Shown here: piece after piece, positions 1 to 64,000 of the stretch
Layout of the letters: each line of letters starts with the position of its first letter
How positions within the stretch are numbered: the first letter of the stretch is position 1
IMG/VR virus record: IMGVR_UViG_3300011444_000011
Location: 1 to 64,000 of that record
Strand: one strand, 5' to 3'
Length of the DNA: 64,000 nt
Source of the DNA: a virus
Lineage: Duplodnaviria > Caudoviricetes
The notes under the pieces: model-generated
Database searches by the model: none
What the model saw: only the letters and a program-made list of their open reading frames with translations
Told to the model about the DNA's origin: nothing
Made by a program: the position numbers and the translations under genes

Positions 1-1568
1 GGTTCATTGAACCAAGCACCATCGCTTCTGACAACCCAGCCGCAGTTCTCGCCGGCTTCTGACACCAGATGCCGGATCAAGTCGTCATAATTGCCGATCT
101 CTTTATCCTGATCGTTTTGTGATGACTTGACGCCGAACACCAGCTTCCACTTCGTCTTCTCCAGCACCCAGCCGCGTTGCGTCATTTCAGCAACTAACTT
201 GCTGTATTCTTGTCGATCGAAGTCAGATGCTGATGGAGCCGGCTGCGACGGTGCGTCGATTTGCAATATCAATCTGCCGTCTTTATGGGGTTTCAGAATA
301 CCTGGAATTGTGGCGATGCGTTCTGGAACGTCGGTCGTTGCTCCAAGAGCCTTAGCTGCTTCGACAGCAGACTTGACTTCTTTGAAGAAGAACCCGCCAG
401 TTTCCATTTCGTTCCCGCCCTTGAAGCGGGCAGCCGTTCTGATATCAGGATCACGATTTAGGTAGCATCTAGTCCAGCCGCTGCCGTCCTGATCCCACGA
501 CTCATGTTCCTGCACGTTCGGCGTGTGACGCCTCACGGCCCACCCACCACGTCGCATCGGATACGCGAAGCAATTCTGATCTGCTCCGGTTTCCCGGCCT
601 TCGCTGATCGTCTCGAACACGCCACGCATATTCAACGCGCGGTGTGCCTTCTTGAGATCGGCCGTGTGAGCAACAAGCATGTGATGATCCGTGTCGAACC
701 ACCACAATGCGTTATGCGTGTTCAGGAATTCCATTAACGCCCGATGTTCTTCGTCAAGCTGAACCTTCGGGTGCTGGCCGCAGAATTCCTCGAATGATAC
801 TGACCCGGCTTCTGGAACGAAGCCCGGCTTGTTCTTCTTCCTGGCTCCGCTGGCGACCTTGATGTGATCTTTCCAATTGATTGGAATATCAACTAGAGGC
901 TCACCTTGTTTTACCAGCTTCAAACCCATGCCGCCAGATCGGGCAAACTTACGGTGCCAAATCCAGATGTTCGAGCCGCAGTTGTCAACTTTGCTATCAA
1001 AATCAAAACCGGCCGCTGCCGACATCTTGGACAGGATCGCACGGGCGAGGGCCATGTGTTCAGTGTGATTTGCAGTATCAACTCCGTTGAGAAAGACGTA
1101 CAGGTGCAAGCCGTTGCCAGACGTGGATCGTCGAACCGTGACCCACGGAATCTTGCACGCTGTCTCCTGCACTTCCTTTAACTGCATGTCAGTGAGCTTC
1201 TGTTCGTGCCGCTCACTGTGTCCAGTAATGGCATCAAAATCAAAAGCCACATAGATGGATTTCTTATGCACCCAATCCCAGCCAGTCATGCCGATTCCCT
1301 CGGCATGCGCTTCGAGATCGAACTTCATCGCCGTGTCCGTGAACTCGGGCGTCGTGCTCGCGTGCAGCGGGATGCGGAAGTTCTTCCACGTCTGCTGCCC
1401 GTCGGACCAACCTTGCCACTGGTGTCCCTTGTACTCGCCCGTCACCCGTTCGCCGGCATCGCCAGCGACGTTGACTTGACATTCCATATCAAAGCTGTAT
1501 AGCTTCGCTAGGTCAGGCGGTGATGTTGCCATCAAAAAGTTCTTGATGGCTTGAGTCTTTGTGAGCAT
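1..1568 (-). CDS. AEP-superfamily primase-polymerase (partial, runs off the window)
   Basis: Hand translation from the ATG at 1568 (MLTKTQAIKNFL...) shows AEP motif I YVAFDFD, motif II RSTSGNGLHLY and a motif III-like KVD. It is not in the ORF track because no stop falls inside the window. Confidence 0.8.
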   Translation of the reverse strand, partial: MLTKTQAIKNFLMATSPPDLAKLYSFDMECQVNVAGDAGERVTGEYKGHQWQGWSDGQQTWKNFRIPLHASTTPEFTDTAMKFDLEAHAEGIGMTGWDWVHKKSIYVAFDFDAITGHSERHEQKLTDMQLKEVQETACKIPWVTVRRSTSGNGLHLYVFLNGVDTANHTEHMALARAILSKMSAAAGFDFDSKVDNCGSNIWIWHRKFARSGGMGLKLVKQGEPLVDIPINWKDHIKVASGARKKNKPGFVPEAGSVSFEEFCGQHPKVQLDEEHRALMEFLNTHNALWWFDTDHHMLVAHTADLKKAHRALNMRGVFETISEGRETGADQNCFAYPMRRGGWAVRRHTPNVQEHESWDQDGSGWTRCYLNRDPDIRTAARFKGGNEMETGGFFFKEVKSAVEAAKALGATTDVPERIATIPGILKPHKDGRLILQIDAPSQPAPSASDFDRQEYSKLVAEMTQRGWVLEKTKWKLVFGVKSSQNDQDKEIGNYDDLIRHLVSEAGENCGWVVRSDGAWFNE

Positions 1569-1645
1569 GTTTTGATACCAGTATCAACCTTGAATATCTT
1601 TCCAATATCAAATCAATTTGACTCCGCGACCGGCATACGGTCCCG

Positions 1646-1974
1646 ACATATAGGATAGTCCCAAACCGGAATTTTCCGGCAAAACTTACCGATTTATTTT
1701 GGGCAGGTCGCTAAGGTCATACGGCGCAACGGGTTACTACTTTGACTTACAACTCTTTATATTTAAGGTATAGGAAACCAGAAAAGAGAGAAGAAAAGAG
1801 AGTACCATAAGGGCGTACCTGTAAATGAGTGGTGGTAAGGGAAACAGTCAGCCCGACGGCCCGACCGTCGGCCCGTTCACTGCTTTGTTACCGCGCCCGC
1901 GCGAAGCAAACCGCGTGCCAAAAATTCCTAAAATTCCCCGCCGAAATTTGCCAGTTTGGGACTATTCTATATGT
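1646..1974. promoter_or_regulatory. Divergent promoter region with a 34-bp imperfect inverted repeat (core TTTGGGACTATYCTATATGT)
   Basis: 1646-1679 (minus, facing the primase) is nearly the reverse complement of 1941-1974 (plus, facing ParB). The same core recurs at about 61217-61230. Confidence 0.6.
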
Positions 1975-2072
1975 AGCGGTTGCACACTGCCATAGGTAGT
2001 CCCCTGATTTGATATTCGCAAATTTGCCTAGTTTGATACCAGTATCACAAACACTTCTGGAGTTCATTGAAG

Positions 2073-3053
2073 ATGTCAAACGCTGACAAAAAGCTCGACC
2101 TTCGTAACATTTCGATTTCCGATATCAGGGAGAACCCTGTTGCCCTCCGCGGTGTTGACCGCGAGAGCGACAAGTACAAGTCGGTTCGCGACAGCATCGC
2201 GGCCCGCGGCATCTTGCAGCCGATCAACGTCCGCGAGAAGAATGACCCGGATGGCAAGGTGTACTACGAGGTCGTGGACGGCCTGCAACGGTACAGTTGC
2301 GCCAAGGATGTCGGCCTGACGACGATTGGCGTCAGTGTGATTTCCGCATCAGACGCGGAAGTGCTCGAAACGCAGATCATCACCAACCTGTGCCGCGTTG
2401 ACACGAAGCCGGTGGAATTCACCAAGCAGCTTCAGCGCATGATCGTGATGAATCCGACGATGACCTTGTCGGAAATCGCCGAGCGCGTCAATCAGTCGCC
2501 CGCGTGGGTTACGGGCCGGTTGAGCCTGCTGAAACTGGACGCGAAAATCCAGGAATCGGTGGACGCCGGTGATATCAACGTCAGCAACGCCCAGGCGTTG
2601 TCGAAGTTGCCGAAAGAGGAACAGTTCAACTTCCTCGAACAGGCCATGCAGTTGCAGCCCGGCGAATTTCTGCCGATCGTGCAGAACCGCGTCAAGGAAC
2701 TCCGCGACGCTGCCAAGACCGGACAGGCTGCCGGCGAAACCCAGTTCGTTCCGACCTCGCACTTGCGCGGGAAGAAAGACCTGGAAGCCGAAATGGCGTC
2801 TCCCGCCGTCGGCCCGGCCATGTGCTCTGCGCTCGGTCTGACGACCGCTGCCCAGGGTTTCGCGGCTGCGATCAAGTTCGTGCTGTCGCGTGACGCGGAC
2901 TCGGAAGCGGCCCAGAAGGCCAAGTACGATGCCCGTGCCGCCGAACGTGCGGAAGCGAAGCAGAAGCGCGAAATCGAGCGTGCCGAGAAGAAGGCTGCCG
3001 AAGCGTCGGCCAACGCGGCCAAAGTCAAGGAAGCCGCAGGCGTCACCGCCTAA
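2073..3053 (+). CDS. parB: ParB/Spo0J-family protein 1 (ParB-N + HTH + Ala/Lys-rich coiled coil), with degenerate CTPase motifs
   Basis: SIAARGILQPINVR...VVDGLQRY...IITNLCR, followed by HTH TLSEIAERVNQSPAWVTGRLSLLKL. GGAG RBS upstream. Confidence 0.88.
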   Translation: MSNADKKLDLRNISISDIRENPVALRGVDRESDKYKSVRDSIAARGILQPINVREKNDPDGKVYYEVVDGLQRYSCAKDVGLTTIGVSVISASDAEVLETQIITNLCRVDTKPVEFTKQLQRMIVMNPTMTLSEIAERVNQSPAWVTGRLSLLKLDAKIQESVDAGDINVSNAQALSKLPKEEQFNFLEQAMQLQPGEFLPIVQNRVKELRDAAKTGQAAGETQFVPTSHLRGKKDLEAEMASPAVGPAMCSALGLTTAAQGFAAAIKFVLSRDADSEAAQKAKYDARAAERAEAKQKREIERAEKKAAEASANAAKVKEAAGVTA

Positions 3054-3089
3054 GTCTGATTTGAACATCAGATCGAAACGGTAAATAAC

Positions 3090-3129
3090 CGGCACCGTTT
3101 TGATATCAGTATCAAAACGGTGCCGTTTT
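3090..3129 (+). terminator. Hairpin/terminator with the dispersed palindrome at its apex
   Basis: CGGCACCGTTTTGATA-TCAG-TATCAAAACGGTGCCG followed by TTTT, directly after ParB1. Confidence 0.6.
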
Positions 3130-3157
3130 CATTCACTTTCACCAGAGAACCAAAAAC

Positions 3158-3892
3158 ATGGATTCGCCACAGATTAACGACCCTGAACTCATTGCACGTT
3201 CGCAGGACGCCGCATACGACAACGATCTCATTTCTGTTGACGCTGCCGGCGGCGACCTCATGCCGCAGATGGACGAGAAGCAGCTTGCTGCGGTTTCGTC
3301 CAGCGGTGATTTCCTTCCTCGTCTCCAACTCTTCGGCGGCAACTCCGATGCCTGCAAGAAGGGTCAAATTCAGATCGCCCATTACGGTCTTGTGACCGGC
3401 AAGGATACGATCGAAGACATGGGCAAGGAAGTTGATATCATCGTCATTTGCGGACGGCCGAAAGCCCTTCGCATTTGTGACGATGGCACCATCATCACCA
3501 AGTTTGATCCGAACGACGACGAGTTCAAGAAGATCATGGAAGACTCGAACGTCGCTGACTCCGGCTGTATGTACGGCCCGGAATTCATGGTGTTCGTGCC
3601 TGATGTTCAACGCTTCGCCACGTTCTTCATGTCGTCGAAGACCGCTCGCCGCTCCGCCGCCTCTGTCCACGCTCGATTGCGTAAGGCAGCCACGCTGAAG
3701 GCCGAGTTCATCGAGACGAAGAAGTATTCGTGGCACGGCCCCGTTTGCGTCCCGTGCTCCAGCCCAATGTCGGCTCCGAGCAACGAGGACATTGCAGCCG
3801 CGGTGAAGAAATTCACGTCGGCGAAAGAATCGTCCGTCGAGACAGTTGCAGCACCCGCCGGTGGCGATGCCGCAACCGCTCGCGCACGGTAA
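3158..3892 (+). CDS. Putative ssDNA-binding/replication protein
   Basis: Acidic N-terminus, LPRLQL motif, beta-rich core and position in the replication module. Family resemblance only. Confidence 0.4.
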   Translation: MDSPQINDPELIARSQDAAYDNDLISVDAAGGDLMPQMDEKQLAAVSSSGDFLPRLQLFGGNSDACKKGQIQIAHYGLVTGKDTIEDMGKEVDIIVICGRPKALRICDDGTIITKFDPNDDEFKKIMEDSNVADSGCMYGPEFMVFVPDVQRFATFFMSSKTARRSAASVHARLRKAATLKAEFIETKKYSWHGPVCVPCSSPMSAPSNEDIAAAVKKFTSAKESSVETVAAPAGGDAATARAR

Positions 3893-3963
3893 CACACTCG
3901 ACGCACCACTCATTGCGACGTGCATCAAGGTCGAGTTACGACCCGGCCTAATTAAGCCGGTTG

Positions 3964-3991
3964 GCCGGTTTGATACCAGTATCAAACCGGC
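3964..3991 (+). terminator. Hairpin with the dispersed palindrome at its apex
   Basis: GCCGGTTTGATACCAGTATCAAACCGGC followed by TGTTT. Confidence 0.5.
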
Positions 3992-3996
3992 TGTTT

Positions 3997-4069
3997 GGTG
4001 GGGATAGCTTAACGGTAAAGCACTGGCACTGATAACGCCAGAGTCTAAGGTTCGACTCCTGCCCTGCCT
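3997..4069 (+). tRNA. Degenerate tRNA-like gene (possible Ile-GAT; 19-nt anticodon arm)
   Basis: D arm TAGCTTAACGGTAAAGC, anticodon arm CTGGC-ACTGATAAC-GCCAG, T loop GGTTCGACTCC. T and acceptor stems are imperfect. Confidence 0.55.
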
Positions 4070-4154
4070 CTTTGACCCTTCGTACTAAACGCAAGAAATA
4101 CACCGGGCCTATGTCCCGGAAATGATGTATCGCAATCATCAGGGTCATGCCACA

Positions 4155-4688
4155 ATGATACCGCAAATCAAACCGATCGGCGGGACACAAATCTGCTGGG
4201 ACGTATTTCTTCAAGCCTGTACAGATTCGCTGGGGTATTCGCCAATTCGCGGTGTTGACTCACTCGCCCGCGAATTGTCGGACCCGGCCAAACTGCTTGC
4301 TTCACTGGCTGCGTTCCACAACAAGCAAAACGTCAAGGCTCCGCTCGCAGCGATTAGGAACGCTGGCTCACTGCTTCGGCATTTGAGCTATGCGTTCCTA
4401 ATCTACTGCGATGAGCATTTGATATCCGATATCAGGGAACGGTCCCTGCTGAATGTGACTTCGACAAACGCCGCAGATGGCGAGCGGGTTGCATACGTGA
4501 GCGGAAGCCTCTTTGACTTCCATACTGCAACGCTGGAGTGTTGCACCGAAGACTCGCCATTTGATATCCGATATCTATTCGATGCCTTCGTACTCTACTT
4601 TGAGTCGATCGGCCTCGGAGACATCTGGCACGATCAACGGAAGAAAACTCTCAAAGACAAAACCTTCCTTTTGGAATACATACCATGA
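4155..4688 (+). CDS. ThyX/Thy1-fold-like protein, apparently degenerate
   Basis: LLRHLSYAFLI and YVSGSLFDF...SPFDIRYLF resemble ThyX segments, but the RHR-x7-S signature is absent. Confidence 0.4.
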   Translation: MIPQIKPIGGTQICWDVFLQACTDSLGYSPIRGVDSLARELSDPAKLLASLAAFHNKQNVKAPLAAIRNAGSLLRHLSYAFLIYCDEHLISDIRERSLLNVTSTNAADGERVAYVSGSLFDFHTATLECCTEDSPFDIRYLFDAFVLYFESIGLGDIWHDQRKKTLKDKTFLLEYIP

Positions 4689-6664
4689 CGCCAGAAGTTC
4701 TCAAACTTACGATCGGCAAGTACCGATACCCGGTAAATATGTATCGGTTCGAGGGCCGACTATACTTCCAGTTTCCGTTCAACAAGAATTTGATGGCGGA
4801 AATCAAGTGCATGGCCGGGAGTAAGTTTCACTTCTACAACGAAACAGAAGAACGTAAGAAGTTCCTCGCCGCGGAAATGGGCACCGCGAAGATTTGGTCT
4901 GTCACTGATAACCAGCGAAACTGGTTTCAAATTCAGATGATGCAAGGCATCAATATGTTCGAGCGGTACGATTCCCCGCTCAAGCCGGTAGAGCCGCGAC
5001 GTGACTGTTTGAGAGAGAACCAGAAGTTGGGCCTCCAGTTCACGATGACGCGGCATTATTGCATTCTCGCTGCTGAAATGGGTACTGGTAAAACGCTGGT
5101 AGCCATTGAGACGATGGAGCAATCCGGGTTTGAGGACTGGTGGTACGTCTGTCCGCGCGGCGTGATGAAAGAAATCGAGAGGCAACTCCGATCTTGGAAA
5201 TCAACCGCCAAGCCTCGTCTGATGACCTATGAAGGTCTGACGAAGGAAATGAAGAACTGGCCCGAAGGGAAGAAGTACCCCGGCGGAGTTATCTTCGATG
5301 AATCAAGCCGAACCAAGAACCCATTCGCAATCAGAAGTCAAGCGGCCAAATCACTGGCTGACGGCATCCGAAACGATTGGGGAGAACACGGCTATGTGAT
5401 ATTGATGTCAGGATCACCGGCTCCGAAAGCCCCGGTGGACTGGTGGTCGCAATGTGAGATCGCGTGTCCTGGCTTCCTGCGTGAAGGTGACGTTGACAAG
5501 TTCAAATATCGGCTCGGCATCTTCGAGGAAAGCTCGTCGTTGCAAGGCCAGAAGTTCCTCAAGAAAGTGGCGTGGCGGGATGACGACAAACGCTGCAACA
5601 TCTGTGGACTCTACGAAGATCATATTATTCACAGCGAACTTGCTGCGTCAATGGGAGAAGAGAAGCCGCACGCCTTCTTCGGATCAACCAACGAAGTCGC
5701 CAATCTCTACAAGAGAATGGAAGGCTTGGTCATGGTTCAATTCAAGAAGGATTGCGCTGACCTGCCCGACAAACAATACCAGATCATCGAATGCACACCC
5801 AGCAAAGCAATGCTTCGTGCCGCATCGTCGATCACGAACCGGACGAAGAGCGCGGCGCAGGCATTGATCCTGCTGCGAGAATTGTCCGACGGCTTCCAAT
5901 ATCTGGAAGAGCCGGACGGCGAAGTCAGTTGTCAAGTCTGTGCTGGCACCGGGGAGTGTGATGATTTTGAAATCAAACCGGAGTATCAGCAGGCTTATGA
6001 CGCTGGAGACCTTACGTTTGAGCAGGCTGTCGCTGACGAGAAAGTCCAGAAGGTCAGGGCACCGTGCTACGTCTGCGACGCCAAAGGTATGGTGCCGCGT
6101 TATGTCCGAGAGACGCAGGAAGTTGAATGCCCGAAGGAACAAGCCCTTCGGGACTTGCTCGATTATCATTACGATGATGGACGGCTGGTTGTCTACGCTG
6201 GCTTCACTGGATCAATCGAGCGTTGCTGTCGGATTGCGACAGCGGAAGGCTGGGCGATCATTCGTGTAGACGGCCGCGGATGGTCGATGGCCAACGCGGA
6301 CGGTACGATGATGCACGGCGACGCGCTTGATATCTTCCAAGATAAACAGGAAGAACATCCGCGTGTCTGCTTCATCGGCCAGCCCGGTGCGGCTGGTATG
6401 GGTTTGACGTTGACAGCAAGTAAGTCGATCGTCTACTACAGTAACGACTTCAACGCCGAGAGCCGGATTCAGTCGGAAGACCGTATCCATCGTCTCGGTA
6501 TGGACGTGAACAAGGGAGCGACGATTTACGATCTGATCCACTTGCCAACCGATATGCTCGTTCTGAACAATCTGAAGGAAAAGCGACGGTTACAGTCCAT
6601 GACGATGGGACAGGTCGCCGACGCGCTTAAAGGCATCGGAGAAAACGACGAAAGGCTATTCTGA
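4685..6664 (+). CDS. SNF2-family (SF2) helicase with zinc-finger insertions
   Basis: EMGTGKT, IFDES, SGSP, GAAGMGLTLT and QSEDRIHRLG, with insert CQVCAGTG...CYVCDAKG. Confidence 0.9.
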   Translation: MTPEVLKLTIGKYRYPVNMYRFEGRLYFQFPFNKNLMAEIKCMAGSKFHFYNETEERKKFLAAEMGTAKIWSVTDNQRNWFQIQMMQGINMFERYDSPLKPVEPRRDCLRENQKLGLQFTMTRHYCILAAEMGTGKTLVAIETMEQSGFEDWWYVCPRGVMKEIERQLRSWKSTAKPRLMTYEGLTKEMKNWPEGKKYPGGVIFDESSRTKNPFAIRSQAAKSLADGIRNDWGEHGYVILMSGSPAPKAPVDWWSQCEIACPGFLREGDVDKFKYRLGIFEESSSLQGQKFLKKVAWRDDDKRCNICGLYEDHIIHSELAASMGEEKPHAFFGSTNEVANLYKRMEGLVMVQFKKDCADLPDKQYQIIECTPSKAMLRAASSITNRTKSAAQALILLRELSDGFQYLEEPDGEVSCQVCAGTGECDDFEIKPEYQQAYDAGDLTFEQAVADEKVQKVRAPCYVCDAKGMVPRYVRETQEVECPKEQALRDLLDYHYDDGRLVVYAGFTGSIERCCRIATAEGWAIIRVDGRGWSMANADGTMMHGDALDIFQDKQEEHPRVCFIGQPGAAGMGLTLTASKSIVYYSNDFNAESRIQSEDRIHRLGMDVNKGATIYDLIHLPTDMLVLNNLKEKRRLQSMTMGQVADALKGIGENDERLF

Positions 6665-6828
6665 TGTCAAGATCAAATTGCCGATCGAAAGGTGCAGGTT
6701 ATGAATGGTGGAACAAGCGCCCAATGGCCGGAGCTTCGCCGTCGGCACTTAACAAAAGAATCTGCAACCAGATCGAGCGTGCCAGAGCCAAACGCGAGGT
6801 CGAACGTGCCAAATCCGAATTGTCCTGA
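6664..6828 (+). CDS. Small basic protein (54 aa)
   Basis: MSRSNCRSKGAGYEWWNKRP... is translationally coupled (TGATG) to the helicase and is below the ORF track cutoff. Confidence 0.5.
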   Translation: MSRSNCRSKGAGYEWWNKRPMAGASPSALNKRICNQIERARAKREVERAKSELS

Positions 6829-7399
6829 ATGCCACGGAACTGGAATCTATCGCGGCGGGCTGCACGGCCACCCTGAACCGTGCAGCCTGTGCTCGCGTGA
6901 GATTCAGTTCGGCGACGGCGTGACGATTGCTCCTGAATTCGAGAATCCGCCTATTACGATAAAGGCTCCGCAGGCTATTGACCAGTCTGACTACATGATG
7001 GTGGTCAGGGCCGCATGGCGTCACTCGTGGGAAGAACGGCTCGAACGAAAGGGTGAAGTTACTCTAATCGGTAATAGCAAGGAATCTGTGATTATGAACT
7101 CAATGGGCTACATCGCCCACTTGCATAACATTCAGCTTCCATTGCCGGAAGATATTGACGATATTCTTTCTGTGCTCCGGTCGGCGGTCGATGCCGCAGC
7201 CGGTATGGCGATATGGAGAGTAGCCCGATCCCGCGGGCCGGTATACACAGCGCGAGAGTGTCCTATCTCTTTTCACAGAGCATCTGATGATGTTCTTGAG
7301 CAGGTCTACATCTGCCCTGATGTTAAAATCAAATTGGGTGGCCCACGGGTATATGGGTCGGCTGTATTCCACTACTACGCTGATTGGATGCGAAGATGA
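6806..7399 (+). CDS. Hypothetical protein with N-terminal CxxCxGxG zinc finger
   Basis: CPECHGTGIY...PEPCSLC. GTG start inferred (track start 6692). Confidence 0.6.
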   Translation: MPNPNCPECHGTGIYRGGLHGHPEPCSLCSREIQFGDGVTIAPEFENPPITIKAPQAIDQSDYMMVVRAAWRHSWEERLERKGEVTLIGNSKESVIMNSMGYIAHLHNIQLPLPEDIDDILSVLRSAVDAAAGMAIWRVARSRGPVYTARECPISFHRASDDVLEQVYICPDVKIKLGGPRVYGSAVFHYYADWMRR

Positions 7400-8559
7400 C
7401 AAAACCCTCCGAGGGGAAAACCAAGAGCGAAAGTCAGAAGGCAATGGACCCAAGGCCCACAAAGGAACAACAGGAGACTTTGGCTTTACGATCGCAGGTG
7501 ACTCTGTTGACGGTCGAACGAAACCGACTCAAGCGCGAACTCAAATTGGGTGCGATGGAGTACGGTATCTTTCGTGCGCTGGTTGACGAGATGCAGGCCG
7601 TCGTGAGTCCGCTGGAGTCATTGCCGCCGGTTCGTAGAGTGTACGAACCGAACACTGTGAAAGAAACGCTGGTCATGCACTTGTCGGATATGCACGCCGA
7701 TGAGGAAGTTCATCCGCACATGGTTGGCGGACTCGAACGGTATGGCCTCGACGTTGCAACATGCCGTGCCGAAAGGTACGTTGATACTGTAATCAAATTC
7801 TCGCAAGAGACTTTGGCCAATCATCAGTTTGACAACCTTGTCATTTTGAGCTACGGCGACCACACGTCAGGAGAAATCCACGGCGGCGTCAGTCACTCCA
7901 GCTATCATAATCAGTTCAGGAACTCGCTGGCGATCGGTCAGCTTCAAGCCCTGATGATTCGTGATCTGGCTCCGTACTTCAAGAAGGTTGACATCCTGTG
8001 CTTGCCCGGCAATCATGGTCGCCGGACTCCGAAGAAGGAATACAATGGTCCCTGGAACAACTGGGACTATTTGATATCCGAAATCGCAAGAATGCACTGT
8101 GCTGATCTGAAGAACGTGGCGTTCCAGATTCCTGAATGTTTCAGCGTCTGCCTCAACATTGAGGGCCACCAGTTCTACATCGCCCACGGCGACGACATTA
8201 AGTCATGGAACTCGATTCCGTTCTACGGGATCGAACGCAAGACGCGACGGCTGGTTGCCCTGCATCATGCGATGACCGACACGAAGGTTCGTTACTTCGT
8301 CTTCGGCCACTTCCACATGCTGTCAACGATGAGCGACTTGAATGGCGAGACGATCATCAATGGCGCTTGGATCGGTACGAGTCCCTATGGTTACGAGAGC
8401 TTCTCCGGCTACCGTGAACCGAAACAGTTGATCCACGGGGTACATCCGAAGTACGGGATGACGTGGCGACTGGACGTGAAACTGAAAGACGTTGAGGCCG
8501 AAGCCAAAGGCCCGCAGCGTTACAAAATGATCCTTGCGGACAAGGAATTTTCCCAATAG
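7396..8559 (+). CDS. Calcineurin-like metallophosphoesterase with N-terminal coiled coil
   Basis: SDMH, GD, GNHG, HGD and GHFH motifs in order. Confidence 0.85.
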   Translation: MTKPSEGKTKSESQKAMDPRPTKEQQETLALRSQVTLLTVERNRLKRELKLGAMEYGIFRALVDEMQAVVSPLESLPPVRRVYEPNTVKETLVMHLSDMHADEEVHPHMVGGLERYGLDVATCRAERYVDTVIKFSQETLANHQFDNLVILSYGDHTSGEIHGGVSHSSYHNQFRNSLAIGQLQALMIRDLAPYFKKVDILCLPGNHGRRTPKKEYNGPWNNWDYLISEIARMHCADLKNVAFQIPECFSVCLNIEGHQFYIAHGDDIKSWNSIPFYGIERKTRRLVALHHAMTDTKVRYFVFGHFHMLSTMSDLNGETIINGAWIGTSPYGYESFSGYREPKQLIHGVHPKYGMTWRLDVKLKDVEAEAKGPQRYKMILADKEFSQ

Positions 8560-8599
8560 AACTCTTTTGATATCAGTATCAACTTCCGAGGAATGAACC

Positions 8600-9460
8600 A
8601 TGACCCAGCCCGTCGCTCCTACAACGGGAATGCTCGTTCTCGACATTCCGATGGCGCGTATCTACTGTGACAGTAATTTCAACTGTCGCGGTGCGATCCG
8701 GCCATTTGATGTCGCTGATCTTGCAACGTCAATCCGGGATCAAGGATTACAATTCGCTATCAGTGTGCAACCTGCGGCGGATGTCCAGGGCGGTTTGCCA
8801 GTGAATCAAGAGGATGGCTTGCCATACGAGTATCGTATCGTGGCAGGTCATCGCCGGTACACAGCAGTCAAAGTGCTGAAGTGGGCCACGATTCCTTGCA
8901 CCGTCCGCGAGAACCTTGACGAAAAGAAGGCTCGTATCCTTAATCTCGTTGAGAATTTCCAGCGACAAGACTTGAATATCCTTCAAGAAGCGGAAGCACT
9001 CAAGCACCTGCACGAAGCAGGCGTGCCCCGCGAAACTGTCGCCCGCGAAATTGGTATGAGCGGCGGCTGGGTACAGGTTCGTTTTAATCTGCTCAATCTG
9101 CCGATCGAGATTCAGCAAGAGGCGGCTGCTGGGATGATTACCCAGTACCACATCAAGACGTTGTGTACTTTGAAGTCGCCGGAAGCACAGTACGAAGCTG
9201 TGCGTAAAATCAAAGAGGCCAAGCTGAAAGGCGAGAAGGCTCCGACTATCGGCGTCAGGAAGGCGAAGACCGCCACCATCAAGAAGAAGAGAACCGAGTC
9301 TGAAATGTTTGATATGATTGAGATTCTGGCGCAGACAACGCTGGGATATGGCATCCATACACGGGTTCTTGCATGGGCCGCAGGGGAAATTTCGTCGGCG
9401 GAATTCTTCTGCGATATCAAGAAAGCGGACCCGACGTTCTTTCCGCCGCCGGAATTTTGA
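8600..9460 (+). CDS. parB: ParB/Spo0J-family protein 2 (canonical CTPase motifs + HTH)
   Basis: LATSIRDQGL...IVAGHRRY...LVENFQRQDL, then HTH RETVAREIGMSGGWVQVRFNLLNLP. Confidence 0.92.
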   Translation: MTQPVAPTTGMLVLDIPMARIYCDSNFNCRGAIRPFDVADLATSIRDQGLQFAISVQPAADVQGGLPVNQEDGLPYEYRIVAGHRRYTAVKVLKWATIPCTVRENLDEKKARILNLVENFQRQDLNILQEAEALKHLHEAGVPRETVAREIGMSGGWVQVRFNLLNLPIEIQQEAAAGMITQYHIKTLCTLKSPEAQYEAVRKIKEAKLKGEKAPTIGVRKAKTATIKKKRTESEMFDMIEILAQTTLGYGIHTRVLAWAAGEISSAEFFCDIKKADPTFFPPPEF

Positions 9461-9468
9461 GGAACCTA

Positions 9469-9675
9469 ATGTACGAAATCTTGCTGCGTATGTTGGCGTG
9501 GTTCACTTGGGCTCACATTCAGTGGCTCATGGTTCAGTGTCTGAACGACAAGGGACTGTATCACGCCAGTTACAAGATGGCTATTCGGCTGTCCACGAAA
9601 GAGTACCAGAATAAGACCTGGGACTCGATCACCCTCGCCGACGCGATGAAAGCGCTGAAGCCCAATGATCCGTAA
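9469..9675 (+). CDS. Hypothetical protein
   Basis: GAGG RBS; fits the gene chain. Confidence 0.55.
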   Translation: MYEILLRMLAWFTWAHIQWLMVQCLNDKGLYHASYKMAIRLSTKEYQNKTWDSITLADAMKALKPNDP

Positions 9676-10033
9676 TGTAACCCACGAATACGATATCGTG
9701 ACGGGGACTGATTTCAGTATCAGTTTCGCCCGTCACGGTATCTACGTTTCGGGACACGTTCACACCTGGAATTGGCAGCCAGAATGTATCGGTACTCGCG
9801 GCATCTTCGCCGTCCGGCTCGAACTCTGGAGCCCGTTCCTGGCCGGGACGGTCTGGTGGCAGGAGAGAACCTGGAACCCGAAAGAGGGAGTTGGTGAGAT
9901 GCAATTCACCAGCACGCCCGAAGGGACTCCGATCCTGATAATGAACGAGCACAAGGAACCGTTGCTCGAATGGCGTAAGGGTCAGATCACCTACCACAAC
10001 CGAAGACATCAAAATGATCTACTTCGACACTGA
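9665..10033 (+). CDS. Hypothetical protein
   Basis: Overlapping ORF in the operon. Confidence 0.55.
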   Translation: MIRNVTHEYDIVTGTDFSISFARHGIYVSGHVHTWNWQPECIGTRGIFAVRLELWSPFLAGTVWWQERTWNPKEGVGEMQFTSTPEGTPILIMNEHKEPLLEWRKGQITYHNRRHQNDLLRH

Positions 10034-12413
10034 AACCTGCGGCTTCCACGGCCCCATTGTTATCATACAATGGGCAGAGGATGACGGGCCGATCAACATT
10101 CACGAAGTCTGGCGCAGCCCGATTTCGGAGACGTTGCAACTTATCGAGAAGCTCTGTGAGAATGATGTATGCGGATTCAATCTGGCGTTCGACTGGTTTC
10201 ACATAGTCCAGACGTACACCACTCTCACCGAATTTGTCAACCGGGGTGGCGACCCGGAATCGCTGCCTGAAGATCACATTGAGGAAATGGCTGTCTGCGA
10301 AGAAGCAGCCCGTGACCTCGATCTAACGGTGAAACCGAAGCGTGCCCTTGACCTGATGCTGCTGGCCCGACGCGGGAAGTACCAGACGCTGATGGGTCGT
10401 GCTGATATTAAAATCAAAAACATCCCGTCGGTTCTGGCTGACCCGTTGCGACAGCAGCTTGAGAAACGTATCCAGATCGACGACATTTTCTTCGCGGGCC
10501 GTAAGTCTGGCGTCCGCGATCGCTGGCAAGTGGTAGACAAGAAAAAGACGCCCGAACTCAAAGATGTCGTTTTGAAGTTCAAGGCATCCGGTGCATTGAA
10601 GAATCTAGCCCAGCACGCCTTAAAGGTGGACAAGAGCAAGATTCTCCGAATGACTGATGTTAGTATCGACAAAGCGTTCTATCCGATTGAGTACGGCTTT
10701 GCCCCGTTTGCATTGGCCATTAGCTCCGCTTCGAGGGGCTGGCGGGGTAAGATCAAACGTAAGGGACAAATCGTCGAAGGGAAGTGCTGGCCCGGCGTCA
10801 TCAAGTACCATATCAGCCATTGGGCCTTCAACCAGATGGCTCGGCAATATGGTCTTGACGACGTTGTCTACACGCGGTCGCTTCACAAGTTCTTCGATAG
10901 TCCCGAAGCAGGTGACGATGATTCAGAATTGGCGTGTTGCGTTGGTTGCGTGCGATGGCGAGGCTACAAGGTCAACCTTGAAGGTATCAAGGAAGAACGG
11001 GCCAAGTCGTTAGAGAAGCTGAAAAAGATACCAACATCAAGTGCGGCCTCGTTGAAGTATATCACCGAGACGATGTCGCAATTGGATAAGGTCGGCTTCG
11101 GCACGTTGACCGGCAAGACAATCTTGCAGAAGATGGTTCAGGACGAACTGTGGCATTGCGACTGCACGGCTGAAACCAAGAAGGCCGATCCCGCGTGTAC
11201 TTGCTGCAATGGTGTCGGACTCCTGATTCCGGCGCAGCGGGCGAATGAGGTTCTTGAAGCACGGTTCGCAAAGAAGGAAATCGAACTGTATGACAAAATC
11301 CTTATCGCTGGTCGTCTTCATGCTAGTTTCATCGTTATTGGCGCTTTGTCAAGTCGTATGTCTGGTGCTGATGGTCTTAACGCGCAAGGGATCAAACGCA
11401 CGAAGAATGTCCGAAGAAACTTCGAATTTGCTTATGATGGTTTTGACCTTCTGGGTGGTGACTTCGATGCTTTTGAAGTTGTTCTAGCCGACGCAGCGTA
11501 TGACGGTGCTTTGCGTGAAGACCTGACGACGCTGTATCCGTGCTACAACTGTCAGGCAACGGGCATCGACAGCAAGGGCAAAGTCTGCGAGGATTGCAAC
11601 GGAACCAAAGAAGCTCCGAAGAAAATCCACGGCCTCTTTGCAATGGAGATGTACGACAAGACATACGAAGAAGTCATGGCGACGAAGGGCCGCACGCCCG
11701 ATCTTTATAGTCTCGGCAAGAACGGTGTGTTCACGCTGATTTACGGTGGAGACTGGGGAACCCTAGTTCGCAAGTACGGAGTTGCAGAATCAAACGCCAA
11801 GCAGGCGATGACGAAGTTCATCAACAAGCGGCCCGGCTTAAAGAAAGGCCAGCAGCAAATCGTCGATGACTTCGGCTCGATGAAGCAGCCCGGCGGTCTT
11901 GGGACGCGGGTCGTCTGGGAAGACCCAAAAGAGTATGTAGAATCATTGTTCGGCGACCGTCGGTACTTCACATTGGAGAACATGATCTCCAAGTCGCTGT
12001 TCGATTTAGCCAATAAGCCGCCGCAGTCGTGGCGTGATATTAAAATCAAAGTGGTCCGTCGGCTGGATCGTGGCCCGCAGTTCGTTGCGGGTGCGACTGC
12101 CTCGGCTCTGTATGGTGCGGCCTTCGGGATTCAGGGTAGCGTGGTGCGTGCAGCTACGAACCATGTTATCCAGTCATCCGGTGCCCGCACGACGAAACGA
12201 GTTCAGCGTAAGATATGGGACTTGCAGCCACATGGTGCGCATCCTATCCGGGTACTGCCTTGCAACATTCATGACGAAGTTCTGTGCCCAACCAAACCGC
12301 CGTACAAGGAAGCCGTCATAGCTGCCGTGTACGACACGATTGAATCTTTCCGGCCTCGCGTGCCGCTGATTAAGATGGAATTCAAGCCAATGAAAAACTG
12401 GAGCGAAAAGTGA
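10014..12413 (+). CDS. polA: Family A DNA polymerase with 3'-5' exonuclease and zinc-finger inserts
   Basis: Exo I FDTET, Exo II GFNLAFD, Exo III YGLDD, motif A GDFDAFE, motif B KNGVFTLIYG, motif C IHDE. Confidence 0.92.
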   Translation: MIYFDTETCGFHGPIVIIQWAEDDGPINIHEVWRSPISETLQLIEKLCENDVCGFNLAFDWFHIVQTYTTLTEFVNRGGDPESLPEDHIEEMAVCEEAARDLDLTVKPKRALDLMLLARRGKYQTLMGRADIKIKNIPSVLADPLRQQLEKRIQIDDIFFAGRKSGVRDRWQVVDKKKTPELKDVVLKFKASGALKNLAQHALKVDKSKILRMTDVSIDKAFYPIEYGFAPFALAISSASRGWRGKIKRKGQIVEGKCWPGVIKYHISHWAFNQMARQYGLDDVVYTRSLHKFFDSPEAGDDDSELACCVGCVRWRGYKVNLEGIKEERAKSLEKLKKIPTSSAASLKYITETMSQLDKVGFGTLTGKTILQKMVQDELWHCDCTAETKKADPACTCCNGVGLLIPAQRANEVLEARFAKKEIELYDKILIAGRLHASFIVIGALSSRMSGADGLNAQGIKRTKNVRRNFEFAYDGFDLLGGDFDAFEVVLADAAYDGALREDLTTLYPCYNCQATGIDSKGKVCEDCNGTKEAPKKIHGLFAMEMYDKTYEEVMATKGRTPDLYSLGKNGVFTLIYGGDWGTLVRKYGVAESNAKQAMTKFINKRPGLKKGQQQIVDDFGSMKQPGGLGTRVVWEDPKEYVESLFGDRRYFTLENMISKSLFDLANKPPQSWRDIKIKVVRRLDRGPQFVAGATASALYGAAFGIQGSVVRAATNHVIQSSGARTTKRVQRKIWDLQPHGAHPIRVLPCNIHDEVLCPTKPPYKEAVIAAVYDTIESFRPRVPLIKMEFKPMKNWSEK

Positions 12414-12796
12414 TTTGTCGTATATGTGGTAATGACAAATCTGCACTGGAGTTTCGATCGTACCAACGTAACGGTCTGACTTATCATTTGAAGTATTGCA
12501 GAAGTTGTGGTAAAGAAAAGGATACACGGAATAGCCACAACACGAACCCTCGAAAGACTATGCTGGCTAAATACGGCTTAGATGAAACACAGTACCTGTT
12601 GATATTAAAATCACAGCAGGGTCGTTGTGCAATCTGCCGTAGAGAACCTTGCAGCGGGGAGAACTTCGCCGTAGACCATTGCCATCAGACTCAAAAGGTT
12701 CGAGGGTTGCTCTGCATAACTTGCAATACTGCGATTGGGAGTTTGCACGATGATCCTGAACTTCTAAGGGCGGCTGCCGCCTACTTGGAGAAATAA
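12410..12796 (+). CDS. Endonuclease VII (His-Me finger) family
   Basis: YGL...QQGRCAIC...VDHCH...VRGLLCITCNTAIG...AAAYL. Confidence 0.9.
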   Translation: MICRICGNDKSALEFRSYQRNGLTYHLKYCRSCGKEKDTRNSHNTNPRKTMLAKYGLDETQYLLILKSQQGRCAICRREPCSGENFAVDHCHQTQKVRGLLCITCNTAIGSLHDDPELLRAAAAYLEK

Positions 12797-13032
12797 TGGA
12801 CGACAACGTCTACCGAGCGATGATTGAACTCTGCACCAGTATCGGTGCAGCCAAATTCAACGGCTTCACCCACAACGAAGAAGAGGCACTGCTCTACGAA
12901 CAACTCTGCCGCACGATCACCAAACAAGCGAAAATCAACGAACTCGCCATCGACGTGAGCATGGACGACATAAAGGAACAGTTTCCCGAACCCAAGCACC
13001 CTGAAGATGAAGAACCGGGAGCGCCTGTCTGA
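12796..13032 (+). CDS. Hypothetical protein
   Basis: TAATG coupling, GGAG RBS. Confidence 0.6.
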   Translation: MDDNVYRAMIELCTSIGAAKFNGFTHNEEEALLYEQLCRTITKQAKINELAIDVSMDDIKEQFPEPKHPEDEEPGAPV

Positions 13033-13262
13033 TGGTCATTGACAAGGATTACGCTGTCATATTGTACAATACGATCCGGGAGTATCACAATCGTTATCGG
13101 CATGTTGATGGGACTCAGGACCGCCCGATGCACAAGGAAGAGATGATCTTCTATATGTCGCATCTGCGATTGTGTACCAAGCACGCCAAATCGCTTGAGT
13201 TGCAACTGGATGAGCAAATCGCAGGGAGAGAGAATGCTGCCAACCCCTCTGGAAGCGGTTAG
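13032..13262 (+). CDS. Hypothetical protein
   Basis: TGATG coupling. Confidence 0.6.
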   Translation: MVIDKDYAVILYNTIREYHNRYRHVDGTQDRPMHKEEMIFYMSHLRLCTKHAKSLELQLDEQIAGRENAANPSGSG

Positions 13263-13581
13263 AGAGAAGATCAGATTCCGGTGCGGTCAACTCCGCGCCG
13301 TGCATCGGATTTCCGAAACGAAAGACTTCGCCAATGCGTTTGCTAAAGCGAATGAGGAACAACGGGCGAAACTGATACTGATATCAAATGCGAAAGATAT
13401 GCGTGTCTGGATGGCAATGGCGAACAACCAGCCTCTTGCGGCGCTTAGTTATCGTAAATTGCGGGATATGGCCAAGTCTGAAAACGTGTTCAACTACAGC
13501 AGGCTGACTCGTGACGAGATCATCGCTGCACTGGAGCAACGTCGTGCAAGAAGCGTGGAAACAAGTACAAGACCTCATTGA
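13234..13581 (+). CDS. Protein with C-terminal Rho-N-like (HeH) nucleic-acid-binding domain
   Basis: LAALSYRKLRDMAKSENVFNYSRLTRDEIIAAL. Confidence 0.6.
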   Translation: MLPTPLEAVREKIRFRCGQLRAVHRISETKDFANAFAKANEEQRAKLILISNAKDMRVWMAMANNQPLAALSYRKLRDMAKSENVFNYSRLTRDEIIAALEQRRARSVETSTRPH

Positions 13582-13987
13582 CGAACTCAAGCCGCTCTTA
13601 GCAAGAGCCGGCGTCCCGGTGCGTCAGGTCACGATGCCAGATGCAGACCCGGACGTGATTCCGTTGTCGAAGTTCAACGAAATCTTCGACTGGCTGCACA
13701 AGTTCCAATTGAGCGACGAGTGGGTCGCTGTCCTGAAAGTCTGGGCATTGGTGCCACCGCATCAATGGGCCGGTTATGATCTGCACGAATTGACTGGACT
13801 GCAAGAACAGATTCTTCTGGAAGCTGCTCTTGCCAAAGCACGCAAACGCTGGAAACTCGAACGACCCTCATTCTTTGGAAGGAAATTCCGTGCCAAAAAC
13901 GACAAAGGCGACAACGATCCCGAGTTTGAAGACCTTGAAGAAAACGCTGACCGACTCAGCCAGGAATCCGAGGATTCCGCCGTATAA
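13511..13987 (+). CDS. Hypothetical protein
   Basis: 158-aa ORF with an acidic tail, in the gene chain. Confidence 0.55.
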   Translation: MTRSSLHWSNVVQEAWKQVQDLIDELKPLLARAGVPVRQVTMPDADPDVIPLSKFNEIFDWLHKFQLSDEWVAVLKVWALVPPHQWAGYDLHELTGLQEQILLEAALAKARKRWKLERPSFFGRKFRAKNDKGDNDPEFEDLEENADRLSQESEDSAV

Positions 13988-14055
13988 CGTCATCGCCGAG
14001 ACGGCGACCGTTGACTACCTGATCCAGAACTCAGTCTTGGAGTTGCGAGGCGAAA

Positions 14056-14553
14056 ATGCCAAAACCGTCCAGTCCCTCGAATCAGTTATCAGCAATCTTG
14101 GCCTCGCCCTCTGCCGGCTTAAAGCTGACCAACGAGACAATAGCTAAGTACGGACTCGAACCGACCTTTCGTGGGACGGTCGAGAATCCGACGGTTACTG
14201 TCAAAGGGAACAGTCATCCTTGCGGGGACGAGATTGAGTTTCAAATCTTATTCAAGATGGGCAAGTTTCAGCCCTACATCGCCGACATTGCCCACAACGG
14301 GCACGCTTGTTGCTTAACGACAGCGGTCGCCGACGTACTGTGCTGGAACCTTGTCGATCGCGGCCTGGACCGTTTGATATCAATATCAAGAAGCGATGTG
14401 ATTGATCCGGGTCTCGAAGTTAAGACGAACCGGGAAGGCTGCATCCGACTTCCGCTTGATCTGATAAGGCAACTGTATGAAAACGCCAAAGCTCTACGAC
14501 CAGAAGGGACCGGAGTGGACAATCCAGCAAAACTTAATCAAGTTCATGATTGA
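14056..14553 (+). CDS. IscU/SufU (NifU-N)-like Fe-S scaffold protein
   Basis: GNSHPCGDEI, GHACCLTTA and REGCIRL match the three conserved Cys motifs. Confidence 0.7.
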   Translation: MPKPSSPSNQLSAILASPSAGLKLTNETIAKYGLEPTFRGTVENPTVTVKGNSHPCGDEIEFQILFKMGKFQPYIADIAHNGHACCLTTAVADVLCWNLVDRGLDRLISISRSDVIDPGLEVKTNREGCIRLPLDLIRQLYENAKALRPEGTGVDNPAKLNQVHD

Positions 14554-14821
14554 ACGTGGTTGGTTTGTCAAGGTCATCCACGGAAGTGTGTTCCAGTCCG
14601 GCCTTCCTGATCTGTTCGCTTGCCAGCGTAAGTATGGTTCGCGTTGGATCGAAGTCAAGAATCCGTTATCGTATAAGTTCCAGCCGACGCAATTGGAAGT
14701 CTTCCCACGGATGATGTCCGAGGGCGTCGGCGTCTGGGTGCTGGTTGCAGCGACCCAGGTCGAGTACGACAAACTATTCAAACCCCCTAACTGGTGGCAG
14801 TATCTGCCAATTGCAAAATGA
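14477..14821 (+). CDS. VRR-NUC domain nuclease (putative resolvase)
   Basis: EWTIQ...GLPDL...WIEVK...Q. Confidence 0.8.
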   Translation: MKTPKLYDQKGPEWTIQQNLIKFMIERGWFVKVIHGSVFQSGLPDLFACQRKYGSRWIEVKNPLSYKFQPTQLEVFPRMMSEGVGVWVLVAATQVEYDKLFKPPNWWQYLPIAK

Positions 14822-15000
14822 CAAGATCAACCCACACCTATGTCGTGCTGAAAATCAGCCCGGCGGCTTACAACGAAATCAGCGAAGCGTTGCGTGCCGC
14901 CGGCTACGATCAAGCGTTCATGGATGACCCGCATCGGGACTCCGATGTTCCCTTGATCGACATGCACGGCATCGCGCTTGACAAGAAAGGTCACGACTGA
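14818..15000 (+). CDS. Hypothetical protein
   Basis: ATGA coupling. Confidence 0.55.
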   Translation: MTRSTHTYVVLKISPAAYNEISEALRAAGYDQAFMDDPHRDSDVPLIDMHGIALDKKGHD

Positions 15001-15200
15001 TGCCGCTCCTCTTCATCGACGAGTTTGGCAACCAGACGCAGCAGAAAGAAATCACCGAGACGGATATCGAGGCTGCCGAAGACGGTTGCCTCGATATCTT
15101 CCGTCTCAATGGTGATCGCTTTCAGATGCTCATTCACCAAAACGAATGGGTTGATATTCAAGACGGCCCTGCTGCCACGGAGCCACCATGCCCTACATAA
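15000..15200 (+). CDS. Hypothetical protein
   Basis: TGATG coupling. Confidence 0.55.
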   Translation: MPLLFIDEFGNQTQQKEITETDIEAAEDGCLDIFRLNGDRFQMLIHQNEWVDIQDGPAATEPPCPT

Positions 15201-15505
15201 AATCCGAGGCCCGACGTTACTTTGATTCTGATATCCATTCGGTGTCCCTGAAGCTGCGAGAAGAACGGCATCGGGACACGTCGTCCGTTGATGGCAATTG
15301 CAATTATGTCATCAGCCGGATTGTGGCATCCGCCTTCGGACCACAACTGGCCGGTGAGAAGTGGCGATACTGGATGATTGCCAGAGCGATGGGTTGCTTC
15401 ATCTGTGCGGCCCTTGAGTTCTATCGGCGGGTTGGTGCCTGCCGTGAGGATGACGTAATCACCGAAAATGGTGACATTCCCGAATACGAAAGACCCAAAC
15501 AATGA
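15188..15505 (+). CDS. Conserved phage protein (MPYI...NY...EFYRR...NGD type)
   Basis: Pattern recalled from phage nucleotide-metabolism loci. Confidence 0.6.
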   Translation: MPYIKSEARRYFDSDIHSVSLKLREERHRDTSSVDGNCNYVISRIVASAFGPQLAGEKWRYWMIARAMGCFICAALEFYRRVGACREDDVITENGDIPEYERPKQ

Positions 15506-15972
15506 GCGACCGTATCTATCTTGCTGGACCCATCACTGGCCTCAAACATGCCGACACTATCGGCTGGCGTCAGAAGTTCACAGCCCTGCTTGCCGGGACT
15601 GCGATTCAATGCTTCTCGCCGATGCGCGGGAAAGACCACTTGAAACTGCTCGACAAGATCGAGGGATCATATCCCGATAATATCCTGTCGCGGTCGCGGG
15701 CGATCATGACCCGCGATCACTTCGACTGCACGCGGGCGACAATCGTCGTCGCCAATTTGCTACGCGAATACATGCCGGAGAACGGCCTGCCGTCGCTGGG
15801 CACTGTCATGGAAATCGGCTGGGCCTTCATGGGCCGTGTGCCGCTCATCGCCATCATCGACGAGAAGGATTCGCCTTACGACCACCCGATGATTAACGAA
15901 GCCATCGGGTTCCGAGTCACCACTCTCGAACAGGCTGCCGAGACGGCCAAGATGATCCTGTATCCGGTCTGA
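15502..15972 (+). CDS. Nucleoside 2-deoxyribosyltransferase / nucleotide N-hydrolase family
   Basis: IYLAGPI...RD...SLGTVMEIGWA...VP. Confidence 0.82.
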   Translation: MSDRIYLAGPITGLKHADTIGWRQKFTALLAGTAIQCFSPMRGKDHLKLLDKIEGSYPDNILSRSRAIMTRDHFDCTRATIVVANLLREYMPENGLPSLGTVMEIGWAFMGRVPLIAIIDEKDSPYDHPMINEAIGFRVTTLEQAAETAKMILYPV

Positions 15973-16041
15973 TGATATTCAAAATCATTGTGACCATCTT
16001 TTCGATATGGCTGTTTCTAGGTCTTACCTTTGGAGAACCGA

Positions 16042-16326
16042 ATGTCAAACGCGGGAAGTGTCGAGAAAACTGGTTCATCTTCTGGTTCTGATCTTGCCAG
16101 CCGGATGATTGATGAAGCCCTTGCTTGGGGTCATCGGCAACGCCGAATCAAGGAAGGCAATAAGCAGGCAGCACGCGAGCATGAGGCCGATCTTCGGAAC
16201 GGCCAGCACAAAATCCGACTGCTTATGGCCCTGCGTTCGGGGTATGAGAAGCGGGTTACGGATGATGCAATCGACGCACTTGCTGCCGTCGAATCCCAGG
16301 TCGCCGCCAATGGCATCTGGAACTGA
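16042..16326 (+). CDS. Hypothetical protein
   Basis: GGAG RBS. Confidence 0.55.
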   Translation: MSNAGSVEKTGSSSGSDLASRMIDEALAWGHRQRRIKEGNKQAAREHEADLRNGQHKIRLLMALRSGYEKRVTDDAIDALAAVESQVAANGIWN

Positions 16327-16409
16327 TAGGTTCCTGTGATTGAGGCCGGGCGCTCCCTTTCCAGCCCCGGCCTCTCACGGCTTTTGATACCAGTATCAAC
16401 GGAGCAACC

Positions 16410-16619
16410 ATGTTCAAATTCATGTTTCAGACTGCTCAACTTCTGATCGGTATGGCGATCCTCGGGGTCGCTGCGTGGTTCGGTGTAGAGTATCTTGTGT
16501 ACGGACTCCGTTGGGCTGCCATCTACAGTGCGATCTACCCGGACTACTTCCAGTACGGCGGAACGCTGCTGACCTTCGCCGCCCTGCTCAATCTCGTTGC
16601 CCAGAAGAGTAAGATATGA
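16410..16619 (+). CDS. Small membrane protein (2 TM)
   Basis: Two hydrophobic stretches. A palindrome site and GGAG lie directly upstream. Confidence 0.6.
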   Translation: MFKFMFQTAQLLIGMAILGVAAWFGVEYLVYGLRWAAIYSAIYPDYFQYGGTLLTFAALLNLVAQKSKI

Positions 16620-16733
16620 GCAAATTCGTACTGTGGATCGCGGGTGCTATCGTGGGTTACAGTTGGGCCTACGAAGACCCAAAAGAAATTGGCCTCGGCC
16701 TGCTCCTGACGCTTGCTGTGACGGGAGGTTGCC

Positions 16734-17240
16734 GTGCGGTTAATCGAAAGCCCAAATAAGTTCTCCTGCCTACCTTGTTCGTTTGCAATGGTACTTGAGA
16801 TCAGCCTTAGCGAAATGTTGGGAAGGATCGGACATAACGGCGATGAGATCATTTGGCCTCACTTACCGGAACCTCAGCGACGGCGTGCATTCCACATACA
16901 GGAATGCGCGGCCGTCGCTTTTTCGTTAGGCTTCGGTGTCATGGAATTCCAGTTTGGGCCTACGTTGACGCCTGACGGGAAATCCGTGTATGACGTGCCA
17001 GTGAATGTCAATATCCGAGAATTGATGTCAGTATCAAATGGCGTGCTCATGGGTCGCGGACGCCAACATGGACACGCTGTCGGTTGGGATGGGAAGCACG
17101 TTCACGACCCGCTAGGCATCATTTATGATATTGAAAATCAAAACCTATTTGCCCCTTTCAGTTATTTCCTAATATCAAATCAATTTTCGCACTTCGGATT
17201 TGCAAAATCTCCAGTATCAAATCAAAATGAAAAATCTTGA
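16734..17240 (+). CDS. Papain-like (C39-like) cysteine peptidase
   Basis: SCLPCSFAMV (Cys), GHAVGWDG (His), HDP (Asp). Confidence 0.55.
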   Translation: MRLIESPNKFSCLPCSFAMVLEISLSEMLGRIGHNGDEIIWPHLPEPQRRRAFHIQECAAVAFSLGFGVMEFQFGPTLTPDGKSVYDVPVNVNIRELMSVSNGVLMGRGRQHGHAVGWDGKHVHDPLGIIYDIENQNLFAPFSYFLISNQFSHFGFAKSPVSNQNEKS

Positions 17241-17710
17241 AAATCTTTTTGGAATACCTCTTGTATTAGCGCGTCGCGCTTGACCGCGTGTTGACCTGTC
17301 GAATATACTGGTAGATGATCGGAAAGCGCCGCGCGCATTCGATCAGCCCGACCGTCGGCCCGACCTGCCCTATACCTCATATATGGGCGCAATCGGCCCG
17401 ACGGAACGGCCAGACGGAACGGCCAATTTACAACGAATGTAGATGCGTTGATACGTCGGCCAATTTGATTTGATATTGGCAATTTGATTGATACTGGTAT
17501 CAGAATGATACTGCTATCAAGACTCTGATTTCCGCATCAGCCCGATAAGCAGAGCGAACGCAAGAAGCGCGACGCCTCGGGATTGTGGCGGAACCCCACA
17601 AGTATGTATATTCGCCGCAACCGGCGTTTTTCCCGCATGGATCGTTTCCATTCCACTTTTCAAGAAAGCGAGGTTTGATACCAATATCAATTTGTTGATA
17701 TGATGGATCG
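17241..17710 (+). promoter_or_regulatory. Regulatory intergenic region
   Basis: TTGACC-18-TATACT near 17280, ACGGAACGGCCA x2, palindrome sites at 17488, 17505 (variant) and 17675, and an AATTTGATTTGATAT element. Confidence 0.5.
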
Positions 17711-17921
17711 TTGAGCCATGAAACATTTATGGGCGTTTCAATGCCAAGACATTCCGACATTCAGCAAGCGAGGAAAGAAACGACGTGCCGTAGACCATCG
17801 GCGGTCACGTCGAGTGAGAGAGAAGAACAACCGAGTGGCAAATACACACGATGCCACGGTTGCGGTGGATTAGTTATCAAACCCTGTCTTCTTTGTAGAC
17901 TGATAGCAATGGAGTCCTAAT

Positions 17922-18149
17922 ATGACCATCGACATGAAAGCGAAACTCGAAGGGGTTGCAATATCAAAGGCGAACTCATTCCGCCCGCATCATCCTGAAA
18001 AGCAACGCAAGAGTCGTAGGCGATATGGACAGAAGCAGGGGAACCTTCCGAAGAACAAAAAGACTTTGAAGTTTGCCCCGCCAGAAGCTCCTGTAGTCCC
18101 TGACTTCATGAGGGAGATTCTTGCGAGATACGTTAGTACGCCTTTCTGA
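17922..18149 (+). CDS. Small basic hypothetical protein
   Basis: GGAG RBS, K/R-rich. Confidence 0.5.
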   Translation: MTIDMKAKLEGVAISKANSFRPHHPEKQRKSRRRYGQKQGNLPKNKKTLKFAPPEAPVVPDFMREILARYVSTPF

Positions 18150-18756
18150 AGAACGAATTGCGATACTGATATCAAAGTTGCCTGACAAGGAAGCCAGGGA
18201 TGAACTGGTCGTCGGGCATTTGAGACTTGGAAAGTATTTAGTGGGCCGCGTCCGCCGACAATACGGCGGTGACTCGGGCGATTTGCTGGGTGCTGCGACA
18301 CTGACGCTCATTAAGTGCGTCGATCGTCTGGCTTCCGGGGATAAGGTGTTAAGTGATGGCAATATCAGTCGGTGGCTAACGATTGAAATGATTGGTGCAA
18401 TGCGGGCAGAAATATGCAACAGTGCATTAGTCAGAATACCGAAAGCTACCTTGCTCCGGCACGTTGCCGCGGGCTCCCGAATGGGAATGACTCGCCTTGA
18501 CTTAACGGATGCCGTACTAGGTTCGGTGTCTAACCCGAAGCGATACGAGGATCAAGACCGTGCAGAAATGGAACGTCTTGATAGGGTCAAAAGCATTCTT
18601 AAAACCGATCTGGAGCACAAGGTCTTTGATCTGAGATATCAAGGTCTGAGTGATACAGAAATTGGCGATTTGATTGGAATGAATCCTCGATCTGTTTTTC
18701 GCATCCGCGAAGACATTGGCAAACGCTTTATGGAGAGTGAGAATAATGGTGAATAG
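18121..18756 (+). CDS. Sigma-70-family RNA polymerase sigma factor (phage)
   Basis: Region 2 ARDELVVGHLRL...DLLGAATLTLIKCVDR, LVRIP, and region 4 EHKVFDLRYQGLSDTEIGDLIGMNPRSV. Confidence 0.78.
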   Translation: MRDTLVRLSEERIAILISKLPDKEARDELVVGHLRLGKYLVGRVRRQYGGDSGDLLGAATLTLIKCVDRLASGDKVLSDGNISRWLTIEMIGAMRAEICNSALVRIPKATLLRHVAAGSRMGMTRLDLTDAVLGSVSNPKRYEDQDRAEMERLDRVKSILKTDLEHKVFDLRYQGLSDTEIGDLIGMNPRSVFRIREDIGKRFMESENNGE

Positions 18757-19234
18757 CGCTATGACAGCGAAAACTCCGGCTACGAAGGTCGGTTCCCTCA
18801 AAGGTGGACGTTCGGAAGTGATTGACGAATGGACGGCGAAGTACAATGAATATCTCAACAATCCCCCGCAGCCCGGCACAATTCTGCGTGCTTTCGGCGA
18901 CAACGAGATGGCCAGGATTGATGTTGATATCGAACAGGGCAAACCGCCCTTCTTGTACGGCCGGGCATACGTCCCGTGCATTGTCGGAAGTCCTCTCGGT
19001 TGGTATCTCCAGTCGAAGGATAACACTTCAGCGTATGGTTGGAAGTGCATTCTTCTGCCGAAAGCAAGGGAAGAAGCGATTCGCAGGTTGGGCTTGTCTC
19101 AGCCGGTGATGACAGTCTTCGCTCTGAAAGTCGTTCGTATGTCTCAGTCAGGCAACAGTTTGCTCTGCGAGATTTGCGAGTTCAATCCGCCGCAGGTTCC
19201 GCCTGTACAACCAACAGAAACGGCAGCGGCATAA
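18746..19234 (+). CDS. Hypothetical protein
   Basis: GGAG RBS, in the gene chain. Confidence 0.6.
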   Translation: MVNSAMTAKTPATKVGSLKGGRSEVIDEWTAKYNEYLNNPPQPGTILRAFGDNEMARIDVDIEQGKPPFLYGRAYVPCIVGSPLGWYLQSKDNTSAYGWKCILLPKAREEAIRRLGLSQPVMTVFALKVVRMSQSGNSLLCEICEFNPPQVPPVQPTETAAA

Positions 19235-19485
19235 TGTCCTTATTCGATCGCGTCGAGTTTGATGATCTTGTCCCGGATGAAGAAAGGGGATTTGATGACC
19301 GGAAGCTGCCCGCCATGATATCGAGTATCAGAATGCAACGCTGCGTCTGCAACCCGATTCAGGTTCGTGAGATTGTGGGCACTACCAAGTACAGAGTTGC
19401 CGATGGTATGCTCCGCTACACGGCCCTATCACGGCTTCCGTTCAGTCATCCTGCTCGATTGTCGATTCCAGTCGAGATTCTCTAG
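19234..19485 (+). CDS. Stand-alone short ParB-N-like domain (83 aa)
   Basis: MISSIRMQRCVCNPIQVR...YRVADGMLRYTAL...IPVEIL, with TAATG coupling. Confidence 0.65.
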   Translation: MSLFDRVEFDDLVPDEERGFDDRKLPAMISSIRMQRCVCNPIQVREIVGTTKYRVADGMLRYTALSRLPFSHPARLSIPVEIL

Positions 19486-19586
19486 TCCTGGCAACAGGCT
19501 AGAGAATCTCTTTTGAAAGGTGGTGTTAATGCAGCAATCTTAGGTTTGTTTGATTTTTGATTCCAATATCACTTTTGGAGATTACG

Positions 19587-20003
19587 ATGCGTAAACGCAA
19601 CATGCAACTCGGTGCAACAATCCGAGAGTATCTCACGAATCACCCAGAAGCTACGACTGAAGAAGTCATGGCCGCGACGGGTGCCAAAGTCAAACAACAG
19701 GTCTACCAGCAAAAGACCTACATGAAGCTGAACAACAAGGTTCGGCGAACAACGTCGCGTATGACGGAGTCGCAGCGACCTGCGATTGCCGCCGCGAATG
19801 GTGTCCCCGATCCGGTGAACATGGAAGTATCGCTGCCGGCGGCTGGACTCCGCCTCAAGCTCAAGGAAGGCAAGAAGATGGTGGGAACCCTGGGTATTTC
19901 GCACCAGGGCATTCGTTTCACGCCGGCAAACGGAAAGAAGATGCCGGCCAATCAAATGCCGTGGCGGGTGCTGAAAGCCCTGTCAGGCATCGAGGTCGGC
20001 TAG
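19587..20003 (+). CDS. Basic hypothetical protein, possible N-terminal HTH
   Basis: IREYLTNHPEATTEEVMAATG; GGAG RBS. Confidence 0.55.
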   Translation: MRKRNMQLGATIREYLTNHPEATTEEVMAATGAKVKQQVYQQKTYMKLNNKVRRTTSRMTESQRPAIAAANGVPDPVNMEVSLPAAGLRLKLKEGKKMVGTLGISHQGIRFTPANGKKMPANQMPWRVLKALSGIEVG

Positions 20004-20021
20004 TCGTAACAACAGTCCTCT

Positions 20022-20049
20022 GCCCGGTTGATATCAGTATCAACCGGGC
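20022..20049 (+). terminator. Hairpin with the dispersed palindrome at its apex
   Basis: GCCCGGTTGATATCAGTATCAACCGGGC just after a stop codon. No strong U tract. Confidence 0.45.
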
Positions 20050-20260
20050 TTGAGGCATTAGCAGAGGTTAGCTTAGTTTGGACCCACCAAAGGGAACCAC
20101 CTGACAAAGAAAGGCGGTGCGCCATGAAGTTCTAACCCTCAAATGCAAATGATCTTCAAGGCAGAGATGATGCAAACCGAGTGTGAGAATCAAAATGGAG
20201 TCAACCCTTACGGAGAACGTGATACCATGAACTAGAGCCAGAAATGGCTTGCTGGTAAAA

Positions 20261-20335
20261 GTCCGCTGTAGCTCAGTGGTAGAGAGGGACGGGCAAGACC
20301 TGTCCAGGTCGCGGGTTCGAATCCCGCCAGCGGAC
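20261..20335 (+). tRNA. tRNA-like gene with a non-canonical anticodon arm (identity undetermined)
   Basis: Acceptor GTCCGCTG/CAGCGGAC, D arm TAGCTCAGTGGTAGAG, perfect T arm GCGGG-TTCGAAT-CCCGC. The anticodon arm GGACGGG-CAAGA-CCTGTCC lacks U33. Confidence 0.75.
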
Positions 20336-20349
20336 CTGTGTGTTGCGTT

Positions 20350-20499
20350 AGTCAGGTAGGAGCAGACCTAGTGGGACGGGAGTGGAGAGCATTAAGGAAT
20401 GGCAGTAAGGCCGATCAGCCAGAACCCACCCTATGTTCGATCCATAAACGGAGTGGCAGTGACGCCTGATAAGCTGATCGTGTCCACACCGGCCTGACT
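20350..20499 (+). ncRNA. Putative structured ncRNA
   Basis: Nested stems AGTCAGG/CCTGACT and CGATCAGC/GCTGATCG, plus a T-loop-like TATG-TTCGATC-CATA. No plausible ORF. Confidence 0.4.
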
Positions 20500-20528
20500 T
20501 TTGATACCAATATCAATCTGGAGCAAAC

Positions 20529-20804
20529 ATGAAGACAATCGTGCTTCCGAACGAGTTGACGGCAAAACTTCACGACGTAACGGTGAACAGTGAGAATCGG
20601 TGTCAATGCTGCGGGGATATGTGCCTGCAAGTCCAAATCGACGGTGAGAACATACACGGCTACCAGCCGCTCGCCAACGGCTATACTGGCTTCATCATCC
20701 ACGATCAACGGTTCATCTTCCGTCGCACGCTCGATCAGTTGCGTGTGGAAGCTGGACTCCTGACCGCCGATGAATTCGCCGAGGCCGCTTACGAAGGGGC
20801 ATGA
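20529..20804 (+). CDS. Hypothetical protein
   Basis: Palindrome and GGAG RBS upstream. Confidence 0.6.
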   Translation: MKTIVLPNELTAKLHDVTVNSENRCQCCGDMCLQVQIDGENIHGYQPLANGYTGFIIHDQRFIFRRTLDQLRVEAGLLTADEFAEAAYEGA

Positions 20805-21019
20805 TGAAACTCATGGTGATCTGGGCCTCGCCGGCCGGCATTCTTGAATTGATGAAACGGATGCAAGAGCACAAGTTTGATTTTCAAATCGAATTTGTCC
20901 AAAGCGGTGTAGCGTACCTGACTTCAAGTGCAATCAGATGGTCGCACATGGAGTTGTGGTTGGCCGAAATCAGAAAGCAAGTCGAGACTGACTTTTACCC
21001 GGAAATGGTGGGACTATGA
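20801..21019 (+). CDS. Hypothetical protein
   Basis: ATGA coupling. Confidence 0.55.
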   Translation: MMKLMVIWASPAGILELMKRMQEHKFDFQIEFVQSGVAYLTSSAIRWSHMELWLAEIRKQVETDFYPEMVGL

Positions 21020-22200
21020 GTCAATACAATTGCCCGTGTGGACGTATCATGGCGGGCGACGTGCCGGCCGATGGAACCTGCCCCGGATGCGGGACTCCGT
21101 TCGTGACTCTCGAAATCAATATGCGGGTGGTCTGCACTTGCTGCGGCGGCACCGGATTCTATGATCCGTTGTTCGGCCCGCGTGAGCCGTGCGGCACATG
21201 CAAAGGCGAGAAGTTCGTCGATGCCCCGAAAGCCAAGCCGGCTGTGAGTTCCCAGTTCAACGACAACGAAAAGTTGTCGGCTGATATCAGACCGATGGGT
21301 GCCCGCAAATACATTGACGCTGCCACGACGGCCGACGAGCGGCGACTCCGTAAATCGGTTGCATTTGGCGTGATGTACGGCGGGAACGCTGGCGAGGTTT
21401 CGCGTAAGCTCAGAGAGAACATGGAACGGAAGCCACTGACTCCCGAAGAGAACATCTTAGTGGAGTATGCTCAAAGAGATATCGAACGGACACAAGCACT
21501 GGCGGATTTCTACCGGGCTGATCTCGGTGAGCCGCATGTGCCAACGCCGCGTAACAATGAAGCCGATGCCCTCGCGTATAACGCAGCCCTCGGCTGGATG
21601 CCGGTGAACCAGCATTCGGTTCTAGGTGACGTGAAGGAAATGACGCCGGAAGGCATCAGGACGATGACGCCGGATGACTATATGGAGTACCGTCGAATAC
21701 TAGGATTCGACAAGAATAACGTCCCGTTCAGCCGCCGGCAGAGCGAAAGCAGGATGCACCGCGTCGGACACAAGGTTGGTGAGATTGGTCTCACTTTCAC
21801 CATTCCGAACGAAATGCAGGACAAGATCGAAAAGGTCGATACATTGCTCCGCAGCTTCGTTGTGCAGTTGAAAGACCTTGGTGTTAAGGTCGAATCCGCG
21901 ACAGCCGCGGTTGACAAGTTGCGGGTCGCTCTCGACATTGATACTAAAATCAATTCGACCTGGACTCGCAAGCCGTTGCCAAACTATCAGCACATCCCGG
22001 ACTACGTCTTCAAACCAATGTTCGAGGCTTCGATCATCGAAGACGAGTCCAGTGTCCTGAAAGACATGGATTTCAAACGCATCGAAGCAATGATGGAACG
22101 CAAACGAGCAATCATGCAACTCTCAACATTCAAGGCGATGACCGAAGTCCCGCCGCTCTACTATGATCCCGAGACAGGAGCAATCGCCCGCAAACCGTGA
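21016..22200 (+). CDS. Zinc-finger mosaic protein carrying PolA/RuvC-like motif fragments
   Basis: CTCCGGTGFYDPLFGPREPCGTCKG; RRLRKSVAFGVMYGG; EYAQRD; NEADALA; DFKRIE. Confidence 0.65.
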   Translation: MSQYNCPCGRIMAGDVPADGTCPGCGTPFVTLEINMRVVCTCCGGTGFYDPLFGPREPCGTCKGEKFVDAPKAKPAVSSQFNDNEKLSADIRPMGARKYIDAATTADERRLRKSVAFGVMYGGNAGEVSRKLRENMERKPLTPEENILVEYAQRDIERTQALADFYRADLGEPHVPTPRNNEADALAYNAALGWMPVNQHSVLGDVKEMTPEGIRTMTPDDYMEYRRILGFDKNNVPFSRRQSESRMHRVGHKVGEIGLTFTIPNEMQDKIEKVDTLLRSFVVQLKDLGVKVESATAAVDKLRVALDIDTKINSTWTRKPLPNYQHIPDYVFKPMFEASIIEDESSVLKDMDFKRIEAMMERKRAIMQLSTFKAMTEVPPLYYDPETGAIARKP

Positions 22201-23642
22201 ACTGGTCGCAGTATCAACTCGCCGTATTCGATCGTGTCGGTAGACCCGGCAACCTGTTTGTGAAAGCTGTCGCTGGCAGCGGTAAAACGACTGTGATTGA
22301 GGAATACATCAAGCGTATTCCATTTGAGCGATCTGTGCTGGCGATGGCATACAATTGTCATATCCGCGACGAGTTGATGCGACGGCTGTCGCCCTATCCG
22401 AACGTGACCGTGAAGAACCTGAACGGGTTCGGCAACGGGATCATCAAAGAGAACACGGGCTGGGCGAAAGTCAAAGATACCAAGACGATTGACGTGTTGT
22501 TCTTCGACGTTCTCGGCGGTGCGAAGTCCGAGGCGTTGAAGTCAGTCTATTACAAGACCAGACGCGGTGTCGAGAAGATTGTCGGCCTGTGCAAGAATAT
22601 GTGCATCTGGGCTCCGACAGCCGACGACATCATCGGCCTTGCGATGGATTTTGATATCAATGTCCCGGATGAGGTTCACTCCTGGGTCGAGATGATTCAG
22701 AAGACGATGGAGTTGAGTTGGCAGAAGCCGAAGACAATTGACTTCGACGATCAGATTGCCTACCCTCTCTATCACAAGATGGACATTCCGCAGTTCGATG
22801 AAGTCGTCGTTGACGAGGCACAGGACTTATCTTCTTCGCAGCGGGAACTCTGCATCCGAGCGAGTCGAGATAAGTTGGTTTTCGTCGGTGATCCGAGGCA
22901 GGCTATCTACCAGTTTCGAGGCGCAGATGAGAAATCAGTCGAAACGATCATTGCTACGGCTGATTGCATTGTACTGCCACTTAGCGTGTGCTATCGTTGC
23001 AGCAAGGCCGTCGTCAACGGTGCGAAGAAACTGGTGCCTGATATCGAATATCACCCCGCCGCCAAAGAGGGTATCTACGACCGCATGTCGGAAGAAAGGT
23101 ATCGGGGCTGCGTCGTTGGCGGCGATGTTATTCTCTGTCGGTGTACCGCTCCACTTGTTCAAGAATGTCTTAGGCTTATCCGAGAGGACAACAAGGCTAC
23201 CGTAAAGGGCCGAGACATTGGCGAGAAGTTGCTGGAGTTGGTGGATGCGGCAACAGGTGACGAGGGACTGTCTGTCGAACACTTTGCCACCGAACTTCAT
23301 CTGATCGTTGCCGACAAGATCAAGCGACATCCTAAGAACGAACAGGAATGGCAGGACAAGCAGGACACGATCGAGTGTTTCTTCTCGACCTGCCAAACTG
23401 TTGCTGATATCAAAAGGAAGATCATCTCGATCTTTGAAGACAAGCAGGATGAATCGGGCATCCGGCTTATGACGGTTCACAAGTCAAAGGGACTTGAGAA
23501 TCGTCGAATCTTCCTGATCCGGCCCGACTTGCTGCCGCACCCTAAGTCGAGAGACTTGGAAGCGGAAAACAATCTTCATTACGTTGCCATCACCCGTGCA
23601 AAGGAAGATTTCTGGTATGTTGACGCTCCGCAAAAACGATAG
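22197..23642 (+). CDS. UvrD/Rep-like SF1 helicase
   Basis: AVAGSGKTT, VDEAQD, VGDPRQAIYQFRGAD, TVHKSKGLE, YVAITRAK. Confidence 0.93.
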   Translation: MNWSQYQLAVFDRVGRPGNLFVKAVAGSGKTTVIEEYIKRIPFERSVLAMAYNCHIRDELMRRLSPYPNVTVKNLNGFGNGIIKENTGWAKVKDTKTIDVLFFDVLGGAKSEALKSVYYKTRRGVEKIVGLCKNMCIWAPTADDIIGLAMDFDINVPDEVHSWVEMIQKTMELSWQKPKTIDFDDQIAYPLYHKMDIPQFDEVVVDEAQDLSSSQRELCIRASRDKLVFVGDPRQAIYQFRGADEKSVETIIATADCIVLPLSVCYRCSKAVVNGAKKLVPDIEYHPAAKEGIYDRMSEERYRGCVVGGDVILCRCTAPLVQECLRLIREDNKATVKGRDIGEKLLELVDAATGDEGLSVEHFATELHLIVADKIKRHPKNEQEWQDKQDTIECFFSTCQTVADIKRKIISIFEDKQDESGIRLMTVHKSKGLENRRIFLIRPDLLPHPKSRDLEAENNLHYVAITRAKEDFWYVDAPQKR

Positions 23643-23925
23643 CAAGTGTCCGAACTGCGGCCGTTGCACGGATATCCAGAACAGGGGTGAGAACAGTCCA
23701 GAAAAAGTGTGCATGGGCTGCGGGCATGTCTGGCATCCCACGACTGACGGGATGCAGAACGTGCGGGTTCGAGTAATCGAACCTAACTCCGTCTGGAAGG
23801 GAGAGATTGGTAGTATCAAAGAGATTCTACCTATTACCGGCCGGAACATCCGCGTAGCATTCAAGCCGTCGAAGACGGACACATTCGCTGATCTGTTTCA
23901 TACGTCACACCTGGAGCAATTATGA
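23617..23925 (+). CDS. Zinc-ribbon protein
   Basis: CPNCG...CMGCGHVW. Confidence 0.55.
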   Translation: MLTLRKNDSKCPNCGRCTDIQNRGENSPEKVCMGCGHVWHPTTDGMQNVRVRVIEPNSVWKGEIGSIKEILPITGRNIRVAFKPSKTDTFADLFHTSHLEQL

Positions 23926-24131
23926 TCTGTCTTGAAACCGGCCAGATGAAGGTGAATGATATTGAAGATCAAATTGACCGATGGAGCGTATGGTTTCTCA
24001 CGCCCGAAGGATCGTTCCCGACTCTTCAAGAGGCGAGGGATTCATGCACCAAAATCAATTACCCGCATCACCTAATCCGTCCGGTGCCGGTTGCCCTGGG
24101 CCAGAAGATATTCGAAATCATAAATTGGTGA
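23922..24131 (+). CDS. Hypothetical protein
   Basis: ATGA coupling, GGAG RBS. Confidence 0.55.
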   Translation: MICLETGQMKVNDIEDQIDRWSVWFLTPEGSFPTLQEARDSCTKINYPHHLIRPVPVALGQKIFEIINW

Positions 24132-24409
24132 AACGCCAACGATGGAAAGAGTGGCGACGACGTTTCGACGGACTGTTTTCCTGGCTCGGTGCTGGTACGA
24201 CCGAGCCGTTCATCATCGAATGGCTACCCGAGGAAAATCATGATAGTGATTGATGATCCGGTGTATCTCGAAATCACAATCAGCGGTGATATGACATTCA
24301 TCGTTGTTATCGACGCAGAAGATGATCCGGCGCAATTTGCTCTCGGACTCTCAAACAAGATCAACAAGTCAGTTGATTTCAATGTCATTCCTTTCCTTAA
24401 TGGTGGCAC

Positions 24410-24793
24410 ATGATAGTGAAAGGAAGACTGACGCCTGAAGGTTCAGACGGTGAATTCACGGCCCAGATCATGGACCGAAACCGGGGCATCCGAGTTGACC
24501 ATACCACGGTGCCAGCATTCTGGGTTGAGGCTCTGTTTGATACTGAAGACATCGACAAGCTGGCGACCAAGAAGGTCTACATCATGACGCGGGAAGTAAC
24601 CGGAGAGAACACGACGGTTCTCGGCACCTTCCGCCGGATGGGTGAGGCAAGACGGATCGCTTGGCAGCAGAAGCGACCGGAGTATGCTAAGATTCATTGC
24701 TGGGTGTCGCGGCGTGTCGAGACTCCGCAGGAACGGCTAAGACTCAACGCTTCTGATATCAGTATCGTTGTGACGGAGTACCCAATCCTATGA
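24410..24793 (+). CDS. Hypothetical protein
   Basis: ATGA coupling. Confidence 0.6.
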   Translation: MIVKGRLTPEGSDGEFTAQIMDRNRGIRVDHTTVPAFWVEALFDTEDIDKLATKKVYIMTREVTGENTTVLGTFRRMGEARRIAWQQKRPEYAKIHCWVSRRVETPQERLRLNASDISIVVTEYPIL

Positions 24794-25014
24794 CTCTGGA
24801 CTCCGAAGGCTTCGAGCGTGCCGCATTCGCGTTGCGTCACGCTCTCGAATCATTCCACGGAATTGACACGCATCAACTTATGTTGTGCATGAACAAGTTC
24901 GAGGAAAGCGTAATGCGAATGGGCCGCATCGCTGGGATGCAGGCAGCTAACGATCAACGGAAAGCCATCGGTGATACGATGGCCTATACTGAACAGGACT
25001 TCCTCAATGCCTAA
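24790..25014 (+). CDS. Hypothetical protein
   Basis: ATGA coupling. Confidence 0.6.
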   Translation: MTLDSEGFERAAFALRHALESFHGIDTHQLMLCMNKFEESVMRMGRIAGMQAANDQRKAIGDTMAYTEQDFLNA

Positions 25015-25645
25015 ATGCTCTGATTGCGGCGGCAGCGGTAAGTATCAGCCTCTGATCGGCCCACCTGAAAACTGCACCAAATGCGGCGGCAGCGGAAATG
25101 ATACTGGTATCAATGTTGGCCCGATTGATGCCCAGTGGTTGAACCTGACATTGTCCACCAAGAATCATGCTGGCGTGCAGGTTGGTCAGTGGTACGTCTG
25201 GGGACGGGACTACAACAAGCCAATCCAGATTTGGGATGAAGTCGATGTACGATTTGACGACTTCAGGCTGCTGGCCGTTGATACCCGGCACTGTCAAGGT
25301 ATGCCGCATGATGAACAGCAGAAACAGATGAAGATGATCTTTCAGGATGATCGGCCAGACGAATTCAGTCTGCTTCAAAAGATTGAAGCTGATAATAGAA
25401 TCAATCATGTGTTTCCGCCTACCATCTTCGTCGGCCCGAGGATTCAATTCTTCATACCTGACGGCCACCACGTTGCTTTCAATCATGTGTATACGGCTAC
25501 CAGCCGTAAAGCGTTCTGTGGCGATATGCACGGTCCTGGTCCGATGATGCGTGGTATCCGAGGCCAGAAATGGCGACTCGGAAGTACCCAAGTCTCGACC
25601 CCGAAATACTCGTGGTACGCTCCAACAGTGAAAGAACTCCCATAA
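25007..25645 (+). CDS. Hypothetical protein with N-terminal CxxCxGxG-PLxGP zinc finger
   Basis: CSDCGGSGKYQPLIGPPENCTKCGGSG. Confidence 0.65.
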   Translation: MPKCSDCGGSGKYQPLIGPPENCTKCGGSGNDTGINVGPIDAQWLNLTLSTKNHAGVQVGQWYVWGRDYNKPIQIWDEVDVRFDDFRLLAVDTRHCQGMPHDEQQKQMKMIFQDDRPDEFSLLQKIEADNRINHVFPPTIFVGPRIQFFIPDGHHVAFNHVYTATSRKAFCGDMHGPGPMMRGIRGQKWRLGSTQVSTPKYSWYAPTVKELP

Positions 25646-26715
25646 TGTCGAAGCGACAATACGTTCAACTGGCCCATCCCTACGAACAGAAAAAGCATCT
25701 AATCGCGGGAAAGTATGTGTCCGAGAAGCTGGACGGCGAACGGGCGATCTGGGACGGCGGTGTCAGCCGAGGGCTGTACGCTGACGAAGTGCCGTACTCT
25801 AATACGGCGAAAGACAAGAAACGATTTTACGCGACGGGCCTGTGGACCCGCCGCGGTAAAGTCATTCATGCCCCGAACTGGTTCCTCGACAAGTTGCCGA
25901 AAGCGGTACTTGACGGGGAACTCTTCGCCGGTCGAAGTCTGTTCCAGACATTGTCATCTGTCGTGCGAAATCAATCTGGCACGTCGGACTGGAGCAATAT
26001 CCGATACATGATCTTTGATGCTCCGCCGTTGGAGACATGGCTGTCTGACGGAGAAATCAGCGACAAGCCGCACTTCGTCAAGACGCTCAAGGGCTGCATC
26101 GAGTGGTGGAAAGCCAGGGAGCGGCAAGTCAGCCAAGTGATACCGAGAATCACTTTCAGGGAACGTCAAATCTACCTGAAGATGATGAAGTTGCAGGAAC
26201 CTTGCATCCTGCATCCGCAGACGTTGCTGCCGGATGGCGAGAAGTCGGCTATCGAAAAGGTCAACGAACTTCTGGACTCCGTGCTCGATCTCGGCGGCGA
26301 GGGTTTGATATTGAAATCAGCGACCAATCTTTGGACCGGCGAGCGGACCAACGATATGCTGAAGTTCAAGCCCTGGCACGACATGGAAGCCGAAGTCGTC
26401 GGGTACACGACTGGCCGGGAAACAGACGCCGGCAGCCGGTTGCTCGGCAAAATGGGTGCTTTGATTTGCAAGATCAAAGCGGGTGAGTTCAAGGTCTCTG
26501 GATTCAAAGATGTTCAGCGTGTGCTGGCCGCAATCGGCGGCGACGGAAGCAGAGATGCTCCGGGTTGGGCATCGGAGAATCCTGACTCCGTGTGTCCGCC
26601 GTGGATGCACAATCCACTGTATCCGCGTGGATCGGTGGTCACGATCAAATACCGGGAGTTGACCGATTCAGGGCTCCCGAAAGAAGGTCGATTCTGGAGA
26701 ACATTCAGTGCATAA
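25645..26715 (+). CDS. ATP-dependent DNA ligase
   Basis: SEKLDGERA (motif I), LDGEL, IFD, EGLILK, LKFK, and a C-terminal OB fold. Confidence 0.92.
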   Translation: MSKRQYVQLAHPYEQKKHLIAGKYVSEKLDGERAIWDGGVSRGLYADEVPYSNTAKDKKRFYATGLWTRRGKVIHAPNWFLDKLPKAVLDGELFAGRSLFQTLSSVVRNQSGTSDWSNIRYMIFDAPPLETWLSDGEISDKPHFVKTLKGCIEWWKARERQVSQVIPRITFRERQIYLKMMKLQEPCILHPQTLLPDGEKSAIEKVNELLDSVLDLGGEGLILKSATNLWTGERTNDMLKFKPWHDMEAEVVGYTTGRETDAGSRLLGKMGALICKIKAGEFKVSGFKDVQRVLAAIGGDGSRDAPGWASENPDSVCPPWMHNPLYPRGSVVTIKYRELTDSGLPKEGRFWRTFSA

Positions 26716-26889
26716 ATATCTGATCGTGGTCAATCAAGTGACCTATGTTATGCAGGCAGCCGATCACACGACCGAAGCGCTGGAAGAATGTCGGCGTAAC
26801 TGGCCAAATGATATTGCAATCACTTCGATGGTGGTTCTGGCCAGATTCGGTGATTTGGACGGTGACACTTTCACGATAGGAAACCCACC

Positions 26890-27093
26890 ATGAAGGGCTT
26901 TATCGAGGTTACGATCAGCAACGAGAAAGTGTTGCTGAACATCACGACGATCGACATGATCGCCCCGCGGCCGGCATCCGCCGGTTCCCAGATCACTGTC
27001 TTCTTCGGCGGTCCCAATGAAGACGATACAGTTCTGTACGTCTCCGAGACTTACGATGAACTCAAACAGAAGATTGTGACGGCGACGCAATGA
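26890..27093 (+). CDS. Small FlbD-like protein
   Basis: FIEVT...VLLN...I...VSETYDELKQKI pattern; similar to 28135-28386. Confidence 0.45.
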   Translation: MKGFIEVTISNEKVLLNITTIDMIAPRPASAGSQITVFFGGPNEDDTVLYVSETYDELKQKIVTATQ

Positions 27094-27335
27094 CCCGGCG
27101 TGAGAAAGAGTTGTTCTCAAGAGCGATCATGTTTGCTTGCAACGTGCAAAACGTGCCGCTCGACGATGGTGTTGGGATGAATCGGGTAGCTCGTGAGATC
27201 GCCGATCACCTGACGTTTGATGTTAGCCACGCTGAAATCATAGCGGCGTGTGCTGTAAATTTGGCCGGCAAAGGTAAACGCCGGTGCGTTCCTGATTCTG
27301 ATTTGTTGTACCGCCTTCAACGAGGAAACTCATGA
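27090..27335 (+). CDS. Hypothetical protein
   Basis: ATGA coupling. Confidence 0.55.
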   Translation: MTRREKELFSRAIMFACNVQNVPLDDGVGMNRVAREIADHLTFDVSHAEIIAACAVNLAGKGKRRCVPDSDLLYRLQRGNS

Positions 27336-27467
27336 ACGATTTCTGCTTCAACGACAATGCCAATACCCGAGATAGACACGTCCGTAACGGATATCACATT
27401 GGTCGTCCCGCAGCAACTCAATGTCAAACAACCGAACAACTCGAAGCCTGTGGCTTGATTGGAGTCT

Positions 27468-27797
27468 ATGAAAACAAAATCGACGCCGAAGACAGCTTTC
27501 CAGATCAGGATAATGCAGCACGACCCGATGAAAGAACACAAGCTGGGGTTCTTTCTGGAGTTGTACCAATTCAAGAAGCCGACCTGGGATTCCATCAAGA
27601 AGGCTCTTGAGGCCCAGATATCGGATATCGAATTCGATCTTCTGGAGAAGCACGAGCCGAACAGGGACTACAACGTCATGGCGTCCCGTCGAGCGTGGAT
27701 TCAAGACCTCGTTCGTCACATCCCAAAAGGGAAGACTGCACCGCTGCCGGAAGATGCCGGTCGAGCACTGCGGATTCGGGAAATCGAGATAGCCTGA
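27468..27797 (+). CDS. Hypothetical protein
   Basis: GGAG RBS. Confidence 0.55.
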   Translation: MKTKSTPKTAFQIRIMQHDPMKEHKLGFFLELYQFKKPTWDSIKKALEAQISDIEFDLLEKHEPNRDYNVMASRRAWIQDLVRHIPKGKTAPLPEDAGRALRIREIEIA

Positions 27798-27819
27798 TTT
27801 CAATATCAAAGGTGTACCA

Positions 27820-28035
27820 ATGAGTGATCGTCGAAGACTTCGTACACCAGAAACCAAGTGCTATCATTGCGATGGGAGCGGGATGGCTAAGAACGGCATC
27901 ACGCTGTTTGAGATTTGCGTGCATTGCAACGGCTGGGGCGTCGTGCTTCCGCCAGAACGACCAGAGCAAAGAAAGGCAAAGAGAAATGGGATGTCCGATA
28001 AAACCCGGCAACGAAAACGTCGCCCGCCTCGCTAA
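27820..28035 (+). CDS. Small DnaJ-type zinc-finger protein
   Basis: CYHCDGSG...CVHCNGWG. Confidence 0.55.
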   Translation: MSDRRRLRTPETKCYHCDGSGMAKNGITLFEICVHCNGWGVVLPPERPEQRKAKRNGMSDKTRQRKRRPPR

Positions 28036-28134
28036 AGCGTGGCACTTCGGCAAGCGTGACGCAAAGCCCGACATGAAGGCGGTCGCCGCGTATCATCAGT
28101 CGAAGCGTCCGCCGAGAAAGGGGAAGGCTACGCC

Positions 28135-28386
28135 ATGAAGTTCGAGTTCCTTCAATTCCGTCGCTACCTCGACAAAGACAAGAAGTGCGAACGGACGTTG
28201 AATATCAATCCAATCCTAATCACCGCCATCGAGAAAGGCGACAAGAAGGATGAAGTGGTAATATGGGTATCGGGAGCACTGCATCCGCTCCATGTTGTTG
28301 GTAATGTGAAGTTGATTAAGTTGGCCGTCGAAGCGGCCATAACCAGCATCATCAAGAGCATCAAATGCGAAAGCCAAAATACCTGA
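28135..28386 (+). CDS. Small FlbD-like hypothetical protein
   Basis: LNINPILITAIE pattern. Confidence 0.45.
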   Translation: MKFEFLQFRRYLDKDKKCERTLNINPILITAIEKGDKKDEVVIWVSGALHPLHVVGNVKLIKLAVEAAITSIIKSIKCESQNT

Positions 28387-29372
28387 GTCCGTCATCCGTC
28401 AAAGCGTGGGACTCGAATCGGGACGAGTTCTATCTGAAGTATCTGGCCGAGAATCGGCCGGAGAAGTTCCCGCAAACCAAACCGATGGCTGCGGGGTCCG
28501 CATTTGATGCTGCAATCAAATCGTATCTCTACTACAAGCTGTTCGGGAACTACGGCCCGAACAACCTGTACGAGCCGACGACAATCTTCGAGGCACAAGT
28601 CGAGAAGCACAATTGGGATTGGGCACGCCCGGTCGGGAAGCACATTTTCGACCGTTATTGCCTATGCGGTGGCATGGCCGATCTGATGCTCGAATTGCAA
28701 AAAGCGGCTGGCCCGCCGCGATTTGAGTTCAGCATCGAAGGTTTCATCACCGGGAAGGCTGCGAGCGTGCCCGTTTTGGGCAAGCCTGACGTGTTCTTCG
28801 TGAACGCCGAGGGTGCGAGAGTCATTCTGGACTGGAAGGTCAACGGCTATTGCAGTAATAGCGCGACGAGCCCGAAGGCCGGATACGTCAAGTGTCGGGA
28901 CGGTTGGCTGCCCGGCGAACGGAAAGCGACGAGGGGTTCGGGAATGCCGCACGCAAGCTGCATCCCGACCAGCTATCTTGGTATCAGTATCAACAAGCAG
29001 ATACTGATGGAACAGGTCGATGTGGACTGGGCCAACCAGTTGTCGATCTACTCCTGGCTGCTTGGCGAGGAAGTCGGCTCACAAGACCTGATTATCGGGA
29101 TCGACCAAATCTGCGGTCAGCCCGGCGAATCAGGGATTCCGTGGCTCCGATTCGCCAGCCACAGATGCCGAATCGGTGGCGAATATCAGTTCGCGTTGCA
29201 TCAACACGTTCAGGATATCTGGGCTCGCATCGAGTCCGGCCATATCTTTGACACCATGACCGAGGAACAGTCGCTGGTCCATCAACAAGACCTCGACGCG
29301 ATGGCGAAGAACCTGACCGGCGACGACGATCTGTCCAAATTCATGAGCCAGATGCGTCTGGCAAATGCGTAA
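28365..29372 (+). CDS. PD-(D/E)XK (RecB/Cas4-like) exonuclease
   Basis: YLSPSS, GSAFD, GKPD, ILDWK, QLSIY. Confidence 0.82.
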   Translation: MRKPKYLSPSSVKAWDSNRDEFYLKYLAENRPEKFPQTKPMAAGSAFDAAIKSYLYYKLFGNYGPNNLYEPTTIFEAQVEKHNWDWARPVGKHIFDRYCLCGGMADLMLELQKAAGPPRFEFSIEGFITGKAASVPVLGKPDVFFVNAEGARVILDWKVNGYCSNSATSPKAGYVKCRDGWLPGERKATRGSGMPHASCIPTSYLGISINKQILMEQVDVDWANQLSIYSWLLGEEVGSQDLIIGIDQICGQPGESGIPWLRFASHRCRIGGEYQFALHQHVQDIWARIESGHIFDTMTEEQSLVHQQDLDAMAKNLTGDDDLSKFMSQMRLANA

Positions 29373-29566
29373 TCCATTTTGATATCAACATCAACCGAGA
29401 GCCATGTGACGAACAACCCATTTGGTAATTGGCGTCCAGGGCTCAAGGGCGGTGCATCCCCAGAGTTTTACAAAGATGCTTTGACGGGACTGTACGTGTT
29501 ACTCGGCATGATGTTTGGTTTCACTGTGCTCATGCTCATTGTGTTATTCTTTCTGAAAGGTTGCTT

Positions 29567-30151
29567 ATGAAGTACGTTTCAATCGACCTTGAGACGACTG
29601 GTCTCAACCCGGACAAGTGTCAGATTCTGGAGATCGGTGCTGTGTTCAATGATGACACCGTTCCGCTCGCCGCTTGTCAGGTCTACCACCGGCTCATTTA
29701 TCCGCCGGGTGGCATCTTTAAGGGCGAGGCTTACGCCCTGTGGATGAACGCCCACATCCTCAAGGAAATCCACGATCTTAACACGGCGAAGGCCGGGAAG
29801 GACAAGCTGATCGAGAACGGTGATTTGAAATATCAATTCGCCGAATGGTTGTATCAACTCGGCTACGAGAAACGCGACGACAAAACCGCTGGCGTCGTCG
29901 CGGCCGGGAAGAATTTTCAAGGCTTCGATCTGCGATTCCTTCGCCGGTACGACGTGGAAGACCTGATTATCTTCAAGCATCGGGAGATCAATCCGGGGAT
30001 GTACTCGCACCAGTTGGCTGACGACGTGCCGCCGGATACGGCAGCCTGTCTGAAGCGTGCTGGCCTGGAAGGTTCGGTCAAACACCGAGCGGTGGATGAC
30101 GCTCTCGACGTATGTCGTCTCATTCGGACACACTTCGGTGTTCCGATCTGA
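29567..30151 (+). CDS. DEDDh 3'-5' exonuclease (DnaQ/oligoribonuclease-like)
   Basis: IDLETTGL, GKNFQGFDLRFL, HRAVDDA. Confidence 0.88.
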   Translation: MKYVSIDLETTGLNPDKCQILEIGAVFNDDTVPLAACQVYHRLIYPPGGIFKGEAYALWMNAHILKEIHDLNTAKAGKDKLIENGDLKYQFAEWLYQLGYEKRDDKTAGVVAAGKNFQGFDLRFLRRYDVEDLIIFKHREINPGMYSHQLADDVPPDTAACLKRAGLEGSVKHRAVDDALDVCRLIRTHFGVPI

Positions 30152-30651
30152 TGAAGGAATACGTCTGCGTCTACGTCAAATCCCTTGTGCCTAACCATTG
30201 CCTTTTGATACGGAAATCAAGCCCGGACTGGCAGAAGGGAAAGCTGAACCTAGTCGGCGGCAAAATCGAACCGGGAGAAACGGTCGAGCAAGCTGCGAAA
30301 AGAGAGCTTGAAGAAGAGACGGTACTTGTCGGCTTTAACTTCAAGGTCCGTGGTGCAGTAACAGGCAAGAAATGTCATGATCCGAAGTACGATCAAGATG
30401 GCTGGATTGTCTGGTTTCTGACGTGCGATATCGACGTTGACGTGCTTGAAATCGACCAGTCGCATCGGGAAGAGCCGGTGCAGTGGTACTGGATTGACGA
30501 AGCACTGGACATTTTACCTCTGATCCCAAACCTCAAACTCATCATCCCATTACTGGACATAAACGCACCCGACTGGAAACTAACGGAAACTCCGAGCGGT
30601 CTTGTGTACGAGTCCTGTAACTGGGAGACGAGATGTATGACCTCAGTATGA
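30151..30651 (+). CDS. NUDIX hydrolase
   Basis: Nudix box GGKIEPGETVEQAAKRELEEET. Confidence 0.9.
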   Translation: MKEYVCVYVKSLVPNHCLLIRKSSPDWQKGKLNLVGGKIEPGETVEQAAKRELEEETVLVGFNFKVRGAVTGKKCHDPKYDQDGWIVWFLTCDIDVDVLEIDQSHREEPVQWYWIDEALDILPLIPNLKLIIPLLDINAPDWKLTETPSGLVYESCNWETRCMTSV

Positions 30652-31088
30652 AGTCATACTGCCGCGGGCATCTCGACTACCTTGTTGATATTGATATCAA
30701 GTCCTATGACGAAGTCTGGGAGCCTAATCAACTTCACAAGGTCGGTCGCGATATCCGTGTCTGTGTGATGGACACGTCGGATGAGATAGTCGGCTTTTAT
30801 CTGGTCAACGCTCAAGCTGGCCGGTTGGGTCGCTTAATCAAGTTTGCTGTGAAACCGTCCTGGCGTCGTCAAGGCATCGGGACGTTCATGATGGAGAATC
30901 TGCTATTGCAATCGTGGGAGCTAACGACTTTGTCGTGTCTTGTGGACGAAGCCGAGCTTCCGGCCCAACTCTTCCTGAAGGAAAATTACTTCGGATGCCG
31001 CCGCCAGTTGAAAGGGCGAAATGGAAACATCAACTACCTCTTCACCCGACCAACCTGCGCCCAGCGTGGTGAAACTCGGGCGAGCTAA
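30648..31088 (+). CDS. GNAT (RimI-like) acetyltransferase
   Basis: FAVKPSWRRQGIGTFM and AQLFL...F. Confidence 0.8.
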   Translation: MKSYCRGHLDYLVDIDIKSYDEVWEPNQLHKVGRDIRVCVMDTSDEIVGFYLVNAQAGRLGRLIKFAVKPSWRRQGIGTFMMENLLLQSWELTTLSCLVDEAELPAQLFLKENYFGCRRQLKGRNGNINYLFTRPTCAQRGETRAS

Positions 31089-31473
31089 TTTCGACCCAAG
31101 CAAGTATTCGTTGATTATCCTCAAGCCGGATGCAATGCTAGGTGATTTGTGGGGAGCAATCATGCACCAACTGGCCATCTTCGGTCACAAGCCGATGTAT
31201 GGCCGGACGTTGGTGATGACTGATACTGATATCAATTCACACTACGCGGAGCATGTGGGTAAGGATTTCTTTCCACGGCTCGCGGAGTTCATGAAATCTG
31301 GCCCGTCATGGGTCATGCTTTCGTTTGGATCGTGGTCAGCAGCACGCGACCTGTGTGCGAACATTCGCAAAGAATACAATACTAAGAACCCTTCAAACCT
31401 AATCCATGCCAGCGACTCGCCCGAAGCGGTTTTCCGCGAAGCGAAATTCTGGTTCCCAGGAATCTTCTCATGA
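31069..31473 (+). CDS. ndk: Nucleoside-diphosphate kinase
   Basis: IILKPDA, HYAEHVGKDFFPRL...SGP, NLIHASDS. Start uncertain (track start 31021). Confidence 0.9.
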   Translation: MKLGRANFDPSKYSLIILKPDAMLGDLWGAIMHQLAIFGHKPMYGRTLVMTDTDINSHYAEHVGKDFFPRLAEFMKSGPSWVMLSFGSWSAARDLCANIRKEYNTKNPSNLIHASDSPEAVFREAKFWFPGIFS

Positions 31474-31676
31474 CTGTCGAATGGATCGGCCCTCGCGGCT
31501 TCCGCCGCTGTACTTTGTCGAGAGACCTTGCCACTGCGAAACGAGAGTTCGCCGGCATGGCTCCCTACGTCGAGTACAGCGACGGTGGCAAGACGCTGGG
31601 ATACACGTTGAACCAATCAACGCCGCAATCACTGGCACCAATGTTTGCGGTGCAACTGCGAAGGGAACGAATATGA
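31470..31676 (+). CDS. Hypothetical protein
   Basis: ATGA coupling. Confidence 0.5.
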   Translation: MTVEWIGPRGFRRCTLSRDLATAKREFAGMAPYVEYSDGGKTLGYTLNQSTPQSLAPMFAVQLRRERI

Positions 31677-32050
31677 TTGTGCAATCAAGTGACGGGTACT
31701 TCTACCAAAATCCCCGTTTCACGACGACGATTGCCATTGTCGAGTTCACTGACGATGGATGTTTTCTGTTTCGCAAGGGTAATGTAAGCTGGAAAACCGC
31801 CGTATCCGTATTGAGGCCACTTGGCATCAAAGCCAAGTTAGTCTTTGGAGCGGTGGCTCCGGGTGCCCAGAAGATCATCAACGGCGATTTGATATCAACG
31901 ACACAATTCACCATCCAACTTACCGGCCCGATTCCGACTCCACACAATCATCAAGCCTGCATCCGGGAGCCTGTCTCCGACAACGAAGAAATCATCCGCT
32001 TCAAGGTCAAGAAACCGCGTCGCACTGTTCCAAGTGATGGCTCACCATGA
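31673..32050 (+). CDS. Hypothetical protein
   Basis: ATGA coupling. Confidence 0.55.
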   Translation: MIVQSSDGYFYQNPRFTTTIAIVEFTDDGCFLFRKGNVSWKTAVSVLRPLGIKAKLVFGAVAPGAQKIINGDLISTTQFTIQLTGPIPTPHNHQACIREPVSDNEEIIRFKVKKPRRTVPSDGSP

Positions 32051-32355
32051 TTGAAGGCGAGACAACGTGGGGTGAGATTGATCTCAATTGGGGTGATATC
32101 ATGCAACTGCTCCGGGAAAGGTTGCCGGTCCAAGATGAGATCGGACTTAACCGGGCAGGCGTCATGGTCAAGACACAACGCCCTATGATTGAGGATATCG
32201 TCTGTGCCCGTTCGGCCCGTGATGATATCCTAATTGCTTATCTGGCTGCTGCCGGCATCATTGTCCGACTAAGCACTTACCGGGAACCAAGATCAATAGA
32301 CACCGACGCCCACGACAGAATTGGATTCGGCCAGGGTGGCGAGGGACACAAATAA
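32047..32355 (+). CDS. Hypothetical protein
   Basis: ATGA coupling. Confidence 0.55.
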   Translation: MIEGETTWGEIDLNWGDIMQLLRERLPVQDEIGLNRAGVMVKTQRPMIEDIVCARSARDDILIAYLAAAGIIVRLSTYREPRSIDTDAHDRIGFGQGGEGHK

Positions 32356-32750
32356 TGCAAATCGGCAAATTGACGCTGACGGATCGTCTCTACGAGAGTA
32401 CGCCCGTCGCATTAACGAACTATCATTCCGTGGAAGCTCTGCGGTATGAAGAGTTCCATACACGGTTGTTGCTGTTTGGACCGAAAGGTCGGGGATTCTG
32501 GTCTCCCTTCTGTGAGGTCCAACTGATAAATCGCCTTTCGGATGGCCGCTTAATCGGCGTCTGCTCGGCGATGGAATTCAAAGCGGTGACGTTTCTGGAA
32601 ATTATGAACGTCGTCGTGGCGGACTATGACCGCCGAGAAATGGCTAAGGCTCTTGATTTCATGCCCTTTGAGATCAAGTCCGGTCATACTTACCGATTTC
32701 AATATCAATTCCTGTTAAGGGGACGACAACATGATTTGCGCAGAATGTAG
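32355..32750 (+). CDS. Hypothetical protein
   Basis: TAATG coupling. Confidence 0.55.
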   Translation: MQIGKLTLTDRLYESTPVALTNYHSVEALRYEEFHTRLLLFGPKGRGFWSPFCEVQLINRLSDGRLIGVCSAMEFKAVTFLEIMNVVVADYDRREMAKALDFMPFEIKSGHTYRFQYQFLLRGRQHDLRRM

Positions 32751-33369
32751 CGGAAAGGGAACTTATGCTCCCTTGTTTGGCCCGTTGGAAAAGTGCCGTG
32801 CTTGCGGCGGCACCGGGCAAGCTATCCGCGGTGAAAAGGCGAACAGCGTCATTGTTGACGAAATCGCATCGCCCTTGTGCGGCATCGTGAATAACCGCGT
32901 TGAGCGGTATGTCTGGCTTGCCCAGCGTTGGGACGCCCAGAAACATAACCTGACGGCGGGTCGCTGGTATCTGCACGAACCCGGTCGCCAGCCCGATGCT
33001 GTAGACGACACGAAGTCGCCGCACAGCAACAAGCTCACGTTCTCGTTGGATATCGACGACAGGGCTCTCAACACTTACCGCGAAGAGTTTCCGTCTCGTG
33101 GATTCAAAATCCACACCGAGGTTCGTGATATTGAATATCAACGGGTACTGGGTGAGTACGGATCAAACCCGTGCGTCGAACGTGGAGTCCTGTTCTCCGG
33201 CTTCAATGCAAACTGCGGTGCCGCCCGTGTCGAGTTCTTCGCAAGCGAAGATTCAATGGGCATTGCCTTCGTCAATGAGATGTCGAGTTATCGCGTCGTG
33301 ACTCTGGCATCCGAGTTCAATAACGGCGCGCAAATCTACTTACCTCGCATCGCACACGGTAGACCATGA
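32731..33369 (+). CDS. Zinc-finger protein with a terminase-like Walker B fragment
   Basis: CAECSGKGTYAPLFGPLEKCRACGGTG followed by IRGEKANSVIVDEI. Confidence 0.6.
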   Translation: MICAECSGKGTYAPLFGPLEKCRACGGTGQAIRGEKANSVIVDEIASPLCGIVNNRVERYVWLAQRWDAQKHNLTAGRWYLHEPGRQPDAVDDTKSPHSNKLTFSLDIDDRALNTYREEFPSRGFKIHTEVRDIEYQRVLGEYGSNPCVERGVLFSGFNANCGAARVEFFASEDSMGIAFVNEMSSYRVVTLASEFNNGAQIYLPRIAHGRP

Positions 33370-33559
33370 AGAACCGACCGAAAACCGTCACCTTCACTGA
33401 TACTGAAATCAAAATCGTCGAACGCCTGATCCGCAGCGGAACGAATAAGGGATTAGGCATTGCTGATCTGATTGGTGGCGAGTATTCCGATTACCTCGAA
33501 GGTATGAATGACTCGCAAAAGCTCCAGTTTCTCGTGAAGATCGAAAGAATCGGAATCCT

Positions 33560-34069
33560 ATGAGTTGCGACAGGAACAAGAAGCATGATTTGTATGATTG
33601 GCTGTTTCTGCTTTGGTTCGCGGTGATTGCAGTATCATTCGCGTCCCTCGCGTGCAGTTTCTGGCATCCGCAAAGCCGACACGACACTTACACGGCGACC
33701 CATGAATACCACTACACCGGGCTCGAAGACACACCGTCTGAACCGTGCGAAGCGTGCAAGTGCAAGGCCGGCGAAGATTGTTGCAAATGCAAGGAACCTT
33801 GCCCGCCAGATTGTGACTGCAATGGCTCTTGTGTCTGCGGCTGCCAGAAGGGTGGGGAATGCGGTTGTCCGCGGGCCAAAGATTTGAAAGAGCCTCAAAA
33901 AGAGCCTCACGTCACGGAAATCATTATCGACCTTAGCAAACCGTTGAAAGAAGTTCCACCGGACCTGTGTCCGCCGGAAGAACCGGCACCTGAACTTCCT
34001 AAGAAACCTACGCCGAAAGTCACTCCGAAGAAACCCGTTCCAAAACTCCCGGACTGTCCTTCACCATGA
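33560..34069 (+). CDS. Membrane-anchored Cys-rich (metallothionein-like), Pro/Lys-rich protein
   Basis: N-terminal TM, then CEACKCKAGEDCCKCKEPCPPDCDCNGSCVCGCQKGGECGC. Confidence 0.6.
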   Translation: MSCDRNKKHDLYDWLFLLWFAVIAVSFASLACSFWHPQSRHDTYTATHEYHYTGLEDTPSEPCEACKCKAGEDCCKCKEPCPPDCDCNGSCVCGCQKGGECGCPRAKDLKEPQKEPHVTEIIIDLSKPLKEVPPDLCPPEEPAPELPKKPTPKVTPKKPVPKLPDCPSP

Positions 34070-34228
34070 TGCCATTCATCACGGTGGTCATGATGTTCCT
34101 GGCTGGGCCGTACTACTCATGGAGTACGGCCCAGTCATACGGTTATGGCTACCGTAGGCCGTTCAGCGTTATAACCGCCCTACCGTCGGCTGACTATTAC
34201 CCGCCGACGGGCATTCAGGACTGTTGAC

Positions 34229-34426
34229 ATGAAAGACGTAATCAAATACGGATTGCCGATTCCGTTGATTGTGATATCAATTATCGTGTACTTTGTCTGG
34301 AATCCGCCCAAGTGCAAGTGCAATACCTGCACAGATAAGGTTTGCACGATATGCACTTGCACCAAAGACAAAAACTGCGGCGACGCGAATTGCCGGGTAA
34401 AACGATCCCGAAGAGTTCAGAAATAA
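34229..34426 (+). CDS. Small membrane-anchored Cys-rich protein
   Basis: TM, then CKCNTC...CTICTC...CGDANC. Confidence 0.55.
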   Translation: MKDVIKYGLPIPLIVISIIVYFVWNPPKCKCNTCTDKVCTICTCTKDKNCGDANCRVKRSRRVQK

Positions 34427-34427
34427 A

Positions 34428-35054
34428 TTGGCATGTCGTCGAACTTCTCTGCAAAGAAAGCAGCTTCTGGAAATGCACGATGAACCTGGAACTCAACCGC
34501 CTGATCTTCAGCAAGATCATCCTGCGGACGGCACGGCAGAACGTCCTGCGTCATCAGCACCTTTGGGCCGACCCCGTCCACGATCCGTAGCCGAATGGAT
34601 TGACCACGAGATACTCTACGGCACCACTCCACCGACTTCAATTTTCAAAGAACTGCGAGACCCGCCAGTCATGGGACCGATCAGCCCGCTTCAACCAGCA
34701 CGCAAGCTCCAACCAACATACCGCACCGGGCCGACATGCCGTGGATACATTCATGGTATGGCTGACGAGAAAGGTATCACGCATCCGGTAGCCGCGGTCT
34801 TCGAGCAGGCTGATGGCAGAATCACAATCAACCCGCTCCCGCCACCGGAACCGCCGTACACGCAGCACAAACCGGAGATCACGTATCTGTGGGATGACCC
34901 GCGTAAGGGCCGCTGTTATCGTCTGAACTTCGGTAAGAAAGAAATCTTCCTGACCTGGACCGAGATTCATTATCTTCAGCAGATGTTGGAGACAGACCCA
35001 TGTCCGAGCAAGCCGATGGAAAGGGCAGCAACCTCAGGGCGCGTGCAGACGTAA
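34428..35054 (+). CDS. Hypothetical protein
   Basis: 208-aa ORF; start uncertain. Confidence 0.45.
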   Translation: MACRRTSLQRKQLLEMHDEPGTQPPDLQQDHPADGTAERPASSAPLGRPRPRSVAEWIDHEILYGTTPPTSIFKELRDPPVMGPISPLQPARKLQPTYRTGPTCRGYIHGMADEKGITHPVAAVFEQADGRITINPLPPPEPPYTQHKPEITYLWDDPRKGRCYRLNFGKKEIFLTWTEIHYLQQMLETDPCPSKPMERAATSGRVQT

Positions 35055-35360
35055 AGAAACGCCATCGTCGGAAAGAACGACGACGGGCCAAGAAAGACCC
35101 GGAAACGGCACCGAAGTATCGCAAATATGATGGATACCTGACATGAGAGTTGATACTAAAATCAAATACAGTTGGTTGTGTTTTCGGCGGCTAGTCGCCA
35201 GATTAGAGCGGTTGAAGAAAAAGAAGCGACGCACGCTTCGTCCATTCTGGCGATCAGGAAAAAGCTCGAACCGTGCCTATTGGGCACGGGAACGAAGACG
35301 AGTGGATGCCGCCCGACGAGAAGCCTCACGCAATCCTCTGTGTTGGAAAGACACCGCACA

Positions 35361-35981
35361 ATGAAGTGGTTCATGGGAGACCCACACTTTGACCACGAAC
35401 AGGTCATCAATATGTGCAACCGGCCCTTCAAGACGGTTGCGGAAATGAATGATTGCTTGATATCCGAGACAAACTCATTCGTCGATAGGAAAGACGAACT
35501 GTATATCGTCGGAGACTTCTGCTGGCACCGACCGGCCTATTTCCGTCAAGCCATCCGGTGCAAGAACGTCCATCTGATCTGGGGTAATCATGACCGGCCA
35601 AACTACGCCACATATTTCAAGACTGCTCGCGACACTGCGATGGTTAAGTTTTGCAGCACGTCGAACGATCCTGATACTGGCAAGAGGATTCTGTGCCATC
35701 TTTCTCACTATCCTCACGCTTTTTGGCCTGCCAGCCATTATGGGAGCCTACACCTTTATGGACACTTGCACCGCCAGCGAGAGGCGTGGCTTGATATTGC
35801 TCTCGGTTCTGACCGTCGCAGTATGGATTGCGGCGTTGATTATATCCATCATCTTACAGGGCGTTTCCGTCCGATCTCCGAATTCGAAGTCGCAGGAATG
35901 CTCCTGAAACGAAAGGGCCACGACCACGTTGCCTTCTACAAGGCTTTCCAACAAGCAATAGGTGCTATCGGGAAGAACTAA
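35361..35981 (+). CDS. Calcineurin-like metallophosphoesterase
   Basis: GDPHFDH, VGD, GNHD, SHYP, GHLH. Confidence 0.88.
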   Translation: MKWFMGDPHFDHEQVINMCNRPFKTVAEMNDCLISETNSFVDRKDELYIVGDFCWHRPAYFRQAIRCKNVHLIWGNHDRPNYATYFKTARDTAMVKFCSTSNDPDTGKRILCHLSHYPHAFWPASHYGSLHLYGHLHRQREAWLDIALGSDRRSMDCGVDYIHHLTGRFRPISEFEVAGMLLKRKGHDHVAFYKAFQQAIGAIGKN

Positions 35982-36113
35982 AATGACTGATACTGATATC
36001 AATATCCTTCCATTCCATATCCCATCACCCCGTGACGACTGCGATCACAGCGAACAGGATGCCGACAGCTTCCACCACGTTTGTCTGATCTGCGGCGTAG
36101 AATGGTACGAGCT

Positions 36114-36323
36114 ATGAGCAATTCAGCCACGCATTCCGAACACGTCAACGCCCCGCAGGTCAAGAAGACCGCTTCAACAACTTTCTCAATGCTTCAGATC
36201 GTCGAAGCACTGAACACCGTCTACCCTGATTTGAAGATTGATTTCCAAACCGTTCGGGCTCGCCACAGCCACGAGCCGAACGTCCAAATCACAACCGTCG
36301 AACTGGAGTGGACCGAAAAATGA
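36114..36323 (+). CDS. Hypothetical protein
   Basis: In the gene chain. Confidence 0.5.
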   Translation: MSNSATHSEHVNAPQVKKTASTTFSMLQIVEALNTVYPDLKIDFQTVRARHSHEPNVQITTVELEWTEK

Positions 36324-36529
36324 GTAATTCGTATCGAACGGCCAGACAGGTGATTGAGCACCAGCGGAAGGTGGCACAGAACGTCTACAACAAGACGCTG
36401 GAAGAGTTGCGGGCAATGGAAGCGTTGCTTCAGCAGAATTGCCCACATGCTAATATGACTAATCATCCTGGATTCGCGGAATCTGACCCGTTCGACCAGT
36501 GCGACGATTGTGGATTCATCAAGATATGA
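36320..36529 (+). CDS. Small zinc-ribbon protein
   Basis: CPH...CDDCG. Confidence 0.55.
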   Translation: MSNSYRTARQVIEHQRKVAQNVYNKTLEELRAMEALLQQNCPHANMTNHPGFAESDPFDQCDDCGFIKI

Positions 36530-36735
36530 CGACCGACCTTGACGGCAAGCCTGTCTTGCTATTGAAGGAAGATGATGTGCGATCTCTGAAAGAGCAGCGG
36601 CCTTCCGCTGCGTTAATTGCTAGACTGGATAAGTTTCTTGAAGGCTGCGCAACGCATGTTGCCAGTCCAGCTTTCGGAACCTTATCGAACCGAACTTCCC
36701 CGCCCGCCTAGCACTGATACTGGAGACCGCCTACT

Positions 36736-37098
36736 ATGAAGACGTTGTACGGACACATGAAAGACCTGGACGGATGTGGCCTGACGAAAGCCAACGTCCG
36801 GGAGCCGAAGAAGTTCTGGCACGTTGATTTCGAGTGGCCCGATGCAATCTGGCGGGGCCACGTCACCGAGTCTCCGACGTTCAAGAATCTGTTCGAGGTT
36901 TGGAACTACGAACTGACCGAAGCCACAGTTCGGCTCGAAAAGTGTACGCAAGACATGGACAAGGCCGTCTGGCAACGTCGAATTGATGTTGCAAATCAAT
37001 TGCTCAACAAGTTCAACGACTGGCGGAAGGATCGCAAATCGCTGCCAGTAATGATCGACGAGTTCTACATCGAAGTCACGGAAGACGTGCTACATTGA
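36736..37098 (+). CDS. Hypothetical protein
   Basis: GGAG RBS. Confidence 0.6.
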   Translation: MKTLYGHMKDLDGCGLTKANVREPKKFWHVDFEWPDAIWRGHVTESPTFKNLFEVWNYELTEATVRLEKCTQDMDKAVWQRRIDVANQLLNKFNDWRKDRKSLPVMIDEFYIEVTEDVLH

Positions 37099-37291
37099 TT
37101 CGGCTCAAGGGTGAACTGTCGCCGGTATCGCTGGCGACAAATTACGTTGATCTGATTGGCGCAAGCAGACGTGAGGGCCGTACAATCACCCGCCCTACTG
37201 ATTGCCATTATAGCGTTCCTGTTAATCGCTGCCCGAAGTGCGGCAGACTAATGACCAAATTACCCTGTGCCATCTGCGAACTGGAGAACCC

Positions 37292-37708
37292 ATGAGTTTC
37301 GACCTGGATGCCCTGATGCTCAAGAAGCGGAAAGAATTTGAAGTCGGCCAAGTCAGATTCAGGGCGAAGGCAGAGAAGTTCATGTTGATGCACACTCGCA
37401 TCAAGACGCTTGGCCTTAGCTGCGAAGTCCCCGCGATCTCGGAGTACAATATCGGTGGTGGGATGTGTCTCACCATCGAGCGGGAAGAGTTGCCGCTTAT
37501 CAGGGAAGTCTTCGGCAAACTCGAAATCGGCGGCAAGGATGTCAAGAGCGGAGCGGATGGGACGATCTACGTCCACGTCCACTTGAAAGAGCTTCCGGGT
37601 TGCGGCGTCCAGTTCCGCTACGTGAAGACACTGTCAGCGGAACAGAAGTGTAAAATCAAAACCGTCCACAGCAGCTACGAAACCCTGGTCTGCGAACCGG
37701 GTTCCTGA
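37292..37708 (+). CDS. Hypothetical protein
   Basis: ATGA coupling, GGAG RBS. Confidence 0.6.
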   Translation: MSFDLDALMLKKRKEFEVGQVRFRAKAEKFMLMHTRIKTLGLSCEVPAISEYNIGGGMCLTIEREELPLIREVFGKLEIGGKDVKSGADGTIYVHVHLKELPGCGVQFRYVKTLSAEQKCKIKTVHSSYETLVCEPGS

Positions 37709-37716
37709 AAGGTACT

Positions 37717-37971
37717 ATGCACAATGACTTACCGAATGCCGTTGCGAGATATGTGCGAGCGGTTGCCGCCAAAAAGCGGGCCGAAGAATCCGAGAAGCGG
37801 GCCAGTGGTGAGATAAGGTCCGCAGAGGGTGATATCCACCGCATCTGCGAAGAGATCGTAAAGATCGCGGATGACAAGGTGGCCTACATCGAGGGCGGTG
37901 ATGAAACCGTCGTGGTAGTTAGCAAAACGATTTTGGAAATCTGCCCTCTGAAGAAAGGTTTCAAACCGTGA
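37717..37971 (+). CDS. Hypothetical protein
   Basis: AAAGG RBS. Confidence 0.55.
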   Translation: MHNDLPNAVARYVRAVAAKKRAEESEKRASGEIRSAEGDIHRICEEIVKIADDKVAYIEGGDETVVVVSKTILEICPLKKGFKP

Positions 37972-38282
37972 TATTCGTTCAATTCACACTCGGCATTCTC
38001 TTACTCTGTGTCGCCTTCACCGTATTCATGGTGGGTGTTATGGGGACTTTGTTCGTTATGGACAACATCGGAAATTGTGCCGATTCCGAGGAACTCGTTG
38101 ATGAACTCGAAGACCTGCAACATCGGTACAACGAGCTTGTCGAAACGATGCTGGCCGTCGAAGAGATTCTTGATCCCGAGACTCCGCCAACACGCGAGGA
38201 ACTGGAAACGATTGCTGATCTGCGGGCCGGCAAGTGCAAAGTGATACTGGTATCAGGAGCAGCCGATGCAGTACCAGCCTGA
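37968..38282 (+). CDS. Membrane-anchored coiled-coil protein
   Basis: N-terminal TM followed by an acidic coiled coil. Confidence 0.55.
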   Translation: MIFVQFTLGILLLCVAFTVFMVGVMGTLFVMDNIGNCADSEELVDELEDLQHRYNELVETMLAVEEILDPETPPTREELETIADLRAGKCKVILVSGAADAVPA

Positions 38283-38862
38283 TTTCTTTGCCGCGTACAG
38301 AAAGTACCTTGATGATCCGGCCGTAAAGGCCACCCACGCGAGGATGTTCAAAATCTTCGACGATCACTTCGTATGCGGGTCGATGAACCGCGTCGTGGAC
38401 CTGGGCTGCGGTACGTGCGAGTTCGCGCGTTACATGGATGAACAAGAGTGGATGAACAGCTACCACGGCTTTGATTTGGATATCAGCCGTGCTGATGTTG
38501 ACAACATCGACAATGTCAGCATTACCTTGAAGGAAGCTGATTTCACGACCGGCGATGTGATCGAGCCGCACGATATGTTCGTGAGCCTCTTCGCGTCCGA
38601 GATCATCCTACCGTGGGATGAACACGAGAAGTTGTACGACAAGTGGTTTGAGAAGGGCGCGTCGATTGGATTGGTGGCCGGCTTCCACTATCTGCATTGC
38701 CCGCACTTCCCGCAGGTTACTGAGAAAACTGGCTACACCGTCTACCAGACGACGCCCAGTTCTCCAATGCGCAGCGAACTACGGATGTGCCAGCAGGTGC
38801 CGCCGGGAATGTTCGTTGACCCGTTCGTTGAGGTCTGGAGAGTGATATGGCCGAGCAAATGA
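38266..38862 (+). CDS. Class I SAM-dependent methyltransferase
   Basis: VVDLGCGT, YHGFDL, EADF. Confidence 0.75.
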   Translation: MQYQPDFFAAYRKYLDDPAVKATHARMFKIFDDHFVCGSMNRVVDLGCGTCEFARYMDEQEWMNSYHGFDLDISRADVDNIDNVSITLKEADFTTGDVIEPHDMFVSLFASEIILPWDEHEKLYDKWFEKGASIGLVAGFHYLHCPHFPQVTEKTGYTVYQTTPSSPMRSELRMCQQVPPGMFVDPFVEVWRVIWPSK

Positions 38863-39308
38863 AACGACGCGGTTTCTTGGGCATGTTGGCGTCTTTGATA
38901 CCAGTATCAAAGGTGCTTCTGACCATTCCGAAACCCAAACCGAAAGGCCCGAGTCCCGACTTGTCGGGTGCCGCAGCCTGCCGCCGGACAGTGGCTGATC
39001 CGGTCGAGTTAGTTCACATTCCGGTGTCAGAGATCGACTTCCACGCCCATGACTCTTTCGTCCGGCATCCGGTTATGGAACACGTTCACCGACTGGCGGT
39101 GGATATGGAAGAACGCGGCATGTGTATGCCGATTTACGTCAGGAAGATGGCATCCGGCAAGTACGGAGTCATCAACGGAACGCACCGTGCGTGGGCTGCC
39201 CGTAGCTTAAAGTGGCCGACGGTTTTGGCCTACGTCACGCACACGACGGACGCGGAAGCACTGGCCCTATTTATTAACCTCAACTCACAACGGAGCGTGA
39301 AATGTTGA
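38859..39308 (+). CDS. ParB-N domain protein with a twin-arginine (Tat-like) N-terminus
   Basis: MKRRGFLGMLASLIP..., then IPVSEID...LAVDMEERGMCMPIYVR...VINGTHRAWAA...INLNSQR. No HTH. Confidence 0.75.
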   Translation: MKRRGFLGMLASLIPVSKVLLTIPKPKPKGPSPDLSGAAACRRTVADPVELVHIPVSEIDFHAHDSFVRHPVMEHVHRLAVDMEERGMCMPIYVRKMASGKYGVINGTHRAWAARSLKWPTVLAYVTHTTDAEALALFINLNSQRSVKC

Positions 39309-39410
39309 TGGCAGTAATCTCCCTGGGGACCGCGGGGATTGCTTTGCTTATTTTGGCAATTGTTACTTTGTTATTCCTAATTTGCGTTTGTCACGTTCAG
39401 GGAGTCCAAG

Positions 39411-39626
39411 ATGCGGAACGAGGATATTCAGACAACTACCTCATCGACGACTTCACCCACGACGAGTTCGGAGATCAGTGAAGAACAGAGGCAAGATCAA
39501 ATCTACCAGCTAGGCAACGTGATGAACTTGAGCTTCTACGCAGTGAACCGGCTCAAACAACTCTCGCCTGATGCCCTGGCCGAACTCGTCTACGTCTTCA
39601 ATATCAAACCACCCACCGGAGTCTAA
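39411..39626 (+). CDS. Hypothetical protein
   Basis: GGGAG RBS. Confidence 0.5.
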   Translation: MRNEDIQTTTSSTTSPTTSSEISEEQRQDQIYQLGNVMNLSFYAVNRLKQLSPDALAELVYVFNIKPPTGV

Positions 39627-39627
39627 C

Positions 39628-39804
39628 ATGCTGAAGGCTTTCAATTCGTTTCAACTCGTAACCGCTTTTGCCCTTGCTCCGTTCGGGATTCAGTGGCTCT
39701 CGAACGCGACGTTCAGCGGCGCGCCGGCCGCGTTCTGGGTTGGCATCGTTGCCTACGTCGTCAGCTTCATCGCCATGTGCGTTGCCGTCCACGACTCGGT
39801 ATGA
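39628..39804 (+). CDS. Small membrane protein
   Basis: Two hydrophobic segments; GGAG RBS. Confidence 0.5.
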   Translation: MLKAFNSFQLVTAFALAPFGIQWLSNATFSGAPAAFWVGIVAYVVSFIAMCVAVHDSV

Positions 39805-40118
39805 TAACCCAGTTCCTGACGTTCCTGGGCCTCGTTGGAGTTCTTATTGTGGTAGTTCGTGTCATCCAAAGGGAACGCATGACTTACAACCGATGCGTCA
39901 ACTGCCGGGGCATATACGACGGCGACCATTGCCCGTGTCTCGACCACAAGACGCTGACGCCGCAGATGATAGCGGAGCGTCTAGGTCGGGTGCTAGGTGA
40001 CGCCTTGTCGCAAGGCATTGAGATTCGGGTTCCTGCGGAAGCACTGCATGATTTGACTGATCCCGATTTGGTGTGGAGAATCACAAAGGGTATCCACTCC
40101 GTCAGGATGCGTCAGTAG
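39801..40118 (+). CDS. Membrane-anchored hypothetical protein
   Basis: N-terminal TM and CVNC..CPC. Confidence 0.5.
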   Translation: MITQFLTFLGLVGVLIVVVRVIQRERMTYNRCVNCRGIYDGDHCPCLDHKTLTPQMIAERLGRVLGDALSQGIEIRVPAEALHDLTDPDLVWRITKGIHSVRMRQ

Positions 40119-40161
40119 CGTTTACTGTCCCGCAATTGCCTAGCCTTTGCGTGGACTTATG

Positions 40162-40271
40162 GAAGCTCTGTGCCTGAGCATGGCCAAAGGGTGATGGTAA
40201 CAAGAGCGGGAAGGTGGACGTTACCAGTCCTAGTCCTACCGCCCGCAGGTTCGAATCCTGTCAGAGATTTC
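40162..40271 (+). ncRNA. tRNA-like RNA with an expanded, possibly pseudoknotted anticodon/variable region
   Basis: Acceptor-like CTCTG/CAGAG, class II D arm TGCCTGAGCATGGCCAAAGG, T arm GCAGG-TTCGAAT-CCTGT, and a TGGTAAC/GTTACCA stem with an 18-nt loop. Confidence 0.6.
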
Positions 40272-40416
40272 GAAGCGTGAACGTGGTTCGATTCCACAAA
40301 AGCCCTGTGTTGTCGCGGGTAATCGAAAGCCGCAGCGTGTATCGGCGAGGGTATCGTCCGAGGCTAGGTGGCCATCACAGGGTTCTTTGATATTAACATC
40401 AACTCACGGAGATAGC

Positions 40417-40707
40417 ATGAACATCAACGAAACGAAACTCCAAAGAACTGTCAGAGGGATCGCCGGTGAAGTTCTCGCCGAACGCCAGTATCAGGAAGAC
40501 AAGTGGGGCGACAAGTTTGACAAGAAGAACACGCCCAACGACTGGGTGTGCTACATCGCCAAGTACCTTGGCCAAGCAGTCACGTTGCCGTGGGACGCCG
40601 CGACATTCCGCAAGATGCTCGTCAAGACAGCAGCGTTGTGTTTCGCTGCAATTCAATGGTGTGACAAGACGAAAGGGAAGATGCCGAAACGGCATTACGA
40701 CAAATGA
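40417..40707 (+). CDS. Small alpha-helical protein, MazG/NTP-pyrophosphatase-like
   Basis: AERQYQEDKWG...DW...LVKTAALCFAAI. Confidence 0.5.
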   Translation: MNINETKLQRTVRGIAGEVLAERQYQEDKWGDKFDKKNTPNDWVCYIAKYLGQAVTLPWDAATFRKMLVKTAALCFAAIQWCDKTKGKMPKRHYDK

Positions 40708-41099
40708 TATCCAAAATCAGTCGCCGCGGAATTTTGAGCTTACTGCCAGCATTCCTGCTTCCGGCATCCTGGCTCCCGAAGAAACCCGAACTCGTCCTGG
40801 TCAAGAAGGTTCACGGTGACGGCGTCAAGCGATGGAAGCACCATCCGTGCCCGAAAACGTGGTGGGATGCCTTCACCTTCATCCATCATCACGACGGACA
40901 GATCAAGGTAGGTTTCGACGGTGTCTCCGGCATGGAGCTAATCGTCATCAACATCGGTGAGTACGTTTGCTCATACCAGCATCCGTGCAACGTCATCGAG
41001 CCGAAGCTCGACGCAACCGCTTATTACAACGAATTCGTCGTTCCATGTGCCATCGCCCTGTGGCGAATCATTTACCAGAAGGAAGGCAACAATGCCTAA
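40704..41099 (+). CDS. Hypothetical protein with twin-arginine N-terminus
   Basis: ISRRGILSLLPAFLLP. Confidence 0.55.
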   Translation: MISKISRRGILSLLPAFLLPASWLPKKPELVLVKKVHGDGVKRWKHHPCPKTWWDAFTFIHHHDGQIKVGFDGVSGMELIVINIGEYVCSYQHPCNVIEPKLDATAYYNEFVVPCAIALWRIIYQKEGNNA

Positions 41100-41352
41100 A
41101 GCCACACGTCAAGAAGTGTATGCTGCACTTGATACTGAACGTCTTTATCAGGATCAGCTTCCGGCGACCAGAAGCGACGGTGCGCCGCGAACCGTCGCTG
41201 ACTACATCACGATGCTCTCGCACTATCAAGCCGAGGCTATCAGGGCGTGGACGACGAATCCGGGCGATGCCGAGGCTCTCGAAGTGATTCGCAAAATCGG
41301 TGGCATCGCGGTTCACTGTATGGAAGATCACGGAGCACCACCACGACGATGA
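41092..41352 (+). CDS. Small alpha-helical protein related to 40417-40707
   Basis: TERLYQD...DY...IRKIGGIAVHCME. Confidence 0.55.
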   Translation: MPKATRQEVYAALDTERLYQDQLPATRSDGAPRTVADYITMLSHYQAEAIRAWTTNPGDAEALEVIRKIGGIAVHCMEDHGAPPRR

Positions 41353-41674
41353 TCCAGCTACGCTGGACCGACGAAGACGTTTGGAAGGATGCTCACTGGC
41401 TACGTTCGATTGAACAGGGCGAAGAGGAATGGCGGCAAACCTGTGCCCGCTATCGCCCTGGCAATCGACCGCCTGGCGTCGAATTCCGTGTTCGACCATA
41501 CTTCACAATGGATGCTCAAGTGAGGATTGCATGAGACGACCTGACAACGTAGTCTGGAGTTGGCCCTGGCAGTGTTTCTGCATTGGATTCAGTGTCCAGG
41601 GCTACTGGTTCCAAGCGAAGTGCGTGACACTTTGTTTGGGGATTCTGACGTTACGCTGGCACGATAGGTAAAGC

Positions 41675-42142
41675 ATGAATCTGCCAAACAAGAAGAACCG
41701 TGACCGCATCCGGCAAATGGCTATCGGAGAAGCAACGGAGGCGCAAATCGCAGCCGAAAGGGTAAAGCGGGACAAGGAAGCGAAAGAACTTGAGGAAATG
41801 CAGGCGAGGGCGAAGGCACGCTATCTGCGGCTCGTGCAGAAGATTCCTGATGTGGTGATTAAGGCAATCGCGGACGGCAAGGTCGAAGTTGATATTATCG
41901 TCCCCGAAAACCCGCCAAATTACACGACCGAAGCGACAGCCGAAGATTGTGAAGTCGCACGGCTGGTCATGGAGTTCTTCGCCAATGAGAAAGACTACCG
42001 ATTCCAATTCAAGCAAGTCCCGGCCGACTACAACACTTCCAGAGAGACAGCCGACGGCGGTTGCACCGACACAGAGCGGGTCCACAGGATGCTCCCCGGA
42101 ATCATCATCGGTTGGTATAATATCGCTGATCCGGCAGCGTAA
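41675..42142 (+). CDS. Hypothetical protein (N-terminal coiled coil)
   Basis: 155-aa ORF with an RBS. Confidence 0.6.
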   Translation: MNLPNKKNRDRIRQMAIGEATEAQIAAERVKRDKEAKELEEMQARAKARYLRLVQKIPDVVIKAIADGKVEVDIIVPENPPNYTTEATAEDCEVARLVMEFFANEKDYRFQFKQVPADYNTSRETADGGCTDTERVHRMLPGIIIGWYNIADPAA

Positions 42143-42265
42143 TGCCTATCGGCTGGTCAAACGTGATCTTAATATCAATGCGGGGTTGATCGGACAGAAT
42201 GGCCCGGTTCGGGCATCGGCGATCGACGACGTTGAAACCCTTTTGCAGATACTGGAGTCCAGATA

Positions 42266-44182
42266 ATGGGATGCGATTATTGCAACAACACCGGAACAGT
42301 GATCCCGTTCGTCGGCGAAGCTCACCCGTGCCCACGATGTACGGTTGTCATCAAGTCACCGCCGTTGAACGACCAGCCGAACTTCCAGGCCACGTTGAAC
42401 GTGAAGTTCGGGCAGGTCTACGATGATGCGGCCCACAAGATGGTGCCCGCTTCGACGGCAATCACCGCTGGCGAAGGCATCAAGCGGTTCATGGTGCTGA
42501 ACAGCATCCTGTATTCCGGCATCAAACAGACGGTCATCGAGAAGCTGGCCCACCGGCCTATCGAACAGCAGTGGGTTCGCTTCCAGAGCTACTGCCGTTC
42601 GGTGCTCCGCGTCGAGATGCCTGACGACTACATCAACAAGCCGGATGATGTGCAAGATTTGTTGAAGGCCCGCGTCACGGTTACTTTCGACCCGAGTGTC
42701 AAGGTGACTTTCGACCCCGAAGCCTTGAACGTCCCAGTCTTCCACAAGGATGATCCGCGACTTGCTGAACTGCTGAAGCCGATCGGCGAAAGAGGACGCT
42801 TCGAGATCAGCGAGGGGTCGATTATCGGCGGTGGCGTCTATATCGCCAATCACGGATTGCCGCCGGGGAAGCTCGTCGCCGTGACGCCGATGCGGAATCC
42901 TCTCTTCCAGCATCAACAAGCTGCTGTCGATGAAATGATGGATCGCTACGATCGGGACGTTGCCCGCATTGATACCAGTCGCACCTACGCTGATACTGGT
43001 ATCATTCCGGCCCGGTGGGCACAAGAGAGCGAAGACATACTTCAGGAAAACATGATCGCCGGCTGGCTCGTCAAGCAGCAAGGCAAGGAATGGCCAGAGT
43101 GTATGCAGATGCCCGACGGAAGGGTATTTCAGCGGGGAAAGGGGAAGTCGGAGTACAAGTATCAAGGTCAGCCGCTAACGGTTGCCGACTGCGATATGCT
43201 CCGCACGGCCATCGAAGTGATGAACAAGGCTGACTGTGACGTGAACTATGAATCGACGCTCGACCCGTCGGAACTCTGGTTCATGGTCTTCCCGCATCTG
43301 CCCGGCCCCGCCAGCAGAACGGAGATCAAGGTTCTCAAGTGCGTGCGTGACGCCCGCGAGAAAAGCTACATCAGCGAAGGCGCGGCATACGATATTGCCA
43401 AGCTGCCGTTGATGCACCAAGAAGCCGCACTACGGCTTGTGGTTCCGGGCATCCAGACGTTTGTGAAGTACACCTGCGAACCGCAGAAAGATATTGCATT
43501 CGAGTTGTCGCTGCCACTTGGAGCGACGGTAATGTGGGAGCACAAGCCCGGCCACAAGTACAAGGTGCTCTGTGAAGTCAAGGATGCAATCGACAAGCGG
43601 CTTATAAGCCCCGTTGTAGCAGTACGGATCGCCCGTCAGGTCTTCCGTAAGCAGAGGCAAATGCTGACGACGGCATTGGCCGAAGCCGACGGAATGTTGA
43701 TGGGAACGGGTGCAACGAAGATGGGTAAGAGCTTGAAGATGGCTGTTGCCAGAGGCAAGCGAAATATGCCGACGATCGAGGACATCCTAAGCCTGATGTC
43801 TCTTGCCCAGCAGCGTATCAGCACTGATATTCAAATCAAAGATGGTCAGGAAGAAGACCGTCACAAGGTTTGGTTACTGCTCCGGGAAATGCGTGTCAAG
43901 CTGCAACGTGTCAATGTGCAGATGATGGGTGCGGTGCATCAAAGCGACCGGGTTCCGGCGATGCACAACCCCTCTGAATCGGTACTGAACCAGGAAGTGG
44001 TTCAGGGCTTCAACGATGCGTTGGCATACATGAACGAGAAACGGCCAACCGAGAAGCCGGCATCCGAGTTCATGGCGGGTTACATCCCGGCGTTGAAGCG
44101 TATCAACGATGGGCGTCCGCACCCTGAACATTTTAAGAAACAGGTCGAAGCTGACCCCGATCCCGGAGCCGACTCATGGTGA
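42266..44182 (+). CDS. Large zinc-finger mosaic protein with ParB-like helical repeats
   Basis: CDYCNNTG...CPRC; PLFQHQQAAV; two V.DA....IS...A..IA.....Q repeats; MGKS. Confidence 0.65.
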   Translation: MGCDYCNNTGTVIPFVGEAHPCPRCTVVIKSPPLNDQPNFQATLNVKFGQVYDDAAHKMVPASTAITAGEGIKRFMVLNSILYSGIKQTVIEKLAHRPIEQQWVRFQSYCRSVLRVEMPDDYINKPDDVQDLLKARVTVTFDPSVKVTFDPEALNVPVFHKDDPRLAELLKPIGERGRFEISEGSIIGGGVYIANHGLPPGKLVAVTPMRNPLFQHQQAAVDEMMDRYDRDVARIDTSRTYADTGIIPARWAQESEDILQENMIAGWLVKQQGKEWPECMQMPDGRVFQRGKGKSEYKYQGQPLTVADCDMLRTAIEVMNKADCDVNYESTLDPSELWFMVFPHLPGPASRTEIKVLKCVRDAREKSYISEGAAYDIAKLPLMHQEAALRLVVPGIQTFVKYTCEPQKDIAFELSLPLGATVMWEHKPGHKYKVLCEVKDAIDKRLISPVVAVRIARQVFRKQRQMLTTALAEADGMLMGTGATKMGKSLKMAVARGKRNMPTIEDILSLMSLAQQRISTDIQIKDGQEEDRHKVWLLLREMRVKLQRVNVQMMGAVHQSDRVPAMHNPSESVLNQEVVQGFNDALAYMNEKRPTEKPASEFMAGYIPALKRINDGRPHPEHFKKQVEADPDPGADSW

Positions 44183-44505
44183 AAATCGACGGATACCCTC
44201 GGCCGAGTAACAACTACGAGGCCATGAAGTTCCTGTTCGCGCATAAGGTGACTTTGGAAACAGGCCGTTGTGAGGCCGGTTTCCTGCATCTTATCATTCA
44301 CTGTGGCGAAATGTTTGTTGATACTAAAATCAGTGACGAAGACCGGACGATCGGGGAACTGTTCGACGCTTTCCTGTGTCCGGCCGCTTGTGCTCTGTAC
44401 AAGTCCATCTACGAACTGTGCCCGCACGGTTCAGACCCCAAAGCATGTGAGGATTGCCGTGGAGTATCTGGTACAACTGAAGGGCGGTCAGAGAATCCGG
44501 GGTGA
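44176..44505 (+). CDS. Hypothetical protein
   Basis: GGAG RBS; C-terminal CPHG...CEDC. Confidence 0.55.
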   Translation: MVKIDGYPRPSNNYEAMKFLFAHKVTLETGRCEAGFLHLIIHCGEMFVDTKISDEDRTIGELFDAFLCPAACALYKSIYELCPHGSDPKACEDCRGVSGTTEGRSENPG

Positions 44506-44655
44506 GATCATCGAGGTCCACCTTGATATCGGTGTCGAAAAGGTCAAGATTAAGGGCGAGCATATCAACATGATGTTCCGCCCCGATCTCGGCTGGTGCG
44601 ATTTGACCTGCGGGTTCGTGCTTGGCATCATTGCCCACGCATTCGTGAGGTATCT

Positions 44656-44943
44656 ATGCGGCTGAAAATCTTCTTGCAGAAGATCGCACGCTGCAAGACC
44701 TGGCGCATGCAATGTGATGGCACAATCAGAAACCGGGAATGCCAGTGCCCGGTCGAATATGTCGCGGGCGTCGATGCTGGCCAGAAGTTTGAGGATTTGT
44801 GCGTGCTCGTGGATCAACATAGGCTACCGCCTACCGTTGCTGTCATCCGTGCCGCCGACCATAAGCCCATCAGCGTCGATCACAGCTATCACAATCTGAT
44901 TGAGTTACGGCGACTCTTGGGAAAGGCATGTGGTTTGCTATGA
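44656..44943 (+). CDS. Hypothetical protein, paralog family A
   Basis: MRLKIFL...W...R...CP...AAD...LRRLL...GL. Confidence 0.6.
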   Translation: MRLKIFLQKIARCKTWRMQCDGTIRNRECQCPVEYVAGVDAGQKFEDLCVLVDQHRLPPTVAVIRAADHKPISVDHSYHNLIELRRLLGKACGLL

Positions 44944-45242
44944 GACTCCGAGAATTTCTGGCGAAGATGGGTGAACACAAGTGGATGCTCGTGGACTCAT
45001 TTGGTGCCAAGCTGCGGACGAAGGGTGCAATGTGCTGCCCGATTGAGGCCGTAATCGGGTTGCCCTCTGGCTGCCCGAATTGCGTGTTGAAGGAAGCCGG
45101 CGTGCGGATGAAGATTCCGTACATCGAGGCTCTGGTTCAATGTGCCGATATGCGTATCATCGGCTGTCAGTATCACGATTACTTCAATTTGCTGGCTTTG
45201 AGGCGACAGCTTCTAATAGCCGCTGGACTGGGCGATATATGA
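44940..45242 (+). CDS. Hypothetical protein, paralog family A
   Basis: MRLREFL...KW...LR...CPIEA...IPYIEALVQCAD...LRRQLL. Confidence 0.6.
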   Translation: MRLREFLAKMGEHKWMLVDSFGAKLRTKGAMCCPIEAVIGLPSGCPNCVLKEAGVRMKIPYIEALVQCADMRIIGCQYHDYFNLLALRRQLLIAAGLGDI

Positions 45243-45276
45243 AATGGCTCGTGGTAATTTTTATTACGGTGTTGCT

Positions 45277-45669
45277 ATGATTTACGAACAGATCGTAGCC
45301 GACACGATGGACAAATCGCTGCTGTGGCGACAGTGCGAACTCAATGACCGATGGCTTGGGTCGCACCGCTTCTACAAGGTTGTCGTCCGAGAACACTTCT
45401 TCTCGGTAACGCTGCATGTCGTAACGCGGAACAACCTCTGTTTTGATGTCAATATCAAACGACGGACGTGGATGAAGTTCTTCGACCGTGTCTGGACGCA
45501 AGGCCATCTGGACGAATACTCCGTCTTACAGGAAATGACCAACTATGCTGACTCCAAGCCCGCAGTGCATGACCTGGAGACATACGCCCGCCGCGCTGCA
45601 CAGGCGGCGACTATTCCGGGATCAGAAGAATCAGGCACTCGCTGTCCTGATAGTGCTGTGCGACCATGA
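45277..45669 (+). CDS. Hypothetical protein
   Basis: In the gene chain. Confidence 0.5.
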   Translation: MIYEQIVADTMDKSLLWRQCELNDRWLGSHRFYKVVVREHFFSVTLHVVTRNNLCFDVNIKRRTWMKFFDRVWTQGHLDEYSVLQEMTNYADSKPAVHDLETYARRAAQAATIPGSEESGTRCPDSAVRP

Positions 45670-46120
45670 GGTTAGCCACAATCGAAGCTGCATCTACTGT
45701 GGCCTCGACGAAACAACGTACTGGCGGCTGCACAGGATGACGGTCGCCGGTCTTTACACGACCGAGAGAATGGTAACGGAGCTACTCCATGCGTGCCCAT
45801 CAGCGTTACGGACATTGGAAGCGGGCATCCGTGCAGGCACGCTACTACCTAAAACGGAACAAGTACGCGGATCAAAGCAAGATCGTGACCGTCTACAATC
45901 GTTTCGGGCAAGAGCAGGGTGTCCGAGTTAAGGGCCGGCACGGCTGGCCCGTCGGTGATTTGATTTCTTCCTATCGACCGTAAAGGTGCAATATGTGGAT
46001 TTACCGTTGGCTGGAGCACAGTGACAAATCTTTGATCGAGAAAGTCGCTGGAGCGATGTACGCCTTTTTCTTCCTTGTGATCCTGGGTTTCCTGTTGTTC
46101 ATGCTCCTGATGGTGCTGCT

Positions 46121-46495
46121 GTGATAGTTCACAAGAATTGCCGAATCGCTTTCGGCTGCACACGGATTGTGATACTGGTATCAAAATGGGCAATCAAGAT
46201 ACCGTCGTTCTACTCCTGGCGGCTGTTCTTGCTGGGCTTGCTGGCCAACATGCAAGAGGCACAGTTCAGCAAGACGGGCTGGCCGGAGCTATGCCCAGTA
46301 AGTTGGTCGCTTTGGGGCGGCTGGCTCGTAATTATGAAACGGGCTGAAGTGCTATCCGAAACAGATTTCTGGATACACAAACTTCGACTCAAAATGATGG
46401 TCAATCAACCCGATTACGTTGTGCCTTGCGAAATGAAGCACGACAGTTTCGGCATCCTAGACGGCAAGTTTGTTGTCGTCGATTACGGGAATTGA
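46121..46495 (+). CDS. Conserved phage protein, possibly a minimal kinase-like fold
   Basis: GCTRIV...AIKIP...NMQE...FGILDGKFVVVDYG. Confidence 0.45.
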   Translation: MIVHKNCRIAFGCTRIVILVSKWAIKIPSFYSWRLFLLGLLANMQEAQFSKTGWPELCPVSWSLWGGWLVIMKRAEVLSETDFWIHKLRLKMMVNQPDYVVPCEMKHDSFGILDGKFVVVDYGN

Positions 46496-46496
46496 T

Positions 46497-46790
46497 ATGA
46501 AACACGATCGAGCTATGATTCCGGCATCTAACGACAAGCTGCGAGAGTTCGCGGATATCGCCGAATTAGTGGCCCATGAACAGGCGTCCCACGACCAGAG
46601 CCCTTGCCCATCAATGAACGACATGGTCAGGGATGCCTGGAATTCGTTGACCGAGAAACGGCAGATTGTCATACTCGTCGCCTTGCAGCGGATCGCCCTT
46701 GACGATTGCATCAAGTACGGAGCATTGTTACGGGAAGCTGCAACCGTGATTACTGTTGGTCAAGTCCTAGAAGAATTGGCACGAAGATGA
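46497..46790 (+). CDS. Hypothetical protein
   Basis: In the gene chain. Confidence 0.5.
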   Translation: MKHDRAMIPASNDKLREFADIAELVAHEQASHDQSPCPSMNDMVRDAWNSLTEKRQIVILVALQRIALDDCIKYGALLREAATVITVGQVLEELARR

Positions 46791-47074
46791 ACAGGATCAC
46801 AAGAAGCGAGACTCCGTTGAGTTTCCTCGATCTGGCCAACGTCGATGAAATCCGTGCGATCATCCAGCCGGGCCTCTCGCGGGAACGGGCTTGCAGGACT
46901 ATGGCCCTGGCTTGATTGAGTGGCTTGGCTACGGAGACGTGCAGAAACAGATCGACGAGGCTTGGATGCAGTTGTCGACGGAACGACAACACGAGATTCT
47001 GCTTGGTTGGCGGAATACCGTAAATCAGCGAGTCGAGAGTTTTGATACTGCAATCAGAAAAATCGAGGACGGCC

Positions 47075-47707
47075 ATGAGAATAATCAGCGGGTTCCATGA
47101 TTATTACGATCCACTTTGCAAGCACGACGCTGACCGAGAGACGCTGTACATACGGAAAACCGAAGAGGCAGCACCGATCGAGTTTCCCCGCGTCTGGCTT
47201 GACAATACGTGCAGAATCCGACTGCTATGCTTCGCCGGGAAACTGATACCGCATGTCGAAATCAACATCATGCACCGCGGCGAGTGGAAGACAAAGGTGT
47301 GCTGGCAGCGGGCGAAAGCCAAGGATCATGTCGAAGAGTTCACGACGAAGGCCAATTTCAGGATGCTGAAACGCCGTGCCTACGGTATCTTGCGTGACCT
47401 GGATCGGTTCTTCGACTGGAAGCCAGAGAACGTCTACCCCAATACACCGATCTGGTTCGCAACCAGCGAGGCCACTACGACCGACGGATACCGGACATGG
47501 AAGAAGCGGACGTTACTGAATCCGCGGGTTATGGACGTGTATCCGGGGTTTGTGAAAATCCTGCCACCGGCACAGGCGTATCAGGAACTGGTGATGTGGC
47601 ATGGAAGAATGGCGCGGCCCGAACCTAACGTCCCGGAAATGAGCGACGCGGATAAGATCGCTGGCCACGGCTTCGATAAGTTCTCATTCAGAAAGCCTAA
47701 GCAATGA
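47075..47707 (+). CDS. Conserved phage hypothetical protein
   Basis: MRIISGFHDYYD...AYQEL...DKIAGHGFDKFSFRK. Confidence 0.65.
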   Translation: MRIISGFHDYYDPLCKHDADRETLYIRKTEEAAPIEFPRVWLDNTCRIRLLCFAGKLIPHVEINIMHRGEWKTKVCWQRAKAKDHVEEFTTKANFRMLKRRAYGILRDLDRFFDWKPENVYPNTPIWFATSEATTTDGYRTWKKRTLLNPRVMDVYPGFVKILPPAQAYQELVMWHGRMARPEPNVPEMSDADKIAGHGFDKFSFRKPKQ

Positions 47708-47931
47708 ACAACCCGTTAGATATTGATATACGCCGGGCCGTCTGTAACAGCCCGCACTGCTCTTACCCGCACGCCCAGAGACTCACGCAGTTGATGCTTG
47801 CCGAAGAACGACTGGCACGCCTGGAAGCGGGTGGCGTTAATAACTGGGAGTGGTATCACGAATCCCTGCATCCGACGGATAAGCCATCACTGGATGATTT
47901 TGAGGAGGCGCTGAATAATGTCCAACCCTGA
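47704..47931 (+). CDS. Hypothetical protein
   Basis: LEAGGVNNWEWY motif; ATGA coupling. Confidence 0.55.
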   Translation: MNNPLDIDIRRAVCNSPHCSYPHAQRLTQLMLAEERLARLEAGGVNNWEWYHESLHPTDKPSLDDFEEALNNVQP

Positions 47932-48257
47932 AGCTGACAAGCGCGAGGTCTTCATCATCTGCGTCAATGACGCCATTCGGCAAGAGGCGTTTGAGAACAT
48001 CGACGTGGCGATTGAGTTCGTCATCAAGACCGTGCTTCCTAAGCTGGAAGACAACCTGCGGTCACGGACGACTCGCAAATTCACTTCCATCGGCACACGT
48101 CTCGATCCGTTCTGGTCAAATGATATGTGCAGTGTTCGCATCAGAACCCTGGTACTGCAATGACACTCCTGAAACGCTTGATATTGAATATCAATGATCG
48201 CTGGTGGGTTCGGGTCTGCCAGTGGCACTACTCCAAGTTACCCGGTTCAGATAGGGC

Positions 48258-48563
48258 GTGGTGATGGAAAGACTCATTGAAATCGTGATCGAAGACACAA
48301 TCGCCGGCAGGCTTCGCTGGGAATGCGGCGGTCACAGCGATACGTGGTCGGCCAGAGCTTCGACGTATACACTGTCCCAAGTAACCAAAGGTATCTGGAA
48401 CTGGTACTTCGTCATGTACACGAACTCCGGTGTCAGTCGCCTTAAAATCAGGCCGTGGCAGTGGAGAAAAATCCAAGCCGCCCTACCGCCCAAACTTCTG
48501 ACACCGGAACAAGCAGCGGCGGCTATTGGATTCAATGACGCAGAGGTCGGATTGCATGAGTAG
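48258..48563 (+). CDS. Hypothetical protein
   Basis: In the gene chain. Confidence 0.5.
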   Translation: MVMERLIEIVIEDTIAGRLRWECGGHSDTWSARASTYTLSQVTKGIWNWYFVMYTNSGVSRLKIRPWQWRKIQAALPPKLLTPEQAAAAIGFNDAEVGLHE

Positions 48564-48566
48564 CAC

Positions 48567-48696
48567 GGAAGTCATGGTGGAAATACTGGGCCGCAAGCCC
48601 TGTCGGTAGACACGCAGCCCTCTAACTCGCGGGCCGTTAGAAGGCTGTACCCTGTTGCAATGCGGGGTGTACGGGTTCGAGTCCCGTTGACTTCCT
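48567..48696 (+). tRNA. tRNA-Leu-like gene with hairpin insertions in the D loop and anticodon loop
   Basis: Acceptor GGAAGTCA/TGACTTCC, D arm GTGGAA...GGTAGACAC, anticodon stem CAGCC/GGCTG around a 23-nt loop, long variable arm, T arm ACGGG-TTCGAGT-CCCGT. Confidence 0.75.
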
Positions 48697-48709
48697 TTGA
48701 AAGACTAAA

Positions 48710-49006
48710 ATGAGCAATAATCTACGGTTGATGTGCAACCCGCCGGATGTTGACGGATCGCGGTTGGCGAGTCTCTGTGTTCAAGAACTCCGTGTTCTTT
48801 TAGACTTGAGAGTGAAGGCGTACCACCAGCATCTTGACGAGTATCGGAACGACAGTTGCGCGGAGAACAACTTCACTTTCATCAAACAAATCGTCGAGGT
48901 TTTGAACGCCATGCAGAATACTGACACAGTCATGCGTGATGGCAGTATCAAACCCGGATGCAAGCTCACCCTTTTCCAGCCGCCTTATTACAAGGATAAC
49001 CGATGA
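48710..49006 (+). CDS. Hypothetical protein
   Basis: In the gene chain. Confidence 0.55.
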   Translation: MSNNLRLMCNPPDVDGSRLASLCVQELRVLLDLRVKAYHQHLDEYRNDSCAENNFTFIKQIVEVLNAMQNTDTVMRDGSIKPGCKLTLFQPPYYKDNR

Positions 49007-49407
49007 GAGTGACCAAAGAGAAGATCGCCTTGATGTGGGTATTCAAGGCCGCGACCGACCTGTACATGGAAGCCGTGTGCAGGTCGTCTGATGCCAGAAT
49101 CAACCTGCTCCGGTTGCGGGACACGACATCCGAGGTAGCGGTGAAAGCAATCGGGCGGTATCAGGAAGCGGAGCACCAGTTCAAACTGCCGGAAAAGCGG
49201 TACACCGCCGCTCGGAAGAAGGTACAACGTGCGTTCCGGCCCGGCGTCTATCATCCATTTGGTGAGACGTGGTGTCTCGTCGTCAACCCGAACTTCGCCT
49301 CAATCAACCCTATCACAACTGTCGAGACGGGCGTTCTCGACAAACTCGTCAAGAAGCAGGAACCTTGGGATGCCTTGAGCCGTATGGCCGGAACTCCAAT
49401 CGTTTGA
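49003..49407 (+). CDS. Hypothetical protein
   Basis: ATGA coupling, AAGGA RBS. Confidence 0.6.
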   Translation: MRVTKEKIALMWVFKAATDLYMEAVCRSSDARINLLRLRDTTSEVAVKAIGRYQEAEHQFKLPEKRYTAARKKVQRAFRPGVYHPFGETWCLVVNPNFASINPITTVETGVLDKLVKKQEPWDALSRMAGTPIV

Positions 49408-49422
49408 TATGAGGAATAGATC

Positions 49423-49707
49423 ATGGTAACACTGGAAGATATCGTCAGACGGCGAAAAGCCATTGCCCAGATGCACAAAGACGATCAGGCTCTAAGTCTG
49501 GTCGAGCTTTACCGTACCGTGCTACTCCAGATTAGCCAGAGCGGCGAAGACCCTAAGAGTCTAGCGGCGGTGGCCCTGGGTGAGAGGACGACGCTTGAGC
49601 ATACTAAGAGCGCAATCCAGTCGCTGGTAGCAGGAATGGCAAGTGGAACGATCAGCTTCGGCGAGGCTGTCGAGATACTCAAGGCTCTAATGCAGGAGTT
49701 ACCATGA
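49423..49707 (+). CDS. Hypothetical protein, paralog family B
   Basis: LVELYRTVLLQISQSGEDPKSLAAVALG. Confidence 0.6.
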   Translation: MVTLEDIVRRRKAIAQMHKDDQALSLVELYRTVLLQISQSGEDPKSLAAVALGERTTLEHTKSAIQSLVAGMASGTISFGEAVEILKALMQELP

Positions 49708-49913
49708 CGCCAGACAGAGTAGCTGCCAGACGTAACGTAATCTATGCTCCGCATGGCGGCGTCGATGAACAGAAGCAGCAGTTGCTTGAGTTTTACGAGG
49801 CCGTGCTGACCGAAATCTCTGATGGTACGCCCGATGCCAAGAATCTGGCATCCGCGGCGTTGGGCAAGTTACCAAAGTGGACCGTTTCTGATACTGGTAT
49901 CAAACCATGCTAG
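49704..49913 (+). CDS. Hypothetical protein, paralog family B
   Basis: LLEFYEAVLTEISDGTPDAKNLASAALG. Confidence 0.6.
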   Translation: MTPDRVAARRNVIYAPHGGVDEQKQQLLEFYEAVLTEISDGTPDAKNLASAALGKLPKWTVSDTGIKPC

Positions 49914-50164
49914 TTCAATGCGATGGGCACGCGGTCGGTCGCTGCCTTGAGAAGATAATTGCGGATAAGGATACTCTGCAAGCCATTCACGGCTGGGAGA
50001 AGATGGACAAGATCATCAAGAAGGCCCAGCGGATGCTGGACTTAGTGACTGACCATAAGCTGAAACGCTTCAATCTCCAGCACAGCATGGTACTGCTTGA
50101 CACTGACGACTTTCATTTCCTCAAGACCCACGAGCCCAGCGATGGACCAATCACAAGAGTCTGA
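49907..50164 (+). CDS. Hypothetical protein
   Basis: In the gene chain. Confidence 0.55.
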   Translation: MLVQCDGHAVGRCLEKIIADKDTLQAIHGWEKMDKIIKKAQRMLDLVTDHKLKRFNLQHSMVLLDTDDFHFLKTHEPSDGPITRV

Positions 50165-50603
50165 ACCCGAATTCGTCATCGAACACTACACCGAACGGGA
50201 CATGATCCAATCGCTGCTCACGTCACGAGTCGAGTATTTTGAGCGATGTCGGCGTGAGCCAAGACTGTCAGAGCTAAAAGCTCTCGACCCGTTGACCTGC
50301 ACCGGGCAACAGGTCATGGATATCAGTGATCCCAATGCCAAGTGGGACAACTGCTACAGTTGCGATTTGTGTGGCAACGACGTTCTCGAAGTTGTCCACT
50401 TCAGTCAGGTCCAGTACAACAGGACAATGGAGATTTGCCGGGGTTGTTTGGAAATCGCGTTTAACTTACTGGAAATACGACCATTGGAGATTAAGTCGTG
50501 CCCAAAGCAAGCAGATTCGACGGGATTGATACTCAGACTCTCAAAGAGTCTGAAACGGTTCTTCGCGGGGAACTGGCTACGGCGGTTAGTGAAATGCGAG
50601 TAG
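50142..50603 (+). CDS. Hypothetical protein with CDLC...CRGC zinc site
   Basis: SCDLCG...EICRGCL. Confidence 0.55.
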   Translation: MDQSQESEPEFVIEHYTERDMIQSLLTSRVEYFERCRREPRLSELKALDPLTCTGQQVMDISDPNAKWDNCYSCDLCGNDVLEVVHFSQVQYNRTMEICRGCLEIAFNLLEIRPLEIKSCPKQADSTGLILRLSKSLKRFFAGNWLRRLVKCE

Positions 50604-50669
50604 CTACGAGTCGGTTAGCACAAGCCCGCGTTGCGTTACAAGAACTGACGGCCGAAATCAGGAGCAGAC

Positions 50670-51008
50670 ATGAAAAGGCGAATGAAGCGAGGGTTGTCAG
50701 AACTGTTGCACCGGCTGCGGCGAACAACGAGACGGCACAAGTGGACGCTGCTGCCGATGTTGGACAAGCCGGGATCGGGGCTCCCCAAGCTATACAGCCT
50801 ACGGGATGATTGGGGACGGTGCCCGCTGGAAGCGACGACACCGCCGCGAGAAAAGTCATTTAGAGGATTGAGTCAGAGAGCCTTGTTCCTGGGTATCCCT
50901 TACGTCGAGGCCATCGTTGACGCAGCGGACGGCCGTTTCAGAAGCAAAGAGCATGATGTTACCAATTTACGGGCGTTGCGCGATGCAATGCTGGCTGCCA
51001 TCGGTTAA
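50670..51008 (+). CDS. Hypothetical protein, paralog family A
   Basis: HKWTL...LR...RCPLEA...IPYVEAIVDAAD...LRALR. Confidence 0.6.
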   Translation: MKRRMKRGLSELLHRLRRTTRRHKWTLLPMLDKPGSGLPKLYSLRDDWGRCPLEATTPPREKSFRGLSQRALFLGIPYVEAIVDAADGRFRSKEHDVTNLRALRDAMLAAIG

Positions 51009-51043
51009 TGCGGTATCGGTTAATGCGGTATCGGTTAATGCGG
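51000..51043. repeat. 15-bp tandem repeat ATCGGTTAATGCGGT x3
   Basis: Read directly; followed by a palindrome site at 51050. Confidence 0.85.
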
Positions 51044-51339
51044 GCTTGGTTGATACCAGTATCAATGATAAGGTCTGGCAACGGATGATTAGCGCCAAGC
51101 ACAAATGGACGGTGTCTCATGTGCTCGTGGTGGCCAGATCAGTGAATCTGGAATCCGAGCATCCAGTTGGTGTCCCTGAATTGATCGCTGTAGCCAAACA
51201 GGTAATGGAAAGGTATCATAATGAGAGACCCCAATGAGCTACCGTCGGTTGCTGAACTCATAGCCTTCGGCCTCTTAGGGCTGGCGTGCATAGTCTTGTT
51301 CATCATGCTCACAAAGGCCATCATCGAAAGGGCAGGATT

Positions 51340-51618
51340 ATGAAAATCTCACCATCTGATATCCGCACCAGAGATCATTTCTGGGATACGTTCGATAAGA
51401 ACGAGATCGAATGCGCGGCCCGCAACATCGTCATCGCTTCCCAGAAGAAGGGTGATTGGTTCGATTTCACGGAAGATGATATTAACATCGGACCTTGGGG
51501 CAACTTCTTCGTGGTCAACGGGTACTTGTCGCGAGTAGGCAAGACGAAATATCGCGTGCTCCCCGAGTTCGTGATGAAACTAAGCAAATATCTAAAGAAG
51601 GGAGTCATCAGTGTCTAA
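51340..51618 (+). CDS. Hypothetical protein
   Basis: AGGA RBS. Confidence 0.6.
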   Translation: MKISPSDIRTRDHFWDTFDKNEIECAARNIVIASQKKGDWFDFTEDDINIGPWGNFFVVNGYLSRVGKTKYRVLPEFVMKLSKYLKKGVISV

Positions 51619-52342
51619 TACGATTTGGCACGGCGATTGCGTCAAGTTTGTTCATCAGTTGAGGCCGGTCAAGTGCATCATCGCTGATCCGCCGGACAAT
51701 CTCGATTTGGGGTATGACGGCTTTACAGACTTCAACCCCGATTACTACGGGTGGCTTGGTTCCCTGATCCGGGCATCCGTCGAGCGGTGCGACCATTTCT
51801 GGTTGAGCTATTATCACGCTCACGACCTCGCAATATCGAGCATTGTCTACGATGTTGTACGCCGGAAGGGACTGGACTGGCACAAGTACCTTTGGCGGTT
51901 CACGTTCGGCCAGCATAAGGAAACTGATTGTGGGAGCGGTTACAGAACAATCCTCAGATTATCGCAGCCTTCGCAGCCGCTTAATACATCAGCGGTTCGG
52001 GTGCCCAGCCTGCGACAGACGTTATACAACGACCCACGAGCTAATCCGGCAGGAAGGGTTCCAGACGATGTCTGGGAGTTCCCGCGTGTTACCGGCAACA
52101 GCCATGAACGAAGAGCATGGCATCCGACGCAGCATCCCGTAGCCGTGTACTCCCGGATACTGCGGCTGTCAACGGCACCGGGCGATAAGGTGGTGGACCT
52201 GTTCGCGGGCACGGGCACACTTTTCAGAGCGAACCACTCATACAAGCTCTCGGAACGACGGGAATGCTCGGCAGTTGATATCAGTATCAAATACTGCCAG
52301 GAGATCGCTAAGGAACATCAACTGGAGATCAAGACCATTTGA
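51611..52342 (+). CDS. N4-C/N6-A DNA methyltransferase (beta class) with variant catalytic motif DPPD
   Basis: IWHGDC, IIADPPDN, DVWEF, HPTQHP, VVDLFAGTGT. Confidence 0.82.
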   Translation: MSNTIWHGDCVKFVHQLRPVKCIIADPPDNLDLGYDGFTDFNPDYYGWLGSLIRASVERCDHFWLSYYHAHDLAISSIVYDVVRRKGLDWHKYLWRFTFGQHKETDCGSGYRTILRLSQPSQPLNTSAVRVPSLRQTLYNDPRANPAGRVPDDVWEFPRVTGNSHERRAWHPTQHPVAVYSRILRLSTAPGDKVVDLFAGTGTLFRANHSYKLSERRECSAVDISIKYCQEIAKEHQLEIKTI

Positions 52343-52773
52343 AAGGGTCACATGAACGATATCGAAACGGAAGCCGGAACGGAGCAACCCAAGCTACCGA
52401 AGATGAACAGCATTTCCAGTGGCGACGGGATTACCTGCTGTACGAAGTCGGCATCGTGGTGCATGAGAAGAAGACCGGCAAAGAAGTCGGAAGGGTCGAG
52501 CACCGGGAAGGCAAGTATGAAGTCTCTGGCGACCTCAGCCGGTACGTCCCGCAGTATGCCATCAACATGCTTCGTGATTACGGTCTGATTGTGCATCGGG
52601 AATCGCTGTATCAGTTCGTCGGGCTGTTCCAGCGTTTCGAGAATTCAAATTGCACGGTCATTGATATCAGGAAGACCGACAATTCGTCTTATACCATCAG
52701 GTTTCACGGCTACGCCGAGTTCATCAAGAAGAACCCGGAATTCAAAGATTCAGTTACGAGAGTGAGAGAATAA
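52339..52773 (+). CDS. Hypothetical protein
   Basis: In the gene chain. Confidence 0.5.
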   Translation: MKGSHERYRNGSRNGATQATEDEQHFQWRRDYLLYEVGIVVHEKKTGKEVGRVEHREGKYEVSGDLSRYVPQYAINMLRDYGLIVHRESLYQFVGLFQRFENSNCTVIDIRKTDNSSYTIRFHGYAEFIKKNPEFKDSVTRVRE

Positions 52774-53282
52774 TGGAAGCAATAGGACGACGTGATTTCT
52801 TCAAGATGAGTGCTTGCGCCGGAGCGATCCTAATACCGGGCCTACATCTGTTGGCAGCCGAGCACCACATTCCCTACCAACTGGGAGTGTGGAATAAGGA
52901 AGAGTGTATCCGGGTTCCGGTTCGTGCTCTTGCCAATGATTGGGGACACGTTGTTGCCCTCGCTGATATTGCCATCAGAGACGCCAAGACGTGGGTAGGG
53001 GCGTGCCTGCTTCGGAACGACGATTCGATTCTCGCAGCAGCACCGTTCAGCAGCACGGTTGCCGTCATAAATGGCGACACCATCAAACTGTCCTACGCGA
53101 TCAACTGGCCAGAATGTGCTGACAGGCGGGAATGGAACAGGATTGTAGGTGGTCTGTCCAAGTCCCGCCGGTTGCAACGAGGATTCGAGCCATCAGTTGT
53201 CAGCGGCACCGGCCCTCACCTGGAGCTTTCAGACTACGACAACATGGCTTTGAGGGCACCCAGATTACCTACACGGCAATAG
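52773..53282 (+). CDS. Hypothetical protein with a Tat-like signal
   Basis: GRRDFFKMSACAGAILIP. Confidence 0.6.
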   Translation: MEAIGRRDFFKMSACAGAILIPGLHLLAAEHHIPYQLGVWNKEECIRVPVRALANDWGHVVALADIAIRDAKTWVGACLLRNDDSILAAAPFSSTVAVINGDTIKLSYAINWPECADRREWNRIVGGLSKSRRLQRGFEPSVVSGTGPHLELSDYDNMALRAPRLPTRQ

Positions 53283-53322
53283 TGGTCTACCTACACTAAA
53301 GATGCGCTTGACCACCCCAAAC

Positions 53323-53380
53323 AGCGCTTAGGTCCGAATAGCGATTAGGTCCGAATAGCGCTTAGGTCCGAATAGCGCTT
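53323..53380. repeat. 17-bp tandem repeat AGCGMTTAGGTCCGAAT, three full copies plus a partial (iteron-like)
   Basis: Copies at 53323, 53340, 53357 and a partial at 53374. Confidence 0.9.
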
Positions 53381-53390
53381 GGCAAGTTTC

Positions 53391-53934
53391 TGATATCAAT
53401 TCCTGCTGACACTTTTGTGACAACTTTGTGAGCCTATTACCGCCCCAACCAAGCGTCGCCACTTTGAGGCGAAGGCTCGGCCGGAAAGCAGTAAGCGATC
53501 GTCAGGCAAGAGGCTGGCAGCCCTTGCAATGCCTCTAGCGTCGGGACTCCGTCGAACTTACCGGAGGCTTCCGAAGGGGTGAAAGTGGTAAGTCGTTTCA
53601 GGATAAGGGGTTAGGGACTCCGCGCGACTGGAATACCAAAAACTGATTCGCCCATGCTCCCTTATGGAATACTCTCTCTTTATTCTCTTTTACTTTTCCT
53701 ATACCTTTAATTTAGAGAGTAAGTAGATAGAAAAGAGTCAAACCGTTGCCTGATAAGGGGTTAAGTGCTTACCCATTTGTTCGCTGGTCAGTCAGAAACA
53801 GTCTGCCGGCGATGCAAGTCGTTATCGTGAAACGGGTTCCAGTCGGTCGGGGTGTCAGCAAAAGGGTAAGCGGTTCGGGCCTCGCGGCTTGCTGACATAA
53901 TTTGTCACAAAAGTGTCAGCAAGAATTGATATCA
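53391..53934. repeat. Segment bounded by 33-bp inverted repeats TGATATCAATTCYTGCTGACACTTTTGTGACAA
   Basis: 53391-53423 versus 53902-53934, one mismatch. Interior is non-coding. Confidence 0.85.
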
Positions 53935-54226
53935 ACATCAAAGCCCTAGTCTTAGCGCTATTCAATTGTTAAAGGGAAGTTTCATGAATGGAAATTCATA
54001 TACCCACATTTCAAGGGGCTTGTGTGCCCGCGTTATATATTGATTTCTCCAGTGCCCTGCGGGTGGAAAAGGGCGGGTTGTAACGATTATAACGATTGTA
54101 ATGGTTTTGGCGGTCCTGCCGGTTGTGCTTAATTTGCGGATCATCCGGCTTATTACGAATTTGCCGGTCGCTCCGATTGTGCCGTGATTCCGCAAATCAA
54201 CGCCCTGCTGCCATTATGGCACGCCA

Positions 54227-54311
54227 GCCGCAAACCGTTGCCAGATAACGAGTTAAACGCATAAGTCAATTCTTATGCGACATAACTCGTTGCCTGACCA
54301 CGGTTTGCGGC
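54227..54311. repeat. 85-bp imperfect palindrome
   Basis: GCCGCAAACCGT..AACGAGTTA..CGCATAAG / CTTATGCG..TAACTCGTT..ACGGTTTGCGGC. Confidence 0.8.
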
Positions 54312-54552
54312 GTTTTCGTTTCACCTTATATATGCAATCGTGGTCCGGTTATAACGATTGTAACGTGTAAAGAAAATGAAACACTGTACACAACAAAATG
54401 ATTCAAATTGTGAACACTCCGGCCCGACCTGCCCGCGTGCCATTCGCTGCAAGTGCTTACGCTGTAACGAGTTATGGCAATTCCGAAATTTCTTGCCAGT
54501 TTCGGCACGCCGTTCGCTCTTTACTCGTTTCGGAATTGTTCTCAATTCGGCC

Positions 54553-54580
54553 TTGACTTGCCGGAACCGTGAGATACAAT
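54553..54580 (+). promoter_or_regulatory. Sigma70-type promoter upstream of ParB3
   Basis: TTGACT-16-TACAAT. Confidence 0.6.
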
Positions 54581-54679
54581 TTACCAGACGGCCAAACGTC
54601 GGCCCGTCAATTCGGCCAATTTGATTTGATACTGTCGAATTTGCTGATTTTCAATATCAAGTATCGGGAGAAACGAGTT

Positions 54680-55846
54680 ATGTCAAAGGTCGATATCGAC
54701 GCCCCGTTGATGCCTGACGTTGACCTGTCCACCGCGGCGGGACAAGCGCAGGCCGTTACGTTTTACCATGATGCCGTTCAAGGGTTGAACGCATCGGGTA
54801 AGAATCAGCGCCTTCCGGTCGCTGATTTGACAATCAATCCCGACAATCCCCGCGAGGAATACGACGTTGACGGAATGATCGCATCTTTCCGCCACCGTGG
54901 TTTCGTCATCGGTGCGCCGATTACGATTTCCAAGCGCGCCGACGGCGTCAACATGGTTTTGCGTGGCAATCGTCGCGTGTCTGCCGCGCAGAAGTTCGCC
55001 ACGGTTGACCCGGAAGGGTTCAAGAAAGTCTTTCCCGATGGAAAGATTCCCTGTCTGGTCTTGACCGATCTTTCCCGCGCCGAAGAAACGACGGTCTTGA
55101 TTGACCACGGGAAAGAGCAAGACCGACGGAAACTGTCGGCCCGCGAGGAACTCCGCGCCATTCGCCAGTTGATGAAAGCTGGCATTAAGGGGCGCGATGC
55201 AATCGCCCGCGCTCTTGACCTGATTACGGTATCAAAAGACGATAAAGGGGTTGAAACGGAGAAAGTTCGTTCGTCTTACGTTCAACCGCGCCTCAATTTG
55301 CTTGCCTTGCCGGAAGCCGTGCAAGTCAAGTACATCGGCGAATCGTCGATGTTCGGCGGGAAAAATGCTGTTCTGAAACAGCAGACAATCGCGCCGCTGT
55401 ACACTGCCCTGTCAAACGACAGGAAGGCCGGAAACATCGGTCAAGACGGTTTCGGGCCGGAACTCCGCGCCGCGTGGGATACCCTCTTGGCAACGCCCAC
55501 AACGCCCGCCAGTGATGCGCCCGTCAAGTATATCGCTGATAGCAAGTGCAAAGCGCTCTTGCAGGAATGCGACAGCGCCGCCCTGACGAATGCCCTGACC
55601 TATTTCGGCGGTTACAGCAAAACGCTGAAACTGTCGGAAATCGACAGCGCCTGTCAGGCCGCGGAGCAAGCGCAAGTCATGCTGGCGCACATTGCCGATT
55701 TTGTCGGCCCTGACGAATTTGCCAGCCTGTGCGAAAAGGCCGATTCTGCGGCCCGTGCCAAAGCTGACGCCTTGAAGGCTTCTGCCGGTCCTGCCGACGG
55801 AACCGAAAAGGTCGAATCGACCGAAAAGGTCGAAGTCAACGCCTAG
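54680..55846 (+). CDS. ParB-like protein 3 (first gene of the putative early region)
   Basis: LPVADLTINPDNPR...SFRHRGF...PITIS...VLRGNRRVSAA, then a helical/HTH-like region ending RLNLLALPEAVQ. GGGAG RBS. Confidence 0.8.
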   Translation: MSKVDIDAPLMPDVDLSTAAGQAQAVTFYHDAVQGLNASGKNQRLPVADLTINPDNPREEYDVDGMIASFRHRGFVIGAPITISKRADGVNMVLRGNRRVSAAQKFATVDPEGFKKVFPDGKIPCLVLTDLSRAEETTVLIDHGKEQDRRKLSAREELRAIRQLMKAGIKGRDAIARALDLITVSKDDKGVETEKVRSSYVQPRLNLLALPEAVQVKYIGESSMFGGKNAVLKQQTIAPLYTALSNDRKAGNIGQDGFGPELRAAWDTLLATPTTPASDAPVKYIADSKCKALLQECDSAALTNALTYFGGYSKTLKLSEIDSACQAAEQAQVMLAHIADFVGPDEFASLCEKADSAARAKADALKASAGPADGTEKVESTEKVEVNA

Positions 55847-56020
55847 TCCGGTCGTGCCGATCGGGCAGGTTATTCCTGCCCGACCGGCCTTTCTATTATT
55901 GCCGATTGTATCGACAATAATAGAAGGGAGCTTTGCTCCGTCGGTGCTGGTTGTGCCGGGCGTATGGACTGGGCAACCAGTGCCGATTTTTCCAATTTGA
56001 TTTGATATCGGAGTTCTGCT

Positions 56021-56278
56021 ATGATTAACGGAAGTTGCGAGCGTACCAATAACGTCAAGGGCGCATTCTTTAACTGTCGTGACAACGGCGTCAAGGCGAA
56101 CGCTTTTGACGATAAGAGCGAATCGCTCGCCTGCGCCGTCGCTGCCGTCCTGCCTGATTCTGATACTGGTATCAAATTCGCCGAATTGTGCAACGAATTG
56201 GAATCGGGCGATTTTACGCCGGATATGCAAATTGAGGCAATCATCGAATTTGCCTACCTGACCGCCAATGAGGAATAG
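56021..56278 (+). CDS. Hypothetical protein
   Basis: GGAG RBS. Confidence 0.55.
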   Translation: MINGSCERTNNVKGAFFNCRDNGVKANAFDDKSESLACAVAAVLPDSDTGIKFAELCNELESGDFTPDMQIEAIIEFAYLTANEE

Positions 56279-56624
56279 TCCGGCCATGACGATCATCGTG
56301 ACTACAACAGGCGTAGAGATTGTAACGCCTGACGGGTTTGTCCCGCTCGATCTGGTTAGAGCGGCCTTGACGCTTATGATGATGAAGCCGTCAAGGCCGC
56401 TTATCCCGGCTATACAGATTGAACAGCTTGCAGAGGCTATGCGGCTCAAAGGGGTCGAACGGGTTGAACCGATTGTAGTATCAAAACGGCCTACGTCGAT
56501 TGCACGACGTAGGCCGGTGTTTTCGTTTGTGACGGATAAGAGGGACAATACCGTTTGTGCCGGTTGTGGCGGTTGTATCCCGCCGGGCCGTGCGGGAAGG
56601 AAATGCCGATCGTGCCGAAATTGA
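56268..56624 (+). CDS. Hypothetical protein with C-terminal zinc finger
   Basis: CAGCG...CRSC. Confidence 0.5.
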   Translation: MRNSPAMTIIVTTTGVEIVTPDGFVPLDLVRAALTLMMMKPSRPLIPAIQIEQLAEAMRLKGVERVEPIVVSKRPTSIARRRPVFSFVTDKRDNTVCAGCGGCIPPGRAGRKCRSCRN

Positions 56625-56858
56625 CGTTTGCAAAGCTCGAAGTAGGTATGCTGTTTGTAGCGATCAAAGTGATTCCCTGTGATGTGCGGGGTGAGCGGAT
56701 TGCAGACAATGCGCGGCTTTGGCGGAAAGTAACGGATACGCGGGCTGTGCAGGCTATGTGCTTTGAACCGCTTATATGGGATAAGCTGGACGTGACGTTT
56801 GATCCGTCTTATCGCATTATAGCGATACTCCCCGGTTGATACCAATATCAGAAAGGAA

Positions 56859-57137
56859 ATGATTATGCCGTTTGTAGTGAGTGGAACGCATGGGACGGTT
56901 GCGGAACGTTATGAGGGATTTTCTCCATATAGGAACGGCGACGTTTCGATCATCATTGCCACCTTTGACGGTGATGCCGATATGTATGGCGTTGACGCTG
57001 GCGCGGATACGATGGAAGTTGTCAAGAGTGTCTGTCGTATGTATCAGGTCGGTTATGGCCGTTTGCCCGAAAAGATCATGGCTTACGATTATAACGGTTA
57101 TCCGGCCCTCGACCTGAATCCGTCGGATTTTGCTTGA
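56859..57137 (+). CDS. Hypothetical protein
   Basis: Palindrome site and AAAGGA RBS. Confidence 0.55.
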   Translation: MIMPFVVSGTHGTVAERYEGFSPYRNGDVSIIIATFDGDADMYGVDAGADTMEVVKSVCRMYQVGYGRLPEKIMAYDYNGYPALDLNPSDFA

Positions 57138-57230
57138 CTTTGCCCGAAAGCGCTGCAATAGTTGATTGTAGCGCTTAGGGGCGCTTAACAGCGCTTGACC
57201 TGATACCAGTATCAACAGGGAGCTAGTCGA

Positions 57231-57491
57231 ATGGCAAGATACAACGGCCCGCGATTCGGTCTTGACAGAAAAGCGCCGCCCTGTCGCTGCCCTGATTGTT
57301 CGGCAAAACTAGCACAACCGATATACGACTACCTACCAACGTACAGTCGTTACGATCGGAACAATCATCAACGCTGGCATATCCGTTGCGACTGTGGTGT
57401 TCTGCTTTTGTGGAGTTTTCCGGCTGAATGGATTAGAAGGCATTTGTTCCCATTGTGGGATTTACCGAAGAAACGGGTTGTAGTCTCTTGA
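57231..57491 (+). CDS. Zinc-ribbon protein
   Basis: CPDC...CDCG, downstream of a promoter cassette. Confidence 0.6.
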   Translation: MARYNGPRFGLDRKAPPCRCPDCSAKLAQPIYDYLPTYSRYDRNNHQRWHIRCDCGVLLLWSFPAEWIRRHLFPLWDLPKKRVVVS

Positions 57492-57506
57492 ACAAAGGAA
57501 ACGATT

Positions 57507-57941
57507 ATGCGTTGGAACATGATTCTGCCGATTTTACTGTCAATGGTCGTCGGCCATTTATTCACTCCGGTCGTCAGGGGTGATGAAATCGTCAAGGCCG
57601 GCGAAATCGCCAAAGTTGATACCAATATCAACACGGGCGCAACCGTCACAACGTACAAAAGCGGGCACAAAATAACGATTACGCCCGGCCCTGCCGGTTG
57701 TGCCGACGATTCCGATTGTGAGGTTTTGTTCGGAGTTAAGATTCCTAACGCCCCTGTCAATTCTGTCGGTGCTTACGAAACGTCGCAAAATGCCATTCTT
57801 GCCAAGAGTATGGCCTACAACGCTTCTGTCAGGAAACATCAGGAAGCCATGGCGCGTATTCGTGCGGCGTCTAGCGGTAGTAACGGGCGTAACGGCAATG
57901 GCACGCGGACCCGGCTCAATCTGAATTATCGGCTCAATTGA
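57507..57941 (+). CDS. Secreted hypothetical protein
   Basis: Signal peptide-like MRWNMILPILLSMVVG. Confidence 0.55.
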   Translation: MRWNMILPILLSMVVGHLFTPVVRGDEIVKAGEIAKVDTNINTGATVTTYKSGHKITITPGPAGCADDSDCEVLFGVKIPNAPVNSVGAYETSQNAILAKSMAYNASVRKHQEAMARIRAASSGSNGRNGNGTRTRLNLNYRLN

Positions 57942-57970
57942 TATCATCGTCAGAGATGATGGGACCGTTT

Positions 57971-58007
57971 CAACCGGCATAAGCGATTGTATCGCCTATG
58001 CCGGTTG
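57971..58007 (+). terminator. Hairpin terminator
   Basis: CAACCGGCATAAGCGAT-TGT-ATCGCCTATGCCGGTTG. Confidence 0.55.
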
Positions 58008-58144
58008 TTCGGCGTTTGACGATAATATCAATTCTCTGGCCTTCTGACAATCTTGCCGGAATTATTTTGACTTTGTTCGATTGCGTTGTATGATTGATTG
58101 TCGGCGGAAACAATCAACGAACAATCAACAGGGAGCTATCGACT

Positions 58145-58387
58145 ATGACACGCAATCAATGCAATGTGTACCTTGCCGGAATCCTGACGACATTGGCCGA
58201 TATGGGCGCGAATGTTCCCAAGTCGCCGATATACCTTGCAATGGGAATGAACATCGACGATTATCTAACGATTGAACGGGTTATGACGGGTGCAGAGCTT
58301 GTGACGGCCACGACGGAAACGCTAACTTTGACGGATAAAGGGATGGACATGGTCAGGAAGATCAGAGCGGTTATACCGGGTGTATGA
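58145..58387 (+). CDS. Small winged-helix-like protein
   Basis: Follows a promoter cassette; LTLTDKG wing motif. Confidence 0.55.
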   Translation: MTRNQCNVYLAGILTTLADMGANVPKSPIYLAMGMNIDDYLTIERVMTGAELVTATTETLTLTDKGMDMVRKIRAVIPGV

Positions 58388-58471
58388 CCTGGGCCGACTT
58401 TAACGGTCGAAGCGGTGGAACCGCTTCTTCCGTTAGTGCCGATTCTGATACCAATATCAAAGGAACCGATT

Positions 58472-58660
58472 ATGTGGAAACACGGGGATAGAGCGAATGC
58501 ACTGGTTACGCTGGCCTTCCGCCCTGTGCCGGTTGTGATGGAAGTGACGGTTCAATCGGTTGATACTGAAATGCAGAAAGTGCTGGTTGCAACGGATAAT
58601 GGGATTTGGCAGTGGTTGCCGAATACGCTGGTTACTCCGGTTGAAAGGGTCGTGTCGTAA
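58472..58660 (+). CDS. Small SH3-like hypothetical protein
   Basis: Palindrome and AAAGGA RBS; WKHGDRA...VTV...VLV. Confidence 0.5.
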   Translation: MWKHGDRANALVTLAFRPVPVVMEVTVQSVDTEMQKVLVATDNGIWQWLPNTLVTPVERVVS

Positions 58661-58842
58661 TGGACGTTAATACCGCAATTTCCGAAATGAACGATTGTGT
58701 CGATCGTAAGGATTACGACGAAGCTGCCGAATTTGCTCGTAATATCAAACGATGGGTTTGTATGGGTGGATTCGTTCCTGCCGGTTATTCCAAGAAGTCG
58801 CTGCGTGCCGAATGTAACAAAGTCATCGACCTTGCCGGTTAG
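58660..58842 (+). CDS. Hypothetical protein
   Basis: TAATG coupling; W...GGFVP motif. Confidence 0.55.
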   Translation: MDVNTAISEMNDCVDRKDYDEAAEFARNIKRWVCMGGFVPAGYSKKSLRAECNKVIDLAG

Positions 58843-59293
58843 GCCGGCTAGAGGGATTGTATCATGGGTGTCAGACATTACGCAAAGGGGCTTTCTGACG
58901 GTCTTAACGGTCGTGCCTATTATGCACATCGCAACGGTCGTCGCTACGATTCCGAAAACGCCCGCCGATCGTATGATAACGGTCGCAACGAAGGCGCACG
59001 GTTGGCGCGGCTGGAACGGGAGAAACGATAATGCTGACTGTTCGGCTTGAAACGCTTCTGCCGGTTAAGCTGGCAAATCCGATTGTAGTGAATGTGCCTG
59101 AAAATGACTGGCTGTTGCTTTGTGCCGTTGGTATCGGATATTACGACGATAACGATAAGGCTCGTTGTATCGACATTGTCAGTTATGCACAATCTAAGGC
59201 CGTTTGCGGGATTTGATCGGATTTTGTTTGACTTGTCCCGTTTGCGTTGTATGATTGATTGTCAGCCGAAACAATCAACAGGGAGCTATCGCC

Positions 59294-59587
59294 ATGAATA
59301 CCGTTAAAATCGACCGTAACATTCGCAACGCCGTTGCCGGTTGTAGCAGTGGTCCCATTTATTACGGTGGTAAGGGTCTTGCGTGGCACGCCGTTAATAA
59401 CGTCTTGAACGGTTTTAACCTACAGTTGGAACCTGCCGATTGTAGCGGCGATGAGGGTCATACGCTTCTTGAGGTTTGTCCTCAAAGTGAGGATGGTATC
59501 AATCTTGACGATTCTGTCGGTTGTGTCAGTTTTTCCTGGTATCGGATGCCTAGCGGTCGTTACGAATTGACCGTCTATATGCCCTAA
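59294..59587 (+). CDS. Hypothetical protein
   Basis: Follows a promoter cassette; SWYRMPSGRYELTVY. Confidence 0.65.
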   Translation: MNTVKIDRNIRNAVAGCSSGPIYYGGKGLAWHAVNNVLNGFNLQLEPADCSGDEGHTLLEVCPQSEDGINLDDSVGCVSFSWYRMPSGRYELTVYMP

Positions 59588-59961
59588 GACGGTCGTGCGG
59601 GTTGTAACGGCGTCAAATAAATCCCGAAAACTTTTCGGAATTTATTTGACTTTGTTTCCCTGCGCTGTATATTTGAGTGTAACAAATGACACGCAACAAT
59701 CAACAGGGAGCTATCATGGAATACGGCATTCTTTATCTGGTCGCTGCCGCATTTAGTTTCTATACCCTCTTGACGAACAACGTGCGATAATGTCGAAAAC
59801 ACCGATTAACACGAAAGAGACGTTTGAACTGTCTGTAGCGGAAATAACGGCCCTGCTGGCTGAACCGTTTAAGACGGTTGAACTCAATGTGACGGAAATG
59901 CTGGATATGCTGGTCGCCCTGACCGCGTCCGATTCTGACGAATAATCCTGAAAGGCCGATC

Positions 59962-60162
59962 ATGCCGATCATAGCGAAAGTGACGTTGAGGAAGCGTCGT
60001 AACGATTGTGGCGAATATGTCGTTCGTGCCTTTGATGCCAGTGGCAAGCGATTGCCCGAATGTTACTATTATACCGACAATTGGGATGATGCCGTTGAAA
60101 CGGCCCGTGCCATGAATAACGTCATTAACGCCAATGTCGAATTGCCCGATTACGCCATATAG
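59962..60162 (+). CDS. Hypothetical protein
   Basis: GEYVVR...YYTDNWDDAVETA; AAAGG RBS. Confidence 0.6.
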   Translation: MPIIAKVTLRKRRNDCGEYVVRAFDASGKRLPECYYYTDNWDDAVETARAMNNVINANVELPDYAI

Positions 60163-60183
60163 TCCACTTGTGAGGATTGTTCT

Positions 60184-60558
60184 GTGCTTACGCTTAATGA
60201 GCTAATTGATACTGGTATCGAATTCTCTAACCTTGACACCTGTAGCGATAAGGGCAAGTATGAGGGTTGTCCTACCTTTGCCGTTGCTGCTGCATTGTCC
60301 AACGGTGAGGATGATATCGTCTGTTCCGCTCGTGTCTTCTATATCGAACGTGCCGACATTGACGAGTATCCCGATCTTGCCGATTGTGCAGTCTTGCTCG
60401 TTTGGGACGGTGATGACGGTAGTGCTCGCTGGTTGACCTTTGATACTCGTATCGGATATGATGCCTGGGTGGCCAGTACCGATAATGATGAGTGTGATGC
60501 CTGTGATGATGGTGCTGCCAGTGATGACAATACCGATAATATGGGATATCCTGAATAG
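60184..60558 (+). CDS. Acidic hypothetical protein
   Basis: GAGG RBS; GKYEG motif; Asp-rich. Confidence 0.55.
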   Translation: MLTLNELIDTGIEFSNLDTCSDKGKYEGCPTFAVAAALSNGEDDIVCSARVFYIERADIDEYPDLADCAVLLVWDGDDGSARWLTFDTRIGYDAWVASTDNDECDACDDGAASDDNTDNMGYPE

Positions 60559-60669
60559 TAGTTTTATCCTGCATTTGCCGAATGGCTTAGGGATGCCATT
60601 TTTGAGGATATAGTAGTTTACAAATCCTGTAACGGATGCAACACTCAAGATACCTGTACCGATTGCACT

Positions 60670-60972
60670 ATGAACACCGATAATTCTGACAATTCCACCA
60701 ATGATGCCAGTATCATCTATACCAAAGGTGTCGGATGCAACACTCAAGACACCTGTACTGTCTGTACCAATGATACCAGTAGTGCTGGTTGCATGAATCC
60801 TGCATCCGATATCAGTTGTACCGATTGCATGGATCGGGCATCCGGTATCAGTTGTACCAGTTGTACTATTAATATCAATTGTAACGATGCTATCATCTGT
60901 GCTACTTGTATCGGTTCTCCAGATTATGCGGATCGTAGTACCTGGGTGGGTCAAATCGGTCGTGCAAAGTGA
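60670..60972 (+). CDS. Cys/Thr-rich repeat protein (CTxC repeats); start uncertain
   Basis: CTVC, CTDC, CTSC and CATC, plus a DNA direct repeat CGGATGCAACACTCAAGAYACCTGTAC. Confidence 0.4.
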   Translation: MNTDNSDNSTNDASIIYTKGVGCNTQDTCTVCTNDTSSAGCMNPASDISCTDCMDRASGISCTSCTININCNDAIICATCIGSPDYADRSTWVGQIGRAK

Positions 60973-61062
60973 AAGGATTTTCCTGTTAGTGCTGGTGCTC
61001 CATAGACTGAGAAATATCCAAAATTATCAAAGTGACATTTGGAGGCCCGATCCGTGGAAGCT

Positions 61063-61319
61063 AAGATACTGATATCAATATCGCTGACACTTTGATACTG
61101 ATATCAACTCGCACTTTTGATATTGATATCAAACCAGGGTGGGGTTAAATTGATATTAGCATCTGGCATCCGCTGACACTATTGTGACAAAATAATCTTT
61201 CGCCGAATTCCAGAATTTTGGGACTATTCTCTGTGCAGACGGTGCTCAACACTACCATTCGGAACCTAACGATGCTGACGGTTTTTGTCATAAAAGTGTC
61301 AGCGGATGTTAATATCAAT
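61063..61319. promoter_or_regulatory. Cluster of palindrome sites plus a 26-bp inverted repeat upstream of the putative TerS
   Basis: Sites at 61063 (variant), 61092 and 61117. IR CATCCGCTGACACTWTTRTGACAAAA at 61167-61192 / 61283-61308 encloses TTTGGGACTATTCT. Confidence 0.7.
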
Positions 61320-61339
61320 CAGAGTTCTGGGGATGCGAC

Positions 61340-61981
61340 ATGGAAAATACATGGGAACGGGTCAAAGAGCCCGACGATCCACGTCGCTGCCAAGCGGTCG
61401 TAGCACACGGGCAGTGTCTGAACGTGAGTTGCGAGAATTCTGAATACTGTTTGGCCCACGGCGGGCGTCATGGTGCGACGAAGGCCAAAGCCGAAGCCAA
61501 TCGAATGTACAGTCTTGGCAAATGGCGTCAGGCCGTAAGCAAGTTCCAAGACCACGACCAGTTAAAGTCATTGCGGGAAGAAATCGGCTTATTGAGAGTC
61601 ATGATCGACGAACGCATGAATCTGTGCAACGATGCACAAGAACTCATGATGTACTCCGGCCCGTTGTCGGATATGATTATGAAGGTCGAGAAGCTGGTCA
61701 CTTCCTGCAATAAGATCGAGACCCACCTTGCCGGTGTGCTCGATAAGACACAAGCTCTGCAACTGGGACAAGAGATGGTCGAGATTATCGGCCGGCATCT
61801 TGATACCGTTGCGGACAAAGATTTGTTGATTTCCAAAATCAGTTCTGCAATTGAGGACAACCCGGATGTGCTCGACGCGATCGCCGATGCACTAGCGGAC
61901 TGCAAGAGCAAAGAAGACGTGTTGGAGGGAATCTCAAATGATATCATTGCAACGGTGGAAAGACTTGGCAAAACCGGGTAG
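61340..61981 (+). CDS. Putative terminase small subunit (HGGxSTG-like zinc domain)
   Basis: RCQA...C...CLAHGG followed by LREEIGLLR helices. Confidence 0.55.
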   Translation: MENTWERVKEPDDPRRCQAVVAHGQCLNVSCENSEYCLAHGGRHGATKAKAEANRMYSLGKWRQAVSKFQDHDQLKSLREEIGLLRVMIDERMNLCNDAQELMMYSGPLSDMIMKVEKLVTSCNKIETHLAGVLDKTQALQLGQEMVEIIGRHLDTVADKDLLISKISSAIEDNPDVLDAIADALADCKSKEDVLEGISNDIIATVERLGKTG

Positions 61982-62528
61982 CATCGTGGGGTTCAGCGGA
62001 GCAGACCTGCCTTCCGATATCATCAACGTGATGACGGGAGCGTGGCCTCGGTGGGGTCTGAGTCATGTCGGCATGTTGGCCGAGCGTGACAATGACCTGC
62101 TTCTGTTTGAATCGACCACCTTCAACCATAACCCTTGTGTCATCCAGAAGAAGATGTTCTCTGGTACGCAAGCCCAGCACCCGCTGGATAAGATTCAAAC
62201 CTACAATGGCCGTGTCTGGATTTATCAGCCACGGATCAATCTGCGGGAGTGGGAGAAAAGGAATCTCTCACACTACCTGATGAACACCATCGGGATCAAG
62301 TACGATATGATCGGAGCATTACGGTCGGGTGGTCACTTGTTCAACTGGATGGAGTCCAAGTTGCACGGTGAGAACCTGGCTCGCATCTTCTGTTCGGAGT
62401 GGTGTGTCGCAGCGTACAACAGTATTGAACGCTTCGATACCGACGACGACAGCCGATGGAACCCAAACAAGTTCATTCGGGAGTGCAAGGTCAGGGCCAT
62501 TCATCTCAAGCCGGTGAGGGTCAAATGA
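61938..62528 (+). CDS. Permuted papain-like amidase (YaeF/YiiX, permuted NlpC/P60)
   Basis: PGSIV...SHVGM...YD...FCSEWC..AY...P (His precedes Cys). Confidence 0.78.
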   Translation: MISLQRWKDLAKPGSIVGFSGADLPSDIINVMTGAWPRWGLSHVGMLAERDNDLLLFESTTFNHNPCVIQKKMFSGTQAQHPLDKIQTYNGRVWIYQPRINLREWEKRNLSHYLMNTIGIKYDMIGALRSGGHLFNWMESKLHGENLARIFCSEWCVAAYNSIERFDTDDDSRWNPNKFIRECKVRAIHLKPVRVK

Positions 62529-63058
62529 GACTTTTGTTCTTAACTTTGATATTGGTATCAACGACTCTGGTTTCCGCTGGTGAACCACGAATCGTCCTGC
62601 CGCCGAACATCCGACAGAACAACTGGGTTGGTAGCGAAGGCGAAGGGTCATGTGTCCATGCGACCATGACAATGCTTCTTCGATACCAACGCCAGTACCG
62701 GCTTGCGGACTACTGGCGGGCCAATTACCAGAACGGTGAGACGTTTCCCGGCTTGACGACGAAGTTGGAAAAACACGGAGTCAAGTGGGCTGGAACTTAC
62801 AACGAGAATAATGTCAAGTTCCTTGAGTGGGCCATGCGTACCCGTCGCGGGTGCATGGTCACAACGCAAGGCGGCGTCCACATGATTTTGCTCGTCCATC
62901 TCGACAGTAGAGTGGCCGGGATAATTGACAACAATGATCCAGACAAAGTAATCTGGAAAACAAGAACGCAGTTCCTTGACGAGTGGTATGCCTCCAATAG
63001 CTGGGCACTTACGCCTGTCTACACACCACCGCCACCTTCTCTGAGGAGAGCGAAATGA
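62525..63058 (+). CDS. Secreted C39-like cysteine peptidase
   Basis: Signal peptide; GSCVHA, HMILLV, IDNN. Confidence 0.6.
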   Translation: MRLLFLTLILVSTTLVSAGEPRIVLPPNIRQNNWVGSEGEGSCVHATMTMLLRYQRQYRLADYWRANYQNGETFPGLTTKLEKHGVKWAGTYNENNVKFLEWAMRTRRGCMVTTQGGVHMILLVHLDSRVAGIIDNNDPDKVIWKTRTQFLDEWYASNSWALTPVYTPPPPSLRRAK

Positions 63059-63726
63059 ACAAGGCAATGATCTATGGAGTGTTGATGTTTTGTGTCGGGC
63101 TTTCGGCCGGGACGTACCACGAGTATCTGGAACTGAACCAGAAGTTCAACGACATGCCCGTCGTCGAAGCATCGGTTGAGCAGAGGATCGTCAACCTGCC
63201 TGAAGACGGAAAGCTGTACTACACGTCTCTTTTTCTGCCGGCCAATTGGCAAGCTGATCCCAAGTCGAGAGTACTGCGGGCGTGGTTTGATACCAACGTC
63301 ACTCTCTCCAGCTTGCGTAGTCAGACTCACTTCAACGTGGTCACGACTGCTGATGCCCAGTGGAAAACGAAGTATGCACCGACGGTCGGACAAGTACCTT
63401 GCTTGGCACTCACTGATGCAGCCGGCGATGTGGTCTTCAAAGCGTGCTCTGGTAACATCCCGAACGATGCAAAGGTGCTGGCTTCCGCCGTTTCGACTGC
63501 TGTCAGTCGTCGATGCCCGAATCGTCGATGCCCGACGCCCGAGCCGGTTAAGCCCGAACCGGAGCCTGTCCAGCCGGATACGGCACCTATCCTTGATACG
63601 AAAGTTCCTGATCTCACCCCGCCTGCGGAAGAGTTTCCTCTGTGGCTCGGCCTAGTTCTGGGACTCGTCGGCATCGGTGGTGCTGTGCTGCCTGATGTCG
63701 TGAAGAAGTACAAGGCCGTGGGCTGA
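63055..63726 (+). CDS. Exported/membrane protein (possible thioredoxin-like core, Pro linker, C-terminal TM)
   Basis: Hydrophobic segments at both ends; CPNRRCPTPEP linker. Confidence 0.55.
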   Translation: MNKAMIYGVLMFCVGLSAGTYHEYLELNQKFNDMPVVEASVEQRIVNLPEDGKLYYTSLFLPANWQADPKSRVLRAWFDTNVTLSSLRSQTHFNVVTTADAQWKTKYAPTVGQVPCLALTDAAGDVVFKACSGNIPNDAKVLASAVSTAVSRRCPNRRCPTPEPVKPEPEPVQPDTAPILDTKVPDLTPPAEEFPLWLGLVLGLVGIGGAVLPDVVKKYKAVG

Positions 63727-63825
63727 CATTTGATATTGATATCAACTGGAACGCCGGTGGTTCTTGACCGGGTGTAAATGGCTGTGAAACGCCTGCCAGT
63801 TTCCTTCTAACTTCGAGGAGTTACA

Positions 63826-64000
63826 ATGAAAGAGTTTCTTGCAAACCCCATCGTGCATGGGGTGATCGTCTTGGGTCTGGCGTATCTGGTTTCCAAGCTG
63901 TTGTTCAAAGCGGACAAACGGATCGAAGGTCGTCGGCGTAAAGCCATTGACCTGTCCGCCGCTTTGAAAGCGAACGGCATGTCCTGGGTTCCCGACCTGC
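63826..64000 (+). CDS. Membrane protein (partial)
   Basis: GAGGAG RBS; MKEFLANPIVHGVIVLGLAYLVSKLL... runs off the window. Confidence 0.55.
   Translation, partial: MKEFLANPIVHGVIVLGLAYLVSKLLFKADKRIEGRRRKAIDLSAALKANGMSWVPDL

Follow-up and report, generated by a model that had tools for sequence, protein, structure and literature searches.

Dispersed sites of ParB-family and phage DNA-binding proteins

The IncP plasmid RK2 carries 12 OB operators of KorB (TTTAGCSGCTAAA) (PMC11790492, PMC13768133), and the Bacillus subtilis chromosome has about 70 NBS sites for Noc (PMC8429893, PMC7383237). Among phages, the Cluster O mycobacteriophages contain 17-bp dyad repeats (TGTTCGGNNNCCGAACA; 34 copies in Corndog), for which the authors predicted a dimeric binder and saw no orientation bias (PMC4351075), and the Cluster A mycobacteriophages L5 and Bxb1 carry stoperators (PMC9283540, PMC6550527). 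Except for the unexplained Cluster O repeats, we found no account in the literature of phage arrays that combine a palindrome with an orphan ParB. We confirmed that an array of near-palindromes in an uncultured 94-kb phage is real, even within genes.

As with KorB, a ParB-family protein with an N-terminal CTP-binding domain and a helix-turn-helix (HTH), which we call ParB1, is accompanied by a short palindrome scattered across a mobile replicon, including the protein's own operon and other promoters; we propose that ParB1 likewise has a regulatory and not solely segregational function. In contrast to RK2, there are about 40 to 100 sites rather than 12, many of them intragenic, there is no ParA/IncC partner or recognizable KorA, the replicon is a tailed phage, probably lytic, and the site sequence is unrelated. 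Noc is also an orphan ParB paralogue without ParA that has many dispersed 14- to 16-bp palindromic sites, and ParB1, like Noc, has basic residues (R and K) at the equivalents of positions 179 and 184. However, ParB1 lacks the catalytic Glu, and the phage sites are unrelated to NBS, are approximately 10 to 50 times denser, and lie in a phage genome. Chromosomal parS systems and those of the P1 and N15 prophage plasmids are comparable in protein family and 16-bp palindrome size, but neither ParA nor the canonical parS consensus was found in this phage, and its sites are genome-wide instead of clustered. The initial annotation had called the sites unlike parS, NBS, and KorB operators in sequence.

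Cluster O genomes similarly have more than 30 short palindromes with an asymmetric center across a non-temperate phage, mostly unlinked to promoters, and also encode a ParB-like protein; they share neither sequence, host, nor phage lineage with the present case, and their repeats are unbiased in orientation, whereas intergenic copies are polar here. Stoperators, too, are tens of 13- to 14-bp sites found genome-wide in short intergenic gaps, oriented with transcription and co-evolving with the phage's own self-regulating DNA-binding protein, for which ParB1 is the candidate here. Yet stoperators are fully asymmetric and belong to temperate phages, whose immunity repressor binds them as a monomer, whereas this phage has a near-palindrome, a candidate ParB binder, many intragenic sites, and no tyrosine integrase that we could find.

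A palindrome under selection at the DNA level

In the window, the whole stretch of 64,000 nucleotides that was analyzed, the initial annotation had counted 32 exact copies of TGATAYYRRTATCA, centered on CA in 17 and TG in 15. We recovered all three counts (Table 1), compared to a mean of 0.01 copies (maximum, 1) in 100 dinucleotide-preserving shuffles; CG or TA never occupies the center. The coordinates given earlier were one base low because a flanking T had been included, and all 11 relaxed copies listed with them are present. The window also holds 44 TGATWYYRRWATCA and 80 TGAT-N6-ATCA sites, and the whole 94,423-bp record contains 40 exact copies and 102 TGAT-N6-ATCA sites versus 5 expected. 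The motif extends beyond the core to TTGATA-YCAR-TATCAA, with T at -1 in 34 and A at +14 in 29 of the 40 copies. Its two 6-bp arms, with centers 10 bp apart, span 16 bp in total as in parS, a geometry fitting for a dimeric HTH protein.

The DNA itself is under selection, for either orientation of the site and also within genes. Called coding sequences contain 17 exact copies versus 0.19 in 200 synonymous shuffles (maximum, 2) and 57 relaxed copies versus 5.3 ± 2.5, so DNA-level selection holds under the codon-preserving control that the initial annotation had suggested. Its description of coding copies in different frames stands for frames 1 and 2 only, since frame 0 reads TGA. Intergenic DNA overall is approximately 3-fold enriched in sites, and several copies (2034, 8568, 16385, 20502, 56837, and 58446) lie 12 to 26 nt 5' of start codons, directly before the Shine-Dalgarno (SD) sequence, as had been noted of sites beside ribosome-binding sites and starts.

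Table 1. Exact palindrome copies in the window, with their central dinucleotide, and ParB-like and primase-helicase genes
Feature	Position	Strand	Context
Primase-helicase gene, N-terminal part	3..1568	-	Rest at 93240-94346, other record end; divergent from ParB1; site next to its start across the family
Site, CA on +	1573..1586		5 nt from start codon (1568) of leftward primase gene
Site, CA	2034..2047		26 nt 5' of ParB1 ATG (2073), right before SD CTGGAG
ParB1, candidate site reader	2073..3053	+	ParB_N + HTH_ParB; K/E/A-rich tail
Site, CA	3101..3114		Apex of perfect 36-nt hairpin (3090-3125), then TTTTCATT; terminator-like, 3' of ParB1
Site, CA	3971..3984		Apex of GCCGGTT...AACCGGC hairpin, right 5' of tRNA-Ile (3997-4070)
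Site, CA	8568..8581		19 nt 5' of ParB2 start (8600)
ParB2	8600..9460	+	ParB_N + HTH_ParB; canonical nucleotide-pocket motifs GHRRxxA, ENFQRQDLN
Site, TG	13373..13386		Amid small doubtful ORFs
Site, CA	14375..14388		Intergenic
Site, CA	16385..16398		Adjoins SD GGAG; 12 nt 5' of start at 16410
Site, TG	17489..17502		Cluster of full and half sites, 1.1-kb non-coding region (16760-17920)
Site, CA	17676..17689		Non-coding region 16760-17920; TTGATA half = -35-like hexamer
Site, CA	20029..20042		Apex of GCCCGGT...ACCGGGC hairpin, 26 nt 3' of gene end
Site, CA	20502..20515		14 nt 5' of start at 20529; then SD GGAG
Site, TG	25099..25112		Within ORF
Site, TG	30686..30699		Coding, frame 2
Site, TG	31221..31234		Coding, frame 2
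Site, TG	35988..36001		7 nt 3' of stop codon
Site, TG	38242..38255		Coding, frame 1
ParB_N-only protein	38847..39308	+	153 aa, no HTH
Site, CA	38896..38909		Within 5' part of ParB_N-only gene
Site, TG	42991..43004		Coding, 638-aa ORF
Site, TG	46170..46183		Coding
Site, TG	49889..49902		Coding, close to gene end
Site, CA	51051..51064		Intergenic
Site, CA	52276..52289		N6/N4 DNA methylase gene 3' end; imperfect extended palindrome
Fourth ParB-like protein	54680..55846	+	PHROG matches only, no Pfam match
Site, TG	56161..56174		Coding
Site, CA	56837..56850		Site TGA = stop of upstream ORF; 15 nt 5' of start at 56865
Site, CA	57201..57214		Intergenic; then SD-like GGGAG
Site, CA	57617..57630		Coding
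Site, CA	58446..58459		13 nt 5' of start at 58472
Site, TG	61093..61106		One of three tandem copies (61070-61131), 500-bp divergent intergenic region
Site, TG	61118..61131		Same 61070-61131 tandem cluster
Site, TG	62547..62560		Coding, frame 1
Site, TG	63731..63744		5 nt 3' of stop codon

Lineage variants in related phages

The comparison with related phages proposed in the initial annotation found a dispersed palindrome of the locus's own at p<1e-6 in 56 of 91 related metagenomic phage loci (62%) versus 5 of 118 unrelated viral loci (4%) scanned identically as a control. At least seven lineage variants occur (for example, GATA-N4, GATT-N4, GATT-N5, GATG-N4, and GAGT-N4), with spacers of N3, N4, or N5, and since both arms change symmetrically from one lineage to another, pairing is kept. 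For approximately two-thirds of the alignable sites of our phage (G000), relatives of about 72% DNA identity also have a site in the orthologous place, where the TGAT/ATCA arms are retained and the inner bases drift. The sites are thus present, selected at the DNA level, conserved in position, and diversifying with the phage lineage.

Placement is also conserved. Of 55 loci, 39 have the lineage's own variant at most 120 nt upstream of ParB1, and 37 of 55 have it as close upstream of the divergent primase gene (7 expected by density); the 3-fold intergenic enrichment raises the ParB1 expectation of about 7 to about 18. Upstream-site rates at six other conserved genes are near background (ParB2, 4/32; PolA, 2/28).

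Candidate readers of the palindrome

Four ParB-like genes are present in the phage, two of which encode full ParB_N plus HTH proteins (ParB1 and ParB2), whose closest solved relatives by PDB similarity are Spo0J, ParB, and Noc, nearer than KorB. By its sequence, ParB1 carries the domains of a site-specific ParB, with SPAWVTGRLSLLKL as the reading helix. Its box II is DGLQR and its box III is TNLCRVD without the catalytic Glu, which makes CTP hydrolysis doubtful. An HTH/sigma-like protein is encoded at 18121-18756.

We consider it rather probable that the palindromes serve the orphan ParB1 as docking sites and operators throughout the genome, in the way KorB or Noc works. The site of a dimeric protein predicted in the initial annotation finds support in silico from DNA-level selection, a weak RNA hairpin, orphan ParBs without ParA, and lineage variants at ParB1. 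The ParB1 helix differs by motif class, with WVxGRL accompanying GATA, GKSTxWIxGRLSLNKL accompanying GATG, HRSPxWLxQRF accompanying GAGT, and ...QRL accompanying GATT. Within that helix, the residue that varies most lines up with the Asn of "VAN" in Spo0J, which is N178 in Caulobacter ParB, a parS-contacting residue (PMC7383237). One switch is independent, since L137 (Ser, GATA) is sister to L132 (Gln, GATT). Overall, the link of helix to motif is confounded by phylogeny. Two pairs of relatives have identical 16-residue helices and different motifs (L213 TGAT versus L187 TGAG; L139 GATA-N5 versus L131 GATT-N4), so other residues, or another protein, must contribute.

These pairs would also fit duplex sites read by a different phage protein, such as ParB2, the fourth ParB-like protein, the HTH/sigma-like protein, or an unannotated small protein, with ParB1 merely one regulated gene. 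The majority of the approximately 150 phage genes are without annotation, several clades with ParB1 homologues (L138, L173, L203, and L205) have no detectable palindrome, and a heterodimer could explain the asymmetric center. We nevertheless regard another reader as unlikely: the ParB2 reading helix (SGGWVQVR) is the same throughout the phage family while the motif changes, ParB2 has no conserved upstream site, the conserved positions are those at ParB1 and the divergent primase gene, and the variable ParB1 residue is at the known base-contacting position.

ParB1 docking does not account for the polarity of the center relative to transcription. YCAR is on the sense strand in 16 of 20 intergenic exact copies in our phage and in 16 of 17 intergenic copies in relatives, and a center that is always asymmetric, together with this polarity, could not be sensed by a symmetric homodimer on duplex DNA. 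Such a bias, the many copies adjoining SD sequences, and the pairing kept between lineages would suit an RNA or single-stranded element: a protein would recognize the conserved top of a hairpin, closed by a YCAR tetraloop, and control translation or stability in 5' untranslated regions and termination or antitermination at terminators. About 8 copies sit atop strong hairpins that resemble terminators, with long GC-rich stems (-19 to -25 kcal/mol), a hint that RNA or single strands are involved. This reading is improbable, because the core hairpin amounts to only -1.9 kcal/mol, with at most 2 extra pairs beyond it in 30 of 40 copies. Y and R vary independently of each other, C..A combinations occur at chance frequency without depletion at the closing position, and arm complementarity is not kept in degenerate copies. 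Dozens of intragenic copies in the opposite orientation are still selected and positionally conserved, relatives have up to 36 copies per 21 kb, most of them intragenic, and Rfam gave no match to the element.

Footprints of mobile or recombination elements (REP/MITE-like, or module-shuffling linkers) rather than functional binding sites are very improbable. A subfamily does have a longer, approximately 30-bp palindrome, CCCGGTT-site-AACCGGG (3971, 20029, 70015, 91262, and 91972), and homology with relatives frequently stops at intergenic sites; however, the flanks of most copies show no conservation past 16 bp, in-frame copies occupy orthologous positions in conserved genes, copies at ParB1 and the primase gene are a conserved feature family-wide, and no transposase or HUH-type gene was found among the phage proteins scanned. 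The TGATA/TATCA arms look like the 7-1-7 box of Fur-like regulators (TGATAAT-N-ATTATCA), but a host factor such as these is a most doubtful reader, given that bases and spacing differ between related phages (GATA, GATT, GATG, and GAGT; N3, N4, and N5), that the ParB1 gene of the phage itself retains a copy across the family, and that the spacing is one base off the Fur box.

Implications for the phage family

Under ParB1 docking, we infer that ParB1 both occupies the sites and binds a nucleotide, with effects as follows. A ParB1 dimer would dock on duplex DNA at the palindromes (predicted target, TTGATACCAGTATCAA), comprising about 40 strong 16-bp sites (TTGATA-YCAR-TATCAA) and about 60 weaker TGAT-N6-ATCA sites. 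The two sites flanking the divergent primase/ParB1 control region are probable operators through which ParB1 would regulate itself and the replication operon. The remaining sites would mark the whole chromosome at about one per kilobase, with gene boundaries preferred, where ParB1 could serve as a repressor or a polar roadblock, in the manner of KorB and stoperators. Bound ParB1 could further seed short-range spreading or clamp loading, in which ParB2, with its canonical CTP-pocket motifs, possibly joins. Beyond the initial annotation, the element is family-wide and its CA/TG center is polar relative to transcription; by sequence comparison, the palindrome array appears to be a property of the whole phage family, with relatives carrying site variants of their own.

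Counts of the palindrome and selection at the DNA level

The dispersed palindrome TGATAY-(CA/TG)-RTATCA occurs far beyond chance in the phage genome. We counted 32 copies of TGATAYYRRTATCA in the window, the same number as in the initial annotation, compared to 0.01 in shuffled sequences, and 40 copies in the whole genome. The central pair is always CA or TG, as had been stated, and all of the relaxed copies listed at that stage are present. The extended consensus of the exact sites is TTGATA-YCAR-TATCAA. A de novo scan of the genome for inverted 5-mers placed TGATA-N4-TATCA far above all others, and the core TGAT-N6-ATCA is present 102 times compared to 5 expected.

Although intergenic DNA makes up 17.7% of the genome, 23 of the 40 exact copies lie outside called genes (p = 2e-8). 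A codon-shuffle control had been called for in the initial annotation, and the intragenic excess survives it: 17 exact copies were observed compared to 0.19 in 200 synonymous-codon shuffles, and 57 core copies compared to 5.3. The target of selection is therefore the DNA rather than the encoded peptides, as first proposed. Intragenic copies never occupy frame 0 because the motif starts with TGA on either strand. These patterns support the initial reading of a dispersed site for a dimeric protein, with a putative binding or loading function.

A probable duplex recognition sequence

Seven intergenic copies lie directly ahead of a Shine-Dalgarno sequence, which agrees with the adjacency to ribosome-binding sites noted earlier, and some copies supply the TGA stop codon of the upstream gene. 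Directly after gene ends, approximately eight copies lie at the apex of long, GC-rich palindromes. One of these, at 3090-3125, passes a terminator scan in both directions and is the only one to pass it between 1 and 20 kb (see table).

Extended stems are present in only about 8 of 40 copies, whereas 30 of 40 have at most two extra complementary pairs, and the 16-mer alone folds as RNA at only -1.9 kcal/mol. The Y and R positions are independent, with nonpairing C..A combinations at chance frequency, and arm complementarity is not kept in degenerate copies. Taken together, the few extended stems, weak RNA fold, independence of Y and R, and loss of complementarity indicate that a recognition sequence in duplex DNA, rather than a structure, is what is conserved. 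A search against Rfam families returned no match. As a class, the copies are not intrinsic terminators with a GC-rich stem and a T tract; a minority of copies is built into terminator stems. Outside the window, two sites are each directly followed by a near-identical intrinsic terminator, CCGGGCAGG-TTCG-CCTGCCCGG plus a T tract, and this pair brackets one 179-amino-acid gene.

Genome content and ParB-like proteins

The 94,423-bp record, the first 64 kb of which form the window, is an estimated 97% complete and has a G+C content of 52%. Nearly all genes are carried on the plus strand. A short leftward operon encoding an RNase T-like exonuclease, a dNMP kinase, and a DUF5906/AEP primase-helicase spans the record ends, so the record is either circularly permuted or cut within the primase-helicase gene. 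That gene is split in the record, and relatives carry a single DUF5906 gene of 880 to 1,210 amino acids at the same place. The replication module consists of SNF2 and Dda-like helicases, an exonuclease, a family A DNA polymerase, and a ligase. No close relative was identified when a cultured-phage collection was searched at the nucleotide and protein levels. We found no tyrosine integrase or repressor-type gene in the genome, no AAA_31 or CbiA match indicative of ParA in the 94 kb at E <= 1, and no KorA-like protein among the proteins scanned.

Four ParB-like proteins are encoded. ParB1 and ParB2 both match Pfam PF02195 and PF17762 above the cutoff and thus combine a ParB_N domain with a ParB-type helix-turn-helix (HTH) in one protein. 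Their closest PDB matches are Spo0J, ParB, and Noc (E = 1e-19), with KorB weaker. The putative nucleotide-pocket motifs of ParB2 are canonical (GHRRYTA in box II and ENFQRQDLN in box III); the corresponding ParB1 motifs, DGLQRYS and TNLCRVD, keep the box II Gly/Arg and box III Asn but lack the catalytic Glu. Neither N terminus has a visible ParA-stimulating motif of the LG[KR]GL type, as defined in PMC12704722. A link to ParB-dependent thymine dioxygenases (PMC13229309) was rejected, as the genome has no Tet_JBP domain and those ParBs have no HTH.

Features of the phage record (all positions in nucleotides; those up to 64,000 lie in the window)
Feature	Position	Description
Primase-helicase gene	3-1568; 93240-94346	split, leftward
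Promoter-like repeat	1655-1680 (-); 1952-1980 (+); 61215-61240 (+)	TTTGGGACTATTCT(A/C)T(A/G)TG
GC-rich block	1893-1930	GCGCCCGCGCG-AAGCAAA-CCGCGTGCCAAA, primase/ParB1 intergenic region
Direct half-site array	2003-2018; 17462-17480; 54620-54636	AATTTGATTTGATAYT
ParB1	2073-3053 (+)	ParB_N + HTH_ParB; Pfam matches in ORF 2067-3053
Gene 3' of ParB1	3158-3892	like Pam3_Gp34/DUF5895 clusters
ParB2	8600-9460 (+)	ParB_N + HTH_ParB
Noncoding stretch	16760-17920	1.1 kb, no convincing ORF
ParB_N-only protein	38847-39308	
DNA methylase	51611-52342	N6/N4 type
Noncoding stretch	53180-54680	1.5 kb, no convincing ORF
Second repeat	53395-53420; 53885-53925; 61080-61092; 61170-61195; 61290-61310	GCTGACAC-TTTTGTGACAA and inverse
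More distant ParB-like protein	54680-55846	
Copies directly before Shine-Dalgarno	2034; 8568; 16385; 20502; 56837; 57201; 58446	intergenic
Copies supplying upstream TGA stop	6662; 56837	
Copies at apex of gene-end palindromes	3101; 3971; 20029; 52276; 70015/70021; 76913; 91262	GC-rich
Region passing terminator scan	3090-3125	only one in 1-20 kb
Sites followed by terminator	83142-83190; 83744-83790	outside the window

Several other elements occur near these genes. The GC-rich block is kept in relatives (G001 and L132) whose ParB1 is only 51 to 54% identical, and it may be an origin element or a site of the invariant ParB2. The promoter-like repeat forms an inverted pair in the divergent primase/ParB1 region and recurs in the divergent region at 61 kb; the related contig G001 has an analogous inverted pair. 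The second repeat adjoins TGATA-type sites at both edges of an approximately 7-kb block of small genes (53.4 to 61.3 kb). The direct half-site array precedes both ParB1 and the fourth ParB-like gene, is also found in the noncoding cluster near 17 kb, and may represent a different binding mode or the site of a paralogue. Full and half sites are densely clustered in the first noncoding stretch, and either stretch could be an origin or encode RNA. The gene 3' of ParB1 is kept family-wide and resembles phage-protein clusters of unknown function (Atlas feature score of 0.96, TM of 0.7). GGTACC, for which the expectation is about 23 copies, is absent from the 94 kb, a pattern suggestive of restriction-site avoidance; there are 98 copies of GATATC, in part owing to the palindrome.

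Motif variants across a phage family

Metagenomic data contain more than 300 homologues of ParB1. We assembled 91 family loci, comprising 11 contigs from exact-protein look-ups and 80 IMG/VR loci from a ParB1 profile, and took the motif census in relatives within +/-10 kb. Synteny is conserved for the leftward primase, ParB1, the Pam3_Gp34-like protein, SNF2 helicase, exonuclease, ParB2, and PolA. A scan for overrepresented inverted repeats, run blind, detected a dispersed palindrome in 56 of the 91 loci at p < 1e-6 and in 40 at p < 1e-10, compared to 5 and 2, respectively, among 118 unrelated viral loci. A check of related phages had been proposed in the initial annotation, and many of them carry their own variants of the palindrome. 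The form (T)GATA-N4-TATC(A) is found in the record studied here and in L128, L129, L135, L137, and L152, GATT-N4 in many loci, and GATG-N4 at 26 to 36 copies per 13 to 21 kb; further variants are GATT-N5, GATA-N5, GAGT-N4, and GATTA-N1. Several clades bearing ParB1 homologues show no detectable palindrome. Where the genome can be aligned with L128 or L129 (approximately 72% DNA identity), about two-thirds of its sites have a counterpart site at that position in the relative, with arms kept and inner bases altered. The lineage-specific variation argues against an abundant host repeat. A scan of IMG/VR with the exact 16-mer gave, among the matches listed, only single chance-level matches and is uninformative on relatives.

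ParB1 as the candidate reader

The best-supported candidate for the protein that reads the sites is ParB1, and we lean toward this assignment with some reserve. Regardless of the variant, 39 of 55 loci have a copy of their lineage's own palindrome within 120 nucleotides upstream of ParB1 (26 nucleotides before the gene in the present genome), and 37 of 55 have one equally close upstream of the divergent primase gene, at a median of 9 nucleotides from the start. For either gene, about 7 would be expected from site density and about 18 with threefold intergenic enrichment. Rates for six other genes are near background: Pam3_Gp34-like (10/36), a 187-amino-acid gene (6/38), SNF2 helicase (7/42), exonuclease (3/18), ParB2 (4/32), and PolA (2/28). 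The placement at ParB1 and the primase is the signature of an autoregulated putative operator pair.

Variation in the ParB1 HTH, which is conserved elsewhere, is concentrated in the reading helix, and this helix differs from one motif class to another. The residue of the helix that varies most is aligned to the Asn of "VAN" in Spo0J, equivalent to the parS-contacting N178 of Caulobacter ParB (PMC7383237). GATA-type proteins in which this residue is small appear in at least two separate places on a tree of ParB1. ParB2 was rejected as the main candidate, as its helix (S-x-G-W-V-Q-V-R) is the same in every motif class and no site is conserved upstream of its gene. Together, site placement, the variable ParB1 helix, and the invariant ParB2 helix point to ParB1 on comparative sequence grounds.

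The ParB1 helix does not account for every motif. The 16-residue helix of L213 is identical to that of L187, yet L213 has TGAT and L187 has TGAG; similarly, L139 and L131 have a common helix, yet their motifs differ in spacing and base 4. Because identical helices accompany different motifs and some clades show no palindrome, reading of the sites must also depend on further contact residues or on a partner. A one-residue code (Gly/Ser for GATA and Gln for GATT) held in 13 genomes but broke with 80 more loci.

Polarity of the CA/TG center

Position 7 of the half-site is C in 41% and T in 54% of cases. CG centers are absent despite this C frequency, and CA/TG accounts for 74% of the 102 core sites. 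In intergenic DNA flanked by co-oriented genes, YCAR is found on the sense strand at 16 of 20 exact sites of the present genome and at 16 of 17 sites of relatives (p = 3e-4), whereas the opposite orientation prevails in intragenic sites of relatives (21:43; Fisher p = 5e-6). Such polarity is invisible to a symmetric dimer bound to duplex DNA, and a near-symmetric site that is polar to transcription is unexpected for a ParB. Possible sources of the polarity are a heterodimer, some involvement of RNA or single strands, or bias in codons and mutation. A blockwise orientation along the genome, as might mark replication domains, was suggested by the 40 exact sites but was not reproduced in 35 relaxed sites.

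Comparison with known systems

The nearest phage precedent is in Cluster O mycobacteriophages, which have 34 copies of a 17-bp dyad repeat of unknown function and a ParB-like gene (PMC4351075). Phages and other mobile elements very often carry orphan ParBs, whose roles are largely unknown; a ParB-fold survey records many phage orphans and assigns them no sites (PMC12704722). Noc with its NBS sites (PMC8429893) is likewise an orphan ParB paralogue with many dispersed palindromes. The arrangement can also be likened to KorB and its OB sites on RK2 (PMC11790492), a ParB with many dispersed palindromes; as for OB, the phage palindrome lies at the putative regulator's own operon, as putative operators, and is dispersed elsewhere.

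In their polarity, intergenic copies are reminiscent of Cluster A mycobacteriophage stoperators, which are oriented with transcription (PMC9283540). Stoperators are asymmetric and lie in intergenic gaps; the phage sites have symmetric arms and an asymmetric center that is polar between genes, with many reversed intragenic copies. The protein that binds stoperators is a temperate phage's immunity repressor, whereas the candidate binder here is a ParB. A ParABS partition system is not indicated: there is no ParA, the parS consensus TGTTNCACGTGAAACA had 0 matches in a search allowing up to three mismatches, in line with the initial view that the site is unlike parS, and parS sites are few and clustered, whereas the phage sites have a different sequence and are dispersed in 40 to 102 copies.

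Possible roles and implications

The site lattice may serve regulation, roadblocks, coating, or self-marking. One speculative scheme, which we regard as rather unlikely as a whole, is a two-ParB phage "chromatin" system with ParB1 as reader and ParB2 as clamp. Fast-evolving ParB1 would recognize about 100 lineage-specific palindromes, at which ParB2, an invariant and putatively canonical CTP clamp, would be loaded or held. The two proteins would jointly coat the whole phage chromosome or mark it as self and would impose polar control on transcription or replication, its direction encoded by the CA/TG center. If functional, this polarity would tie ParB-type proteins to stoperator-like control of elongation.

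The family offers orphan ParBs a concrete, testable job, the reading of a genome-wide site lattice, and may explain the palindromic repeats of Cluster O mycobacteriophages, which also accompany a ParB-like protein. As a comparative series, with sites that vary in sequence and spacing and a protein that remains recognizable, it is useful for studying the evolution of ParB specificity and for orthogonal ParB/site labeling pairs. If the two-ParB system is true, the family would amount to a natural library with seven or more orthogonal ParB-site pairs, changes in half-site spacing included.

Follow-up and report, generated by a model that had tools for sequence, protein, structure and literature searches.

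Dispersed palindromes and ParB-family genes without ParA in an uncultured phage clade: a candidate KorB/Noc-like genome-wide system

The genome of an uncultured phage (94,423 bp, 97% complete) carries four ParB-type genes together with about 136 dispersed dyads, approximately one per 700 bases; to our knowledge, this is the densest known case of ParBs without ParA accompanied by dispersed palindromes. We propose that the dyads are docking sites for the dimer of a phage ParB-family protein, most likely ParB1, in a ParA-independent genome-wide system of the KorB/Noc kind, and we judge this proposal, drawn from sequence, to have an even chance of being right. The domains, site statistics, conservation and covariation are established; from them we infer binding, clamp behaviour and function. 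Below, “the window” is the whole 64,000-nucleotide stretch that was analysed.

The window had originally been described as lacking ParA, and this absence extends to the whole genome: the PF13614 and PF01656 profiles gave zero matches at E<=10 across the 94,423-bp record, with all control genomes positive. A regular-expression search for the N-terminal ParA-binding motif (L/F/I)G(K/R)G(L/F/I), as defined in PMC12704722, found none in ParB1 to ParB4 or in the 19234 fragment. No integrase was found in the genome (the tyrosine integrase search was negative), and the phage is probably virulent. Its replication machinery is phage-encoded, as is a nucleoside deoxyribosyltransferase-like gene.

The dyads and their placement

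Judging from the statistics of the sequence, the dispersed palindrome is real and strongly selected. The strict dyad TTGATAYCARTATCAA occurs in 61 copies in the genome (approximately 0.1 expected), 48 distinct ones being in the window. The form TTGATAYCAGTATCAA with at most two mismatches gives 57 matches in the window against 0.06 expected, although this count takes some of the 48 distinct sites twice (on both strands). The relaxed dyad TGAT-N6/7-ATCA is spread genome-wide with a total of 136 against approximately 5 expected (102 copies with N6 and 34 with N7; approximately 2.7 expected for each). The dozens of dispersed sites predicted originally are, therefore, commoner than claimed, and all individual palindromes quoted there (2033, 3100, 8567 and 38895) are present; their coordinates confirm that they flank ParB1 and precede ParB2 (Table 1).

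Most of the relaxed dyads (86 of 136, i.e., 63%) are intragenic, where about 5 would be expected in the entire genome, and none of these uses the register with TGA in frame. They are evenly distributed through genes of all modules and occur in both orientations, being symmetric and not aligned with transcription. The intergenic share is 37-51% (37% for the relaxed dyad) versus 14% of non-coding DNA, a 2.7-fold enrichment. Many dyads lie 10-25 nt upstream of start codons; six to eight are at or beside GC-rich terminator hairpins, several of them in the terminator loops; and some overlap promoter-like -35 elements (e.g., at 17675 and 1572), TTGATA serving as the -35 in four promoter-like matches. 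The operator overlaps the promoter -35 position likewise in KorB class I sites. With sites within genes as well as at their starts and in terminator loops, the entire genome would be reachable by a bound or sliding protein.

Table 1. Positions of the ParB-family genes, dyads and neighbouring features (numbered from the first letter of the window)
Feature	Position	Strand	Remarks
Strict dyad	1572..1587	.	abuts the start of the minus-strand primase-helicase gene; divergent control region
ATCAAATCA, second motif	1607..1615	+	makes up an inverted pair with the copy at 2005-2013, one on either side of the ParB1 control region
ATCAAATCA	2005..2013	-	partner of the copy at 1607
Dyad	2033..2048	.	25 nt upstream of the ParB1 start codon
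ParB1	2073..3053	+	ParB_N + HTH + charged helical tail; Pfam, PDB sequence search
Terminator-like hairpin, 16-bp stem	3090..3125	.	downstream of ParB1; dyad 3100-3115 at its tip
Strict dyad	3970..3985	.	within a GC-rich hairpin
Strict dyad	8567..8582	.	18 nt upstream of the ParB2 start codon
ParB2	8600..9460	+	ParB_N + HTH; Pfam, PDB sequence search
Two adjacent dyads	17488..17520	.	in a 1.1-kb stretch (16.8-17.9 kb) without a called gene, where promoter-like matches and ATCAAATCA (three copies) occur too
Weak HTH protein gene	18241-18756		
83-aa ORF	19234..19485	+	resembles the initial half of the N domain of ParB1-type proteins (DGMLRY); evidence weak
Class I SAM methyltransferase-like gene	38266..38862	+	overlaps the ParB4 start; weak Pfam matches under the curated cut-off
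ParB4	38847..39308	+	ParB_N domain alone; RRGFLG Tat-like or hydrophobic leader
Strict dyad	38895..38910	.	inside the ParB4 gene, in the leader codons
N6_N4 DNA methyltransferase gene	51611-52342		
ATCAAATCA	54622-54630		just upstream of ParB3
ParB3	54680..55846	+	divergent ParB/Noc/KorB-like N domain + HTH + C-terminal helical domain
Three-dyad cluster	61063..61132	.	upstream of the conserved gene at 61340; approximately 4.5 kb upstream of the large terminase gene

ParB-family genes and their distribution among relatives

Five ParB-domain genes had been proposed, of which four (2073, 8600, 54680 and 38847) are real and the fifth (19234) is a weak ParB-N fragment only; the ParB-like helix repeats reported in 42266 showed no ParB similarity in Pfam, PHROG and further searches. 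ParB1 and ParB2 match both Pfam ParB_N (PF02195, above the cut-off) and HTH_ParB (PF17762), as well as the solved structures of ParB, Spo0J, Noc and KorB (E from 1e-19 to 1e-5 in the PDB sequence search). ParB3 has no Pfam match and weak PDB sequence matches; it is similar to ParB PHROGs (E 1e-10 for PHROG 4715), and the structural confirmation called for earlier was obtained with its AF2 model (pLDDT 75.5), which Foldseek aligns to Noc, ParB and KorB with E 4e-7 over the N domain and the HTH (approximately 240 columns). ParB_N (PF02195, above the cut-off) is the sole ParB domain matched by ParB4. For both ParB3 and ParB4 the best sequence or structural match is Noc. The 19234 ORF is weakly similar to the N-terminal core of ParB1 (BLASTP E 3e-4; hhalign E 5e-5, 68% probability, 44 columns), has no Pfam or PHROG match and was not called by the codon-usage gene caller; an HTH after the N domain is absent from it and from ParB4.

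Relative to the reference CTP motifs (box II GERRxRA, box III ENxxR), ParB1 has DGLQR and TNLCR, with the first Arg and both Glu missing (pattern DGL[QH]R and [A/T]N..[KR]). With such boxes, CTP binding by ParB1 is doubtful, and the protein is possibly no CTP clamp. ParB2 (GHRR and ENFQR) has lost the Glu of box II but retains its two Arg, as well as Glu-Asn and the Arg of box III; with these near-canonical motifs it would be the best candidate for a CTP clamp of the KorB/Noc type. The boxes are GNRR and LLALP in ParB3, and box II is GTHR in ParB4. We presume that ParB4 is probably an N-domain-only accessory acting with the adjoining methyltransferase-like gene.

A large clade of uncultured siphoviruses has ParB1 and ParB2 among its core genes, with ParB1 orthologues in all relatives, and these two are the sole clade-core proteins with a recognised DNA-binding domain. 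ParB3 has eight homologous proteins (43-71% identity) in close relatives only, with faint matches in G002 and G006, and ParB4 was found in this genome alone. The paralogs are not equivalent: ParB1 and ParB2 belong to the clade core, ParB3 is confined to close relatives, and ParB4 is unique and has no DNA-binding domain.

The dyad is strongly enriched in approximately 12 of approximately 32 relatives. The same dyad family is enriched in G001, G003, G005 (69 sites of the TTGATTTASTAAATCAA type), G006, G013, G014, G019 and G020 and in five closer relatives, and each of the three main branches of a nine-genome tree built from five proteins includes members with the motif. About ten relatives (including G002, G004 and G007) have ParB1 and ParB2 without dispersed dyads; hence, the two proteins need no large number of sites, and the covariation of paralog number with motif density suggested earlier was not observed. 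Among the relatives compared, no genes outside the core set track the presence of the motif. About one third of the sites in this genome (G000) are position-conserved in a relative at approximately 68% nucleotide identity (approximately 5% expected by our estimate), which suggests that the dyads are under purifying selection with turnover. The inner bases vary by lineage and the TGAT/ATCA arms are conserved clade-wide, in phages whose G+C content ranges from 0.39 to 0.53 and whose hosts probably differ.

The likely reader of the dyad and alternative explanations

The comparative evidence appears to link the dyad to a ParB, and specifically to ParB1, which we consider the likeliest reader. Of 12 genomes compared, 7 have a dyad at most 90 nt before the ParB1 start codon, and the related 9-mer ATCAAATCA lies within approximately 600 bp upstream of ParB1 in about 12 of 25 relatives, against about 1 expected by chance (our estimate). 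In the second DNA-contact helix of ParB1, the residue after “NA” goes with the half-site: all eight genomes with Y have TGAT-T, the three TGAT-A genomes have Q or C, G005 (TGATTTA, spacing N7) has N, and G020 (TGAT-C) has F. On the ParB1 tree the TGAT-A genomes are non-monophyletic; therefore, residue and half-site changed together at least twice. The ParB2 helix does not track the half-site. The covariation is based on 15 genomes and about four events, with half-site preferences of 50-90%.

It is rather unlikely, in our opinion, that the dyads are operators of another phage regulator (a small Cro/CI-like or HTH protein) forming a stoperator-like network, with the ParBs serving replication, DNA modification or another role and merely lying beside some sites. 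Dispersed repressor sites of Cluster A mycobacteriophages are a precedent (PMC9283540), and the intergenic excess and the sites close before start codons or over -35 hexamers would also suit an ordinary repressor; lineage-specific inner bases are expected of a fast-evolving regulator, the genome has at least one further weak HTH protein (18241) and approximately 100 small ORFs without assigned function that could conceal one, and the ParBs persist in relatives without dispersed dyads. However, no gene outside the core set tracks the motif and the 18241 protein has a match in G003 only; the arms are conserved where only ParB1 and ParB2 are conserved recognised DNA-binders; the ParB1 helix co-varies with the half-site; and the mostly intragenic, symmetric sites are not transcription-oriented, unlike stoperators. 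An improbable reading makes the dyads a DNA-level mark for an enzyme (a nicking or packaging nuclease, a modification enzyme, or a self-recognition or anti-defence signal), possibly with a ParB-N protein as a cofactor. The even spread over genes of all modules suits a genome-wide mark, the phage encodes the N6_N4 methyltransferase, the methyltransferase-like neighbour of ParB4 and the deoxyribosyltransferase-like gene, and bioRxiv 10.1101/2025.08.14.668559 reports phage ParB-N activators of DNA-modifying dioxygenases. Nevertheless, no TET/JBP gene is present in the genome, the variable N6/N7 spacing is atypical of enzyme targets, and the N6_N4 methyltransferase is matched, in the full genomes compared, by the motif-free G004 alone and by nothing in G005 with its 69 sites, although the close relatives L258 and L261 carry one. 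Palindromic enzyme targets are, moreover, usually avoided rather than accumulated by phages.

We see very little probability in the dyads being transcription signals, i.e., promoter elements (TTGATA as -35, TGnTATCAA as an extended -10) or parts of terminators. TTGATA is indeed near the -35 consensus and is used as such in the four matches mentioned, the terminator hairpins accompany six to eight sites, and several sites are 10-17 nt upstream of start codons; but the 86 intragenic sites, the two orientations and the conserved dyad symmetry, which promoters do not need, disagree with it, no phage sigma factor was found in the 94,423-bp genome, and ATG follows only 0-4 nt after the site in several cases, so that a transcript start has no room there. 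Slighter still is the chance that the dyads bind a recruited host factor, such as a CRP/FNR-like global regulator or a nucleoid protein: the TTGAT...ATCAA arms look like an FNR box and the lineage-specific inner bases could mirror different hosts, but the spacing is N6 or N7 rather than the N4 of the FNR box, the arms persist across the whole G+C range in probably different hosts, and the ParB1 covariation is left unexplained.

Proposed role and comparison with known systems

The ancestral state of the clade appears to have been a ParA-less pair of ParB1 and ParB2 within the replication module, where the ParB1 promoter had a few ATCA-armed sites for autoregulation, as is the case with KorB and many ParBs. 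The sites would have multiplied in several lineages, to the extreme found here; ParB3 is a lineage-specific third paralog with an N domain plus HTH. The output would likely be genome-wide transcription control and/or organisation of replicating phage DNA rather than partition; there is no ParA, ParA-binding motif or integrase and the replication machinery is phage-encoded. Whole-genome coating, shielding and membrane tethering are speculative. In one improbable elaboration, a probably virulent clade would use its ParB paralogs, loaded at over 100 sites in each genome, to build a ParB-DNA coat or condensate on the replicating chromosome, ParB1 being a CTP-independent site-specific nucleator and ParB2 a CTP clamp spreading from it. 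Such a compartment, independent of ParA, would protect the DNA against host nucleases or serve to organise replication, timing and packaging.

ParB-CTPase proteins are familiar as partition and plasmid-silencing clamps working from a handful of sites. The clade provides a conserved ParA-less ParB pair located in the replication module, a natural titration series of site copy number (from few to approximately 136 per genome among relatives) and a residue-to-base covariation from which the reading paralog can be predicted. Taken together, these features allow the role of phage ParBs to be tested directly, using a small set of purified proteins and synthetic sites and no host culture.

In Cluster A mycobacteriophages, a single phage protein (L5 gp71, Bxb1 gp69) silences the genome from dozens of stoperators (PMC9283540). 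Like the dyads, stoperators are short sites in dozens of copies across a phage genome; however, they are asymmetric, transcription-oriented and intergenic, and are bound by a monomeric immunity repressor of a temperate phage, whereas the dyads are symmetric, 63% genic and in both orientations. Noc of Bacillus subtilis parallels the phage ParBs as an orphan, ParA-free ParB paralog with its own scattered palindromes, and the hydrophobic leader of ParB4 loosely resembles its membrane-targeting helix. Noc arose by duplication and is a cellular division-site regulator with approximately 70 NBS sites on the chromosome, about one per 60 kb; the density in the phage is approximately 80-fold higher.

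KorB is a CTP clamp working from dispersed OB sites, and its sliding leads to long-range silencing (PMC11790492). KorB of the IncP plasmid RK2 (12 OB operators) belongs, as here, to the ParB family and combines an N-terminal NTP domain with an HTH; its palindromes, comparably to ours, are found over the whole replicon, some on promoters and some distant, and its own operon is regulated. The phage has multiple dispersed palindromes of this kind, including the one closely preceding ParB1, and some ParB2 homologues have a weak Pfam KorB match. In contrast to RK2, which has IncC (a ParA homologue) and the clamp-lockers KorA/TrbA, the phage has no ParA/IncC and no recognised KorA; RK2 is a plasmid with 12 sites in 60 kb and the phage, probably virulent, has approximately 136 in 94 kb, mostly intragenic; two conserved paralogs replace one protein; and the likeliest reader, ParB1, is without canonical CTP motifs.

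According to PMC12704722, orphan ParB folds without ParA are frequent in phages and often fused to N6N4 or Methyltransf_23 domains, and ParB4 with its methyltransferase-like neighbour resembles such fusions. N-domain-only ParBs that activate a DNA-modifying enzyme (5mYOX-activating) are described in bioRxiv 10.1101/2025.08.14.668559, and ParB4 with this neighbour fits the class. The available text of these two sources describes no genome-wide site set (the latter has no “palindrom”). Unlike this orphan class, ParB1, ParB2 and ParB3 retain the HTH together with a cognate-looking dispersed site.

The palindrome and its spread over the genome

The palindrome sites quoted in the original prediction (2033, 3100, 8567 and 38895) are all present. 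Upstream of ParB3 and within it there are dyads and a copy of a second motif, ATCAAATCA. With up to two mismatches, the strict 16-bp palindrome has 61 sites in the whole IMG/VR record (G000), 48 of them within the window, against an expectation of about 0.06 matches per 64 kb. When the exact 16-mer was searched against IMG/VR, single chance matches only were seen among the matches listed. The rule underlying the sites is looser than this 16-mer; G000 has 102 copies of TGAT-N6-ATCA and 34 of TGAT-N7-ATCA, with about 2.7 expected of each.

Every module has sites, the median gap between them being 545 bp. Fifty of the 136 are intergenic in a genome of which 14% is non-coding (p ~1e-11), and many of these lie 10-25 nt upstream of a start codon; the remaining 86 are within genes and never use the frame that reads TGA. 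A few dyads fall on promoter-like -35 hexamers, and others form the tips of GC-rich terminator-like hairpins (3100, 3970 and 20028 in the window; 70020, 76912 and 91261 beyond it). Putative promoters with dyads are those at 1572, 2033, 17675 and 61063-61132. Overlapping double dyads of the TTGATATTGATATCAGTATCAA type, with a 6-bp offset, occur at G000 70014-70035 and 76906-76927, in terminator-like hairpins of the structural module.

The 9-mer ATCAAATCA has 11 copies in G000 (about 0.7 expected) and an extended form, (A)TATCAAATCAAATTGG. Roughly 12 of 25 relatives have it in the 600 bp or so that precede ParB1, frequently as an inverted pair. It could serve as iteron, operator or upstream element of a promoter. 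The two gene-free stretches listed in the table may act as origins or in control. Positions 1850 and 17345 share a GC-rich segment, CAGCCCGACCGTCGGCCCG.

Features of G000 (window positions unless stated otherwise)
Feature	Position	Strand	Remarks
Primase-helicase ORFs	3-1568; G000 93240-94421	-	probably one primase-helicase of ~900 aa
ParB1	2073-3053	+	Pfam ParB_N and HTH_ParB passed; aligns to solved Spo0J, ParB, Noc and KorB structures
ParB1 downstream neighbour	3158-3892	+	always after ParB1 in the clade, 35-49% identity
ParB2	8600-9460	+	Pfam ParB_N and HTH_ParB passed; aligns to solved Spo0J, ParB, Noc and KorB structures
Nucleotide-metabolism cluster	15188-15972; 29567-31473		DUF6899, nucleoside 2-deoxyribosyltransferase-like, RNase T-like exonuclease, NUDIX, GNAT acetyltransferase, nucleoside diphosphate kinase
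Gene-free stretches (no gene called)	16760-17920; 53283-54680		1.1-1.4 kb; rich in dyads, ATCAAATCA copies and promoter-like matches
ParB4	38847-39308	+	N domain alone, after RRGFLG leader
N6_N4 DNA methyltransferase	51611-52342	+	strict dyad inside at 52275
ParB3	54680-55846	+	no Pfam match; ParB PHROGs matched; eight homologues
ATCAAATCA copies	1607, 2005, 17174, 17216, 17466, 54622, 55998 and others		mostly intergenic

Related genomes

Through TerL, 80 IMG/VR contigs related at 37-53% identity were found, and a search with ParB2 gave 396 homologues at E<=1e-30. ParB_N is above the Pfam cut-off in 24 of the 26 larger relatives; typically there are two such ORFs, of about 330 and 285 aa, separated by 4-7 kb, and at times a third. 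Orthologues of ParB1, its downstream neighbour and ParB2 are present in every genome compared, and the gene order in the clade is primase-helicase, control region, ParB1, neighbour, SNF2, ParB2, PolA. Where G000 has split primase-helicase ORFs, the relatives have a single DUF5906 gene of 900-914 aa adjoining ParB1; the G000 record appears to be circularly permuted.

Strong enrichment of the dyad is seen in G001, G003, G005, G006, G013, G014, G019 and G020; five closer relatives (found via ParB3 and ParB2 homologues) are enriched too, and about six genomes moderately so. About ten lack it, G002, G004 and G007 among them; in these three, a general dyad search gave no substitute enriched palindrome. 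Since motif-bearing members occupy all three main branches of a five-protein tree of nine genomes, the dyad is probably ancestral and was lost at least twice. When G000 is compared with a relative of about 68% nucleotide identity, roughly one third of its sites hold their position and several others are one base off, which indicates selection with turnover. The idea that paralog number and motif density co-vary across relatives did not hold; no relation between them was seen.

The ParB proteins and the putative reader of the sites

The original prediction counted five ParB-domain genes and ParB-like helix repeats in the gene at 42266. ParB1 to ParB4 are supported by Pfam, PHROG and the AF2 model; the 83-aa ORF at 19234 has a weak similarity to the N-terminal core of ParB1, and nothing ParB-like was found in the gene at 42266. 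The AF2 model of ParB3 (pLDDT 75.5) matches Noc, ParB and KorB over the N domain and HTH; its homologues are 43-71% identical, matches in G002 and G006 being faint only. The absence of ParA, noted earlier for the window, extends to the entire G000 genome (94,423 bp), and the ParA-binding motif is absent from every ParB of G000. As NTP motifs, ParB2 keeps GHRR and ENFQR, and ParB3 has GNRR. In ParB1, the putative reader, they are divergent (DGLQR and TNLCR); DGL[QH]R is constant across all ParB1 orthologues.

ParB4 was found in G000 alone among the genomes compared, and its gene overlaps a weakly matching class I methyltransferase-like gene. Two reports describe phage ParB-N folds fused to methyltransferases (PMC12704722) and N-only ParBs activating a DNA dioxygenase (bioRxiv 10.1101/2025.08.14.668559), so the role of an enzyme cofactor would be the ordinary reading for this protein. 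Its N-terminus (38847-38960, MAEQMKRRGFLGML) comprises a twin-arginine-like leader, a hydrophobic stretch and a PKPKPKGP linker. Such a leader is odd for a DNA-associated fold and might be a membrane anchor instead of an export signal.

As to the protein that reads the dyads, a gene whose presence tracks the motif was sought among the compared genomes and none was found. ParB1 and ParB2 are the only clade-core proteins with a recognised DNA-binding domain. In 7 of 12 genomes the ParB1 start codon is preceded by a dyad no more than 90 nt away, and in the others ATCA-armed inverted repeats are seen there by eye. As tabulated for 27 genomes, the second DNA-contact helix of ParB1 has, next after 'NA', a residue that follows the base adjoining TGAT: it is Y in eight T-preferring genomes, Q or C in three A-preferring ones, and N in G005 and F in G020, both of which have their own site variants. 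On the ParB1 tree the A-type genomes do not form a single clade, so the helix residue and the half-site changed together at least twice. The helix of ParB2 was considered as a tracker of the half-site and rejected; its positions that we take to be the ParB/Noc specificity residues vary among lineages without separating TGAT-A from TGAT-T.

Because of its core DNA-binding domain, the promoter-side dyads and the covariation of helix and half-site, we rank ParB1 as the likeliest, still putative, reader on this small data set. We presume, at about an even chance, that the dispersed dyads and the ParBs constitute a ParA-independent network of ParB docking sites. The main rival, in which the dyads are read by some regulator other than the ParBs, seems to us rather unlikely.

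The neighbour of ParB1 has no Pfam or PHROG match. The core of its AF2 model is confident; none of the fold matches is significant, and the rows are weak OB/SSB-like and phiC31 RDF-like only. It may be a single-strand DNA-binding protein.

The phage and known systems

G000, whose first 64 kb are the window, is 97% complete (CheckV), and its plus strand carries nearly all genes. These include a tape-measure protein, a portal and a GpA-type large terminase, as well as a replication set of family A polymerase, SNF2 and UvrD helicases, ligase and primase-helicase. Searches of the genome for an integrase, a sigma factor and a TET/JBP dioxygenase found none of the three. Megablast of 20 kb of G000 against cultured phages gave no match, and protein searches with TerL, ParB1 and ParB2 gave no close cultured phage, none exceeding about 35% identity (TerL at most 27%, ParB at most about 35%). 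In L264, a related genome with a ParB2 identity of 58%, two sigma-70-family proteins are encoded at 17383-18045 and 20090-20825; none was detected in G000. The nucleotide-metabolism cluster is suggestive of DNA modification or of control over nucleotide pools. Close relatives conserve the N6_N4 methyltransferase some 2 kb ahead of ParB3.

Of the known systems, KorB and the OB operators of RK2 come nearest; there, dispersed palindromes, autoregulation and a CTP clamp are combined (PMC11790492). Noc/NBS and the mycobacteriophage stoperators (PMC9283540) share single features with the arrangement in G000. The latter differs from the known systems in that ParA is absent, the replicon is probably a virulent phage, two conserved paralogs take the place of one protein, the density of sites is far above that of KorB or Noc, and the NTP motifs of the putative reader are divergent.

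Follow-up and report, generated by a model that had tools for sequence, protein, structure and literature searches.

Genes for tRNA in phages are commonly explained in one of two ways: they serve as codon supplements, or they replace tRNAs that host defences have cleaved. What is to be made of a phage whose tRNA-derived genes all lack a normal anticodon arm, that is, a 5-bp stem closing a 7-nt loop that has U33 and, at position 37, a purine? The question arises in a 94-kb sediment phage (labelled G000; its relatives are G001 and so on), analysed here over a window of 64,000 nt from IMG/VR record IMGVR_UViG_3300011444_000011. The family A DNA polymerase in the genome points to a bacteriophage as the source. 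The phage has four tRNA-derived genes, t1 to t4, and in none of them is the anticodon arm normal. All are intergenic and lie on the same (+) strand as the genes.

The ARAGORN check proposed in the preliminary description came out divided. Default settings detected only t1 (109.0) and t2 (111.7), whereas t4 (107.6) and t3 (92.1) were detected when introns were allowed. The nearest relatives have ordinary tRNAs whose low scores resemble those of t1 and t2, so some decoding by these two is conceivable. With the Rfam tRNA model (RF00005; curated cut-off 29 bits, full cloverleaf), t2 scored 47.4 bits and t1 28.6 bits, just below the cut-off; t3 and t4 gave no match at E ≤ 10. A strict shape scan, with a chance expectation of about 0.5 to 1 match per genome, recovered t2, t3 and t4 and two further matches that are probably due to chance. 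ARAGORN found no tmRNA, and the permuted tmRNA model gave only a 13.6-bit fragment match. A search for orthologues of t2, t3 and t4 found none.

The D/T elbow bases (G18 G19, T54 T55 C56 and G53-C61) are present in all four elements and the acceptor stem is paired. As had been described, every D loop has GG and every T loop TTCGA, and CCA is encoded nowhere. The anticodon arms measure 19 nt in t1 and t2, about 34 nt in t3 and 33 nt in t4 (canonical, 17 nt). A 7-nt loop with U33 can be read only in t1, and there only if an A.C layer is accepted. Since no element has a normal anticodon arm, most of the four probably do not read codons. The arms have no design common to all four, which counts against a single dedicated function, where one would be expected.

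The element t2 (20261..20336) has an intact class I tRNA body. Its acceptor (20262-20268 / 20328-20334) is paired in 7 of 7 positions and the T stem in 5 of 5, and all elbow bases are there; the D arm lies at 20271-20285 and the T arm at 20311-20327. A possible outer pair, 20261:20335 (G-1:C73-like), accounts for the 8-bp acceptor reported earlier. The 19-nt anticodon arm (20287-20305) folds as 7 bp with a 5-nt loop, CAAGA, and on its own forms a closed hairpin of -10.1 kcal/mol. Compared with the Rfam tRNA model it has 11 nt where the model has 9, and these two extra nucleotides are the sole departure. The lack of U33 was confirmed in both the 7-nt and the 9-nt loop readings, position 33 being C or G.

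The element t4 (48567..48696) is a Leu-type class II tRNA body whose acceptor/T branch is 8/5 and which contains two inserted hairpins. It consists of an 8-bp acceptor (48567-48574 / 48688-48695, discriminator 48696), a D stem (48577-48579 / 48611-48613), a variable arm (48649-48668) and a T arm (48671-48687). The extra acceptor pair is inner in t4 and outer in t2, so that the two 8-bp acceptors are of different kinds. The first insert, recognised from the sequence (48588..48600), is a hairpin of 4 bp and a 5-nt loop; it sits within the D loop, in an extra stretch of about 20 nt before the G18-G19 pair. Excision works best when 20-21 nt are taken out from 48583-48585 onwards, and the insert has no second copy elsewhere in the genome. 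The second insert extends the anticodon arm (48615..48647), where a 5-bp stem (48615-48619 / 48643-48647) encloses the 23 nt previously described as a loop (48620-48642). Above this stem come a C.A mismatch, a 6-bp helix (48621-48626 / 48636-48641) and a 9-nt loop (48627-48635). The arm folds alone at -13.6 kcal/mol, and the same fold appears in the minimum free energy structure of the whole element. The 6-bp helix covers the would-be anticodon, which would be UAG, CAG or CUA depending on which 16 nt are removed; excision from 48625-48627 gives the top score. With both inserts removed in silico, t4 scores 130.9 in ARAGORN, above every family median (104-122). Both alterations lie in loops, each as a self-contained hairpin, and the stems are undisturbed.

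Two low-depth contigs from related strains bear on the conservation of t4. One has 5 substitutions in 179 nt of the upstream ORF and none in t4; the other has 4 substitutions in the 106 nt downstream and, in the last 45 nt of t4, only a change of the discriminator. A 1-nt deletion in the variable arm occurs in one of the two. The rough combined probability is about 0.01, relative to the coding flanks only.

Two known classes of intron do not account for the inserts of t4. An archaeal/eukaryal-type tRNA intron was ruled out: inspection of the arm showed no bulge-helix-bulge, the helix being continuous apart from a single 1x1 mismatch and free of 3-nt bulges. A group I intron was also ruled out, the inserts being 16 to about 35 nt long compared with a core of about 200 nt or more. 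Rfam intron families had no match within the window. Nor is t4 a tRNA-Sec; despite the 8/5 branch a UCA anticodon is absent, and RF01852 gave a partial match of 17.3 bits against a cut-off of 47.

The other two elements are in a different condition. The Ile-like t1 (3997..4070) is a borderline tRNA-Ile(GAU)-like gene with an acceptor (3997-4003 / 4062-4068), a D arm (4007-4021) and a T arm in which only three Watson-Crick pairs are left (4048-4050 / 4058-4060). Its anticodon arm is 19 nt long as described (4023-4041), with 5 bp, an A.C layer and the 7-nt loop CUGAUAA. In its alignment to the Rfam tRNA model, two bases are inserted beside the loop and the T stem has lost 2 nt. At the syntenic slot G001 has a canonical tRNA-Thr and G002 a tRNA-Arg; the slot is vacant in four more relatives. 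This comparison comes close to the decay of canonical tRNAs among relatives that had been named as evidence against mimicry. Together with the canonical Ile loop and the broken T stem, it leads away from the non-decoding mimic proposed for t1, which may be a degenerating tRNA gene that could still have weak tRNA-Ile(GAU) function.

The class II relic t3 (40162..40271) has a Tyr/Ser-type D arm (40173-40190), an acceptor with one G.A mismatch (40163-40170 / 40262-40269) and a T arm (40245-40261). Its core (40191-40244) has two competing folds. The first is the 7-bp helix around 18 nt noted before (40195-40201 / 40220-40226), and the second consists of nested helices (40206-40210 / 40242-40246 and 40213-40219 / 40233-40240). 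The best single removal in silico scores only 106 and there is no unique solution; a tRNA with a hairpin insert was therefore rejected, as no single excision repairs t3. Removal of short hairpins leaves a canonical high-scoring tRNA in t4 but not in t3, and the mimic proposal is not supported for t3, which does not resolve into tRNA and insert. Next to t3, a stub (40272..40298), seen in the T-arm scan and the sequence, repeats the GAAGC word from t3's start, followed by a T-arm-like hairpin (40282-40298); a matching 3' acceptor strand is absent. We take the stub for what is left of a second tRNA gene, and t3 together with it is best read as one or more degenerating tRNA genes. The earlier statement that changes are concentrated in the anticodon arm is accordingly true of t2 only, because the T stem of t1, the acceptor and folds of t3 and the D loop of t4 are also changed.

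No sigma-70-like promoter or intrinsic terminator was seen beside t1, t2 or t4; t3 has one weak promoter-like match (9/12) about 80 nt upstream. The genes of the genome include no CCA enzyme, RNA ligase, RtcB, endonuclease or Ro60. TAG recoding was not found and the genetic code is unaltered.

In distant relatives, tRNA-shaped RNAs with inserts of about 50 nt are Y-RNA (YrlA-type) modules adjoining a phage Ro60 gene. Arrays of such RNAs lie next to the TROVE gene in G006, G008, G026 and G027, some of them on complete tRNA bodies, and TROVE matches were found in these four and in G003. The relatives' RNAs covary and are distinct from ordinary tRNAs. None of this system is present in G000: Ro60 (TROVE, PF05731) has no match at E ≤ 0.01, the Ro-binding helix word GNCGAA(N0-1)G, a pattern taken from the relatives, has 0 matches, RF02553 (Y RNA / YrlA) has no match in the window, and covariance model R1, with 12 matches among the relatives, has 0 in the window at E ≤ 1. 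Lacking the Ro60-binding motif and a TROVE gene, t1 to t4 were rejected as Y RNAs.

The reading we favour, tentatively and with a likelihood a little short of even, is that the phage maintains t2 and t4 as tRNA-shaped RNAs that do not decode and are excised from operon transcripts, and that t1 and t3 are degenerating. The four would be the remainder of the phage's tRNA gene set, in two conditions. In t2 and t4 the L-shape, with its acceptor and D/T elbow, is preserved; their anticodon region is closed in a stable hairpin, so that as transcribed they would not read codons. The anatomy, the intergenic placement, the soundness of t2 and t4 and the lack of the relatives' Ro60 system are observed; how the RNAs are expressed and processed, and what they might do once freed, we infer as follows. 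With neither promoter nor terminator to themselves, and placed tightly between genes on the coding strand, t2 and t4 would be transcribed within operon RNAs. Host RNase P, and RNase Z or RNase E with exonucleases, would excise them and the host CCA enzyme would tail them. Excision would free a stable tRNA look-alike and sever the mRNA between neighbouring genes. The non-decoding mimics of the preliminary description are supported for t2 and t4, with their intact bodies and closed anticodon regions, and not for t1 and t3. Among the roles it proposed, a processing signal fits best, since no own promoter or terminator was seen. Counted for maintenance are the relatives' covarying, non-plain tRNA-shaped RNAs and the precedent of YrlA processing (PMC4201824); counted against it, the t4 inserts could be recent inactivating template-switch mutations, too young for decay.

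Alternatively all four may be dead tRNA genes, each hit by an indel or template switch and decaying without function. In this phage family accessory tRNA genes are gained and lost; content and identity at syntenic slots vary freely among the relatives, and slots are often vacant. Every element is abnormal in its own way, t1 and t3 are damaged beyond the anticodon arm, a truncated stub follows t3, and no gene for a CCA enzyme, RNA ligase, RtcB or Ro60 hints at a dedicated pathway. However, the stems of t2 and the exons of t4 are perfect, both events in t4 are self-contained loop hairpins, and t4 is conserved at least as well as its coding flanks. Moreover, phage genomes usually shed useless DNA, yet t4 exactly fills an intergenic gap of 146 nt. 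We regard this explanation as unlikely, though deserving of real weight.

Clearly less probable is that the elements decode. Here t1 would read AUY as tRNA-Ile(GAU) despite a six-layer stem, t2 would open to a 9-nt loop, and t4 would be matured by removal of hairpin mini-introns. The t4 product would be a tRNA-Leu(UAG/CAG) or an amber suppressor (CUA), with hairpin removal dependent on protein. The t1 loop is the exact canonical Ile loop, t4 without 16 nt and about 20 nt is a top-scoring tRNA, and relatives have tRNAs that carry canonical loops on the 8/5 body. On the other hand, t4 needs two separate excisions, one of them within the D loop, and there is no bulge-helix-bulge, group I core, ligase, RtcB or endonuclease gene to serve them. 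Its 12-layer arm is short for RNase III. No TAG recoding calls for a suppressor, t2 is without U33 in any reading, and the T stem of t1 is defective.

A parallel is offered by Lak megaphages, which have 'enigmatic' conserved short introns of no recognised class in their tRNA genes (Devoto et al. 2019, PMC6784885). Like t4, these are seen only by intron-tolerant tRNA finders. In t4, unlike in those genes, there are two inserts, of 16 nt and about 20 nt, one of them in the D loop; both are shorter than the Lak introns and lack conservation across genomes, and the genetic code here is unaltered.

We give a somewhat slimmer chance to a composite proposal, that t4 and perhaps t2 are caged Leu or amber-suppressor tRNAs, or that all four are Ro60-independent mimics soaking up defence enzymes that grip the elbow or acceptor. 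In a caged tRNA a complementary strand within the RNA itself would lock the anticodon in a cis helix until a host or phage nuclease-plus-ligase step removed the hairpins, giving a timed switch on one codon. If true, such release would be a protein-dependent splicing route undescribed for bacteria.

The poorest prospect is that of decoys or sponges for host tRNA-targeting defences, whether anticodon nucleases or acceptor/elbow-gripping enzymes: such defences and phage tRNA counter-measures are described as widespread in parts of the literature (PMC10264068, PMC11464382, PMC11555353, PMC12851939), and the acceptor and elbow that some of these enzymes bind are kept, but known phage counter-measures are functional tRNAs whose loops resist cleavage (PMC10264068) and not mimics that lack a loop, enzymes that read the anticodon loop would not detect one that is buried or missing, and the four share no design. 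An anticodon-nuclease decoy is the least natural of the roles proposed earlier, because the loops such nucleases read are altered or buried.

Several known systems bear comparison. RNase P cuts M. smegmatis YrlA in vitro, and in vivo this RNA undergoes cleavage and CCA-tailing (Chen et al. 2014, PMC4201824). YrlA-type Y RNAs are tRNA-shaped with D and T arms and non-decoding, as t2 and t4 would be; the relatives' copies are arrayed whereas t1 to t4 are scattered. Mukai et al. (2017, PMC5389517) name the 13-bp (8/5) branch only for tRNA-Sec, and it occurs in t3 and several tRNAs of relatives as well as in t4. Both tRNA-Sec and the allo-tRNAs resemble t4 in their long variable arm and non-7/5 acceptor branch, although allo-tRNAs are 8/4 or 9/3. 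Bacteriophage T4 encodes stable RNAs, species 1 and 2 (rnaC, rnaD), inside its tRNA operon; these have tRNA-like ends, are co-processed with tRNAs, do not decode and are without a full cloverleaf. In contrast, t2 and t4 are complete cloverleaves whose alterations are limited to the anticodon region in t2 and extend to the D loop in t4. Nuclease-escaping phage tRNAs are said to retain a 7-nt loop and still decode, as van den Berg and co-workers reportedly found in 2023. There too the departures from host tRNAs cluster in the anticodon loop, but the arms seen here are closed and span 19 to 33 nt (about 34 in t3).

These findings carry a warning for annotation. Default tools would label t1 a tRNA-Ile and t2 a tRNA-Leu, t4 would be labelled an intron-bearing tRNA-Asp or a suppressor, and the relatives' inserts of about 50 nt could pass for a novel class of intron where they bear the Ro-binding helix of Y RNA. 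The whole tRNA-like gene set of this phage is without one normal anticodon arm, two of its members look maintained, and relatives use the same tRNA bodies for Ro60-partner RNAs. This adds to the case that the tRNA shape serves phages beyond decoding, for example by providing a stable scaffold, a signal for processing or a mimic.

The four tRNA-like elements of the window, t1 (3997-4070), t2 (20261-20336), t3 (40162-40271) and t4 (48567-48696), are not equivalent to one another. Each is found in an intergenic gap, on the coding strand, and t4 occupies almost exactly its gap of 146 nt, between the genes 48258-48563 and 48710-49006. With default settings ARAGORN finds two tRNA genes in the window, t1 as Ile with the anticodon GAU (3997-4070, score 109.0) and t2 as Leu with AAG (20262-20336, score 111.7). 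With introns allowed, t4 (48567-48696) scores 107.6 and t3 (40163-40271) scores 92.1. The Rfam tRNA model gives 47.4 bits to t2 and 28.6 bits, just below the cut-off of 29, to t1, and in these alignments the extra bases of both sit in the anticodon arm. No Rfam tRNA match was obtained for t3 or t4, even when each was searched alone at E<=10. A strict shape scan, in which the T arm had to be perfect, the acceptor to have 7 or more of its 8 pairs and the D arm to contain GG, recovered t2, t3 and t4, at a chance expectation of about 0.5 to 1 match per genome. A preliminary description had taken all four for non-decoding tRNA mimics with abnormal anticodon arms and intact D/T elbows. Its arm and loop lengths hold when sequence and coordinates are rechecked, as do GG in the D loop, TTCGA in the T loop and the absence of an encoded CCA; the overall reading is a fair one for t2 and t4, which fit a non-decoding tRNA shape, and not for t1 and t3, which read as decaying. 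The interpretation tentatively preferred here treats t2 and t4 as maintained RNAs of tRNA shape that do not decode and would double as processing points, with t1 and t3 in decay. Partial precedents for non-decoding tRNA look-alikes and hairpin-interrupted phage tRNA genes have been published (PMC4201824, PMC6784885).

The virus record is 94,423 bp long, was judged 97% complete and is treated as a bacteriophage from freshwater sediment; the window is its first 64 kb. Nearly all genes of the window are on the + strand. The window codes for a family A DNA polymerase and an ATP-dependent DNA ligase, for helicases resembling SNF2 and Dda, and also for a DNA methylase and several ParB-like proteins. 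The genome encodes no tyrosine integrase, and a reading as attachment-site remnants was rejected. No close relative was found among viral contigs, metagenome contigs and 5.8 billion proteins. The polymerases of the nearest relatives are 35-49% identical, and synteny with these phages is still readable. Searches of viral and genome collections with the exact 3' halves of t2 and t4 gave no match, and thus no clue to the host.

Outside the anticodon arm t2 is pristine: the acceptor has 7/7 pairs, the T stem 5/5, and every elbow base is present. The 19-nt arm forms a 7-bp helix with a 5-nt loop (predicted fold -10.1 kcal/mol), and U33 is absent in any reading. A G at -1 (20261) is able to pair with C73 (20335), a bacterial tRNA-His signature; the same outer pair is present in an element of the related phage G008 (L012:7145-7275). 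The body of t4 is class II and Leu-type, its acceptor having 8 bp and its T stem 5 bp, and the extra material consists of two self-contained hairpins. The first (48588-48600) lies within the D loop, in its variable part. In the second, a 5-bp and a 6-bp helix, separated by a C.A mismatch and capped by a 9-nt loop, make up the anticodon arm, and the would-be anticodon is paired with a complementary strand. Both hairpins were excised in silico with 8,470 combinations of boundaries; the highest ARAGORN score, 130.9, lies above the medians of 104-122 for the tRNAs of ten related phages, and the resulting loop reads UAG, CAG or CUA according to the cut position. No second copy of the inserts was found elsewhere in the genome, so they are not a mobile mini-element.

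Three other metagenomes, from sediment or freshwater, contain related strains that are about 95-99% identical. A contig over 48385-48705 has five substitutions, all within the upstream ORF and none in t4, and a 1-nt deletion, at low depth, in the C run of the t4 variable arm. Over 48652-48802, a contig differs within t4 only at the discriminator and has four changes downstream. These weak but consistent comparisons suggest that constraint on t4 is no weaker than on the coding sequences beside it. ENA contig L130, an independent assembly of the same phage, differs from the window in 6.3 kb only by a 15-nt indel and thus adds no variation at t4. A 15-nt tandem repeat at 50985-51030, its unit starting ATCGGTTAATGCGG, has three copies in the window and two in L130.

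The possibility that all four elements are pseudogenes, which is doubtful yet the strongest of the rivals, has to be weighed on the intact body of t2 and the strain comparisons at t4 on one side and on the state of t1 and t3 on the other. The t1 loop is an exact canonical Ile loop closed through an extra A.C layer; the T stem has three pairs only and a shortened 3' strand, and the acceptor is followed by a 3-nt spacer. The t1 slot lies between the SNF2 helicase and the homologue of the minus-strand gene 3068-3985. It is occupied by a canonical tRNA-Thr(UGU) in the relative G001 and by a canonical tRNA-Arg(UCG) in G002, and is empty in four others; t1 therefore corresponds to accessory tRNAs of an ordinary, exchangeable sort. 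Another slot is found downstream of the homologue of 16734-17240; its tRNAs differ in identity among relatives, and G009 has at this place a tRNA-like gene of 68 nt in which a hairpin of 4-5 bp with a 4-nt loop forms the anticodon arm. t3 is class II with convincing D and T arms; its acceptor has a mismatch and its core two mutually exclusive folds. None of the single in silico excisions of t3 scores over 106 with ARAGORN, and it is followed by a stub that contains a T-arm-like hairpin and lacks an acceptor partner. A copy of the genome-wide TGATAYYRRTATCA palindrome, within a longer hairpin, is directly upstream of t1 (3960-3992), and a half-site of it is upstream of t2 (20220-20230).

That the elements are odd or insert-bearing tRNAs still engaged in decoding is improbable. 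The combination of 8-bp acceptor and 5-bp T stem, a 13-bp branch, is named only for tRNA-Sec in PMC5389517. It is present in 11 of the 80 ARAGORN tRNAs of this phage family, among them t4, the UAA and UAG Leu genes of G001 (L005:1321-1494) and genes in G010, G003, G008, G015 and G026, mostly with canonical anticodon loops for Leu, Ile, Thr, Gln, Lys, Arg or Asn, and as proof of exclusion from translation it was therefore dropped. The two G001 Leu genes are missed by the Rfam tRNA model. Class I (short-variable-loop) bodies with the Leu anticodons UAA and AAG were seen at L014:20017-20092, L029:7431-7504 and on the reverse strand of G026 (67228-67350); bacterial tRNA-Leu is class II. Position 33 is A, not U, in several insert-bearing relatives. 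Splicing of t4 to a working Leu or suppressor tRNA would need two excisions and is possible only with host enzymes, since the genome encodes no RtcB or RNA ligase (nor a CCA enzyme) and no bulge-helix-bulge or group I features were found for the elements. TAG read-through joins no ORF pairs, so stop-codon recoding in need of a CUA suppressor was rejected. Five-base decoding by t1 and t2, through their 9-nt loops, was considered as a further candidate. Defence decoys are the least probable explanation; with the loops buried, an anticodon-nuclease decoy is unlikely, and a mimic for enzymes gripping the elbow or acceptor is a second candidate form.

Under the preferred reading of t2 and t4 as maintained RNAs, release would depend on the host. 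Neither a sigma-70-like promoter nor an intrinsic terminator was found beside t1, t2 or t4; t3 has one weak promoter-like match (9/12), within an ORF about 80 nt upstream. From this we infer that the elements would be co-transcribed with neighbouring genes, released by host tRNA end-processing enzymes and then given CCA by the host. A tRNA-like Y RNA, which is an RNase P substrate and CCA-tailed, provides a precedent for such release (PMC4201824). A sub-threshold Rfam Phe leader match on the minus strand at 55020-55140 (30.5 bits vs a cut-off of 55, E 0.45) is a long hairpin whose 3' stem resembles a terminator.

Six larger relatives have tRNA-shaped genes of 98-138 nt. In 6 of the 10 long genes examined, taking out a single insert, of 60 nt in one case and about 50 nt in the others, leaves canonical tRNAs scoring 116-122; in the anticodon stem, the 28/29 junction is a frequent site of the insert. 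Otherwise canonical tRNA bodies have this module at 28/29 or at 31/32, and it also occurs free-standing and circularly permuted in intergenic clusters. Its common word is strand-specific, with 22 matches on the gene strand vs 2 in controls. The variable helix covaries, the partner being perfectly complementary in 12 of 18 copies vs 8% for swapped partners, and in a model-based alignment 6 of 10 pairs vary on both sides, a level reached by none of 500 shuffles. The module holds GNCGAA(N0-1)G, a published Ro-binding word (PMC4201824). A TROVE-domain (Ro60) protein is encoded in each of the four motif-bearing genomes searched, where its gene directly adjoins the module cluster, and also in G003. 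The word and the adjoining genes indicate that the modules are YrlA-kind Y RNAs, some on full tRNA bodies, and a new mini-intron or ribozyme was dropped on the same evidence; a Ro-binding module within a tRNA body can be taken for a 50-nt intron. Arrays of small Y RNAs, each with two helices, a Ro-binding one that carries the GNCGAA word and a second one that covaries, are found beside the TROVE/Ro60 gene at L012:6900-7650 (G008 84680-85319), L031/L034:16200-17200, G006 68656-69396 and G026 19490-20138. The Rfam YrlA model does not detect the Y RNAs of the relatives. RNA-ligase-domain proteins and a G006 RtcB, neither encoded by the phage studied here, occur in Ro60-bearing relatives (G006 48157-49131, 24022-24468 and 91900-92460; G008 70685-71224; G026 28950-29501; G027 54067-54630).

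Unlike these Y RNAs, t1-t4 are in a phage where pattern, covariance-model and domain searches found neither the Ro-binding module nor a TROVE gene, and they are not Y RNAs. Neither the pattern nor the covariance model has a match in the window, GGGCCG is not enriched, and the t3 core and t4 inserts were rejected as decayed modules. What the relatives show is that the phage lineage keeps tRNA-shaped RNAs for work other than decoding.
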